A stretch of 64,000 bases of DNA, from positions 109,060,001 through 109,124,000 of the forward strand of contig NC_086097.1 of the NCBI RefSeq assembly GCF_963921235.1, given 5' to 3'. The notes under the pieces are model-generated. The model saw only the letters and a list, made by a program, of their open reading frames with translations. It had not been told where the DNA came from and searched no databases. The position numbers and the translations under genes were made by a program. Position 1 is the stretch's first letter, and each line of letters starts with the position of its first letter. Below are positions 1 to 64,000 of this stretch, one piece after another. Source of the stretch: Mobula hypostoma. Its lineage: Eukaryota.

Positions 1-2153
1 TATGGATAGACACAAATATGAAATGACAGAAATACAATAGACTGCCAGTAATGAGACAGATTAAAAAAACGTAAGGTCACTTAAAGGTAGTCAGAAATGC
101 TGCAGAGATGTTCAACACTGGAGTCAAAAAGGGCGCTAAGCTTGGGAAGAAATTGTTTCAGTACCTGGGTGAAGAGGGAAATTTTGTTCAAAAACTGAAA
201 TTTCTGATGGCCAGCCACAAAGGCTTTGATAATCCTTTTACTTAGTTGCAGGAAATTTCTGATCATTCAGTATTGAATGGAGATTAATGAATAGGAATCA
301 GGCAATCTCACAATGAAAAACAACAGAGCCATTGAATGAGACTGTGTTGAAGTAGTGCTTTAAGGATGGTTTACGGATACATTTGGAATCTTAAGTTCTT
401 TCATATGACGTGGCTAAGGACCAGCATAGAATGGACCAATTATAATCCTCTGGGGCCTCTAGGTTTCCTATGCGGGTAATTCAAAAATACTCAGAAACAA
501 GATGATGGAAATAAAAAATAAAACCAAGATCCTGTAAATACTCAGTTTGCTAGGACAGTATCTATGGTGAAAATGAAGTTAATATTTCAGGTCCTCTACA
601 ATTCCTTCCATTCCTCATTCCCCATATCATCCCAGCTCATTCCTCACTTCCTGCCTCCCCTACACATTTTCTTCTCTTGCCCCCAATCTTCAACTCCACG
701 CAACCCCCCTCCTCACCTTGATTCCCCATCTGACTTATCAATCCCTTTTCAATAACCCCTCATTCCATTGTGCTAACTCCATTTTCTCCATCTCCCATCC
801 CTATCTCTTCATAACCATCCCACCCCCACACACAAAGGCTGCTATCCACAGTGGAAATTAATTAACAAATTACATTGTTGGTGCATACCACACCTGCTAA
901 GAAGGCAGATAAGACCATATTATGATTTTCTCTGCTTTGGGGAAACTGAACATGAATTATACGACAACTTTGCAGAACTTTTCTATTCAGTGTTCATGCC
1001 TGATCCCAACCATCCAATTGTCAGTAACTTCATTTCTCTATCTCTCTCACACCACGCCCTCTGTCCTTTGCTTCCTACAGCTTTCCAATGAAGCTTAACC
1101 TTTTTAAGGGGCAGCATCTTATTTTCTGAATGGGCCTTTTCCATATTCCAGATTCAAAACTGAGTTCAGCAATTTTAGACGTTTAGTATTTCTGGCCTTT
1201 TTTTATGTCAGATTTTCAGCAATGACTTCTGATTCTGATTTCAGAAACACATCTTGGCTGAATTTGCACTATCACACCTATTGTTATGAACTTTTCCCCC
1301 TTCAACCATATGGCAAACCTTTCATTCTGTTGCCTCCTTTCCTTGTCCCTTTGTCAATATCTTAAAGCTAATCTCTAATTGTTCTGATTGTTGTAGAGTC
1401 ATCCATGGAATTGTATCCCTCAGCCTAATTTGTCCATGCAGAATTTATTGCCCAGTGAGCTAGTCCTGTTTGCTCATGTTTTCCCCTTAGTCCTCTAGAC
1501 CTCTCCTATCTATCTTCTTACTGAAATGGCTTTTAAATGTTACATATGTGCCCACCCCTATCATTATTTCTGGCAGTTCATTCCAAATATGCACTGTGAT
1601 TTGCATGAAAAACTGCCTTTAATTACCCCTTTAAATGTCTTGCCTTTGATCTTAAGTTTAAACCCTCTTGTTTTTTGGAGCCTCTCCCACCCCCCCCCAC
1701 TCCAAAAAAACTATCTGCTTGCACTCTGTCAATGACCCTCATGATTTTATATACCCCTATCAGGTCACCTCTCAATCTCCTACACTCCAGAAAATAAAAG
1801 TCCTAGTCTACCCAACCTCTCCTTGTAATTCAGGCCCAAATCCAGGCACATGCTAGTAAATGTTTTCTGCAGCTTCAGAGATTTCATTCATATAAAGTGG
1901 TGGCCCAAGATCCTTCTGTACCTCAATAGTACACACTGGTACCTTTTAAGGGGTCTATCATTAACTGTATACTTTCTCCTTTCATTTGACCTCCTGAAGC
2001 CCATTTAGACCTCCAAGCCTGACTTGCTGTGTAGTTGAGGTATTTTCTGCTTATATTTCGTAAAAGCAACAGGTTATAATCTGTATAAACCTTATCCTCT
2101 AATCTTTTCTCCTCAGCCACATGGAGCTTTTAATATTCCTTGTTTGTTTCTAG

Positions 2154-2267
2154 ATTGCGCTATTTGGTCAAACAGTTGGAACGGGGTGAAACTTCGGTTG
2201 TGGATCTGAAGAAGAATTTGGAATATGCAGCTTCAGTGCTTGAGACAGTCTACATTGATGAGACACG
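2154..2267 (+). CDS. PDE1C: PDE1C-like phosphodiesterase, internal coding exon A (114 nt)
   Basis: tag|ATTGCGC...ACACG|gtatgt. Translates LRYLVKQLERGETSVVDLKKNLEYAASVLETVYIDETR, the PDE1 N-terminal region. Confidence 0.93.
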
Positions 2268-4007
2268 GTATGTGTGCTGACCATTTTTACATGTCCCTCT
2301 ACAATTCTTTATTCCTCGGCTGTGCTGTGAAAGGATCTGCCACCCATCTAGGCAGTAATATAATAGCACTGTGGTATTTTTGCCTCTCAGGCCCACGTTA
2401 ATAAATTATTCAGTCAGAATCTCCCGCTGAGAATGTTCAACACTCACGACATGATCTGATGAGTTTTGACACACACATTTGCGGAATAGCAGACACTTGC
2501 ACTGTTTTTATTAGCAGGACATTTTGTCTGTAAGAAGATTTGCCGTCATAATAATAACATTGTTTTCAGTTCTGCCTGTCCCAAAGCTGTTGGTGATTGC
2601 TTTTAGTTGATGGTTTTGAGTGAAAAGTTTAACCCTGTGTTTATGCAGAGAATATATAACACATTATAGCACTGGAACAGGGTGTTCAGCCCGTAAATTG
2701 TGTGAGCTTGTTGCCAATTTACACTAAATGTCCTCCTCCCACATGTCATCCATATCTCTCCATTCTCCTCATTTTCTGTGCGACAGCTTTTTAAAGGTAG
2801 CATAAAAGCTTCACTAAACTGTCTACTTCTACTACTATTCCTGGTAACTATCCCAGATACATACTGTGTAAAAAAAAATTGCCCTTCATGTCATTTTTAA
2901 ACTCCTCTCCCCCTCCCCCTCCCAACACTGCCCTAATCTTAAACGCGCGTGTTTGTTATTTCTACTCTGGAGGAAAGATTCTGACTGCCTGCCTTATTTT
3001 AAAAACCTCTATCTTGTCTCCCCTCAATCTCTGGTGCACCGGAAAGAACAACCCAAGTTTGTCCAACCTTTCCTTTTCACTCATACGTTCTGATGCGGGC
3101 AGCATCTTGGTAACCTCCTCAGCACCATCTTTACAGTCTCAACATCCTTCCTATCATGGGGCAACCAGAACTGTACTCAGTAATCCATGTGGTCTGACTG
3201 AAGTTTTGTACAGCTGCAGCATGACATCTATACTCTTATACTCAGTATCCCTATCAATGAAGGCAAGCAGGCAGCAACCCTTCTTTATTACCTTATCTAC
3301 TTGTGAAGCCATGTTCAGTCAACAATGGACTTGGAACCCAAAATCCCTCTGTATCTCAGTCATACCTCTTAAGAGATCTACCATTAGCTGTATACATTCT
3401 TCTTTAATTGCACCTCACACTTGCCTGGATGAAGTTCCATCTGCCACTTCTCTTTCCATATCTAGGTATATGTTACTGAATTATTTAATAGTCCATTACG
3501 CTGTCCATAACTCCACCAATCTTGGTATCATCCACAGGCTTCATAATCCATCCAACTAGACCAAAGACCAGAAGACCCAAGAACAGGATTAGGCCATTCA
3601 GCCCATCAGTCTGCTCTGCCTTTCCATCATGGCTCAATTATTATCCCTCTTCTGTCTTCTCACCATAGCCATTGATACCCTTACTAATTAAGAACCTATC
3701 AACCTCTGCTTTAAGTACGACCAATGACTTGGCCTTGACAGACGTCTGTGGTAATGAATTCCACAGACTCATACTCTCTGGCTAAAGAAATTCCTCCTCA
3801 TCTCCATTCTAAAGGGACATCATTCTATTCTCAGGTTGTGCCCTGTGGGCCTAGACTCCCCATACAGGAAGTATCCTCCCTACGTTAAATCTATCTAGGT
3901 CTTTTAATATTTGATAGGTTCCAATGAAATCCCACCCCCCCCATTCTTCTAAAGTCCAGGGAGTAGAGGCCCAGAGCCATCAAATGCTCCTCATGCGTTA
4001 ACCCTTT

Positions 4008-4284
4008 CAAAGGTTCAAAGGTCAAATTTAATGTCAGAGAAATGTATACAATATACATTCTGAAATGCTTTTTCTTCGCAAACATCCATGAAAACAGAAA
4101 TGTGCCTCAAAGAATGAATGACAAATTAAGCGTGAGAACCCCAAATACCCCCCCAACTTTACCCTCCTGCATGTAAGCGGCACCAAGCAACAATCCCCCT
4201 CCCCCCACCGGCAAAATAAAGGCACATGGGTGCTATCACTGAGCCCAAGCGTGTGCTAAGCAATAGCAAAGACACAGACCAAAA
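4008..4284 (-). mobile_element. Short non-autonomous retroposon (Rex1/Babar-type tail)
   Basis: TSD TTAACCCTTT (3998-4007 and 4285-4294). CAAAGGTT tail repeats. Confidence 0.65.
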
Positions 4285-4369
4285 TTAACCCTTTTGTGAA
4301 TCCTGTGCTAAGACTCCCAAGCCACAAAGCCATGAATTCCATCACCCAGATCATTAACTTAGAACAGAA

Positions 4370-5131
4370 TGTTATGTGCCAGCAGCAATAGACCACAGAC
4401 TCAGTTTTTAATATTAAACAGCTATATTTTCAGTAGCTACCCAAAATACAGACAATTAAACAAATTACTCCTCTAAACAAAAATAAACAGTTCTATGCAT
4501 TTGTAGCCCACAAACGGTGTCAGGTTTGGGAACAGTTCTTCTTAAATCTTACTCAAACACAGTCCCAGAAATGGCAATCCAGATGATTCCAGAAATCCAC
4601 AGAAACAGGTGAGGGGAAGACACTAAGATGACACGAGGCGGCGATCATGGAAAATTCCAGAGGATCCACGCTGGGAAAAACAATATAGCAGTCACAGCAG
4701 ATTTCAGAGGTTGAGTAGCGTTCCAAAATCCACCTAGGGATATCACAAGGTGACGGTCATGGAATATTCCCTAACACAAGTGGTCACCATCTAACACACC
4801 CAAATACATGTATGGGTTAACAAAAAGTGGTAGCCACAGGAATATTCCAGAAATCATGTAAAGTGACAGTCACGAATCCAATATGCACTGTGTCCCACTA
4901 ACTATCACAATCCTCTGGACATGGAGAAGGACTAGACTCGTCCGCTGTTGTAGCAAACTCTTCATCTATCTCCACCCAGCTCTCTCTCCTGCTGGTACCT
5001 CGAGACTGCTGTTCCTTCTTCTGCCGAATGTTCCAGAAACCTGTTCGCATTTTTATAATGACAGCATCCACCCGTCTCATCCAGGCACTTAAAATGACAC
5101 TCACAGTAAAAAAAAATGTTGACACATAACA
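4370..5131 (-). mobile_element. Solo LTR (762 bp) inserted in CR1
   Basis: Termini TGTTATGTG...CACATAACA (9-bp perfect inverted repeat), 4-bp TSD AGAA on both sides, TATAAAA on the minus strand near 5050. The host CR1 resumes on both sides. Confidence 0.8.
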
Positions 5132-8100
5132 AGAAAAACTCACAGACCCAACTTTGATCTCTGCAAGGACATCACTACTCACTGGCAGCCAACCAGCGAA
5201 GGACCTCTTCATTCCCACTCTTTGCCTTCTGCCAATCAACTGATCTTCTGTCCATGCTAGTATCTTTTCTGTAATGCCATGGGCTCTTTCCTTGTTTACC
5301 AGCTTCATGTGTGGCACCTTTTGAAAATCCAAGTAAAACACATCCATTGACTCCTTTGTCTATCCTGCCATTACTTCCTCAAAGACTTCCAACAGATTTG
5401 TCAGGCAAGATTTCCCCTTAAGGAAACCATGCTAACTTTAGTTATGTATCTCTGAATATCCCTAGAGTGTAGTCCATCCTGTCTTTGTCCATCTTCCTAC
5501 ATTTCAGCTTTCCAAACACCTTCTCCTTAGCAAGAGCAACTACATTCACTTCTGTCCCCAACACTTTCAAACTTCTGGCATGCTGCTAGTGTCTTCCACA
5601 GTAAAGACTGATGCAAAATACTTACTTGGTTCATTTGCCATTTCATTAATTGTCTGATGTCCACTCTTGCCTCTCTTTTACTCTTTATATCTGAAAAAAT
5701 AACATCCTCTTTCATCTTATTAAGGAATTTATCTTCATATTTCATGTTTTATTTCCTTATTGCTTCATTACTTGCCTTCTTTTAGCCTTTTAAAGTGTCC
5801 AGATCCTCTAGCTTATCACAAAGTTTTGCTATACTCTATGCTTCACTTTTGCTTTATGCTGTCTTTGAATTCAGCCACAATTGCCACATCCTCCTTTCAT
5901 CATCCATTTCTTCTTCTTTGGGATGAACCAATTTTGCGTAATCCAAATTACTCTTAGAAACTTCAGCCATTACTGTTCTACCATCACCCCTGCTTGTGTC
6001 CCTTCTAGTCAGCTTTAACCAAATCCTCTCTCATACCTCTGTAATTCCCTTTACTCCACTGTAATACTGATGCATCTGATTTTAGCCTCTCCCTTGCAAA
6101 CATCGGGGTGAATTCTGTCGTATCATGATCAGTGCTTCCTACGGGTTTCTTTATCTTAAAGCTCCCTGATCAAATCTGGTTCATTATGCAATATTCAACC
6201 CAGAAGTTTTCTTAATGGGCTTGACCACAAGCTGTTATAAAAGATCATTTCATCCGCATTCTACAAATTACTTATCTTGAATCCAGCACCAACCTGATTT
6301 TCCCAATCTATCAGCATATTAAAAATCACCTAGACCATTGAAACATGGTTATTTTTACATGCCTTTTCTACCTCCCATTGCAATTTGTACCCCACATCCT
6401 GGCCTTTTTTCCGGAGGCCTGTATATAATTCCTATCAGGGTCTTTTCACTCTTGCAGTTGTTTTACTCTATCCACAAAGATTCTACATCTCTGTCATGAC
6501 ATCATGACATCAAGGATATCATCATTTCTAAGGATTTGATTTAATTTTTAACAACCCACCTCCTCATCCCACCTGCCTATCCTTTTGATAAGATGTGTAT
6601 CCTTGGATTTGAAGCTCCCACCTGTGCTTTTCTTTCGGCTACGACTCAGTAATGCCCACAATTTGGCAGTGATGCCAATTTCTAACTGTGCTACAAAATT
6701 ATCTAGCTTGCATACTGTGTGTATTCAAATATAACACCTTCAGTCTTGTATTCATCACCCTTCTTTGCAATTTTGTTTCCATGTTGCCTGCAGTGAAATT
6801 CTTATACTTCTTAAAACTTTTTGTATAAATCTTTATTCTGGACATTTCAGTAATCCCTCCTGTCTTCCTTTTTATTTATCCTCACTTGTCCAAACCGTTG
6901 AGCCACCTCCTACTATCTAGCTTAAAGCTTTATCCATAGCCCTAGATATGTGCTTCCTCAGGACCCTAGTTCCAGTCCAGTTCAAGTGGAGCCCATCCAT
7001 TGGAACAGCCCTCTTCTTCCCCAATACTGGTGTCAGTGTCCTATGAATTCAAACCTAATTCTCTCACATCAATCTTGGAAGCCACATATTTAGATTTGTG
7101 CTAATTAATTCTATACTTATTTGCATTTGGTTCTGGTAACAATTAATCAAAGTATATACAAATACTTCAGTCCCACCTCATTTGTTTTTCATTTATCATT
7201 TCAGTCTCCCTTCCACTCTACCTTACACTCTCTTGCATAACACTAACAAACCTCCTCCCAAGTATATTGGTTCTCCTCCAATTCAGAAGCAAGCCCTACC
7301 TGCCCTGGAAGATAGCACAATGATCCATAAATCTGAAGCCCAGCCTCCTGCCCCAGGTCTTTCGCCACATATTGAACGGCACTGTGCATCTATTTCTCAC
7401 CTTCCTGGCACGTGGTATGGGCATTAATTCTGAATTTACAACCCTGGAAGTCTTGCTTTTTAAACTTTCTACCTAGCTCCCTAAAATTCCTTAGCAGGAT
7501 ATCATCATTGCTCCTGCCTATGTTATTGGTACTTTGTGGACCATGACCTCTGGTAGTTCACCCTCCTCTTTCAGAATGCCATGTACCTGCTTGAGACATC
7601 CTTGACAATGGTGCTAAGGAGGCAACGCACTATCTTAGACACTTGATTGCGACCACAGAAACATTTGCTCTGCCCCTTACTACAGAGTTCACTATCACTA
7701 TGCCTCTACTTGACTTCATCCTTTTGAGCCTCAGAGCCAGACACAGTGTCATTAACCCAGCTCCTGGTGCTAGCTTCTGATAGGTTATTCATCTAGACCT
7801 GTTTGCCTAATCCACATACTTCTGGTAGACGGCCATTTATCTGTAGCCTGCACCTGTGGTTTGACCACCTCATTAAAACTCTCATCTGTGATATCCTCAG
7901 CCTCCCAGACGATCCTGAGTACATCAACTCCAGCTCAGTCCTTTCACCTGGTAGTCAAGAGTGCACTTCCCACAGATGTAGTCATCAGGGAGACCATGAG
8001 GTTCCTTGACCTCACATCTTGCAGAAGGACTATTTACTGCCCTGACTGCCATATTAACTGCACCGTCAAAAGAAATGGATTAAAAGGAGAATAAAAACCT

Positions 8101-8907
8101 TACCTGAGTCTTACCTCTTCTCACCGGTTCCTCAGCTCTCCACTCCGATACTGGCTCGCTCTCACAATGGCTGCTCTAATATAGCCACTCCCCAGGACCA
8201 TAGATTCTTTTTATTTGTTTCTTTTCTCTTCTGGTCTGATTTACAATAATATCTTGAGGTCTTTCCATTTCAAATGTATTGTTCTTTGAAAGTGACAGTG
8301 AAATTGCAAATTCAAGTGGATTTGTAATTTGATTTTCTCCTCAAGGGCTTATGCCAAAATAGCTCTGGCTTGATCAGAATGCTCTTGTTTTGCTGAATTG
8401 TTTTATACATTTTGTTCGCTTATTTATGTGCTGGTACTTAGTGGCTTTATATCACATTCTGCTCTGGGGTGAAATTTGTAGCCAACACTGTATATTTGAT
8501 AGTCACAGGTGATGATGTCATAAGTATCCTGTGGTTCTTTGCCTGTACAGCATCTGTGCTTCCAAATCTTTTCTCTACTCCTTCGCCCAATGAGACAGAA
8601 CTGAGATGCATCCTATCTTGTGAAGGCAAGCATAGCTACCATCTTTCTTAATAGCAGCCAATGCAGCACACTAAGCTGTTAGAGTATTACTGTTGTTGAT
8701 TTGTACATACTTTGATTAATTAGATTAAATGCCCAAATTTATTGTCTACATAGAGGGTTAACTAGCAGGCTGACCCAATGGCAGTCATCCTTTTTCAAGC
8801 AGAACATGCATGCATCAAAAACTGTTTGCGTCAAAAGGAGCATTTAGAATGAGGAGGGTTTTTATGTATTTACATGTGTATTAAAAACATAACTCTTTTA
8901 AACACAG

Positions 8908-9090
8908 GCGTCTGCTGGATACAGAAGATGAGCTCAGTGATATCCAGTCTGACTCTATTCCCTCAGAGGTCCGAGACTGGTTGGCCTCCACGTTCACAAG
9001 ACAAATGGGAATGATGCTGAAAAGGACCGAGGAGAAGCCAAGATTCCGCAGCATTGTCCATGCAGTGCAAGCTGGGATATTTGTTGAAAG
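8908..9090 (+). CDS. PDE1C: PDE1C exon B (183 nt), includes the second calmodulin-binding segment
   Basis: cag|G...GAAAG|gtcagg. RLLDTEDELSDIQSDSIPSEVRDWLASTFTRQMGMMLKRTEEKPRFRSIVHAVQAGIFVE; RQMGMML is PDE1C-like rather than PDE1A/B. Phase matches exon A. Confidence 0.95.
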
Positions 9091-11789
9091 GTCAGGAAAA
9101 TTACTATGAAATCTAGTACTTTTTTTTTGATTATATACCTTATGTTGGTGTTTTATTTATCAAGTTTCAAGATTGTTTAATGATGTTTCCAGTTGTAAAG
9201 GAGAACAAATTAATTGCCAGTCCAGATCCAAGCAGCACAAAGAAAAAACACAAGATAAAGAACACAATAATAAAAGAACACCACAATAAATATAAATACA
9301 TAAGATAGCTGATACACATAAACTGACTTGAATAAAAATGTCTGTGTATTAAAATAGAGATGTTTGCAAATGGGCCTTTGTCAGCATCTACAATTCAACC
9401 CTGATTTATCAGAGTGGTGGTAGAAGGTCAGAAGGATGCTGATTGTTGACCTCGTTGTTTAAAGAGGGAGGAAGGGGTAAAATGTGTAATTATAGCCCAT
9501 TTAGTTTAAGTTCACTGGTGGCCCAGTTATTAGCATTCATCCTGAGGCAAAACATGCAAGCTCATTTAGATAGGCACATATCAATCAACGTAGATCTGTT
9601 GAGGGAAAGTTATGTCTAACTGAATTGACATATTTGAGGAAATAACAAGGTAGGAATTGTGTTTAATGTAAAATAAGTGGATTTCAGTGAAGCTTTTGAT
9701 GAGATCACATATGAGAGACTGATCAAAAAAGCAAAGAATGGGATCCAGGGGAGGTGGCAAATTGGATCCAAAATGAGTTCAGTGACAGGAAGCAGAATGA
9801 TTGACTAGTGTGCTTGTGAGGTTCTAACCAATGACATTTCAGAGGATTCCGTACTTGGTCCCTATTTGGTGCATAATGAATGATACAGACCTCTGCTTGT
9901 GGGTATGATAAAGAAGTTTGCAAATAAGTTGGCTATGTGCTTGGTGATGTGGCAAAACTTTGGTCATCAGATGCTTTAGTCAGTCTGTCAAAAAATGTCA
10001 ATAATAGCAATAAATTAATCCAGAGCATCAGCAGGGGAGGTACAGCAAGGTAGGGGAGTACATATTAAATGATAGCATTTTGTGGAGTGGAGTGGAACAT
10101 AATGACAATGGATTGTATATACGCAGATCCTTAAATGTAGCAAAACTGATCTACAATATAGTTAAGGATACTTTTGTTTATTAGTTGAGGCATAATATAC
10201 AAGAGCAGGGTGATTATGCTGGAATTATGTGTTTGTTACCATGCAGTTTTAATCACCACATTACAGGAAAGGATATTATTGAATTAGGAGAAGGTGCAGA
10301 TGAGACACAGTAAGAGACCTTCTAGCCTATTAAATTAATGCTGACTATTCATCAATTTACATTAATCCTACACTCGTCCCATTTTGATTCACCTCTCATT
10401 CTTTTTGATTACCTCCAGAATCTACACTAGGGAAAAGTTACAATAGCCAGTTGACCTACCAACCACATGTTTATAGGATTAGGAGAAAACCCACACAGTC
10501 ATGGTGGGAGTTTGCAGAGTCCACCTAGGCAACACCGAAGGTCATAACTGAACTCAGGTCTCTGGCAATGTGAGCCAATGACTGTACTAGCTGCACAACT
10601 GTGCCAATTCACAAGGACAAGGACAGTGCCTAATCTGGACAAATGTAATTTTGAAAAAAGCTTACCCAAGCTGTAGCTGTTTTATTTGGAATAGAGGAGA
10701 TTGAGGAGGGACTAACTTGTGGCGTATAGAATTATGAGGGTCGTGCACAGAATAATGACCTATTTCCCTTAACAAGGAGCTCAGCTCAAGAGCCAGGGCA
10801 CAGAGAGATTTTGAAGTAATTATAGGAGAAAGGAGATGATGTAAAAACTTCCCAACAACCTGGGGTCTGGGTTTCCTGGCCTGAGAGGCTGACAGTGGCA
10901 GAATCCTTAAACACGTTTAACAATTGCATGAATGGGTACTTGAAGAATTGCAATCTGCAAGGCTGCTTGAAGGATTGGATGGTGGGATTATATTGGGTAA
11001 TCCACATTGATAAAATGTGCTGAATAGAATCTTCCTTGTTGTAACATTTTCTCTGAACCACTGTTACTGAAAATATATAAAGTAGATTAGAATGTTAGTG
11101 TCTTAAGATTTTTAACTGCAGATATAATGGAAGTAACTTTGACATTATTTTCTGATTTAGTCCCCTTGTGCAGATAGGATTATTGTTGATAAAGGTCATT
11201 GTTCTTGCCCAGGCTGAGGAGCCTGTGTTTCTACTTTCAGCCCATCAACCTTGCCTGTGGCTAACCTTATCTGAGATTGCCCTGTAGCGTAGCCCAGTGA
11301 TGTTAAAATGCAGTGAAAGTATATGTATACTATCACAGTCCTGAGATCTGATCTTTATAATTCTTGACGTCTGCCAGCCAACATCTATTTTTTAGTACAA
11401 TAAAATTCTGATAAACACAGTACATCTAATGAGAATCCCTGAATAATTGGCAGCTGGAAGATAACCTCCTTGAACCTCATTGAAGTGCTTGATGGTGCAC
11501 TCTTTTTAAATTCATGAGAGACCCAGTTCCTGCAGACACGTGAAACCAGAGGCTCCCAACCTTTTTTATGCCATAGACCAATATCATAGCAAGGGCTGTG
11601 TGGACCCCAGGTTAAACTCACCAGGCTTTTGTTTCTTGTACTTCCCCTAATCCTCCCAGTTTCACTGGAACATTCACTATAATACTATCTAACAGCTTTG
11701 AAAAGGTGAATTAAAAACATGTCAAGGTTTTCAACTGAAATAATATCCAAAGTATGAAAAGGACCTGTCCTGGGACCAGTAAGTCCATG

Positions 11790-12970
11790 CCATCACAAAG
11801 AAGGCATGACAGCACTTCTACTTTCTCAGAAGTTTGCGTAGATTTGACATGTCGCCAAAAGCTTAGACAAATTTCTCTAGGTGCACAATGGAGGTGTCCT
11901 GACTAGTTGCATCATGATCTGATTTGAAAATACCGATGCCCAGAAGCGGACCATTGATAAAAACAGAATAAAACTGTAGAAAGTGGTAGTTACAGCCCGG
12001 TCCATCACAGGTAAAACCCTCCCTACCACTGAGAACATTTAGATGGAGAGCTGTCACAAGAAAGCAACGTTCGTCATCAAAGACTCCCACCATTCAAGTA
12101 GTCTCTTCTGACTACTACCGTTGAGCTGAAGATACAGGGGCCTCAGATCCCAGACCACCAGGTTCAGGAAGAGTTATTACCTTACAACCATCAGGGTCCT
12201 GAACCAATGTGGAGTACTTCACTCACCTAAATGCTGAACTGACTCTACAACTATAGACACACTTTCAAGAACTCTTCACAACTTGTGTTTTAAGTACTGT
12301 TGTTATTTTATTTTATTTGCACAGTTTGTCTTCTTTTGCATATTGGTTGTTCATCATTGTTGAGACTGCGAACAAAGTCACTGGAGAGACACTGAAGCTA
12401 GTGATAGAGAAATCTTTATTCAGCACAAATAGGCACCACTGGAGACACTCGGAAGATTAGATTACATATGCAGGGCAATTCTATAGTTTTAATGCATTCA
12501 GAAAGCTTCCTTTGAGGTACATACAATTTTCAAACACCTAGATCTTCACACCAACACTCCAGACAAATTAGACTGATTGTTAATCACCACTCCCTCTGGG
12601 CTGCATTCATGCATATGCAGACATCTCTGGTCAATGGAGTGTTTACTGGTTTGCAATTGACCCCAGCCTATAGTGCCAGGAAGAACATTGTTCTGAGCTG
12701 CATTTTAAACTCAATCTATAATTCACATTCAGATCTGAAGACTGGTTGCTGTAAATTATTATTTGCTATACTGTATATCATAACTCCAGAATATGCCCTG
12801 ACAGTCATTCTTTGTTTATGTATGTCTTTTTTTCATGGAATCTATTGTACTTCTTATGTTTTTCCTGTAAATGCTTGCAAGAAAAAAGGGTAGTGTATAT
12901 GTATATATTGTATATAATATGTTGACATGTACATACTTCGATAATAAATTTACTTTAAACTTTGAATTTT
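11790..12970 (+). mobile_element. Rex1/Babar LINE 3' fragment containing a probable solo LTR (12358-12803)
   Basis: Decayed Rex ORF end and an actttgaa tail. The insert is TG...CA, has AATAAA on the minus strand, and is flanked by ATCAT/GTCAT. Confidence 0.65.
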
Positions 12971-13374
12971 GACAATGCAGGGACTTTGATCGTCCTACAC
13001 CTCCAAAGTTTTGCTCAACTGAGTTTCACTAATAACTTGAGAGATCTTTTGATTCTTCTAATGGATCTCCATAGACCCTTCAATCAATGAGATTCATTGA
13101 GAAGGTTGATGTAATGTAACTGAGGTGATATATAGAACTTCTAAAAACATTTGAAAAGTTATAAAACTTTTCATCAAAATTGGTCATGCAATGAAACAGA
13201 GAATATAGCAACTGGAAACAGTCTGGTAATGAGCATAGCAAACCTAAGAGACTGCAACTTCTGGAAATCAGGAACAAGGTACAAAGGAGCTAAAGGAACT
13301 CAGTGGGTCAGACAACACACATCAAAATTGCTGGTGAATGCAGCAGGCCAGGCAGCATCTCTAGGAAGAGGTAC

Positions 13375-13410
13375 AGTCGACGTTTCAGGCCGAGACCCTT
13401 CGTCAGGGCT
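13375..13410 (-). ncRNA. Minimal type-I hammerhead motif (one stem I mismatch)
   Basis: Reverse complement AGCC-CTGACGA-AGGGTCTCGGCCT-GAAA-CGTC-GACT. Confidence 0.75.
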
Positions 13411-13665
13411 AACTGAAGGAAGAGCTAGTAAGAGATTTTAAAGTGGGCGGGGGAGGGGTAGATACCCCTTGCCCATCCTCTGGGTCCCCCCCCCCCCGCC
13501 TTTCTTTCTCCCCGGACCTCCTGTCCCATGATCCTCTCGTATCCCCTTTGTCAATCACCTGACCAGCGCTTGGCTCCATCCCTCCCCCTCCTGTCTTCTC
13601 CTATCATTTTGGGTCTCCCCCTCCCCTTCCCAGTTTCAAATCTCTTACTAGCTCTTCCTTCAGTT

Positions 13666-13701
13666 AGTCCTGACGAAGGGTCTCGGCCTGAAACGTCGAC
13701 T
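13666..13701 (+). ncRNA. Minimal type-I hammerhead ribozyme motif
   Basis: AGTC-CTGACGA-AGG gtctcgg CCT-GAAA-CG-TC-GACT: stem I AGUC/GACU, intact core, palindromic ACGU stem III, GUC cleavage triplet. Confidence 0.85.
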
Positions 13702-16304
13702 GTACCTCTTCCTAGAGGTGCTGCCTGGCCTGCTGTGTTCACCAGCAACTTTGATCTGTGTTGCTTGAATTTCCAGCATCTGCAGAATTCCTCATGTCTG
13801 TGGGTCAGGCAACATGGATGGAGGGAAATAGACAGTCAATGCTTCCAGTCAAGATCCTTTATCAGGATTGGAAAGAGAGAGAAGAGACTTTAAAAAAAAA
13901 TGAGGCAGAAGAGTTTAGTGGAAAGTAGAATAAAAGGGTGGAAGGAAGTAGTGTGGATGGTGGGCAGATTGAGAGGGTGGGGGAGGAAATCAGTGTAACT
14001 GGAAACAAATGAGTTAGAGGGGAGTGGTTCCTGGAAATAAGAGAAATCTATGTTCATGTTGTCAGGTTGGAGACTACCTCATATACCACCTTGGTAGTCT
14101 CCAAGCTGACAGAATGTACATCGATTTCTGTAACTTCCAGTAATCACTCCTGGCTTTTCCCTTTATTGTGGCTTTATCCCACAGGTTCATATCACCCCTT
14201 GTCATCCCATCACCGACTCTTTAAATCTGCCAATTGCCCAGACATTCCTCCCACTGATTCGTCTCGCCACCCCTTCCCTTCATTCCATTTTTATTCTCCT
14301 CTACCATAAAATTCCATCTTCTTTAGTCCTTTGTCACTTTCACCTATCATCTCCCAGTTTTTTCAAACCATTGTCAATCTCCTCGTTCCTCACCTACCTA
14401 TCACTTGGGTTTATTTATTGAGATACAGCACAGAGTGGGCTCTTTCTTGCACTGCCCCCAAGCCCTAATTTAACCCTTGCCTAATCACAGCACAATTTAC
14501 AATGACCAATTAACCTACCAACCCGTATATCTTTGGACTGTGGGAGGAAACTGCAGCACCCGGAGGAAATCCATGTGGCCAAGGGACAGACAGTGGTGGG
14601 AAATGAACCCATTTTGCTGGTTTTGGAAAGTGTTGTGCTAACCACTACGCTACTGTGGATCCACAAATCACCCGCCAGCTCTGGCTGCCCTCACCTCGTT
14701 ATACTGAATATTTCTTCTCTTTCTTTCCAGTCTCGATGAAGGGTTTTGATTTGAAACAGTGACTCTCCATTTCCCTCCATAGGTGTTGCCTGACCCACTT
14801 TGGTCTTCCAGTGTTTTGTACAGTGCTGGTAATGAGAGAATTTTTTTTCTTTAGACTGGAGCAAAATGATTAGTGGAGTTTCCCCGTAGTTCTTACAGAA
14901 TCACTGCTTTTCTTAATGATTTGGTCTTGATTGCCAAGGACTTAAATTGGATAATGTACACCTTGGATGCCTATTGAATTGTGAGGAGGATAATTAGAGA
15001 TGGAAGAGAGATATAGACAAGCTGGTGGAATAGGTGATTGCATGGCAGATGTAATGCTGCGAAATAAAGTGAGTTATTTTTTGCAGGGGAGTCATAACAA
15101 CAGAGTAATAAGGCAGGAAACTAGTCTATGTTGACATCCATAGTCATCCCAGTTGCCCACATTCGGCCCATGATCTACAAAACCCTTCACCTCCATGTGA
15201 TTTTCCAAATGTCTCACAGGTGTTGCAGTTGTACTCACTTGAACCACTTCCTTTTGCAACTCACTGCAGGTACTCCCTACCCTATGTGTAAGGAAATTAC
15301 CTCTCAACACTCTTTTCAATCTCACAACTCTTATCTTGTATCTGTGCCTTCTGCTTGTGGACTTCTCAACCCAGTGGAAAAGACTGTGACTGTCTGCCTT
15401 ATACATACCCCTAATGATTTTATAAACTTTTATAGGGTTACCTCTAATTCTGCTGTGTGCCAAGGAATACAAACCCAGGTTGGCCAACCTCTCCCTATAA
15501 ATCAGGCTGCATGCTCGCGAATCTCTTCTGCACCCTCTCCACTTTGCCAATGTCTTTTCTATAATGGGGTGACCGAAACTGTACCCAGTACTCCAAGTGT
15601 GGTCTCATTAGTGACCTGTATAGCTGCAACATAGTATCGCTACTGCAGAACTCAATACCGTGACTAATGAAGGCCAGCATACTAAATGCCTTTTTTTTAC
15701 CACCCTGTCACCTTGTCTACTCCCAGGTCTCAGTTCAATAACACTCGGCAGTGCGCTGCCATTAATTGCATAGGTCCTACCCTGGGATGACTGTCCAAAA
15801 TGCATCGCTTCACACAGGAGCCTGCTGTGAAATCCAGTTGCCATTCCTGTGCTCATTTCCCTAACTGATCAAGATGTCTTTGTAATTCATTTTAACATGC
15901 TTCATTGTCAGTAAGATCCTCTAATTTATGATCACTAGCAGACTTGCGAAATGTACCATGTACATTCATATCCAAATCACTTACATAAATAACAAACAAC
16001 ATGGGTCCCCACACTGACTCCTGGGACATCCCATCACTCACACATCTGTCGTCGGAGAATTGATCTTCAAACATCATCCTCTGCTTCCTCTACCATCAAG
16101 CAATTCTGAATTCACTTTGCCAGCTGCCCCAGAGTTCCACGAAAACTAAACTTTTAGATAACCTGCCATCTGAGGCATTGTCAAAGGCCATATCGACAAC
16201 ATCCACAGCTTTACCTTCATCTATCCCCTGAGGTAGTCATCCCTAGGCTACAGGGGTCAGAAAACTGGGTCACTGTCAAGAGAGGGAAGGGAAATGCCCG
16301 GATA

Positions 16305-16960
16305 GTGGAGAGCAGACCTGTAGCTGTCCCCCTCAGCAACAAATATCTTGTTCTGGGTGCTGTTGAGGGGGATGACCTGACAGGGGACGCCCACGGTGAC
16401 CGGGTCTCTGGCATTGAGCCTGGCGCTGTTGTGCAGGAGAGAAGGAGGGAGGAGAGAAGGAGGGAGAAGAGAAATGCGGTAGTCGTAGGGGATTCCATAG
16501 TCAGGGGAACAGACAGGAGATTCTGTAAGCCTGACAGAGATACCCGCATGGTGTGTTGCCTCCCAGGTGCCAGGGTACGGGACGTCTCGGATCGGGTCCT
16601 GAACATTCTAAAGGGGGAGGGTGAGCAGCTAGTTGTCTTGGTACATGTTGGTACCAATGACATAGATAGGACAAAGGAGAAGGTCCTGAAGAGAGATTTA
16701 CAGGAGTTAGGAAGGAAGCTGAGAAGCAGGACCTCCAGGGTAGTAATCTCGGGATTGCTACCTGTGCCACGTGCCAGCGAGGGCAAGAGTAGTCGGATCA
16801 GGCAGATGAATGTCTGGCTGAGAGACTGCTGTAGGGGGCAGGGCTTCAGATTCTTGGATAATTGGGATCTCTTCTGGGGGGAAGTATGACCTGCTCAAAA
16901 AGGACAGGTTACACCTGAACCCGAAAGGGACCAATGTCCTTGCGGGAAAGTTTAATGGAG
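16305..16960 (+). pseudogene. CR1 ORF1 SGNH/GDSL esterase domain (frameshifted near the C-terminus)
   Basis: VVVGDSIVRG...CLPGARVRD...VHVGTNDI. The D-x-L-H block (KDRLHLN) continues in another frame after the G-run near 16876. Confidence 0.88.
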
Positions 16961-18042
16961 CTGTTAGGGAGGGTTTAAACTAATTTGGCAGGGGGATGGG
17001 AACCGGAATGATAGAGCGGAGGAAGGGGAAAACAGAAATAAATCTAAGATAGTGAGCAGTAAAAATGTCAGGAAAGACAGGCAGGTGATGGGGCAAATTT
17101 GAAGCCATGGGGATGAGTTGCAATGCGATAAAGTTGCAGTGAAATCAAAGCGAAAAGTATCAAATACTGGTCTTAAGGTGTTGTACTTAAATGCACGCAG
17201 CATAAGGAATAAAGTGGATGATCTTGTTGTGCATCTACAGATTGGCAGGTATGATATTGTGGCCATCACTGAGACCTGGCTAAAGGATGCATGTCTCTGG
17301 GAGCTGAATGTCCAAGGATACATGGTGTATCGGAAGGATAGGAAGGTAGGCAGAGGGGAAGGCGTGGCTTAATTGGTAAGAAATGATATTAAGAAATGAT
17401 ATTAAATCATTAGAAAGAGGTGATATAGGATCGGAAGGTACAGAATCTTTATGGGTTGAGCTAAGAAATAACAGGGATAAAAGGACCCTGAAGGCAGTTA
17501 TTTATAGGCCTCCAAACAGCTGCAGGGATGTGGACTACAAATTACAACTGGAAATAGAAAAGGCTTTTCAGAAGGGCAGTGTTATGACAATTGTGGGGGA
17601 TTTTACCATGCGAGTGGATTGGGAAAATCAAGTCGGCACTGGATCTCAAGAGAGAGAATTTGTAGAATGTCTGCGAGATGGCTTTTTAGAACAGCTTGTT
17701 GTTGAGCTCACTAGGGGATCGGCTGTACTGGTTTGGGTATTGTGTAATGAACCGGAGGTGATTAGAGAGATTGAGGTGAAGGAACCCTGAGGAGGCAGTG
17801 ATCATAACATGATTGAGATCACTGTGAAATTAGAAAAAGAGAAGCCGAAATCTGATGTGTCAGTATTTCAGTGGAGTAAAGGAAATTACAGTGGCATGAG
17901 AGAGGAACTGGCTAAAGTTGACTGGAAAGGGACACTGACGGGAAAGACAGCAGAGCAGCAGTGGCTGGAGTTTGTGTGAGAAATGAGGAATGTGCAAGAC
18001 AGGTATATTCCATAAAAGAAGAAATTTTCGAGTGGAAAAAGG

Positions 18043-19981
18043 ATGCAACCATGGTTGACAAGAGAAGTCAAAGCCAAAGTTAAAGCAAAGGAGAGGGCAT
18101 ACAAGGAAGCAAAAATTAGTGGGAAGACAGACGATTGGGAAGTTTTTAAAACCTTACGAAAGGAAACCAAGAAGGTCATTAAGAGAGAAAAGATTAACTA
18201 TGAAAGGAAGCTAGCAAATACTATCAAAGAGGATACTAAAAGCTTTTTCAAGTATATAAAGAGTAAAAGACAGGTGAGAATAGATATAGGACCAGTAGAA
18301 AATGATGCTGGAGAAATTGTAATGGGAGATAAGGAGATGGCAGAGGAACTGAACGAGTATTTTGCATCAGTCTTTACTGAGGAAGACATCAGCAGTATAC
18401 CGGACACTCAAGGGTGGCAGGGAAGAGAAGTGTGCGCAGTCACAATTACAACAGAGAAACTACTCAGGAAGCTGAATAGGCTAAAGGTAGATAAATCTCC
18501 TGGACCAGATGGAATGCACCTTCGTGTTCTGAAGGAAGTAGCTGTGGAGATTGCGGAGGCATTAGCGATGATCTTTCAAAAGTCGATAGATTCTGGCATG
18601 GTTCCAGAAGACTGGAAGATTGCAAATGTCACTCCGCTATTTAAGAAGGGGGCAAGGACGCAAAAAGGAAATTATAGACCTGTTAGCTTGACATCGGTGG
18701 TTGGGAAGTTGTTGGAGTCGATTGTCAAGGATGAGGTTACAGAGTACCTGGAGGCATATGACAAGATAGGCAGAACTCAGCATGGATTCCTTAGAGGAAA
18801 ATCCTGCCTGACAAACCTATTACAATTTTTTGAGGAAATTACCAGTAGGCTAGACAAGGGAGATGCAGTGGGTGTTGTATATTTGGATTTTCAGAAGGCC
18901 TTTGACAAGGTGCCACACATGAGGCTACTTAACAAGATAAGAGCCCATGGAATTACGGGCAAGTTACATACGTGGATAGAGCGTTGGCTGATTGGCAGGA
19001 AACAGAAAGTGGGAATAAAGGGATCCTATTCTGGTTGGCTGCCGGTTACCAGTGGTGTTCCACAGGGATCAGTGTTGGGGCCGCTTCTTTTTACATTGTA
19101 CATCAACGATTTTGATTATGGAATAGATGGCTTTGTGGCTAAGTTTGCTGATGATACGAAGATAGGTGGAGGGGCCGGTAGTGCTGAGGAAACGGAGAGT
19201 CTGCAGAGAGACTTGGATAGATTGGAAGAATGGGCAGAGAAGTGGCAAATGAAGTACAATGTTGGAAAGTATATGGTTATGCACTTTGGCAGAAAAAATA
19301 AATGGGCAGACTATTATTTAAATGGGGAGAGAATTCAAAGTTCTGAGATGCAACGGGACTTGGGAGTCCTCGTACAGGATACCCTTAAAGTTAACCTCCA
19401 GGTTGAGTCAGTAGTGAAGAAGGCGAATGCAATGTTGGCATTCATTTCTAGAGGAATTGAGTATAGGAGCAGGGATGTGATGTTGAGGCTCTATAAGGTG
19501 CTGGTGAGACCTCACGGAGTACTGTGGGCAGTTTTGGTCTCCTTATTTAAGAAAGGATGTGCTGACGTTGGAGAGGGTACAGAGAAAATTCACTAGAATG
19601 ATTCCAGGAATGAGAGGGTTAATATATGAGGAACGTTTGTCCGCTCTTGGACTGTATTCCTTGGAGTTTAGAAGAATGAGGGGAGACCTCATAGAAACAT
19701 TTCGAATGTTAAAAGGCATGGACAGAGTGGATGTGGCAAAGTTGTTTCCCATGATGGGGGAGTCTAGCATGAGAGGGCATGACTTAAGGATTGAAGGGCT
19801 CCCATTCAGAACAAAAATGCAAAGAAATTTTTTTAGTCAGAGGGTGGTGAATCTATGGAATTTGTTGCCACAGGCAGCAGTGGAGGCCCAGTCATTGGGT
19901 GTATTTAAGGCAGAGATTGATAGGTATCTGAGTAGCCAGGGCATCAAAGGTTATGGTGAGAAGGCGGGGGAGTGGGACTAA
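18043..19981 (+). pseudogene. CR1 ORF2 reverse transcriptase and C-terminal region (517-aa open stretch, then a frameshift)
   Basis: ORFs 18043..19596 and 19559..19981 carry non-LTR RT motifs (QHGF, DFQKAFDKV, PQGSVLGP, FADD). Confidence 0.93.
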
Positions 19982-21936
19982 ATAGGAGAATGGATCAGCT
20001 CATGATAAAATGGCGGAGCAGACTCGATGGGCCGAATGACCTACTTCTGCTCCTTTGTCTTATGGTCTTATGGTCTTACTTAGCTTTTTGAAAAAAATCT
20101 CCAAAAGGCTCACCCGACATGACTTTCCACTCACAACCCACATTCACTGTTCCAGATCAGGCCTTGACTATCCAAAAGATGGTAGATCTTGTCCCTCAGA
20201 ATTTCTTCCAATAACTTGATAGCAACTAAAGTCAGGCTCACCGGGCTGTATACCCTGGCCTGTCTTTGCTACACCTCTTGAACAATAGAGCAGCATCAGC
20301 TATATGCCAGTCTTCTGTCACATCACTAATGATAAAGCAAATATCTCTACAAAAGCCTCTACAATTTCTTCTCTGGCCTTCCAAAACGCTTGTGGGTTTG
20401 GTCAGTCCCTGAGAACTTGCTTACCTTCAAGGCTGCAAATAAGTTCTTCCTTGTAATATGCAAATGTTCCAAGACCTACTTATTACCCACATTTCTTTGG
20501 CATTCTTGATATTCTCTTTAGTAAGCACAAAGGAGAAATAGACATTAAAAGTCTTGGTTATTTCCTGAAGCTCCACACATCGACGCCTTGATGGTCATAA
20601 GGAGGACCTTGTCCCTCCCTGGTCACAATTTTACTGTTAATATAATGCAAAAACCTCGGAATTATTTTTAACCCTGCCTGCTAAATCCATCTCAGAAACG
20701 TTTTTTGCCATTCTAACTTCCCTTTTTAGCCTGCTCTCCAGCTACTGTAGCATTTGGATTCTTGTTATGACCCTTTTAAAGTTGTCCTGTTTATTACCTA
20801 TTCCTTTGCTTTTATAGAGAGTCACATAGTCGCCCCTAGCTAGATCCTGCCTAATGCCCTCAAAGCTGGCCTTTGTCTATTTTTTCCATGACTATTTTAA
20901 AACTAATAGTGAATTTAAAACTAAAACTGAAACTGGACCAGTAGAGCTCTCCAAATGCTACTTCAATTACTTGGCCCACCACATTCCCTAAGAGGAGGCC
21001 AGTATTGCTCCTCCTTGAGCAGGCTCCTGTGTATATTCTGTGAGGAAGCTGTCTTGGATATACCACACAAATTCTGCCCTTTCCAGGACCTTTGCACTCT
21101 ACATGGCCTAATCAGTACTGGGATAATGGATGGCACAATAGCATAGTGGCTGGTGCATTGCTTTAGAGCACCAAAGGCTTGGGTTCAATTCTGTAAGGAG
21201 TTTGTACACATGGATTTCCTCCAGGTGCTCTGGTTTCCTCCCACATTCCAAAGATGTACAGGTTAGTAGCTTACTAGGCTTACTAAGGTGTAGTTGGGGG
21301 GTGTTAACTTGTTGGGCCAAAAGGGCCTGTTGCTGTGATGTATGTCTAAATAAAAAAAATTGATATCTCTCACCAGTACTGATCTACTATAAGTGTAAGA
21401 AAGAATATAGACCTATGAGCACAATTCTAAGGTGCAATAAGATATATATGGACATAACTTGTCAAATGAAAGACCGGTTGAGAAAATTATTTAAAGCCTC
21501 ATACCATGATCGTGGGCTTTATAAACAGATGCATGGAGTACATGAGTAAGTGAGTTCTCATGAACATGGTCTACCTAGCAATGAACTACAGTATTCAGTC
21601 CTGGGTGGCTCTGCTCAGAAAGGCTATAAACCTTTGCCAAGTGTGTAAAAGAGGTTTACCAAAATATTCTAGGAAGTATTATATATGAATAATGTGGATA
21701 CTTGGGTTTATTCTCCTAGCTCTGTTCTCATAAGTGGAAGGTTATGAGGAGCTCTGAGGGGGAATTGAAATCCTGAAGCAGATGGCCAGAACAAATCAAG
21801 AGAAGCAAGGCAATTGTCAAGAACTAAGGACGATGAATGAATGTGTTCAGATGAAAAAAAAAGTGAATGAAGAGCAACACACTTAAAAGTTGCTGGTGAA
21901 CGCAGCAGGCCAGGCAGCATCTCTAGGAAGAGGTGC

Positions 21937-21972
21937 AGTCGACGTTTCAGGCCGAGACCCTTCGTCAGGACT
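21937..21972 (-). ncRNA. Minimal type-I hammerhead motif in a solo Penelope insert (21874-22001)
   Basis: Reverse complement is identical to 13666-13701. Insert flanked by AAAGTGAATGAAGA (21860-21873 and 22002-22015). Confidence 0.85.
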
Positions 21973-22784
21973 AACTGAAGGAGGAGTGAGTAAGGGATTT
22001 GAAAGTGAATGAAGATTTTTTTTACTAAGGTTTATAATGCACCTGCAGAGATTCTGTTGAGATCTGGAGAAGTATCGGAAAGGAAAGCGTTTGCAAAGCA
22101 GTGGACAGGGCTAGTCAGGGGGAATAGCTGGAATGAACCTGACGAAAGCCAGTACAGGCTTGATTGACTGAATAGCCTCATTTGCGCTGTAGCTATTTAT
22201 TTCATGATTTGCCTTCCCCCAAATGTCTAAATCTTCATACACCACACCTATAGTCTCTTTTTTTAAAGGTTTCCAGACTTGCTATTGGTGTGTCTCATGA
22301 ATCAATACAGTTTCTTTAGGTAGTGGAAAACCATGGTTATGAGGCAAATTGTGCACGAAGGAAAATCGACTGTATAAGTGAGGTAGCGTAGCAGTTAGCA
22401 ATGGCTTTCTAGCACTAACCTGTAAGATTGGGATGCGATTCCCACTACGGCCATAGCGAGTTTGCATGTTCCCTTTCGACCACTTGAGTTTCCTCCAGAT
22501 GCTGTGGGTTCATCCCACATTCCAGAGGTGTAGGTTTAGGGTTACTGAGTTCTGAGCATGCTATGATGGCACCAGAAGCACAGCAACACTTGCAGGCTGC
22601 CCAGAGCAATCCTCACTGATTCGATTTGAGTCAAAACAACACATTTCACTGTACGTTTTGATGTACTGTACATGTGATAAATAAAGCTAATCTGATCTTT
22701 AAAGTGGAATAAAATGCCGCAGATCGATTTTTAATGTGGGAAATGTGAGATTAGAAGGGAAGGATAGAAGAACATGCTTTTTAA

Positions 22785-23075
22785 CGGTAGTGTAGCAGTT
22801 AAATAATTTTATTGCAGCTCGGCATGTCAGAGTTCGGAGTTCAATTCCAGTGTCCTTGGTAAGAAGTTTGTACGTCCTTTGTGTGAGAGTGTGTGTTTCC
22901 CCCACGTGCTCAACTTTCTTCCTACAATCCAAAGACGTACCATTTAGCAGGTTAATTGGTCACTGTAAATTGCCCTGTGATTAGGCTAGGGCTAAATCAG
23001 TGGGTTGCTGGGTGATACTGCTCATTGGGCTAGAAGGGCCTGTTCCACACTGTATCTCTATATAAATAAATAAAT
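22785..23075 (+). mobile_element. tRNA-derived V-SINE (HE1-like); other copies ~10420-10600(-), 14405-14657(-), 21130-21355(+), 22380-22695(+), 25262-25510(+), 27780-28470(+, split), 28540-28860(+), 33105-33315(-), 34270-34560(-), 40590-40900(+), 45990-46170(-), 59640-59830(-)
   Basis: Pol III A/B-box-like head (ggtagtgtagc...gttcaattcc), conserved core ggtttcctccrggtgctccggtttcctcccacaktccaaagaygt, and an A-rich tail. Confidence 0.8.
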
Positions 23076-23701
23076 AGTTAAAGAATTTCAAATGTGGATT
23101 ACTGCAGAAGATCTCGGTATGTTCAATTTTGAAATATAGAAATTAAGTACTTAGGTTCAGTTGGCAAATGGGATGCTGTTCCTGACTGGAGTACAAAGTA
23201 AGGAATATTTGCTGAGATTTTGCAGGGCTCTGGTGAAAATTCAGTTGGAATACTATAATTAGTTTTGATCTCTGAACCAAAATACTTGTCTTGGAGTTGT
23301 TAGGATGTATTCTGCAGTTAGGCTATATATCAAATATTAACTTCACCATCAACCAATCTTCAGGCTTGAACATGGATTATAGATTGAATTGAAAAAGCAG
23401 CCTTGAACAGTAGTTTTCTTGGAACTGTGGACTGGAATTGACTACAAACCAGACAATGCTGATTAACATTGATTTTGGGTGTCTGGAATGTGAGTGCAAA
23501 GAAGGAGGTGTGTAAAAGCTATGCATAATTCAAAAGAAGTATTATAGATACATTGTAACTATAGAGGTGTCCTGCTCTTACCTTTGACCTTTAGCATATG
23601 AAAAAGGGTTGTGTAATATTTGTTCAGCCAGGCCTTTTCCAACAGAGCGTCTCAATATGATGCCTGCTGCTCGTTTTTGTTGAATAAAATACTTCTATAT
23701 C

Positions 23702-23739
23702 CAGTCCTGACGAAGGGTCTCGGCCTGAAACGTCGACTG
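23702..23739 (+). ncRNA. Minimal type-I hammerhead motif in a solo Penelope insert (23704-23798)
   Basis: CAGTC-CTGACGA-AGGGTCTCGGCCT-GAAA-CGTC-GACTG. Insert flanked by TACTTCTATATCCA (23690-23703 and 23799-23812). Confidence 0.87.
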
Positions 23740-24311
23740 CACCTCTTCCTACAGATGCTGCTTGGCCTGCTGCGTTCACCAGCAACTTTAATGTGTGTTA
23801 CTTCTATATCCACTAGCTTCAATGTCTCTCCAGTGATTTTGTTCATGCTATAACAGGTCAGGAATCAGTGTCGTCTAGATTCACCATGTTTGTTCTTATA
23901 AGAGTAGGTTGAGCTATGAATAGCAATTGAGCAAGTTTGGCTATAGTAACTGGAATTTGGGAGAGTTCTTAAGCGTTCTTACTGAGGCATGTGGGATTCC
24001 AATAAATCTGCTGGAAGGTCCTGGTTCTGAAACATGGTTTACTGCCCTTTCCACAGAGGTTGCCTGACCTGCTGAGTTTTTCCTATTGTTTTCTATTTCT
24101 CTTTCAGATTTCTACCACATGCAGTTATTTCTGATTTTCACGTGAGATTCTAAGTGATTTTGACAGGGTAGATGCTGACAGATTGTTTCTTTTAGCTGTG
24201 GAATCCAACACTAGCAGAGCATTTGACTATGTCCATTAGTTTTCATTCACTAATGTTATTATTGCAGATGTATCATTACAACACTAACTTTGCATTTTCT
24301 AAACTGAACAG

Positions 24312-24378
24312 AATGTACCGACGTACTTCAAATATGGTTGGACTAAGCTACCCTCCTTCAGTCATCGATGTCTTAAAG
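24312..24378 (+). CDS. PDE1C: PDE1C exon C (67 nt)
   Basis: cag|A...AAG|gtactt. MYRRTSNMVGLSYPPSVIDVLK, also visible inside ORF 24223..24435. Confidence 0.93.
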
Positions 24379-26209
24379 GTACTTCTTGGAGTCTTGCTTA
24401 ATTTTTTGCTCTCCAGTAATCACTTACTTTCATGAAACAATTTTACAATTTTCTCCTTTACTTGTGAGACATTGAGGGCAGATGACTGATTTGGAAACAG
24501 ATGTTCATTTACAATTTGCAACCCTCCATCTCTCCTGAATTAATTTTAATAACTAGAAAGTTGTAATGGATGCAAGTATGTCTCAAATATGTTTACTTAA
24601 TTTTCTTGAGCAGCACACATAAAATGCTGGATAAACTCAAGTAGATCAGGCAGCATTTATGGAGAGAAATAAGTGGTTGATGGTTGACCCTTCATCATGA
24701 CTGGAAAGAAAGGGGACAATTTACAATGACCAATTATCCTACCAATTGGTACGTATCCACCTGGTTTCACCTGTCACTTTCCAGCTTATCCTCCTCCCAC
24801 CCCCACCACCTTCTTATTCTGGCATCTTCCCACTTCCTTTCCAGTCCGGGCTGGATGAGTTCCTTCAGCATTTTGTGTCTGTTGCTCTGGATTTCCAGCA
24901 TCTGCAGAATCTCTTGTGTTTAGTTTCATTTCAGCTAAATGAAGACAAGATCTAAAAGGGGCAAAATCTCTTGTATTTATAGTTTTTCAGATTGTGCCTC
25001 ATATTGATTTTTTAATTATCTGTTGTAGTGTATAATTTTTGCCAAAAGATCTGCAATCAGTGGATGTATGAAAACTGATGATATAGGCAGCAATTTTAGC
25101 CACCTGTTTTCTTTTTGTTGGTCAATAGAAAATCTTCAAATAGGAAGCATGTTATTGAGGGCAGGAATAATTTTAATTTTGTTTTCAGTTGCTATTCTGA
25201 ATCTGAACCTATCTTTGTCCCCATGCAATTCAGCTCATCTACTCTATAAAGCAGATATAGAGGCAGTACGGTAGGTAAGTGGTTAACACAATACTCTACA
25301 GTGTACCAGTGACCTGGGTTCAACTCCTGCTACCACCCGTAAGGGGTTTTTACATTCTCCCGTGACCCTGTGGGTTTCCTCCCACAGTTCAAAGGAGTAC
25401 CAGTTGATAGGTCAATTGTCCTGTGATTAGGCTAGGATTAATTTGGGGGTGGGTGGGTGGGATTGTTGGGCAGCATGGGGCTCAAAGGGCCGGAAGGGCC
25501 TATTCTCAATAAATTTTATAAAATTACAGATTCTCTTCATCCTCAACTGTTGGTAGAATTGATTTTCCAGTCTAGTCTTTGTCACATGCAGGGTCTGATG
25601 AGGGGTCTTGGCCCAAGGCATTGTCTGTTTACTCTTTTCTGTAGATGCTGCCTGGCCTGCTGAGTTCCTCCAGCATTTTGTATTTACTTTGATTTCCAGC
25701 ATCTGCAGATTTTCTCTTGTTTCTCAAATGCTGGGCATTTCCTTTCTGAGTCACTTCTTAAGCTACCTACAAAATTTGCAACATCTATTTGACCTTGGCT
25801 GTACTTCCCATTTGATACTTTCTGAGTTCCGGCCAGGGGTTGGAAATTAAAGGTCTGGAGGCGTCCTGTCCTGGGGTTGGAGCCCTGTCTGTGTGTGACT
25901 GGGTGGGAGGGAGGAATGGGGCTTGTTCTCCTGTTGCTATTTTTGATTTGTTGCTGTTGTTGCTTGTGTTGTTCTGCTGAACATTGAGGGCTTGCTATGT
26001 GAGTGTCGGACTGTCTGGCCACACTTGTGGGTTGTCCCCAGCACATCCTTGGGTTGTGTTTGTTGTTAATGCAAATAACACATCCCACTGTATGTTTCAA
26101 TGTACATGTGGTAAATAAATTAATCTGAATCTGAGTCAATCTTCACTGCATGTATACAGCGTGTGGTTTATTGTTCAACATTTCCAGCAGTCTTCAGCCT
26201 TAATAATAA

Positions 26210-26705
26210 ACATGAGAGATTGTGCAGATGCTGGAAATTCAAAGCAACATGCACACAAAATACTGGAGGAACTCAGCAGACCAGGTAGCATCTATGGACA
26301 GTTGAAGTTTCAGGCTGAGACCCTTCTTTAGGGCTGACCATCGATTTTTTGGACTGAGACCCTTCTTCAGGAGTGCTGAAGAAGAGGAGAAGAGAGTGGA
26401 CCACAGGAGAAAAGGAAGGAGGAGGGGGAGGGGACCCAGAAGGAAGTGATAGGCAGGTGAGAAGGGGTAAGAGGCCAGAGTGGGAATAGGAGGGGAGAGA
26501 AAGGGAAAAATTATTTTACTGGAAGGAGAAATCGATAACCATGCTTTTGGTTGGAGGCTACCCAGATGGAATACGAGGTGTTGCTCCTCCATTCTGAGGG
26601 TGGCCCTTCTTTTCCAGTCCTGAAGAAGGGTCTCGGCCTGAAATGTTGACTGCCTACTCACTTCCATGGATGCTGCCTGATCTCCAGCATTTTGTATGTG
26701 TTGCT
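26210..26705 (-). mobile_element. Penelope-like 3' end with a GIY-YIG C-terminal remnant and an inverted arm; related decayed copies at ~500-1330, 24010-24130, 24610-24920, 25590-25720, 32700-32830, 35110-35500, 35930-36210, 37760-37860
   Basis: ORF 26239..26790 contains RATLRMEEQHLVFHLGSLQP. Copies share the terminal motif gatgctgcctgacctgctgagttcctccagcattttgtgtgttgc. Confidence 0.75.
26615..26652 (+). ncRNA. Hammerhead motif variant (GUU triplet)
   Basis: CAGTC-CTGAAGA-AGGGTCTCGGCCT-GAAA-TG-TT-GACTG. Confidence 0.7.
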
Positions 26706-27391
26706 TCAGGCAGCCTTGCTGCTTTGCATGCCCCTGTGCACTTTTCTTTCTCATGCAGCAGCCATTTGCCCCTGGTCTCCCCGAAGGCACAGAGAGAACT
26801 TAGTATACATTTCTGGTCAGTGTGGGTAATATCGATCTCTAGATACTTATATCTATAAGTAGATATAGAGGGTATTTACAAGGATGGTGCCAGGGCTGGA
26901 GATTTTTAGTGATGATACCAAATTATCTAGGATGCTGTTGTTCTCTTTAAGGTAAAAGATGATGAGGAAAGATTTAGTTGAAGTGTAAAATCTTAAAATG
27001 TTTGGGTAGTGTGAATAAGAAGGTCCTATTGCCATCAACAAAAAAGGGCACATTTATGATAGTTCCTAGAGGGAATTTGAGGGATTAGAAAAAATTCCAT
27101 ATGTAGTAAAGGTCCAGAAATTGGTGCCTGAAAAGATAAAACCATGGACTTCAAGGCTTCATACTTGTGATCTGTGGGATGGTGGTGGGGGAGTGGTGGA
27201 TGTTAGATCTCTTCCTCGATATGAAGAGGTAAATGTTGCATCCTGTGCCATTCATATCTGGTTCCATGATTCTGTGTTCCATGTTCCTTTGCCCTTGTGG
27301 GCGAACTAATAGAAACCCCAGTGGTATTGCGCAGAACAGTGATGAAGTTAATCAGTCATGATGAAGTGGTCTCCTTTACTCTGTTTTTCAG

Positions 27392-27508
27392 AACATTGAT
27401 AAATGGACCTTCAACGTATTTGCACTGAATGAGGCCTGTGGAGAACACACACTTAGATTTGTTGTTTATGAACTTTTCACCAGATATGATCTCATCAGTC
27501 GCTTCAAG
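27392..27508 (+). CDS. PDE1C: PDE1C exon D (117 nt), start of the catalytic domain
   Basis: cag|AAC...AAG|gtgagt. NIDKWTFNVFALNEACGEHTLRFVVYELFTRYDLISRFK. Confidence 0.94.
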
Positions 27509-29549
27509 GTGAGTAGAAATGTTTTGACCTGCTTGAATGTACAATCATGTTGTTTACATATTGCAGTGCAAAATGTATAAAAATGCAACCCATTTGTTAC
27601 AGAATGCAAAAAAAAGTACTTTGAAATTCCTTTGGAAAATAAAGATCTTCAAATCTACCTGCTCTTTAAATACCTCAAGTGATCAGTTCTCCACAACTCT
27701 TCGGTTTAGAAATTTGAGAATTCCTGAGTTTCACCACCCTGCATGGGATGGGATTTAGATGATCACCCATCATCCTTCTGTGTTCTAAAGAGCTCAGTCT
27801 CACAGCACCGGTGACCTGGGTTCAACCCTGATCTTATGGTGTTCTTTGCATATTCTCCCTCGACTGGTGGTTTTCCTCTGGGTGCTCTGATTTCCTCGCA
27901 TGTTCCAAAGAGTGAGGGGAGGGGGATCTCATTGAAACCCATTGAATGTTGAAGGGCCTCGATAGAGTGGATGTGGAGAGGATTTTTCATATGATGGGGT
28001 CATGTAAGACCTGAGGACATAGTCTCAGAATAGAGGGACGTCCATTTAGAATGGAGAAGACAAGGAATTTCTTTAGCCAGAGAGAGGTAAATCTGTGGAA
28101 TTCGTTGCCACAGATGGCTGTGGAGGCCAAGTCATTGGGTATATTTAAGGCAGGGGTTGATAGATTCTTGATTAGTCAGGGCATGAAGGGATACAGGGAA
28201 ATGGCAAAAAATTGGGGCTGAGAGGGTAATGGATTAGCCATGCTGAAATGGCAGCACAGATTCAATGGACCAAATGGCCTATTTCTGCTCTTATGTCATA
28301 TGGTCTTATGTGTGGGTCAGTAGGTGGACTGGCTGTTATAAATTGCCTGTGGTATATGGAATTAAGTGAAAAAATGGAGAGAATCGAATGAGATTAATAT
28401 GGGATTGGTATAAATGGATGGTTGATCATTGGCATGGACAGTGGGCTGTAGGACCTGCTTCCATACTGTGTGATTCTGATCCTAGGAATACACATTCCTA
28501 GGGATAGCATAGGAGCGTGAGCGAGCGGGGAGGTTGTTGCTATGGTAGCAGAGTTGTTAGCGCAATGCTTTACAGCACCAGTGATTGGAATATTGGGGTT
28601 CAGTTCCCACTGCTGTCTGTAAGGAGCTTGTCATTCCTCCCAGTGACTGCATGGGTTTCCTCTCACGCTCCAGTCCCTCCCCCACATTCCAAAGAAGTAC
28701 GGTTCAGGATTACTAACTTGTGGGCCTGCTATACCTGTGCTGGAAGCATGGTGATACTTGTGGGCTGCTCCCGGCACGTCCTTGGACCGTGCTGGTCACT
28801 GGCGCAAATGGCACGTTTCACTGGATGTTGCGATGTTTCTCTGTACATGTGACAAAGTTAACTTTACGACTCACTTTTCGGTTGATGGAATCAAGGCTAG
28901 TGACATTTAAGTGCTGGAGAGAGCAAAAGAAAATAGTTCTGATTTGTTGAAAATTGATCTGGAGAAAGTATCTGATTGTCCATGTGCCAATCTCAGATAG
29001 AGAATTGTCTGTAAGTGCTACGCTCTTTGAGCTGCAGGTTGTTAAAAAGCAACAAGTACATGGCAAAAACAGCTGATGAAGAAGGGATCATGATGGAAGC
29101 CGCTGTGTAATATTACAAATGATGTTCATAATGCCTGGACAGTAGTGTTTGTAGATATCATACTGGAACCTACGTCATTACTTCATCACTCAGAATATGT
29201 TTTGGCTGTTACTTGTGCAATATAAGGCATTTATAAAATATAAGTCCCATTATAAAATGGCACATGCATTATTAAATCATGGATTATCTCCATTTTTAGT
29301 TTCAATCAAAGCCTATAATCTTCCCAACAGTTTTATAGAAATTTTAATGACAAACATTCCTTGTTACTCAAGCAAAGTACAAAGAAACCTCTCTACTTTT
29401 TCAGGGCATTCCTTATTGAGCAAAAGATGATGTTAAAAGATTTTCTAATAATTTTAAGAACCATGGAAGTGGGATGCTTTCATGAGAAACATAATTGATC
29501 TCTACAGGGAACTCTCTGGTAAATAAATGAATCTGAATATGGTCCTCAT

Positions 29550-31530
29550 CACTATAGTCATAGAACGATACAGCACGGACACAGGCCATTCTGCCCAATG
29601 AGTGTCTCCCAACCACAATGCCCATGAAGCTAGTCCCAATTTTCTGTGTTTGGAAGATATCCCTCGAAGTCCCATACCTCCATGTACCTATCCAATGCTT
29701 CTTAAATGATACTATTGATACTACTGTACCTGCCTCAGACTGCTCATTCCATATACTCACCACCCTCGGCGGGGCAGTGTTGCTTCTCTTGTCCTAGCAA
29801 TGTTCTCATAAATCTTTTCGGCCTTCTTTCCATTTTAACCATGCCTTTCATATAACAGAGTGACCAAAACTGCACATACTACTCTCAAGTGTAGCCTCAC
29901 CAAGCACTTATCAACTGCAACATAATGTCCCAATTCATCTACAATGCTCTGACTGATGAGGGCCAGCATGCTAAAGATATTTTTCACCACCCTGATTACA
30001 AGTGATACTGCTTTTAATGAACAAAGCACTCACACTCCTATGTGTCTCTGTTCCAATGCACTCCCTAGTATACACTCCTTAGTATAAGTCCTATATTGAT
30101 TCAAATTTCCAAAATGCATCATCTCACGTTTATCTGTATTGAAATCTATTTGGCACCCCTTAATCTACTTTGCTAACTGATTTACCTAATTATCTCTCCC
30201 TTGATTCCACGTGATCTAACCTTCCAGACCAGCCTCTCACAGGTGGACCTTGTTGAAGGCATTGCTAAATTACAAATAGATGACTATGCTGCCCTACCCT
30301 TGTATACCTGTTTGGTTACCTCATCAAAAATTCTGAAAGTTTTGTCATGCACAACGCACCACGCACAAATCCATGATGATTCCTCTTGATCAGATTCTGT
30401 CTATCCAAAATACTAGCAAGTCCTGTCCCTCAGGACTTCCTTCAGTAACTTCCCTGCTACTGATTTCAGGCCGATCAACCTATAGTTCTCACTTGTCCTT
30501 GTTACATTTCCAAAACAATGGAATAACATTAGCCACCTTCCAGTCTTCAGGAATTTTACCAGTGGCTAACTAAGAATCAAATATCTCTGCAGGGGCCTCC
30601 CACAAAGTCCAACAATGTACTCATCAGGCCCTATAAATTTATCCACTTTAATATGCCTCAGGACTACAAATACCTCCTCTCTGCTAACATGAATGTATTC
30701 CACACCGTCTCCACTTGCTTCCTTCCCTCTTGAGCACCACGATTTTCTCTTCAATAAACACTAAGAAGAAATAGTCATTAAAAATCCCACCCATCTCCTG
30801 CCTAACTCTCTCCTTAGGGAGCCTTTTTCTTTTAATCTGGCTGTGGAGAGCATTCTGACAGGCTGCATCACTGTCTGGTATGGAGGGGCTACCACACAGG
30901 ACTAAAAGAATCTGCAGAAGGTTGTAAATCTCGTCAGCTCCATCTTGGGCACTAGCTTGAGAAGTACCCAGGACATCTTCAGGGAGCGGTGTCTCAGAAA
31001 GGCAGCGTCCATTATTAAGGACCTCCAGCACCCAGGGCATGCCCTTTACTCACTGTCACCATCAGGTAGGAGGTACGGAAGCCTGAAGGCACACACTCAG
31101 CAATTCAGGAACAGCTTCTTCCCCTCTACCATCCGATTCCTAAATGGACATTGAAGCTTTGGACATGACCTCACTTTTTTAATATACAGTATTTCTGTTT
31201 TTGCATATTTTTAAAAATCTATTCAATATACCTAATTGATTTACTTGTTTATTTATCATTATGTTTCATTTTATTTATTGTTATTTTTTTCACTCTCTGC
31301 TAGATTATTGAACTGCTGCTGCTAAGTTAACAAATTTCACAACAGATGCTGGTGATAATAAACCTGATTCGGATTCTATTGAATCTCTTTGTATTTTCCT
31401 GGATCTGACCTGCCAGACCCATTTTCGTACCCTCTCTTTGGCCTCCCAATTTCCCTCTATTCTTAATCTTTTAATAGTCATCAAGAGATTTACTTTCCCT
31501 GACCTCTAAAACCCAAAGTGGGCTTCCTTC
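29550..31530 (-). mobile_element. Decayed CR1 LINE with a + strand Rex1/Babar 3' fragment inserted at ~30840-31380
   Basis: CR1 remnants (LALISQSI, IKVDKFIGPD). The insert reads ESILTGCITVWYG...ERCLRKAASIIKDLQHPGH..LSPSGRRY..FRNSFFP and ends in a (GATTC) tail. Confidence 0.8.
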
Positions 31531-33566
31531 ATTCAAGTTCAAGTTCAAGTTTAATTGTCATTGAATCATTTATGAATGCCCTTGAATACAGCCAATTGAA
31601 ACAGTATTCCTCTAGGGTCACGGTGCAAAACACAGTACCTACAGACACTCACAGTACAAGGCACTTATAGCACATACTGTATAAGGTAGCAGTAAACATA
31701 CAGTCACACCAAACAATATAATATAGTGCCAAGTCCCTGTGTGTCACGTCCTATAGATTGATGTTGTTGGCAAGAACAAGCCTACTGCAGTCTGCAGACA
31801 AATGTAATCCAGCTTGTCTTCCACCCAATGAACACTGGAGGCAGCACTGAAAGGAGCGGCCAGCACCCAGTCAGCACGGACTCCAGCGAGCCCAACACAT
31901 CTCTACTGTCTCCCACACCACCTTCGGCATCTCTACCCCGGGTTCTGCAACAGGCATGAGGCCTACTCTGCGCTAAACCCAAGGCCACACAGCTCCCCCA
32001 CCATCGGTCTCACCAATGAACCGGTGAATTGGGCTTGCAGTATTCCATATTACCAATGTTGAACAGGGTCTTGTAATCACATGGAAAATGTGATCACATG
32101 CTCCATTTGTTAGACTGCACATGCCTTGTCACACTGATTCCAACATCTTCCTGTAGCTGGCAGCAACACGATCCACAGATATTTGTTGTGTCCCATGTTG
32201 TATAACATGGGCAATCATAGTCTTTCCATCACCATGAATGTTCCTGGCAGATGTTTCTACAGAACTGGTTGTCCATTCCCTTCTTCTAGGCAGTGCCTTT
32301 ACAAGATGGTTGACCCCAGCCATTATCAATACTCTTCAGAGAATGTCTGGTGTCAGTGGTCTCATAACCAGGACTTGTGATATGTACCAACTGCTCATGC
32401 GACCATCCACTACCTGCTCCCATGGCTTCGTGTAGCTCTGATTGGGATGGGGAGGCTAAGCGGGTGTTGCACCTTACCCAAGGGTGACCTGCAGGCTAGT
32501 GGAGGGAAAGAGTGTCTACACCTCCTTTAGTAGAGACATATCTCCACCCCGCCACCCAAACGTTATTTATATATGTTTATTAACAATGTCACAAAGAAGC
32601 TTCTGATCTCCTTAGGTTTCAGCATCAGATTTGGAATGAGAAATGTTAAGAATTATACAACTAACAGGTTAGGGTGTATTTGTTGTAAGAGAAATCGAGT
32701 TAACATTTCAGGTTGAAGACCTTCTGTCAATTCTGACGTAGGGACGCTGACTAAAACATTTCCCCTAGTTCTCTTTCCACTGATGTGCTGGGTGTTTCCA
32801 GCCTTTTCTGGTTTTGTTTCTGATTTCCACTTTTATTAGAAATGGCCTCCTTAAACCCATTGGTTATGTCTCCTTTCTATCAGTGGGAAGAGGGTTGGGT
32901 CAGGTTAAGAGCAGCATGGGATTATACCTATAACCAGACTGTATGTAGATTAGTGATACTAACAGCTAACCTAGCATTATTGATCTGCTTTAGGACACAA
33001 ATTTCTCATTCATCTTCATAATTTGCCATGGTGGACATGAAGATTAGGTCTTTAAGGTTTTTAGACCAAAGTCACAATTACTAAAGACTTCACAAATATC
33101 TTTTTGTTTATTTATTGAGATACATTGTGGAATAGGCCCTTCTGGCCCTTTGAGCCACCCTGCCCAGCAGTCCCCAAATGTAATCCTAGTCAATTATGGG
33201 ACAATTTACAATGACCAACTAACCTGTCAACTGGTATGTCTTTGGACTGTGGGAGGAAACCAGAGCACCTGGAGGAAACCCATGCAGCCTGGCTAGAATG
33301 TACAAACTCCTTACTTGTTAACTTTATTTGAACAGAATTCAAAAGACATTTTGTTCGGTTTATTTGTGTTTATATTTTCTCTTCTTTTATTAGTTTGAGC
33401 TTTTTTTCTTGCTTCACTCAACAGAGTTTTAGTAGAACATATGGGAGATTGTCCCAGCTTTATATAATCTGATCACTGCAAGCCAATAAAACAGACTGCA
33501 TTTCAGCATTTTATACCAGTAAATTTTCTCTGCTGTCTCTATATCTGATGTTTTATTTCATTTCAG

Positions 33567-33707
33567 ATTCCTATTTCTTCCCTTGTGTCATTAATTGAAG
33601 CCCTGGAAGCTGGATATACAAAATACAAAAATCCCTATCATAATCTGCTACATGCAGCAGATGTTACCCAAACAGTCCATTCACTTCTGCTGAGAACTGG
33701 TGTTGTG
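33567..33707 (+). CDS. PDE1C: PDE1C exon E (141 nt), YHN..HAADV motif
   Basis: cag|ATT...GTG|gtaagt. IPISSLVSLIEALEAGYTKYKNPYHNLLHAADVTQTVHSLLLRTGVV. Confidence 0.95.
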
Positions 33708-36700
33708 GTAAGTACCATCCGGGTAATCCCTCTGTAAAATTGCATTTCTACAGCTAGTCTTCCAAAACCAAGGTACAAAGGCAACAGCTCCTTCCTTCAG
33801 GCTGCGGGTTCTAGTGAGTTTAACCGTTGACCAGGTTGTAATTGTCATGCCCCGATGTTGTGTTGCCTGAATGAGCTGCACGATCTAAATGTTGTACATT
33901 TGCGTTGTACATTGTTACAGATTTGGGTGCTTTCATCAGCTCAGAGTGTCAGCAGCATTGTGCTGCAGAGGAACCTGGCATAAATGGACAGGTACAACCT
34001 GTCCATATATACGTAGAGATGAGAGTTTGATGAATTTAACCTCTATATTTTCACTTTAATCTTATGAAACTTGTGTACAGAGATTTAAAAAATCTTACAT
34101 TTCAAAAGACATAAAGCAAGACAGTATGGATACAGGCACTTTGGCCCATCAAGTCCATGCCAACCATGAGCCCACTATCTAGTCCCAATTTCCTGTGTTT
34201 GGTCCATATCCCTGTAAGGCCTGCCCCTGCATTAACCACTTGGAACTCACCTGGTAGTGAGTTCTTTCTATTTATTAATTTACTTACTTATTGAGATACA
34301 GTGTGGGATAGGCCGTTCCAGCACTTCGAGCCACAACAGTCAGTAATCTCCCAGTTTAATTCCAGTCTAATCATGGGACAATTCACAATGACACATTAAC
34401 CTACTGGTACCGTTTTTTGACTGTGGGAGGAAACCAGAGCACCCGGAGGAAACCCATGCAGTCACAGGGTGAACATACAAACTCCTTATAGGCAGTGGCG
34501 GGAATTAAACCCAGATTGCTTGTACTATAAAATGTTGTGCTAGCCACTACACTACCATGTCATGACACTCCCTGTTGCCCCTCAGGTTCCTTTTAATTTT
34601 TTCTCCTCTCACTGGAAACATATGCCCCTAGATCTGGACTCCCCTACACTGGTGTAAAAGAAACTGCTACCATCCACCTTATCTATACCCCTCATGATTT
34701 TATAAATGTCTATGTCACCTCTCACTCCAAGGAACAAAGACCTCGCCTTGCCAGCTGCTCTCTATACTCAAGCCCTCCTGGCCACGCCCTCCTAAATCTT
34801 TTCTGCATTCTTTACAGTTTAACCATATTTTTCCTGTAACAGGGGAACAAAACTGTACACTGTTCTAGATGTGGCCTCACTAACAACATATACAACTGCA
34901 GCATGATGTCCCGACTCTTGTAGTCAAAGTCCTGACTGATGAAGGCCAGCACGCTGAGTGCCTTTTTCACCACCATGTCTATGTGTGATACTGCATACAT
35001 GTGCACGGTTATGAATATGTTCCCATACGTGAAGGTTTTGTACCAACGTATATTGTCCATCTGGATTTGGGTGCTTTCAGAGGTGTGTGTTTATATGTGT
35101 TCATATTCACCCTTAGGTTGGAGGAGCAACACTTTATATTCTGTTTGCCTCCAACCGGATAGCATGAATGTTAATTTCTACTTACAGTAAAAAAAATTCC
35201 CCCTGCCTCTTCTTCTATTCCCCACTCTTACCTCTTCTGACCTGCCTATCACTGCCCCCCCCGAGTTCCCTCCTCCGTCCCTTTCTCTTATAGTCCACTC
35301 TCCTCTCCTATCAGTTTCCAGCTAGCCTCCTCCTCCCTCAACTGTGGCGTCTTCCCCCTTGTTTCTCAGCCCTGATGAAGGATCTCAGCCTGAACTGCCA
35401 ACTGTTTATTTATTTCCACGGATGCTGCCTAACCTGCTGAGTTCCTCCAGCATTTTGTGCGTGTTGCTTTGGACTTCCATCATCTGCAGAATTTCTCGTG
35501 TTTATGTTCATATTTTCCTGTTGAATTTCTATAGGCTTCTCATAAACCCCAATTACATATATACATAGGAAATGGGGTTGAAAGGGAAAATAAATCAGCC
35601 ATGATTGAAGGTGCAGCAGACCCAAGGGGCTGAATGGCTTCATTCTGCTCCTATGTCTTATGATTTAAAGAGAAATAGAAACAGGGATAGTAAGATGGTA
35701 CACAGAGAGGAAACAAGACAGAGTGTGGGAATGAGCAGTTTTGTTTTTCAGGATGCAGCCTTTGATGAGGAGCACAGGCATTAGTGCTGTTCACAGTCTA
35801 TATCAGTGAGTCATATGGAAGGATCATGTGCAATATATCCAAGTTGGTGAATACAAAACTGGATGGCATTGTAGATGAATGGGCAAGGATATATCAGATG
35901 AAATACTAAGTAAAACAGAAAGTTATTTCGCAACATGAGAGAATCTGCAGATGCTGGAAATCCAAAGCAACACACACAAAGTGGCAGGTCAGGCAGTATC
36001 TATGGAAAAAAATGAACAGTGAACATTTCAGGCTTAGAGACTTCATCTGTATTTGTGTTCAGCTTCAAGCGGTCTATTGTAAACAAAAAAAAAATTCTGA
36101 GGAAGCAACACCTGTCCTGATGAAGGGTCTGGGCCTGAAATGTCAGCTGTTCACTCTTTTCCATGGATGCTGCCTGGTCTGCTAAGTTCCTTCAGCATTT
36201 TGTGTGTACTGCTAATAAAAAATTATTTACTTTGAGAGAAAAATAGGAAAATGAAATTTTTAAAAATAAAAATTGAAGGATATTGGTGCTGAGGAAGAAC
36301 AGGGTATTCTTGCTGATGAACTACCAAAAGTTAATAGGCAAGTTAAGTAAACAATTAGGAAGTTGGATGGCTTTCCTTTATTGCAGGAAGGGTTGAGTTC
36401 TCTTTATGTCTTTCTCCAATTACATAGCGCCCTGGTGAAAACGCATATGGAACATTTTGTACAGGTCAAAAGGAGGATAGACTTCTGGTTCACGGATTTT
36501 AGTGAAGGTTCACAAACTGGTTCACAGAATGATGGGTTCGTACTGTGAAGAATGATTAAGCAGACTAGACTTCACTAGCTTAAAATGACTGGTGGCCTGT
36601 TAAAGCATTTATGATTTTTAAAAGGTTTACCAAGATAAGTTGTTGATGATTTTCTCTTGCTTGGGTGTCCAGAACCATGGGTCACAATTAGTGGATCCAA

Positions 36701-39495
36701 AGGCTCCTCAGAAGTTAGGAATGAGGCATAAAACTTGCTGCTTACAATCATTTTATTAAGTGTTACAAGAACAAAGAAGATGAAGGGAGAAGCATGTTGA
36801 GAGACAAAGAGGGCAAAAGCAGACAAAGGTAAGGGGAAAGGGCTTAAGGAAAAGACAACGAAGAACGGTGGTCTAGTTGTCATTTACCAGACCACTGATA
36901 ACATTAAATTCCATCGGTAACCAACCAAAAAGCCAAATTCAAGAGATATGATACATGCCACTGAAACCAAGATGATTTTAGAGAGATACAGAGACAACCA
37001 TACGCATATAAGTGATTATATAAAACCTCAAACAAGCATATGAAAGTTAAACTACAAAGAAAATAACATTTCTACAGCCCAATCCAACACAGTCAAGCTA
37101 AGGGGTTTACCTAAGTGTAATGGATCTTGGGAATTCCCTACCCATGTCACATGTGGAGACTCAATCACTGACTATATTCAAGGTAGATTTTTAGATATTA
37201 ATGAACTGAGGGGATATCGGATTAATGCAACAATGAGGTATGACATCAGCTGCGGTCTTGTTGAATGGTGAAACAGGATGAGTGTCCTAATTGCTCACTT
37301 CTACTTAGAGTCAAACAAAGGTACAATACAGAAACAGGCTCCATGGCCGATCTAGTCTATGCAGAACCATTTAAACTGCCTCCTCCCCTTGACCTGCTCT
37401 GTGATCACAGCCCTCCATACCCCTACCATCCATGTACCTATCCAAACTTTGTTTAAATGTTCAAATTGGGCTCACGTGCACCTTGTTCCACACTCTCATG
37501 ACCCTCTGAGTGAAGAAGTTTCCCCTGATGTTCCCCTTAAACTTTACATCTTTTGCCCTTAATCCATGACCTCTGGTGGTAGTCCCACCCAACCTCAGTG
37601 GAAAAAACCTGCTTGCATTTACCCTACCTATACCCCCCCCCCAATAATTTTGTAGGCCTCTATCAAAATCTTCTTTCAGTCTTCTATGTTTCAAGGAATA
37701 AAGTCCTAACCTATTAAATCTTCCATTATAATTCAGGTCCTCCACTACTTCCACTTTTTATGCAACACGTAATCTGCTGGAGTTGCTCAGGAGATAAAGG
37801 AGCATGTATGGGCAGAAAGAAACTGTCAGCATTTTGGGTTGAAAATCCTCTTCCAAAAGAACAATTGGTTTCTTGATTCTAACATCTGCAGTCCATTGTG
37901 TCTCTATTTCGTATGTTTTATGTTGTGCATCAGACCACAAGCTCCTCAAGCCTGCACTATATTTAATAAGAACATGGCCTAACTTGACTTTCTTTCCTAT
38001 TCCCCACAACCCCCGACTCCTCTATCATTCGGATTTCTGCCTGTCTCAGATAGGGTTTTCAGTGAACATCTGCTGAAGTTACAAAACCACCACTGCAGAA
38101 GTTTTGGGAAACTTTTCATGAGGACTGAAATAATTGTTCCTTGCACTGTCATCCCAGGTAAAATACAGAACAATTAATATAATTTCCATGTAAATAGTCA
38201 ACATGCATGCCTTGGCATCCAACTAGCTGATACATTCATGGGCAACAATGAGAAAAAAATCCCCACTTGGTTCACTGAATTCACTTTAAGTGCTTATCAT
38301 TTTATGGGATTTCCTTAATCCCCATCTTTTTAATGTTGCTCTCTTAGGGGAATTATAAACACAGAGATTTATGACATCTGCAATTTGTGATATTTACTGT
38401 GAGTGTTGTATATGAAGGGCGCAAGCATTGTTGAAAGATCCTGACCATGCATCTCACAATCCTTTTGAGCCACTACCATGAGGAAGGAGGTACAGGAGCC
38501 TCAGGACTAGGACTGGGTAACAGCTTCTTCCCTCAGGCTGTGAGACTAATGAGTACCCTGCTACCACGAAGGTCTCGTCACTAGGACACTGAGCTGTTTA
38601 CTGCTTGCACGTGCTGCACACTACATGAACTTGAATGATATTTTATTAGCTTATTTATGGTAATATTTTGTTCTTTGTGCTGTGTGTGATGTATGTTTTC
38701 TGGTGCACCATGTTTCATTGGATTGCATATATATGGTTGTTCAGATAATAATAAACTTGGATTTGAACTTGAAGAAAGTTGATCATGCTGGAAAAATGGG
38801 CTTTGCAATTGTGATGCTTGGATAACCTACACCAGTCTGGCCTGATGCAGGCTACACATGACATTTCTGTTTGTGCTCGGTATTCGAATAGCAATGACTA
38901 CTCTGCCAAATGCATTGTTTAATGCACCATTGCACATCCACAGAGTTTTATTCAGGAGATGAGATGAAGTGAATCTACTGAGACTCATAATGAAGCACTA
39001 TTGGCAGGGCTGACATACAAAGTTCATGAAAAATGTTGAAAACATGGATGTACCCTTTTAAAAGTTTAATGACGTATTCAGTAAACACAAAAACAAATCC
39101 ATTTTCCAAACAGTTGTTCTACTGGTCTCTCACACATCTCCAAGTTACATACCTATCTCACTCTCTAAACAATCATCTCAATTTCAGTGACTCATCTGGC
39201 ATTCATATTTTCCACTTCAGTGCCACATGTGCATCTGACAACAACATGTCATGGTTATACACACTCCTAGACATAATGCAGGACTTTATCACACTGATAC
39301 TTTTGGTAGGAGGCTGGTACTAGCAACAACAGATTGATACATGAAATACAAATTCCATTGCAGTGAACACACTGATACCGCACAGTGTTTAAAATAGTAT
39401 ACAGCTACTAGATAAATAGTCAGCTGCATTTTGCTGGCTGTGATTTGTATTTGCAAATTATATGCACTTTGAAACACTACAGACAAATTGATGTA

Positions 39496-39895
39496 CAGTG
39501 AAACTCTGATAATCTACAAACTGATTATTCCAAAGTCTTTATGATTAAACATCTAGCCGATTGGATAATGATGCCAGAGTTCTCTTAACAGTCTGCTGAG
39601 TCCAGATTGCAGTACATCCTTCCCACTCTGGGCCACATTTGCCACACTCACATCGCACTCATCAGAATCCCAGTTCCTACAAGCCCTTTTAGCTCACTGG
39701 GGCCTCTGTTCCAATGCTCCCATTAAACTTAACTGAGTTCACTGTGAAGTTTATTACAATATTGCATAACATCTGAAAAAGTGTGAATTAAAACTGCATT
39801 GGGGTATCAAATGTAATAACATCTAATAATTCAGAAAGACCTACCATCTGGTAACATCATAGACCCAAGCATGCAGGATTATTGGAGTTTTACTG
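39496..39895. mobile_element. pogo/Tigger-like MITE (400 bp)
   Basis: TA|CAGTGAAACTCTGATAATC ... GATTATTGGAGTTTTACTG|TA: 16/19 TIR match with TA duplication. Confidence 0.75.
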
Positions 39896-41165
39896 TACAG
39901 TTTGTGATTGATTAAAGAAAAGAGTATTGATAGATCAAGAGCTTAGATCTGGCAGAAAACTTGCGCCCTACTATGTAGCAGTAATCCCTGCCCACCGAGG
40001 TGTTTCTGAGACCAGGCTACCTAGAACAGGCACCTCAAGGTACTGGGAATATATTCCGAATGCTGCTTCTAAAAATTCTGCAAGTTCACTAGAAGAGCAA
40101 AGGAATTGATATTGGTGTCCTCTTACAGGTCAACATTCCTAGTGCCGAGCCACTGGTTACACTCAGGTCATGCCATTTGCATACACCCGACTCCTGAATG
40201 AGGTGCCCAATTCCAAGCTCTGTCATGTGAATAAATTACCAGATTAAAATTGGGAAAAATTTAGGGTAGTCCAGCATCCTTGTTAACTCTTGGGAAGCTC
40301 AGGGTCATGACCAATTCACAGTGATGTCGAAGAGTTTGCAATGATGTCACAAACCTGAAACCATACATAGGGAGCAGAGCTTTTGCACTGAAAGGAGCAG
40401 ACTATGAAACACCTACCCTCCTCATCAGTCGTAGTGTGGCTCATCTTAGAGGCACCTATCTTTCCCATGTTAGCCCCATTAGCTACCTCAAAGCCCACAA
40501 AACCAGACTGGATCCTCAATCCCAAGGGACTGCCTAAGAAGTAGAAAAGGACAATCTAGTATGGAATATATAATAGCATACACAGTTACACAGGGTGATG
40601 CAGTAGCCCAGTGAGAGAAACTGCTGCATCATGGTTCCAGTGACTTGGATTCAGTTCTGACGTCTGTTGTTGTCAATATCTATTTTACACCCTTTCTGTG
40701 ACAACATGGTTTCCTCCAGGTGATCAGGTGTCCTCCCATCGGCCATAAAGATGTGGGTTGTTAGCATCAATCGCTACCGTAAATTGTCCTTTGTGAACAT
40801 GGAAAACACAAAATATGTTAGAGTTGGATAAGTGTACCGTAAAGGCACCTTGGGGTCAGCAGGGACTCAGAAGAACCATTTTCAATGCTGTATCTCTCTG
40901 TGATGCACAGACATATTATTCCTTGAACCTGACCATGCAGTGTTATACCACACAGCCTACACACTGAATAAATCTTTAGGAAAAGTATTGTAACCAATTG
41001 CACTACCTAGTTGTAAATACTTCTGAATTTCTGTGAAAGCATATCTTTCTTTTTTCTGTTGTAAACATGTTGCTGTTTGCCTTGCAGTAGTAATGGTACT
41101 GTGAAACTTTGAATCTGCAGATCTGAATTAATTTGAATCCATTTTCCATCTAATGTGTTTTGTAG

Positions 41166-41266
41166 CACTGGATGACTGAACTTGAAATATTTGCCATGAT
41201 ATTTGCAGCTGCTATTCACGACTATGAACACACTGGAACAACAAACAACTTCCACATTCAGACCAG
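41166..41266 (+). CDS. PDE1C: PDE1C exon F (101 nt), HD metal-binding PDEase signature
   Basis: tag|CAC...ACCAG|gtatca. HWMTELEIFAMIFAAAIHDYEHTGTTNNFHIQTR. Confidence 0.96.
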
Positions 41267-41924
41267 GTATCATCTATTTTAATGATTTTCTCTCTAACGT
41301 AAGAAAGCTATTCATAATGCTTTCCTTTGCAAATCTGCAATTCATTCAATGATGACCAATGCTCAAATTCATTCACTTTATAATGTCGTGGAATGCAAAG
41401 AAAGCTCTACTCAAATAACACATCTTCTCTCATATTTTTCATAAATTTTCCATTCATCATGTTATTCTATGCTGAAGACAAAGAATCAAGAGCAATTTCC
41501 AAAGGCGCCCAAGTGTAAATACCAAATCAGTTACCCTCCCATGTAAGCATGCAATTAATCACATGGATTTTAAGAGCAGCATGAAAATACCTTTAAAATC
41601 CACGTCCACAGTGACAAATTAGATAAAAATTGCTGACATTTTTAGCCATCAGAGGTTAGGTTTGGGTTTCCCCCACACCAATGAAGGTTGTCCTCAGTTG
41701 ATGACTCTGTGGGGTTTACAGGTTAGTAATACAGATGTTAAGATTATTTTATTTTGTGAATTTTCAGGGTTCATAGCAATGCAGTACTTCCAAGTTAGGG
41801 TTAGGGTTCCAAGTTATTACATCACTGATTGAAAAGTACCATGTTGTAATTCATGGTTCTTATAGGAAACACCACAGGATTCGTTGAAAGAAATGACATG
41901 AAAAGGAAAAAGAAACAAAGCTCA

Positions 41925-42300
41925 CAAATCCCAAAGCCCCCAGACTCTCCCTCTCACAAAACCCAACAGATTGCCCACCCAGAAGATGGCAGCCAGAACA
42001 TCAAAAACCCCAAACTTCCAATCCCCTCCCTTGCAAAAAAACAGCGCCGACAGCATCAAACCCCCAACCCCGTCTCCCACACACAAAAACCAACAGATTG
42101 CCCATATAGGAAAACCATGGAGAACATCAGACCCTGTACCACCAACCCCCTCTCCCACACACAAAAACCAACAGATGGCCCATACAGGAAAACCAACCCA
42201 TACAGGAAAACCAACGAGAACATCAGACTCCAAATCACCAACCCCTCCCTCACATAGCCCACCCTCAACCCCAAACTACCAATTGGCAACAAGGAAGAAA
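41925..42300. repeat. Degenerate ~78-bp C/A-rich tandem repeat
   Basis: tctcccacacacaaaaaccaacagat at 42073 and 42151, with a diverged copy near 41950 and an internal cccatacaggaaaaccaa duplication. Confidence 0.8.
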
Positions 42301-42835
42301 ACATAGAAAACTGGAAAAAAAACTTAAACAAGCAACATAAAGATCTCGAGTTTATTTTCCATGGTGGTAGGTTGTGAAATCGTCTACTGCTATCTGTTAA
42401 AGTAACCATGAAAGTTGTCAACTCTTTCACTAAAGTTTTCTTGAGAGAAATTCATTTACTACCTCCTTTGTTCCCCCACCCACACATACACTTATTTGCA
42501 TTTAGAAAGGATTTAGTAAGATGCTTAGCTGTATAAGCAAGATTTCATGTTTACAGCAGCGCTTTCTATTACCATCTTCAGATGGGCAATAATACACTGT
42601 GTACTTACTCAGATCACCCACTGCCTGAGAAGAAATTGATGGTCATCAGTTTGTCTGTATATATTGTAAGAATAATTTGGCCAAGGGTTGACTGAGCATG
42701 GGGTTCAGTAGAGATCTACAAACAGTAGTTTTCACCCTACAGGTCCAATTCTGAGAGCATTATTCCACTTCCCCTGTGCACACCAGCTGAGTAACCATTG
42801 CATGGCTACAAGTACTAATTCTGTCTGAAACAGAG

Positions 42836-43190
42836 TTGTATAAGATGATGAGAGGCATTGATTGTGTGGATAGTCAGAGGCTTTTTCCCAGGTCTGAAAT
42901 GGCTGCCACAAGAGGGCATAGGTTTAAGGTGCTTGGGAGTAGGTACAGAGGAGATGTCAGGGGTAAGTTTTTTATGCAGAGAGCGGTGAGGGCGTGGAAT
43001 GGGCTGCTGGCTACGGTGGTGGAGGCGGATATGATAGGGTCTTTTAAGAGGCTTTTGGATAGTTACATGGAGCTTAGGAAAATAGAGAGCTATGGATAAC
43101 CCTAGCAATTTCTAAGGTAGGGACATTTTCGGCACAACTTTGTGGGCCAAAGGGCCTGTATTGTGCTGTAGGTTTTCTGTGTTTTCTATG
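42836..43190 (+). mobile_element. CR1 3' fragment; similar 3' fragments at ~1390-1900(-), 2650-3550(-), 9350-11060(+), 27913-28310(+), 34100-34990(-), 37310-37750(-), 47690-48100(-), 50288-50540(-)
   Basis: YKMMRGIDCVDSQRLFP...TRGH.FKV..FF.QR.V..WN.L, the CR1 ORF2 C-terminus, followed by 3'UTR and short tandem tails. Confidence 0.8.
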
Positions 43191-45862
43191 ATAACTGACT
43201 ATATGCAGGACATTTGCAGAATGGAACTGTGAATGGTTTGCTTAATCACTGCAACTCTTATTGGCCCATTTGTTCTTGATGAAGTACCAATTCATCAAAC
43301 ACAGTGTGAAGTAGTAATGACAATAATTCACTGTCATTGTGGTCAGTGGATTTTTTTCAAAGCCATGCAATTAAAATGCAAATGTCAACCCATAGACTTT
43401 ACTCTGTACTTGTGGAAATTGACTTTATCACTGTTGCCCAGTGAATTGAAAAGAGGAAATCGCTGGTCCTTCATGGAAATTTATTTTTAAATGATCGATA
43501 CATAATAGATGTTTCTGCAATGCAGTTATATAGAAAACAAGATTCTAGATTTTAAACCATAAACATATGTGTTTCTATCCCAGAAAGCATATATATGTCC
43601 TCCTTGGGGTATGAACGCCTGACTTATGGACACCCCATAGATACAGCTGAGTGTTTGGGAGACCAGCCAGTTGGATGGGGATGGATTTGTCAACTGCTGG
43701 CATCTTGTGCTGGGTGGGAACAGACACTCTTGTGTACCCTCTCGGCCCACTCAAACTACCTTCACCCCCTCGCCCACCCCCAAGCTGCAGCGTTCAGGGT
43801 CTGGGCTGAGCTACATGGAGCAAAATCGGTCACCGGATCGACAAAGTTGGCTGGTGATGCTATTCCCATGCCCGCTCGTTCCAATCACAGCTGCTTCTGG
43901 GATCCTCCCAGGCACACGGCTTTTGCTTGTTCCTACTTTACAAGCAGGTATCAAGAACGAGATCCAGTCAGAACCCAATGACTTCACGTGCTGTGAATGA
44001 GTGGTATCAGGAAGTAGCAGAATTATTGATGCCTCGTCAGTCAGTATTATGAGTGGCCAGTCTATAGTTCCACCACCAGGTTAATATTGTTGTGGAATAA
44101 AAGCTCTCCCTTTCCTGATCCTAAAGGGCCCTACGTGATTCCCTATCTGCTCTGCTTTTGATTTGAATTGTTATAGCTTCAATACAAGCTCAACAGCATA
44201 ACTTTTGACTATATGACCACCACCACGTTCTATATAAGCTTCACCAGTCTTCAGAATCAGAATCAGTTTCATATCACCGACGTATGTTGTAAATTTTGTT
44301 GCTGTGCAGCAGAAGTACATTGCAAATCGTAATAACAAAAAATTGTCATTTACAGAAAGTATATATATTACAAAGTTAAATTAAATAAATAGTGCACAAG
44401 AGAAAACAAAGTAGTGAGGTAGTGTTCATGGGTCCGATGTCCATTGAGAAATCACATGGCAGAGGGGAAGAAGCTGTTCCTGAATCATTGAGCGTGTGCC
44501 TTCAGGCTCTCAATGGTAGCGATGAGAAGAGGGCATGTCCTGGGTGATGGGAGTCCTTAGTGGTGGATGATGCCTTTTTGAGGCATCATTCCTTGAAGAT
44601 GTTCGGGATGCTGGGGAGGCTGGTGCCCATGATGGAGCTGAGTGAGATCACAACTCTCTGCAGCTTATTTTGATCCTGGAAAGTGCCCCCCCCACCCCAT
44701 ACCAGACGGTGATGCAGCCAGTTAGAATGCTGTCCATGATACATCTGTGGAAATTTGCAAGTGCCTTTAGTGACATACCTAATCTCTTCAAATTTCCAAT
44801 GAAGTATAGCCACTGTTGTACCTACTTTGTAATTGCATCAATATCCTTAGCCCAGGATAGATCCTCAGAGAGGTTAACACCCAGTAACTTGAAATTGCTC
44901 ACTCTTTTCACTTCTGATCCCTTAATAAGGACTGGTGTGTGTGCCCTCGTCCTACCCTTTCTGTAGTCTACAATCAAGGACTTTTCTGAAGTCCATAATC
45001 AAAGGGAATTTCCTTCTGATTAGTCAGTATAGTTAGAAACTTTCCACTTATTCTGTAAACCTAATCCGTTGCGTGTTATATTAATGCTTTTTCTTCAGCA
45101 TTTTGAGAGAATCTGATACTTCACCTGGCAGTCATTTAGCAGGCTCACTCCTGATCTGTCACTTATATTCATTTTATGAGTGTTCCACTATCAATAACAG
45201 AGGCTTTGACACAGAGAATATTATGCATATATTTTGATATATATTAAGCAAAGCATCTTGCTGTGATCTGTTTATTGAATTTAAGATTATTTTCAGAACA
45301 AAAGGCAGTAGGTAAGTGAAAACACCACCACAACTAACTCCTGTCCAAGTCATACGCTGTCTTCTTTTACTGTAACTAAATCCTGGTTCTCTCCTTCCAA
45401 TGGATTGCAACAAATGAAGATGGTGGCTGATTGTCTCCCCTCTCAAGGACGGCTATTAACTGACAGACCTTAAAAGGGAATACACATACGGTCACTCTGA
45501 GATATACAAAGATCATTTTTCATACTTCCTGTCAGTGTAGAAAGAGAAATTTGACCTGTTGGGTCTGTGGCAACTCTCAGAGTATTCACATAGTTCAATT
45601 CACCCAATATTTCCCCATAGCCTTTTCTCTCTCACATGTGACTGTTATGTCTTGTAACTTTAAAACATGGAACTAATTCAAAGAAAGACATGGGAGTCCG
45701 GGCATGCAGCATTTATACTTTGTCTTTACCTTAAACAAAGCATGCATGCATCATATGGTAGCGTGATGACGTATGCAATTCATGTATTTTGACATACTGT
45801 ATAACCCATAATGAATCATTTAAATGAACAGGAAAGCTTGATCACTATATATGTATATATGT

Positions 45863-45875
45863 ATGTGTGTGTGTA

Positions 45876-45929
<54 letters not shown>

Positions 45930-45940
45930 TACACACACAT
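45863..45940. repeat. Compound (GT)/(AT)/(AC) microsatellite forming a near-palindrome
   Basis: at(gt)5 at(gt)5 (at)15 (ac)6at (ac)4at. Confidence 0.9.
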
Positions 45941-46357
45941 CGATGATCATCTAGTTCCCCTGATAGTCCTGGCACCCAACTACACTAGAAGTATTTTACA
46001 GTATCCAGTTAACCTGCTGCCATGTCATTAGGGCAAGGGAGGAAGCTGAAACCCCTAGAGACAAGGTAATGGAAAGAACATAAAAACACCCAGACTGACA
46101 GTAACTGTGGTTCCGGATTGAAGCCTGGTCACTTGAGCGGTGTGACAGCACCACTAACCACTGCATCAATGTTGCCATCCCTAATGTGTGAGAGTTCCTT
46201 TGGATTTTAATCAATTTAATTTTGAAAATAATGGGAAATCAATGCAAATTAATTTTTGCTGTTTGAAATGTGATGTCAGCTCCACTGCTTCTAAGCATTA
46301 TTGGAATGTCTTATTTCAAATGGTGTTAGTTAATATATTTTGGCTTTTAATTGTTAG

Positions 46358-46486
46358 ATCTGATTCAGCTATCCTGTACAATGACCGAGCTGTATTGGAG
46401 AGTCATCACGTCAGCGCAGCTTATCGTCTGCTGCAGGAGGATGAGGAGATGAACATCCTGTTCAATCTTTCCAATGATGATTGGAG
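46358..46486 (+). CDS. PDE1C: PDE1C exon G (129 nt)
   Basis: tag|A...TGGAG|gtaaat. SDSAILYNDRAVLESHHVSAAYRLLQEDEEMNILFNLSNDDWR. Confidence 0.95.
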
Positions 46487-46667
46487 GTAAATCAATACCG
46501 CACGTCCGAAGTGTCTTTCCAGCAGGGACGATGCTGCAAAATGGCAGCAAGTACATTCCACACAACCACTCTCACACCAAAGTACAGCCAAGGCTTCCCC
46601 TAAAGAACCTGAAACATTAACAGGAAATCCTCAGTTTCTGAATCAATTGCAGCAAGCAGAAGTTAAA

Positions 46668-46765
46668 TGTATGTGTATGGTGTGTGTGTGTGTGTGTGTC
46701 TGTGTATGTGTGTGTGTGTACGGTGGGTGGGTGTGTGTGAGTTTGTATGTGTATTGTGGGTGAGG

Positions 46766-46797
<32 letters not shown>

Positions 46798-47206
46798 GTG
46801 TTTGGTGGTGGGTGTGTGTGAGTTTGTATGTGTATGCTGGGTGAGGGTGTGTGAATGTGGTGTGTGTGTGTGTATGGTGGGTGGATGTGTGTGAGTTTGT
46901 ATGTGTATGGTGGGTGAGGGTGTGTGGTGTGTGTGTGTGAGTTTGTATGTGTATTGTGGGTGAGGGTGTGTGTGTGTGTGTGTGTGTGTGTATGGTGGGT
47001 GAGGGTGTGTGGTGTGTGTGTGTGAGTTTGTATGTGTATGGTGGGTGGATGTGTGTGAGTTTGTGTGTGTATGGTGGGTGAGGGTGTGTGTGTGTGTGTG
47101 TGTGTGTGTATGGTGGGTGGATGTGTGTAAGTTTGTATGTGTATGGTGGGTGAGGGTGTGTGGTGTGTGTGTGTGAGTTTGTATGTGTATTGTGGGTGAG
47201 GGTGTG

Positions 47207-47248
<42 letters not shown>

Positions 47249-47423
47249 TGGTGTGTGTGTGTGTTTGGTGGTGGGTGTGTGTGAGTTTGTATGTGTATGG
47301 TGGGTGAGGGTGTGTGGTGTGTGGTGTGTGTGTGTGAGTTTGTATGTGTATGCTGGGTGAGGGTGTGTGTGTGTGTATGGTGGGTGTGTGTGTGTGTTTG
47401 TGTGTGTGTGGTGGGTGGGGGTG
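46668..47423. repeat. Complex (TG)n-rich micro/minisatellite, ~750 bp
   Basis: Recurrent gtgagtttgtatgtgtatggtgggtgaggg units separated by (TG)n runs. Confidence 0.97.
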
Positions 47424-48995
47424 TAGGGATTCTGTTACCAGCTGGAGTCAGTGTGAGGAATACAAGTATCATTGAGTGAGGGGTGAGTACCTGTGGAAAA
47501 CACCCACATCGGGGTTGTACACTTCTGTGAGCAATTCACAGAATAGGGCGTGAGGGAGTGACTGAGAGTGCGGGCAATCCACTGAAGGCATTTGTAGGAA
47601 TTACTCTGCAACCCGAGGGAAAGTTGGGGTAAAAAAAAAGATGATTGTGTATACTGTATACAAGAGGTACAACGATTTGGGAATGGGGTTTAAAAGAACA
47701 TAATACTTTGAACATTATAGGACAGCAGAGAATCTTTGGTCCATGATGTTGTGTCAACCTTTTAACCTGCTCTAAAATCAATCGAACCTTTCCCCTTTAC
47801 ATTGTCCTATGTTTCTCTGTCATCCATGGGCCTACCTAAGTTACAATGGTCCTGGTACAGGTGGATGGGAGTAGCCAGTTTAAATGGTTTAGCATGGACT
47901 AGATTGGCTGAAGGGCCTGTTTCTGTGCTGTACTTTTCTATGACTGTATGACTTAAATGCCCCAAATGTATCTGCCTTTACATCTTCCCTGGCAGGGTAT
48001 GCCACGCACCCACAGTGCTCTGTGTAAAAAAACTTATCACTGACATCCCCCCCATACTTTCCTCCAATCACCTTAACATTATGCTGCCATGCATTAGCTA
48101 TGTCAGAAATGTATACCATTAGGGTCCGAGATAAACCTCAAGTAAATGACTGTGTGAGAGTGCACCAAACTACAAGAGTGATTGCCTGTGAAATGCCCTC
48201 ATCAGTGGGCAGAAACATTTGTGGGAAATGTTGTTTGTTCTTAATAAAGACAAACTTGGTGTGGGTTTATGTGAGAACATTTAATTACTGAACTGCGGCT
48301 CAACCCTGTGCACGTGCACCTTCGTAGCTTCTGGTTCCAGGTGAACTTCTTGCATTGCACACTGGGAAATGAAGTTCTTTGTTATGCACACATAACAACA
48401 CAGGAAATGTGTGAATAGTTGGTAGTTTGTAAATAATATATCAGTATTCTAAATTCTGTTTTTCGAACTTAGACATCAGTTGCAATTGGCTTTGATGTGA
48501 ATGAGAAAATTCAGAAGGTGTTTAAGAATCAAGTACATGTGCTTACCACAAATATATCTGAGTGAGATCATTTATGGAAGATACATATCTGTCAGCACAT
48601 GCATGTGTATGGAAATGCATGTTAGAATATGTGTATTCTCGAAGAGAGACACAACCTTGTCGTGGGGTTTAGAGGTTTGTGTGTCTCATTGACCCTGTGA
48701 GTCAGGGTCAGGGCTTTGTGCTTTGACAGGTCAAAGGGTAGAGGCCAGACCAAGAACGGTCCACTGGCCCTCCAGGTTTTGGGGTTCAGCTCAGGGCTAA
48801 CAACCCTGAGCTGGTGAAAAAAATGGTTACAGAAGCAGCATTGACAATGGAGGACCTTCATTACTTCCCTAAGTGCCAGGCAGTAATGGGCAGTAAGTGA
48901 GAATATGTGTATAATATATGTATGAGTGCACAGGGAGAAATATAAACATTGCTGAGGTGTGATGTTTACAGGAAACGTAAACCGTTAGTGATTGA

Positions 48996-49980
48996 GGCTA
49001 CGTCCATACTATGCCGGATAATTTTGAAAATGCCGGTTTCGAGTAAAAACAATAGGCGTCCACACCAGGCATTTTTCAAAATTTCTCTGTCCACATTAGA
49101 CGGATATTTGGGCGAATCTCCTCCTACTGGGCATGTGCAGGACACACAGAAAACAAGCGAAGAGGAAACGGTATACCTGGTGCGCGTTTGTCCAGTTACA
49201 GAGTGGAAAAACTTCCAAGGAATTGCTCTTGGCTCTCGCGCAGGAGGACTTAAAACTAAAGAAAAAACAAATACTGGAGCGTATGGAGGCAACCGACAGG
49301 GAGTTCACGGACAGTACGACCCGGCTGACAACGAACATTGAAAAACTGACTAACTCTGGTACATTAATAAAGCACCTTGTTAAATGTATAAAACATGTCT
49401 GCATCAGTGTTATCTTGTATTTCCATACAATGTTACATTAGTCTGTCACACATCTATTGTCAGAGAAGTACTTGCATAAATAGGTAAAGCACCTTCATAC
49501 AAGCAAGGACAGAAAACAGGGCAAAGTGAGTAAACTTATTTATTCAGTAAGCTATGGGTCAAAGTATTTGGTGAGTACGTTTCTAACTCTCTGGCTTCAG
49601 TCTCGTTGCCATCTGTTCCGAAATTGTTAGGTTCTGCGAAATGCAGAATCAAATATCGCTGTGATGATTGTACGATATAGTATCAATTCTTTGGCGACAA
49701 TAAAGTAGTAATAATAATAAGAAGAATAATAAGAAAACAATGAAATGCTGCACTGTTGCCATCTGTTCCGGCACATCATGATAGTGGTTTTAAAAAGCTC
49801 TGGTTACCCCGTACACACTGCAATTAATATTAGGCGTTTTCAGATTTATTCACTCTGGAGACCATTTCTGAAAATCTCCGTTTTCGGGGGCTGAAAACGC
49901 TGTTTCAGTGTGGACGGAAGGTCAAAACGAAGAGAAAAAGCTTCGTTTTCAAAATTATCCGGTGTAGTGTAGACGTAGCC
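48996..49980 (+). mobile_element. Non-autonomous PIF/Harbinger-like DNA transposon (985 bp)
   Basis: 35-bp TIRs GGCTACGTCCATACTATGCCGGATAATTTTGAAAA / revcomp GGCTACGTCTACACTACACCGGATAATTTTGAAAA. TNA flanks (TGA/TCA). Internal coiled-coil remnant LLLALAQEDLKLKKKQILERME...NIEKLTNS. Confidence 0.8.
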
Positions 49981-51279
49981 TCAGTGAATATGTGAGAAAT
50001 ACAGATTAGGGTGAATGCGTGAATAGACGTTCTGACGTGAGGGATACAGAGATTGAAGAGTGAGTAATCAGTCCCTGAGTTTACAAGTGAACATGGATTC
50101 TGTTCCTAAGAATCTGCTTCAACGACTCCTCTACCACTGATGTGGGGCTCATTACTCTGTAGTTTTCAGGCTTATTCTTACTTCCTTTTTTGCAGCCAGG
50201 ATACTAATAAGTCATCCTCCAATCTTCTGGAACACCACCTTTGGTTTACAAAGACATAAAACTCTTCAGTAGTCTCCTTCCTTGATTCATAGAAACATAG
50301 AAACATAGAAAATAGGTGCAGGAGTAGGCCATTCGGCCCTTTGAGCCTGCACCGCCATTTATTATGATCATGGCTGATCATCCAACTCAGAACCCTGCCC
50401 CAGCCTTCCCTCCATACCCCCTGACCCCCCGTAGCCACAAGGGCCATATCTAACTCCCTCTTAAACATAGCCAATGAACTGGCCTCAACTGTTTCCTGTG
50501 GCAGAGAATTCCACAGATTCACCACTCTCTGTGTGAAGAAGATTCACTTAGAATCCTGGAATAGACCCAGTCAAGCCCTGGGGATTTATCAAAGTTCACA
50601 GTAAAATTATTATCAAAGTACATATATGTCACCATATATATCCTGACATTCACAGTAGTTACAAATAAATAGCATCAATGAAACACCGCACATGACAGAG
50701 ATGGACAAACAACCAATGTGTAAAAGACAACAAACAAGCCAAATATAAAAAAAAGAAAAAATACAGTAAAGAAGCAATAGATATTGAGAGCACGAGCTGC
50801 ATAGTCCTTAGGAATGAGTCTAGATTGTGAAATCAGTTCAGTGTTGGGGTGAGTGAAGTTATCCCTTCTGGTTGAAGAGCCATATGGTTAAGGACAAATG
50901 ACTGTTCTTGAACCAGGTGGTGTGAAACTTGAGTATCCTTTACTTTCCTCCTGATGGCAGAAATGAGAAGAGAGCATGGCCTGGATGGTGGGGGTACTTG
51001 ATGATGGATGCTGCTTTTGTGTGACAGCGTTCCTTGTAGATGTGCTCAGTGGTGGGGAGGGTTTTTCTGTGATGAACTAGGCTGTATCTACTACTTTTTT
51101 AGGTTTTTCTGTTCAAGGGCATCGTTGTTTCCATGCCAGGCTGTGATGTAACTAGTCAATATAGTCTCCACCACACATCTATAGAAGTTTGTCAAAGTTT
51201 TAGATGACATGCCAAATCTACACAAACTTCTAAGAAAGTACAGGTGCTGCCATATCTTCTTTGCAATGACAGTCATTGT

Positions 51280-52350
51280 ATTGAATTGAATTGACTATTT
51301 CTTACATCCTTCACATATGTTAGTAAAAAATCTTTACGTTACGTCTCCATCTGAATTTATAGTAATTTGTAATAAATAGTATGCACGACAGGACAGTCAA
51401 TATAACATAGAAATACAATTGTATCAGCGTGAATTAATCAGTCTGATGGCCTGGTGGAAGAAGCTGTCCCAGAGCCTGTTGGTTCTGGCTTTTATGCTGC
51501 GATACTGTTTCCCGGACAGCAGCAGCTGGAACAGTTTGTGGTTGGGGTGACTCAATCCCCCAATGATCCATCCGGCCCTTTTCACATATCTGCCACTATA
51601 AATGTCTTGAATAGTGGGAAGTTCACATCTACAGATGCACTGGGCTGTCCGCACCACTCTCTGCAGAATCCTGTGATTAAGGGAGGTACAGTTCCCACAC
51701 CAGCATGTGATGCAGCCAGTCAGGATGCTCTCAGTTGTGCCCTGTAGAATGTCCTTTGGATTTGGGGACTCATGCCGAACTTCTTCAATCATCTGAGATG
51801 AAAGAGGTGCTGCTGTGTTTTTTTCACCACACAGCCCGTACACACAGACCAAGTGACACCCCTGGTATGTGTATACTGAGGAACTTGAAGCTGTTCACCC
51901 TCTCAACCTCAGATCCATTAATGTCAATAGGGGCTAGACTGTCTCCATTCCTCCTGAAGTCCACAACTAGCTCCTTTGTTTTTGCGGCATTGAGGGAGAG
52001 GTTGTTTTCTTCACACCACTGTGTCAGGCAGATGACTTCTTCTCTGTAGGCTGCCTCATTATTATTTGAGATTAGGCCAATCAATGTAGTGTCATCGGCA
52101 ATTTTAATTAGCAGATTAGAGCTGTGGATGGCGACACAGTCATGGGTATACAGGGAGTAAAGGAGGGGGATTTAGTACACAGCCCTGAGGGGCTTCTGTG
52201 TTGAGGGTCAGAGGGACAGAGGTGAGGGAGCCCACTCTTACCACCTGCTGGTGATCTGACAGGAAGTCCAGGATCCAGCTGCACAAGGCAGGGTAAAGGC
52301 CGAGGTCTGTGAGCTTCTTGTCAAGCCTGGAGGGAATTATGGTGTTGAAT
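51280..52350 (-). mobile_element. Rex1/Babar LINE RT 3' half; adjacent older copy ~50590-51270(-), others ~38410-38770(+) and 44255-45000(-)
   Basis: FNTIIP..WILDFL..LNTEAPQGCVL, EAAYREEV..WCEENNLSLN..KTKELVVDFRR, ESILTGCITCW..SFFHQAIRLIN. (TTGAA)n tail. Confidence 0.85.
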
Positions 52351-53834
52351 ACTGAACAGTAGTCCAAGTTAAATAATAAACCTGAAGAAGTTAAAGTTGA
52401 TGACCCTGTCCACCTCTGATCTCCTGATGAGGACTGGGTCATGGACCTCTGGTTTCCCCCTCCTGTGGTCAATAGGTTCTTTAGTTTTTCCAATATTGTT
52501 GTGTTCCTTTTCTCACCTTGTTGCACATCTGGTGGCACTTTTACCATTTCTGTAGCACTTTGACTATATTTTTCACGTGGCTGAGTTGCTAGCTCGATGC
52601 TCAACCCAGCATGGATGGGAAGCGTGTGAGGAGACGTCCAAATTCAAACTCGGGATCATTTGCCTCGAAATCTGGATTGTCTTGTGACAGCATTGCAGGG
52701 CATATGCAATTAGGCCTTCTGCCTGCAGACTGGCCCATTGAAGTCCATTCAGCCTAGTTCTATGTGACTATAACAACACAGAAAGAGCAAAAGTGAGCTT
52801 CATGTAAGATTAGGTAAACAAATTGTAAGCACAGAGTTAATGGGCAGAAGGTCCTGTTTCTGTCCTAAACTTCTCTATTACTCTGTACAACCCTGACCAC
52901 GGTCAACCGTGTAGGTCATTAAAGCAATTTGACAATGCTTTTCCAATTACATGAATTACATTCACAACACTTTTCCAAAAGTTTTTTTTCAGTCAGCGAG
53001 ATGAAATCACTGAAAGTTATACTAACCACCTGGAGATGTAAATTTTAACTCTGTGAAAGAAAGTGATAAAGGAAATATGAAGAAGAAAGATAGAATATGG
53101 ATTTGGTATATAAATAGGTGGGGAAACAGAAGAGACTGATCAATCAGGGATCAGAAAGGAGACCTATACATGGGGAAAGGCTGAAATCTTTGGTATCTAC
53201 ATCCCCAAAGGAAGCGATGATGCCAAGACTCAGTAAAAAGTACATTGTGTGCAGATTGGAAGGGTGGAGGCTCTAAATAAAAAGTGTTTCAAATGTCAAG
53301 TTAAACCAAATGAAAGCAGGAGTAAACATATCACATGAGTTAGCCATAATCTTCCAATCTCCCTCAGATGTGGCAGTTACTAGAGAGCTGGAGAATAGCA
53401 TGTTCCATGCTTGTTCAAAGAGCAAGTGTAAGGACAATCCCATAAACCAGACAATTTAACCTTAATGGTGGAGAAACATTTAGAAATAATAATTAATGGA
53501 TTAAAAATTAATAGGCACTTGGAGAATTGATGAAGGAGAACCAGTACAGATTTTTTAAAAATGACAAAACTTTGCTTAGAGAAATATGAGTTATTTTTAT
53601 TAAGTTAGCAGAGGTAACGTAGTAGATATTGAGAAGATAGTTGGCAAAACTACTCATAAAGGGAATTACAGAACTGAAGCCCATGGATTAGTAACCAGTG
53701 AAGATAAGAAATTGGCTTAGGTAAGAAATTAGCAGAAAATCATGATAAATGCTTGCCTTTCTTACCAGCAGAATCATAACATTGATGTTTCCCAGGAGTC
53801 TGTTTGCCGATACTTCTGGTATACACCCAGTATA

Positions 53835-54345
53835 CAGGATGTACCTAATGAAGTGGTCACTTAGTGTATATATATCTGTGGTCTTCTGCTGCTGCAGCAC
53901 ATCAAGATTCTACATGTGTGTTCAGAGATGCTCTTCTGCACACCACCTTTGTAATGTGTGGTTATTTGAGTTACTGTCATCTTCTGTCAGCTTGAACTAG
54001 TCTGGCCATTCTTTGACCTCTTTCATTAACAAGGTGTTTTCACCCACAGAACTGCTGCTCGCTGGACATTGCTCTCATCACTGTTCTCTGTAATGTGTGA
54101 AAATCTCAGAAGATTGGCAGTTTATGAGATACTTAAACCACCCCATCTTACACCAACAAGCATTTCATGGTCAATGTCACTTCGATTACACTTCTTCCCC
54201 ATTCTGATGTTTGGTCTGGACAACAACTGAACCTCTTGATCATGTCTGCATGCTTTATGCTTTGAGCTACCTTCACTTGATTGGCTGATTAGATATTTGC
54301 ATTAATGAACAGGTGTACAGGTGTACCTAATGAAGTGGCCAATGA
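53835..54345 (-). mobile_element. Tc1-like transposon deletion derivative (N-terminal DNA-binding part of the transposase)
   Basis: Minus strand reads MGKKCNRSDIDH.. and RMARLVQADR..VTQITT. The terminal motif gtacctaatgaagtgg.ca occurs twice, in the same orientation (~53841 and ~54323). Confidence 0.7.
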
Positions 54346-54361
54346 TTTGATCACAGGCTTT

Positions 54362-54445
54362 AGAGAAGGGTCCCCAGCCCGGGGTCCATGGACCCCTTGC
54401 TTAATGGTTTGGGGCTTGGCATAAAGAAGGTTGGGAAGCCCTGCT
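54362..54445. mobile_element. Very short hAT-like MITE; second partial copy in the opposite orientation at ~11547-11615
   Basis: gggtccccagcc...ggttgggaagccctg termini. The two copies share the internal tttatgccat/ggacccc motifs. Confidence 0.5.
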
Positions 54446-56859
54446 CCACAGTGATATTTCCACATGTTAGATTGATATAAAGTTAGAAGTTTAGTAAATA
54501 GTGGGGAGTAAGCTACATACACGAGGTCAGAAAAGGGCTGGTAAAATATGGCAGAAGAAACTAAATGCAGAGATGTGTGAAATTGTACATTTTAGTAGAG
54601 AAAAGAAGAACAATAAATATAAGCCAAGTAGTGCTGTTCTAAAGAGAATGTGCAGTCCAGTTTCAGACCACAGATTTTGGTTTGGTAACAGAGTAATGCA
54701 TCACTCTCCTGCCTTCTATGGGGATCCCTGGGTCCTATTATTTTCCTTAGGCAGGGAACTCCAGTGCATGCATCGCTGATCAATTATACTCAATGACTGA
54801 TTGTCCAATAAACAAGAACAAGTGAAGAGGGTTCACCCCAAGCTGAAGTACCAGCACCAAAGCCCCCCCTTCCCTCATCTCTTGCTTAGTCAGCATATTC
54901 AGCAATACTTGGACAACCTGTCTGACAAAAAAATCGTTGCAGCATAGAAGGATTAGATTAGATTAGATTATGAGGACACGCAGTCCTCTTTTATTGTCAT
55001 TTAGTAATGCATGCATTAAGAAATGATACAATGTTCCTCCAGTGTGATATCACAGAAACACAAGACAGACCCAGACTGAAAAACTGACAAAAACCACATA
55101 ATTATAACATATAGTTACAACAGTGCAAGCAATACCATAATTTGATAAAGAACAGACCATGGGCACAGTAAAAAAAAGTCTCAAAGTCTCTCGAAAGTCC
55201 CATCATCTCACGCAGACGGTAGAAGGGAGAAACTCTCCCTGCTATGAGCTTCCAGCGCTGCAAACTTGCTGATGCAGCATTCTGGAAGCACCCGACCATA
55301 GACCGACTCTGAGTCCGTCCAAAAACTTCGAGTCTCCGACACCTAGAACGAGCATCATCTCTGCCAAGTGCTTCGACCCCAACCCAGCCGCCAGCATCAG
55401 GCAAAGTCGAGGATTTGGGGCCTTCCCCTCCGGAGATTCTTGATCACACAGTAGCAGCGACTGCGAAGCAGGCATTTCAGAAGTTTCTCCAGATGTTCCT
55501 CCGTGCTTCTCACGTCTGTCTCCATCAAATCAGAATTGTGCACGGTACTCTACTTGACAAATACAGATATCATTCACTGGAGAGCCCGCGCGCGCTGCGT
55601 CGTGCTGCCATCTTCTCCTCCCTCCACTTACCTGAGTGGTTCAGGTAATTATTTTTTATTTTCTTAGTAGATTCTTTTGGGTTTCTTGTTTTGTGGCTGC
55701 CTGTAAGGAGATGAAACTCAAGGTTGTATAATGTATACATACTTTGATAATAAATATACTTTGAACTTTGACCCCAACACTGATCTTTGGAGAATGCCAA
55801 TATTTATTTCCTTTGCCTTAAAAATAAACTTACTACCACACTGTTGATACTTGGCACCAAATGTGCGAAATTTATTTCCATAGTTGCACATGAACTGCCC
55901 TTGAGATTAAAGAAGATATTCATATTCTCGCTATTTCACTGCCTCCTTGCACAGAGTGTGCAAACTCCTTGCAATCCACATTCCACTTTGCTTAATTATC
56001 TCTGCTTGTGGAAAATATGACCAGTCCTGAGTAGAGAGGGTCAATTACTTCCCCATGCTGTGGTGAATAGCCAGTCGGGACTTGTGGTGTTGATGAAGCA
56101 CTGCAGCCTGGACTGATACAATAGGTAGGAAACACAGGCTGGCAATGACCTTCATCTTCATAGGTTAGAGGTGTCTAGGTAATGGCACATGGCTAATATC
56201 CTGCATTCAGATGTCACTGCTCTCTGTGGCCACTGACATAGTTAACTTTCTTATGAATGTACTGTTGCTCATGAGCAGAAGTGTGGCTCTATTCTTTTAG
56301 AATCTATTGGCATAAGGCCTCATTCACTCCTCTTACTGAGTGTGTGGACAACTCAGATTGCTTCTGATACAAATTCTACAGCACAGCTCAGGCAGCAGGC
56401 CAACCAAGAATGGCAGCCAACACCCTGGTAAAGGGGGAATAACTTGGTCCTCAGCCAAAGCGGCAGGTGGATGTATTTAGTCATCTCAGGGAGTCTCAAG
56501 TCCAGAATGCAACAGTAAATGCAACAATACTCCAAGCAATTACCTGATGGATGATGTCCAGCATTTGGATAGCAGTGCCAGATTTACTTCTGTGTATTGT
56601 GCAAAATGACTGTGTTTCTGCAATTTCAAATCCACTTGCAAAGGTACTCGTTACAGTTTTATTCTGGTGTACCTAGAATAGGTGCTTGCTGGAGATTCAT
56701 TTTAAATTCTCAGGAATCTGAAACCCTTCCTACACCAAGACTCTACCATACATTCCTTTGTCACATCCTCCAACTTTTACTGTCAATAAGGTCAAAGTTA
56801 TCGAGACATAAAATCCCTTCAGCGCACCATGACCATCAAGCACCTATGTGCTATAATCT

Positions 56860-59600
56860 TAAGACTATTAGACCATCAGATATAGGAGCAGAATGAGGCT
56901 ATTTGGCCCATCAAGTCTGCTCTGCTATTCAATCATGGCTGATCCTTTTTTCCCCTCCTCAGCCCCACTCCCTGTGATCTTAGTGCTGTGTCCAATCCAG
57001 AACTTATCAATCTCCACCTTAAATACACCCAACGATCTGACCTCCACAGCTGCCTGTGGTAACAAATTCCACAAATTCACCACCCTCTGGCTAAAGAAAT
57101 ATCTCCCCATCTCGGTTTAAATGGGCACTCCTTTATCCTAAGGCTGTGTCCTCTTGTGCTAGGTTCCCCCATCATAGGAAACATCCTCTCCATATCTACT
57201 CTGTCTAGGCCTTTCAACATTTGAAAGGTTTCAGTGAGATCAACCGCCATCCTTTTAAATCGCAATGAGTACAGACCCAGAGCCATCAAATGTTCGTCGT
57301 ATAATAACCCTTTTATTCCCAGAATCATCCTTGCGAATCTCCTCATAATCTTTTCCAATACCAACACATCTTTTCTTAGAAAATAAGCCCAAAACTGTTC
57401 ACAATACTCAAGTAAAGGCCTCACCAGTGCCTTATAATCCTCAACATCATATCCCTCCTCTTATGTCCTAGACCTCTTGAAAGGAATGCTACCATTGCAT
57501 TTGCCTTCCTTAACACCGACTCAACCTGCAAGTTAACCTTTAGGGTGTGCCGCACAAGGACTCCTAAGTCCCACTGCATCTCAGATTTTTGGATTTTCTC
57601 CCCATTAAAGTGCATGACCATGCATTTTCCAACATTGTATTTCATTTGCCACCTTTTTGCCCATTCTCCTAATCTGCCTAAGTCCTTCTGCAGCCTTTCT
57701 GTTTCCTCAACACTACTTGCCCCTCCACGAATCCTTGTATCATCTGCAAATTTGGCAACAAAGCTATCTATTCTATCATCTTAATCTTTGATATACTGCA
57801 TAAAAAGAAGCGGTCCCAACACCTACCCTTGTGGACCACCACTAGTCACTGGCAGCCTACCAGAAAAGGATCCTTTTATTCCCACTCGCTGCCTCCTACC
57901 AATCAGCCAATGTTCTAACCATGCCAGTAACTTTCCTGTAATACCATGGAATCTTAATTTGATAAGCAGCTTATATTTGACACCTTGTCTAAGGCCTTCT
58001 GAAAGTCCAAATATACAACATCCACTGCATTCCCTTTATCAATCCTACTTGTAATCTCCTCAAAGAATTCCAACAGGTGCGTCAGGCAGGATTTTCCCTT
58101 AAGGAAACCATGCTGACTTTGTCCTATCTTGTCTTGTCTCACCAAGTGCTCCATCACCTCATCCTTAACATTGACTCCATCATCTTCCCAACCACTGAGG
58201 TCAAGCTAACTGATCTATAATTTCCTTTCTGCTGCTGCCCTCCTTTCTTACAGAGTAGAATGACATTTGCAATTTTCCATGCCAGAGTCCAATGATTGTT
58301 TAAAGATCATTTCTAATGCCACCACAACCTCTACCGCTACCTCTTTCAGACCCTAGGTCCAGGTGAATTATGCACCTTTAGGTTTTTCAGCTTTTTGAGC
58401 ACCTTCTCCCTTGTAATAGTAACTGTACTCATTTCTCTTCCCTCACACCCTTCAACACCTGGCACACTGCTAGTGTTTTCCACAGTGAAGACTGATGCAA
58501 AATACTCATTTAGTTCTTCTGCCATCTTCTTTTGCTTTGTTATATGCCTTCTCTTTTGCTTCTACATTAACTTTGACTTCCCTTGTCAGCTACCGCTGTA
58601 CTATTTCACCATTTGAGTATTTCTTTGTTTATGGAATAAATCTATCCTGCACATTCCTCATTTTTCACACCATTGCTGCTCTGTTGTCATCCCTGCCAGA
58701 ATCTCCTTCCAACTTACTTTGGCCACGTCCTCTCATCCCACTGTAATTTCCTTTACTCCACTGAAATACTGCTACATCCAACTTTACTTTCTCCCTATCA
58801 AATTTCATGTTGAACTCTATCATATTGTGGTCACTACTTCCTTCACCTTAAGCTCCCTAATCGCCCCCAGTTCATTACATAACACCCAATCCAGTATAGC
58901 TGATCCCCTAGTGAGCTCAACGACAAAGCTGCTCTAATAAGCCATCTCGTAGGCATTCAACAAATGCCTAGGAGATTCATTACCAACTTGATTTTCCCAA
59001 TCTACATGCAGGTTAAGTCTCCCATGACTATCATAACAATGCTTTTTTGACATGCCTTTTCTATTTCCTGTTGCATTTTGTAGTCCACCTCCCAGTTATT
59101 GCTTGGAGGTCTGTATATAACTGCCATGAGGGTCCTTTTACCCTTGCAGTTTCTTAACACAACCCACAAGGATTCATCATCTTCCAATCCTATGATACAA
59201 CTTTTTAATGATTTGTTGCTATTCTTTATCAGCAGAGACATGCCACACATTCTGCCTACCTTCCTAACCCTCCATCACAATGTGTAACCTTGGACATTCA
59301 GCTGCCAACTACAGCCATCTTTCAGCCACAGTTCAGTGATAGCTGCAACATCATACCCAACAATCTGTAAAGGTGTAACAAGGTCATCCACCGTATTTCT
59401 TATACTCTGTGCATTGAGATATAACACTTTGAGTACTATATTTGCTACCCTTTTTGATTCTGCATCCCTAATGCACTGATACTAGCCTAGCTGGCTATAA
59501 TTTTGTCCTAACATCTGCTTGCATTTCCTCACTGCTTGACTGCACGTTATCTTTGCTTTTTAACATCCATCCTATCCTGAGTCCCTTCACTTCGGCTGTT
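56860..59600 (-). mobile_element. Decayed CR1 LINE ORF2 (APE+RT), closely related to 16226-20078
   Basis: Minus ORFs IYRPPS..GD, QHGFLKGKSCLT..DFQKALDKV, MKYNVGKCMVMHF and FFSQRVVNLWN. Confidence 0.9.
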
Positions 59601-60255
59601 ACATGAATTCCATTTATTTTTCAATGTTCTTGCCATGAACCTACATGAGGGGCAACTTAAAATAGTCAACTCACCAACCAAAATTTGGCATATATGAAGA
59701 AAGCAGAACACCCCAGGGGGAAACACTCAGTCACAGGGAGAAGTTGCAAACTCCAAAAACCCAGCAACCAAGGTCAGGATTGAACCTAGGGCTCTGTGAG
59801 GCAGAGGTGTTAACTGCTGCACCATTGGGTTGCCTAGAGTTTGCTATCATGGTGGTCTTCTATTTTTAGCCACCTCTCAAGCATCTGAAATTGTAATTTC
59901 TAGTCTTTAGCTCTATTGGGGTTATGTAGAATTACTGTAAGTTGAAACCTAATGTTGTTCAAATAAAATTCTTTCAAACTCTGTCAGATGTACTTGTCTT
60001 TTAAGATGAAACAAATTTAGATCCTCTCTGAGTAATTGTTTCAGCACACAGTGGCAGCTTTGTTATATGTTAAAATTCATCTACTGTTTTATAATTAGTT
60101 CAAATAATGGGTGGTGTTGGGGACTAAGGCAATTCCTTGATTAAAGGAATGGTTGACCTTTGGGAATGAATCGTGCCTGCAGTAGGATTTGAAATGTCAG
60201 GACAATTAGCTGGTTGTGAAAAGCTGCTGATAATTCTCTTTCATATTCTCCAAAG

Positions 60256-60357
60256 GGAATTTCGGACCCTGGTAATTGAAATGGTCTTAGCAACCGATAT
60301 GTCTTGCCACTTTCAACAAATCAAAGCTATGAAACATTCCTTGCTACAGCCAGAAGG
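60256..60357 (+). CDS. PDE1C: PDE1C exon H (102 nt)
   Basis: aag|G...GAAGG|gtgagt (AAG acceptor). EFRTLVIEMVLATDMSCHFQQIKAMKHSLLQPE. Phase matches exon G. Confidence 0.94.
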
Positions 60358-61316
60358 GTGAGTCATCATTTGGCAGAAGTTTCCACTCTCAGTCATTTTT
60401 AATAAGTTGTATTAATGCTAATATATGCTTTTTCTCTTTCATTTCTAGCTATAATTAAATAGATTAGCTTTATCGTATACGGCTGTCGCATCTCAGGGGC
60501 AGAGAAAATTTGTGTTCAATTTCTAAACTCAGATTTTAATTCAACATTTCCCTGGTGATAAATATGCATAGATTTCAGCTACTCCAGGGTACCCCGCTAC
60601 TAATTGCTGAACAGTGCCTCGAAAAGTGACAATGCTTCAGGAAACTTAACAAAACCACTCACACCTTATCATTACTTTACTCTAAGGTCTTAAATTTTGG
60701 AGTGAAGTATTCAACAATGGTCGGTAGTGTTAACCGTCAGAATGTTAATCTATAAAAATGGATGTTTTCTGATGCTTGCATTCCCTTCTTTCTACAATAT
60801 ATATTAACAAACATGCTATAAAATTTAATAAGATTTATGACATCATGCTTGAATTGCATGAGGAAGCAGAATGGACAAGTATCCACAATGAACAAATTTA
60901 ATGAAATCAATATGTTGAATGTGAACGACCTGCCTTGTATTGGGTGTTGTTGAACACAGTGCTTTGCCTTATTACATTGAGTTACCTTTGCATAAAAATT
61001 TCTCTGAACAAGAATATTCATTGCACAAGAATAAATGTACTCTAGAATAAATAATAAATCTTTATATTTGGGGACAATACATTCTGCAGTGTTAACTTGT
61101 GCTTTTTAAAACCCATAGAACTATTTGACACACATGTGGTCCCCCCCCCCAACAGGCTATTATGCCCTTCCACTGGGCTTCCCTATCTGACCCAGCCACA
61201 GCTCTCCAACACTTGACTGTGTCCTTCTGCACTGAGCCATTGTGTGGGCTGCACAAGCTTCAGTGCACCTACTGCACGTACTCCTGTAACCTAGAAGGTG
61301 CCAGTGGGCAGCATCT

Positions 61317-61450
61317 CCTCACGGACATCTTACTGAGCCGATCCTTCACGGACGTCTTGCCGTGCCGATCATCATGGACGTGTCGCCGTGCTGATCTCTC
61401 ACGGACATGTCGCCGTGCTGATCTCTCACGGACATCTCACCATGCCGGCA
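61317..61450. repeat. 27-bp tandem repeat, ~5 copies
   Basis: Unit TCTCACGGACATGTCGCCGTGCTGATC, seen as SRTCRRADL repeats in ORF 61162..61470. Confidence 0.9.
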
Positions 61451-61759
61451 GTCCAGCAAGTTTCGGGTAAACTACAGAGCGTCTTTCACTGAGTTGATGA
61501 TCCTCCAGCAGCAGCAGTCTTGATGGATGTAAAGAGCCCATAAAGCAAAGAGCCCTCTATTAAGCAGCAGCTAGGGATGAACTGGGTCACGGACCCTTGC
61601 ATCCTTCTCTATACCTTCTTTACAAACTCACAAACTCCAAAGAGAACGAAGTTTACTTTGAAGTTTTAAAAGTATGTTGAGTTACAAAGAGCTTTACAGT
61701 ATCAAACCTATATCAGCTTCCCTTTTTGACCATATGACTGTAAGATCTGAGGACTCCAT

Positions 61760-62257
61760 CAGTCAAGGTTGACCATGGAGATTGCATCCTAGCTGTCTAG
61801 CCTGGGCTGTACGATACTGAGAGCAACCTGTTGCCCATGTAGCAAGATCTCCCTCTCCACGCATCTGATGAACCCAAAGAAACAGCAGAGGTTGATACCG
61901 TTTGGTACCAGCAGTGTTGCAGGAATTGCCAGTTAGCACCGAACTCAAGGTAGGACTCCGCTGGGGACTCCAGCTCTCGATTTTTCCTTTGGGGTTTAAG
62001 CCTGAAGCCTTCCCCATGAGTGGGTATAGCCGCAAGTCAGTGGAAGTTTAAGATCAGAGTTTTCCTTGTCTTAGATGAGCTGCCAACCACAACTGCTTGA
62101 AGTGATGATTTAAGGACCCAGTAACCCACCTTTGCTCCTTCTCCTATCTGTAGAAACGTTTCTGTCAGGCTCAGTAGCTAAGCTACACGTGAAGGCCAGC
62201 AGCTGGACTTGGTTGTCAGAAGCTATATGAGGCGCACGCCATTGGAAGCATTTAATA
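61760..62257 (-). mobile_element. RTE-derived non-autonomous retroposon; related RTE-type elements at ~32170-32560(-) and ~48650-48900(+)
   Basis: Recognised RTE 5'UTR/3'-end motifs (ggttgtccattcccttc; gggctaacaaccctg; tggaggaccttcatt...cagtaagt). No ORF. Confidence 0.5.
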
Positions 62258-62271
62258 TTTTATATATATAG

Positions 62272-64000
62272 TGCAACGCTGGGGGGCATGGTCGATTATT
62301 GGCGGGAGGGGGGAGTTCCACTTCATTTATTGTTACGCTTTAACTTGGGTTATACAGTTATAGCTTGTATATTTGTGGGTCACCCTGACTGTAACTGGGG
62401 TGTATGATGGTCACCTCCCCCATCTGGAGAGACTGGTTGGGTTCACTCTCCCAGTCATGGTGCCCAGTCTGTTTGTGTTTATCACAATAAAACGGTTGCT
62501 GAGTTCAACGAGCTTCCTCGTCCGTTATTATGGACCAAATATTCGCCACATTGGTGTCAGGAATGGAATGTGGGAGATTGAACAGCTACGACGTCGGACA
62601 GAGAGCCTTAAACCCGGGTAATAAGACGAGGGACCGAGCAGTATGTCTCCCCACACACCCACAGGCAGGGCTCAAGCAGACGAGACCCGGAGGGAGGACC
62701 TGGGAACCGAGCGTTGTGCCTTCCCAGGGAGCCCCAATGGAGCGAGTGTACCCAGGCTCCTCAACCCGGGGGACAGAGCGGAACCTCACCTGGCGCATGA
62801 CACAACGGGTGGAGCCCCACCGAGACAGCGGTGCACCGTGCCCCAGCACTGGAACGAGATGCCCTGTGGGCCCTCCTCGACCTAACGCCGGCGGAGCTGC
62901 GTGACTACAGGGCCCTCGTAGTGGTGTTGGAGCGGCGTTTCGAGCAGAGGCCGTTGGCGGAAGCAATGAGGGAAGAACTGTGGAGCAGACGGCGCCGTAT
63001 GGGAGGAAGCCTGGGGGCACTAGCAGCTGATCTCCGCCACTGTGCTCGGCATGACCACCCCGGCCCTAGTTCCCTCCCGCGGCCCAGGAAGAACTTTCCC
63101 TCCACGCCTTTGTAAAGGCGCTGACGCCAAAGCACCTTCGGCAGCATGTTCGCCTGACGTCGCCATCATCGCTGGACGAGGCGGAGAGGGAGGGCAGAAG
63201 CAATTTTAGCCTCTCAAGGTGTTTCAGCGTCGCCCCCCACCAGCGAGCCCGGGCTTGTGTCACCGAGGCTGAGGAGGAGCCCGTCAGACAAGTCCGACTA
63301 GCGCCGCGGGCTATGAAATGATCTCTGCTACCGGTGTGGTGAGGCCGGTCATTTGGCCCGGGACGACCCCGCCCCAGCACCACGCCACAGCTCAGAAGCA
63401 GCAGAACCCCTCCGGGCGGGCCGTTTGGGTGAAGAGCAAGGCTTACACGTTGATGCCTGCGTGCTGGAGGGCATCAGGTGCCGTATGTTGGTGGACACGG
63501 GGTCAACCATCACTACCATCTGTCCCGGTGTCCTCCCCAGCACGGACCAGCCATCCCCGCCTCGGTGGACAACGGCAGCGGTCCGTGACTGTGCGGCGAT
63601 GTGAGGGAAGAGGAGGTTGTGCATCGCAGTGGACACGAGGTGTGACTCGCCGACATCCGAGAGTCCTGACTCATCGGCCTGGACCTGCTGTCCCACTAGA
63701 GGCCCGTGTGGATGTGTCCGGGGCAACACTCTACCTCGGTGCTGAAACCGTGGCTCTTCGGCGGGGCAGCTCCGGGAAGCGGTCCCAGTGGGAGCAGTAA
63801 CCACACCGGTTTCACAGCAGCCCGGGGCAGGGCAGTACACCCGGCAGCGGCCCAACGCAACACCGCTGAACCAGGAGCAAGTGACGGTGACGCCGGCGAC
63901 CACCTCCCCACCACGGACCAGCAGTGCGCAGCGAACAGGTGAGCGATCCGATGTTGGCCCGGGTGAGGGAATGGCTGAGTGTGGGACGACGGCCGGAGTG
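62272..64000 (+). mobile_element. Gypsy/Ty3 LTR retrotransposon, 5' part (LTR 62272-62550, PBS, decayed gag, protease); runs off the window
   Basis: TG...CA LTR with AATAAA. Gag ALLDL..DYRALVVVLERRF and Zn knuckle CYRCGEAGHLARDD (63326-63367). Protease MLVDTGSTITTI (D at 63494). Frameshifted; sharp GC rise. Confidence 0.88.
62552..62569 (+). promoter_or_regulatory. Primer-binding site complementary to the tRNA-Leu 3' end
   Basis: TGGTGTCAGGAATGGAAT one base after the LTR's CA; 16/18 to TGGTGTCAGGAGTGGGAT. Confidence 0.8.

Follow-up and report, generated by a model that had tools for sequence, protein, structure and literature searches.

The host gene and its hammerhead motifs

The window, by which we mean the whole 64,000-nucleotide stretch of Mobula hypostoma DNA analysed here, contains a PDE1C-like gene whose introns host a dispersed family of small RNA motifs. 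Eight collinear PDE1 exons were found on the plus strand. One of these (8909-9088) matches proteins named PDE1C at 98% identity and three proteins named PDE1A or 1A-like at 100%. The earlier note placed the motifs in PDE1C introns. The intronic location stands, as all 16 of the copy positions tested are intronic and at least 240 nucleotides from any exon. The gene name stands only in part, the label not being unanimous, and PDE1C-like is the safe form. The gene and the best-preserved motifs are the following.

2152..60358, plus strand: host gene, PDE1C-like; tblastn exon matches near 2152, 8906, 24304, 27368, 33561, 41166, 46353 and 60233
13375..13410, minus strand: young motif with an unbroken core and a single mismatch in helix I, at position 2.2
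13666..13701, plus strand: complete minimal hammerhead of the young subfamily, sense to the PDE1 pre-mRNA, in an inverted arm of the 13313-13799 insertion
21937..21972, minus strand: complete young motif, antisense to the gene
23703..23738, plus strand: complete young motif in sense orientation, with the cut predicted after 23734; the best candidate for a bench test
26616..26651, plus strand: older-type motif; helices I and II pair, but AUGU has replaced the helix III palindrome and the triplet is GUU
36113..36148, plus strand: older motif, core intact, closing pair of helix I broken

Four complete hammerheads had been claimed, and all four were recovered in two ways. A pattern scan of the window gives exactly four matches, at 13666-13701(+), 23703-23738(+), 26616-26651(+) and 21972-21937(-). 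A structure descriptor (a 4-bp helix I, the core, 0-1 extra nucleotide, a helix II of at least 3 bp, paired 15.2/16.2 and UH) also matches four times, where 200 Markov simulations average 0.005 matches per 64 kb. Of the positions given before, 23702 and 26615 are one base early, at the fifth helix I pair. Copies with an intact core and a damaged stem I, reported at 13375(-) and 36117(+), are indeed seen at 13410-13375(-) and 36113-36148(+), and our own placement of the predicted cut, after the GUC at 23734, coincides with the earlier one. The ACGU stem III and GUC triplet do not extend to 26616, which has AUGU and GUU.

The count of about seven further decayed copies was too low. In the window nhmmer finds 25 matches, 18 with E<0.01; 11 are seeds that match by construction; the reversed window used as a control gives two, with E-values of 6.9 and 7.8. 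In total there are about 20 copies, including 24843(+) and 32733(+), evenly divided between the strands (10:10), 18 of them within the range that the earlier note covered. Pattern-scan loci elsewhere (none and then five in metagenomes, one in prokaryote genomes) lack nhmmer or blastn support and all six were rejected as chance; viral sequences gave no loci.

A check against hammerhead models had been proposed, and its outcome depends on the model. Rfam gives no hammerhead family at E<=10, either on the window or on 23670-23810 (other Rfam matches number 27 and 0, respectively), while the minimal descriptor matches four times. Because the hammerhead models of Rfam expect helix III, and because a descriptor of the published kind does match, we do not take the Rfam result as a refutation.

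The CUGANGA, GAAA and UH core is intact in 6 of 11 in-register copies, three further rows being out of register and left out of this count. Helix I has 5 bp in 13666, 21972, 23703 and 26616 and is broken in the other copies. There is no helix III, and the palindromic CG at 15.2/16.2 is present in 4/4 young copies and 0/15 older aligned copies. Helix II has 4 bp with two wobbles, compared with 7-8 bp in Schistosoma (PMC4209133). An extra A lies between positions 9 and 10.1 in all 12 aligned copies, and an extra nucleotide at this point is a published hallmark of the minimal hammerheads of Penelope-like elements (PLEs; PMC4209133).

The earlier note saw a possible weakness in the A-U or G.U closure of helix II. 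This caveat is misplaced. The extra A belongs to the family, and the bulged G.U register is the more stable by computed energies (-2.3 vs -1.1 kcal/mol). G10.1.U11.1 closes helix II in 10 of 11 distinct rows. In Fig. S3 of PMC4209133, as read, the consensus has C at 11.1, helix II is closed by A-U in 3/56 members and by G.U in 8/56. The state of the young ray subfamily is thus a published minority one, and we rejected the idea that it is a new variant. No match in the window has a strict G10.1-C11.1 pair, and in the published hammerhead literature searched, as far as accessible, no activity rate for the G10.1.U11.1 wobble was found.

Simple CpG decay is an unlikely origin for U11.1 in the young copies, as TG is present in 4/4 while four other CpG sites of the motif are kept in all four. 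Older copies have TG in nine cases and CA in three at 11.1-12, which is compatible with decay (p 0.15). The three CA copies, together with one insertion that holds both TG and CA, point to a CG ancestor for the older copies. Among 40 of 54 rows from contigs of four public runs, none is a T>C at 23726 (position 11.1).

Insertions of a Penelope-like element

The motifs lie in insertions with the following structures.

532..593, minus strand: decayed fragment beyond the range of the earlier note (E 0.004)
13234..14825: older inverted insertion with decayed motifs 13869- and 14729+; target duplication 13223-13233 / 14826-14836 (11/11); the arms meet at 14078/14079, where both strands keep GIY-YIG C-terminal remnants
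13313..13799: young insertion of two head-to-head arms (the minus arm without a tail, the plus arm with one) that meet at 13462/13463, lying inside the older copy; target duplication 13303-13317 / 13800-13814 (14/15)
21874..22001, minus strand: 5'-truncated, tail-less pseudo-LTR (pLTR) insertion; target duplication 21860-21873 / 22002-22015 (14/14)
23704..23798, plus strand: 95-bp tail-less pLTR insertion, its first base within the 5' side of helix I; target duplication 23690-23703 / 23799-23812 (14/14)
24014..24140, plus strand: decayed tailed copy
24609..24922: decayed head-to-head pair, 24713- and 24843+ (motif internally deleted)
25595..25724, plus strand: decayed tailed copy, position 12 changed to A
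26210..26706: inverted insertion, no target duplication found; plus arm bears 26616+; minus arm has a GIY-YIG end (26515-26601), a pyrimidine-rich UTR, a partly duplicated decayed motif (26379-, 26335-) and a tail
32665..32830: strongly decayed, overlapping head-to-head pair
35108..35504, plus strand: GIY-YIG end, UTR, decayed motif (35368) and tail
35933..36212: head-to-head pair, possibly separate events, of tailed 36053- and, at a distance of 60 nt, tail-less 36113+
37760..37853, minus strand: decayed copy beyond the range of the earlier note

The order of parts is an endonuclease end, a pyrimidine-rich UTR, the hammerhead, the pLTR end and an optional tail of about 35 nt. The window holds six head-to-head arrangements and two classes of 3' end, tailed and tail-less. 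Both classes also appear in the public-run contigs, as loose ends behind 23799 and 23803, and two such classes have already been described for PLEs (PMC11167929, PMC8557442). The scores of these target duplications, of 11-15 bp, all exceed the highest value among 300 random window pairs, a null whose maximum of 10 was reached in 3/300. By the same null, 8 of about 13 candidate insertions have no duplication above chance, and the candidate 10-bp duplication of 35108..35504 (35098 / 35505) equals the maximum of the chance range. Tandem units are limited to one 44-nt partial duplication with both halves decayed, the other copies being spaced by kilobases. The window contains no full-length element, full ORF or direct-repeat pLTR pair.

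A profile built from five window fragments finds the Mobula hypostoma protein P0123 (PF26215, E 3.7e-13). This protein carries an RT-type RYIDD and a CxxC-YIGET motif, and its Pfam GIY-YIG match (E 4.6e-4) does not reach the curated cutoff. Parts of it align at 26613-, 14078-, 14075+ and 35019+, and its read-through end matches the young UTR at 13462-13528 with 87-92% identity. ORF-end remnants lie 200-270 nt upstream of 26379-, 35368+ and 13869-. The surviving protein remnant in the window comprises the last 12-40 residues, and the link to the ORF rests on these. A second search returned 42 proteins, of which only four have CxxC-YIGxT; many of the rest resemble host proteins to which this C-terminal stretch is attached. 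A homologue search with P0122 alone found none, and Pfam gives nothing for a candidate N-terminal ORF read in the frame of the pLTR (13666-13797).

The earlier assignment of the motifs to the minimal type-I hammerheads of a Penelope-like element therefore gains from four kinds of sequence evidence. The coding link to P0123, the target duplications, the inverted pairs and the tail support the view that the motifs are the 3' ends, or pLTRs, of such an element. Its clade is likely Neptune-type, judging by a CX2-5CxxC linker that is known from the homologues (P0123, P0135 and P0140) rather than from the window copies. This linker is found in Neptune and Nematis and is absent from Penelope and Poseidon.

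The comparisons that follow refer to the accessible parts of the papers cited. The ray motifs share with published PLE minimal hammerheads (Cervera and De la Pena 2014, PMC4209133) the core, the extra nucleotide at 9/10.1, a palindromic 15.2/16.2 without helix III and a short helix I (published range 2-6 bp). Scattered solitary copies, and pairs on opposite strands separated by 100-700 bp, are common to both as well. In Fig. S3 of that paper, the row for Acropora Neptune agrees with the ray motif in its core, its 4-bp helix II and its cleavage triplet. Cartilaginous fish are absent from its 56 published rows. In the literature, as far as it could be accessed, the one paper that came up for shark Penelope hammerheads uses "shark" for the shape of the fold, and the species list of a preprint (10.64898/2026.07.22.740005) may already include the present family.

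Like the ray copies, endonuclease-bearing (EN+) PLE insertions (PMC3846280, PMC8557442, PMC8969392) show 5' truncation, head-to-head inverted pLTRs, an optional tail at one end, target duplications of variable length and nesting into another PLE; unlike canonical elements of this type, the window holds 3' scraps only. The Poseidon element PAc of Anolis carolinensis (Frangieh et al. 2024, PMC11167929) likewise carries a hammerhead in its pLTR, ends at either of two 3' positions some 30-40 nt from each other, and has insertions that run through the uncut motif. However, the PAc ORF begins inside the motif, whereas the ray element is known here from 3' remnants, and PAc priming is described as non-homologous, whereas the ray duplications overlap the element ends by a few bases.

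Decay, folding and the question of activity

We are confident that these are minimal hammerheads in PLE terminal repeats, carried into PDE1 introns by truncated and inverted insertions and likely to be inert passengers there. By analogy with the anole element, a GIY-YIG endonuclease would nick the target and reverse transcription would begin at one of two internal sites, giving tail-less or tailed ends. The template would be uncut RNA, because the copies run through the cleavage site. When transcribed in tandem from the parent element, the motif would show weak cleavage, either as a dimer or helped by the protein of the element. In the PDE1 pre-mRNA, sense copies would have no close dimer partner and are predicted to pair with upstream antisense arms or the upstream pyrimidine tract.

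Recent mobility, as claimed earlier, holds only in relative terms. There is a young subfamily of four copies, all of which retain every core base, but its members have diverged from one another by 5-8%, and 6/98 bases are mismatched between the two arms of one insertion. Among the older aligned copies, position 15.2-16.2 has CG in 0/15, TG in six and CA in six. Across 11 distinct window copies, none of the nine pairs has changed on both sides, and covariation in the motif pairs is no higher than in shuffles. The copies are decaying and are not master sequences; CpG-type transitions without compensation in the older ones fit neutral decay.

Folding models predict that each core-intact sense copy is trapped by an upstream antisense partner. 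With the antisense arm present, the predicted probability of helix I is 0.00 for the sense copies 13666, 26616 and 36113, and 13666 is predicted to be fully paired with its upstream arm. The duplex of 23703 with 21873-21975 is predicted at -196 kcal/mol, but this partner is 1.7 kb distant and trapping is not assured. Such models ignore protein help and co-transcriptional kinetics. Published activity of PLE hammerheads is low and confined to dimers (PMC4209133, accessible part). Ribozyme activity at these loci is unlikely: tandem dimers are absent, no compensatory change was seen among the decaying copies, the helix III CG is lost in 15/15 older aligned copies, and antisense partners lie upstream. 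The suggestion of working ribozymes finds no support in the arrangement of the copies or in the CpG-type decay of their catalytic geometry.

Could a young sense copy of the same origin, above all 23703, still cleave the PDE1 pre-mRNA slowly and trim its expression? We think this improbable. Cleavage at a low rate would involve trans-dimers with many other copies, or help from the protein of the element. Related runs contain many copies of the family (308-2394 contigs), and the anole motif does cleave when protein is present, although there cleavage is dispensable for insertion in vitro (PMC11167929). Copy 23703 has a complete core, a 5-bp helix I and the ACGU palindrome, and its 5' truncation removed an inhibitory upstream tract. 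In its local context helices I and II reach predicted probabilities of about 0.3-0.6, compared with about 0 for 13666 and 21972 with at least 15 nt of upstream UTR. However, the ACGU self-duplex contributes no more than -1.7 kcal/mol, whereas a rival palindrome spanning the cut site reaches -7.5, and in the modelled monomer core bases are paired with the cleavage triplet. Furthermore, there is no strand bias against sense copies, and the anole RNA-seq data, in the accessible part of PMC11167929, show no reads ending at the cut.

It is less probable still that the short units form a non-autonomous, retrozyme- or SINE-like family spreading through self-cleaved circular RNA. Some insertions measure merely 95-128 bp and have clean duplications. 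Non-LTR retrozymes also have a type I hammerhead, are non-coding, derive from PLE pLTRs and occur in one chondrichthyan (preprint 10.64898/2026.07.22.740005, accessible part). Retrozymes, however, form tandem arrays in which every unit has its motif, whereas the ray copies are dispersed or inverted and spaced by kilobases, with no tandem units of complete motifs. Their 5' ends range from the ORF end to the edge of helix I, with none at the cut, and endonuclease remnants are attached to copies. For these loci the retrozyme reading is already largely refuted.

That one copy is a domesticated intronic ribozyme, as in the amniote RECK, CTCL or DTNB introns, is extremely improbable: the gene is conserved, the position intronic and such domestication described (PMC6155905, accessible part), but the canonical three-helix fold is lacking (no helix III, no Rfam match), the intact copies are the youngest and have perfect duplications, and, as a weak point, contigs of four runs cover motif and exon piecewise, none of the pieces listed bridging the motif and unique flank.

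The 5' ends and the biology of the family

The 5' ends of the copies have an odd distribution: they gather at the edge of helix I and none is at the cut site. In short copies they cluster on the 5' side of helix I, some 30 nt before the scissile bond, and 7 of 18 copies have no element-like sequence upstream of the motif. Among the downstream-profile matches with E<0.01, starts at the cut number 0/16. The helix I edge lies directly behind the pyrimidine tract and a YAG, which together resemble the splice site at the same place in Penelope of Drosophila virilis. A tentative idea, which we hold to be doubtful, is that the hammerhead fold serves to mark a boundary for integration rather than to cut.

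The reading of the copies as likely inert PLE relics reveals neither a new ribozyme class nor a regulatory element. It extends the described motif to the ray lineage and shows how densely PLE relics can fill vertebrate introns without visible cost. The family also offers material, in the form of thousands of dated insertions whose junctions are exact, for testing whether PLE hammerheads cut the transposition template in vivo, a point left open in PMC8557442 (accessible part). If the boundary idea is true, the retention of a barely active ribozyme by PLEs would be accounted for by the processing of RNA, or the release of cDNA, at the edge of helix I.

Motif copies and the element that carries them

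The earlier note claimed four complete minimal hammerheads (min-HHRs) and two more with an intact core and a damaged stem I. Exact matches to its pattern in the window bear out the first claim, at 13666(+), 23703(+), 26616(+) and 21972-21937(-) (n=4), and the two core-intact copies with a broken helix I are indeed present at 13410-13375(-) and 36113(+). The proposed check against hammerhead models gave a divided answer. An Rfam search found no hammerhead in the window, and a structure descriptor built after the published min-HHR descriptor returned 4 matches, the exact-pattern copies themselves, with 0.005 expected. With G10.1-C11.1 made obligatory, this descriptor had 0 matches in the window. 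A profile search, in which 11 matches were themselves seeds, gave 25 matches at E<=10 (18/25 at E<0.01), and the reversed window gave two, with E near 7. A longer profile recovers about 20 motif copies, 10 per strand.

The motif lies at the head of a ~100-nt unit, which finishes at a GTTGC-type end or ~35 nt beyond. Where sequence upstream of the motif is kept, it comprises a ~200-nt pyrimidine-rich stretch and the final codons of an ORF. A profile from five such ORF-end fragments finds a Mobula hypostoma protein, P0123 (E 3.7e-13), which supports the assignment to Penelope-like elements (PLEs). P0123 contains an RT-type motif, PF26215, a CX2-5CxxC linker and a GIY-YIG domain, the last with a Pfam score slightly under the family cutoff. 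Aligned back onto the window it matches four remnants; at its read-through end it agrees with a young copy's UTR at 87-92%. This linker distinguishes Neptune/Nematis from Poseidon in the available part of PMC8557442, and the P0123 sequence points to a Neptune or Nematis element, not Poseidon. A second search returned 42 proteins, with a CxxC-YIGxT motif in 4/42; several others are host-like with the same C-terminal stretch attached. This PLE endonuclease stretch occurs on the database proteins P0124, P0127, P0128, P0138 and P0148 (ULK1, VKOR, GPCR, LAMP, RecQ5-like), where it may reflect exonisation or mis-annotation. We also observed a decayed GIY-YIG-like remnant at 930-1052 (+) (E 0.007 to P0123), close to a decayed motif at 593 (-).

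Helix II closure and family membership

It had been cautioned that helix II closes noncanonically, with A-U, or with G.U after an extra A. This caveat falls away. As far as the accessible text of Cervera and De la Pena (PMC4209133) goes, a min-HHR is recognised by its core, by one extra nucleotide between 9 and 10.1, by a G10.1-C11.1 pair that is conserved and by a palindrome replacing helix III; an extra A in the window copies is what this definition leads one to expect. Of the two registers, G.U (4 bp) is predicted to be the more stable, at -2.3 kcal/mol against -1.1 for A-U, and C at 11.1 instead of U would give -3.9 kcal/mol. Among the 56 published rows of their Fig. S3, as counted from the PDF text, G.U closes 8/56 and A-U 3/56, and cartilaginous fish are absent from these rows.

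The young copies (13666+, 13410-, 21972- and 23703+) have U11.1 in 4/4 while the remaining motif CpGs survive, so U11.1 was probably inherited in this subfamily. In older copies the 11.1-12 dinucleotide is TG (9), CA (3), TA (1), GG (1) or a gap (1); TG and CA occur together in one partial tandem, and this implies that these copies had a CG ancestor.

Insertion anatomy and 5' ends

Target duplications and head-to-head arrangements
21874-22001, target duplication, 14/14 bases
23704-23798, target duplication, 14/14 bases
13313-13799, target duplication, 14/15 bases
13234-14825, target duplication, 11/11 bases
13410/13666, head-to-head
13869/14729, head-to-head
24713/24843, head-to-head
26335/26616, head-to-head
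32736/32733, head-to-head
36053/36113, head-to-head

We tested 15 region pairs for duplications; beyond these four, one scored 10 and ten scored <=8, with a top score of 10 among 300 random window pairs. Among the six head-to-head arrangements, duplication shows a single-event origin only for 13410/13666 and 13869/14729; the young pair 13410/13666 is nested within an older copy. In the available portions of PMC3846280, PMC8969392 and PMC8557442, PLE insertions are characterised by inverted terminal repeats (pLTRs), by duplications of variable length and, optionally, by a tail of 30-40 bp. Cervera and De la Pena noted opposite-strand min-HHR pairs 100-700 bp apart (PMC4209133, in part), and the anole element's tail is described as the segment from one internal RT start site to the other (PMC11167929, in part).

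A downstream-only profile gave 16 significant matches, one of them with an internal deletion (two weak matches were excluded), and none of the 16 begins at the cut. Element-like sequence upstream of helix I is missing in 7/18 copies, and decay in 5/7 of these leaves their limits ill-defined. In the 23703 copy, target duplication sets the start at 23704. In 4 of the 9 public runs listed, contigs accumulate over 23698-23800 (308-2394 per run) and include both 3'-end classes, which points to a repeat with many copies in related organisms; this bears on copy number and not on expression. In two runs, 25 and 20 contigs have a loose end before 23704, counts similar to those at the known 3' end (26 and 23), the former confounded because the reference carries host flank upstream of 23703. 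The helix I edge comes right after a pyrimidine tract and YAG, whose AG is also needed for helix I pairing; in D. virilis an intron end falls at helix I (PMC4209133, in part). The apparent clustering of 5' ends at helix I, with none at the cut, stands out as an oddity.

The host gene and the fate of the motifs

Eight collinear PDE1 exons lie on the + strand. The repeat-derived proteins have their best matches in Mobula and Hypanus, by which the host is a cartilaginous fish and probably a ray. The motifs had been placed inside PDE1C introns, and all 16 positions tested are intronic. PDE1C is the majority label: named matches to the second exon are mostly PDE1C, at 98% identity, but three at 100% are named 1A or 1A-like. 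All significant PLE copies but one fall within a 25-kb stretch (13234-37900), and the last 26 kb (38000-64000) has none; pairing and nesting account for part of this clustering.

Other repeats are also present. A LINE at 16158-20072 (+), which we take to be CR1-like, has an esterase-like ORF1 (Lipase_GDSL_2/OSK) and a 526-aa RVT_1 frame; related copies lie near 57000-59450 (-) and 2800-6160 (-), with long inverted matches between copies. Fragments of a second LINE type (11762-11893, 30846-31013, 44699-44983, 51094-51976) match P0142, a database protein, around its ALKBH8_N-annotated part. Dispersed SINE-like families (D6, D10, D11, D12) occur at 21207, 22481, 22888, 25373, 27864, 28648 and 40702, and on the opposite strand at 10430, 14489, 24713, 33198 and 34375; PLE insertions contain two of these copies (14400-14650, 24714-24755). 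The GC-rich end (62540-64000, 59%), reminiscent of a broken LTR retroelement, has a primer-site-like and a protease-like motif; a Pfam search of four frames there gave no match. A (TG)n(TA)n microsatellite and a GT-rich array 3' of exon 7 occupy 45860-45940 and 46660-47435; Rfam microRNA matches at the microsatellite are spurious, under gathering scores.

The lineage had been called recently mobile. This holds only in a relative sense, because identity among the youngest copies is 92-95% and 6/98 bases separate the two arms of a single event. Helix III has lost its CG in 15/15 older aligned copies, with TG and CA equally frequent, and no base pair shows a two-sided (compensatory) change across 11 distinct copies. 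In the accessible parts of the literature, min-HHR monomers are inactive and dimers weak (PMC4209133), and the anole motif depends on protein for cleavage and is dispensable for insertion in vitro (PMC11167929). Sense copies here are kilobases apart, and the ACGU duplex is predicted at -1.7 kcal/mol, while a palindrome that spans the cut and competes with it is predicted at -7.5 kcal/mol.

Our folding results are equilibrium predictions with protein not included. Adding at least 10 nt of the element's own UTR is predicted to abolish the helices of 13666, 21972 and 26616, and adding the upstream antisense arm is predicted to trap 13666, 26616 and 36113 in long double strands. The exception is 23703, where truncation removed the upstream UTR and helices I and II are predicted with a probability of about 0.3-0.6; it is also predicted to be able to pair with 21873-21975. 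A young sense copy might conceivably cleave at a low level, though this is improbable.

Long double-stranded RNA is predicted in PDE1 pre-mRNA from the inverted arms at 13308-13768, 21873-23802, 26210-26706 and 35933-36212, and could possibly serve as an editing substrate. The motifs are real, Penelope-like and of known kind, and these copies are very probably inert relics in a PDE1 gene.
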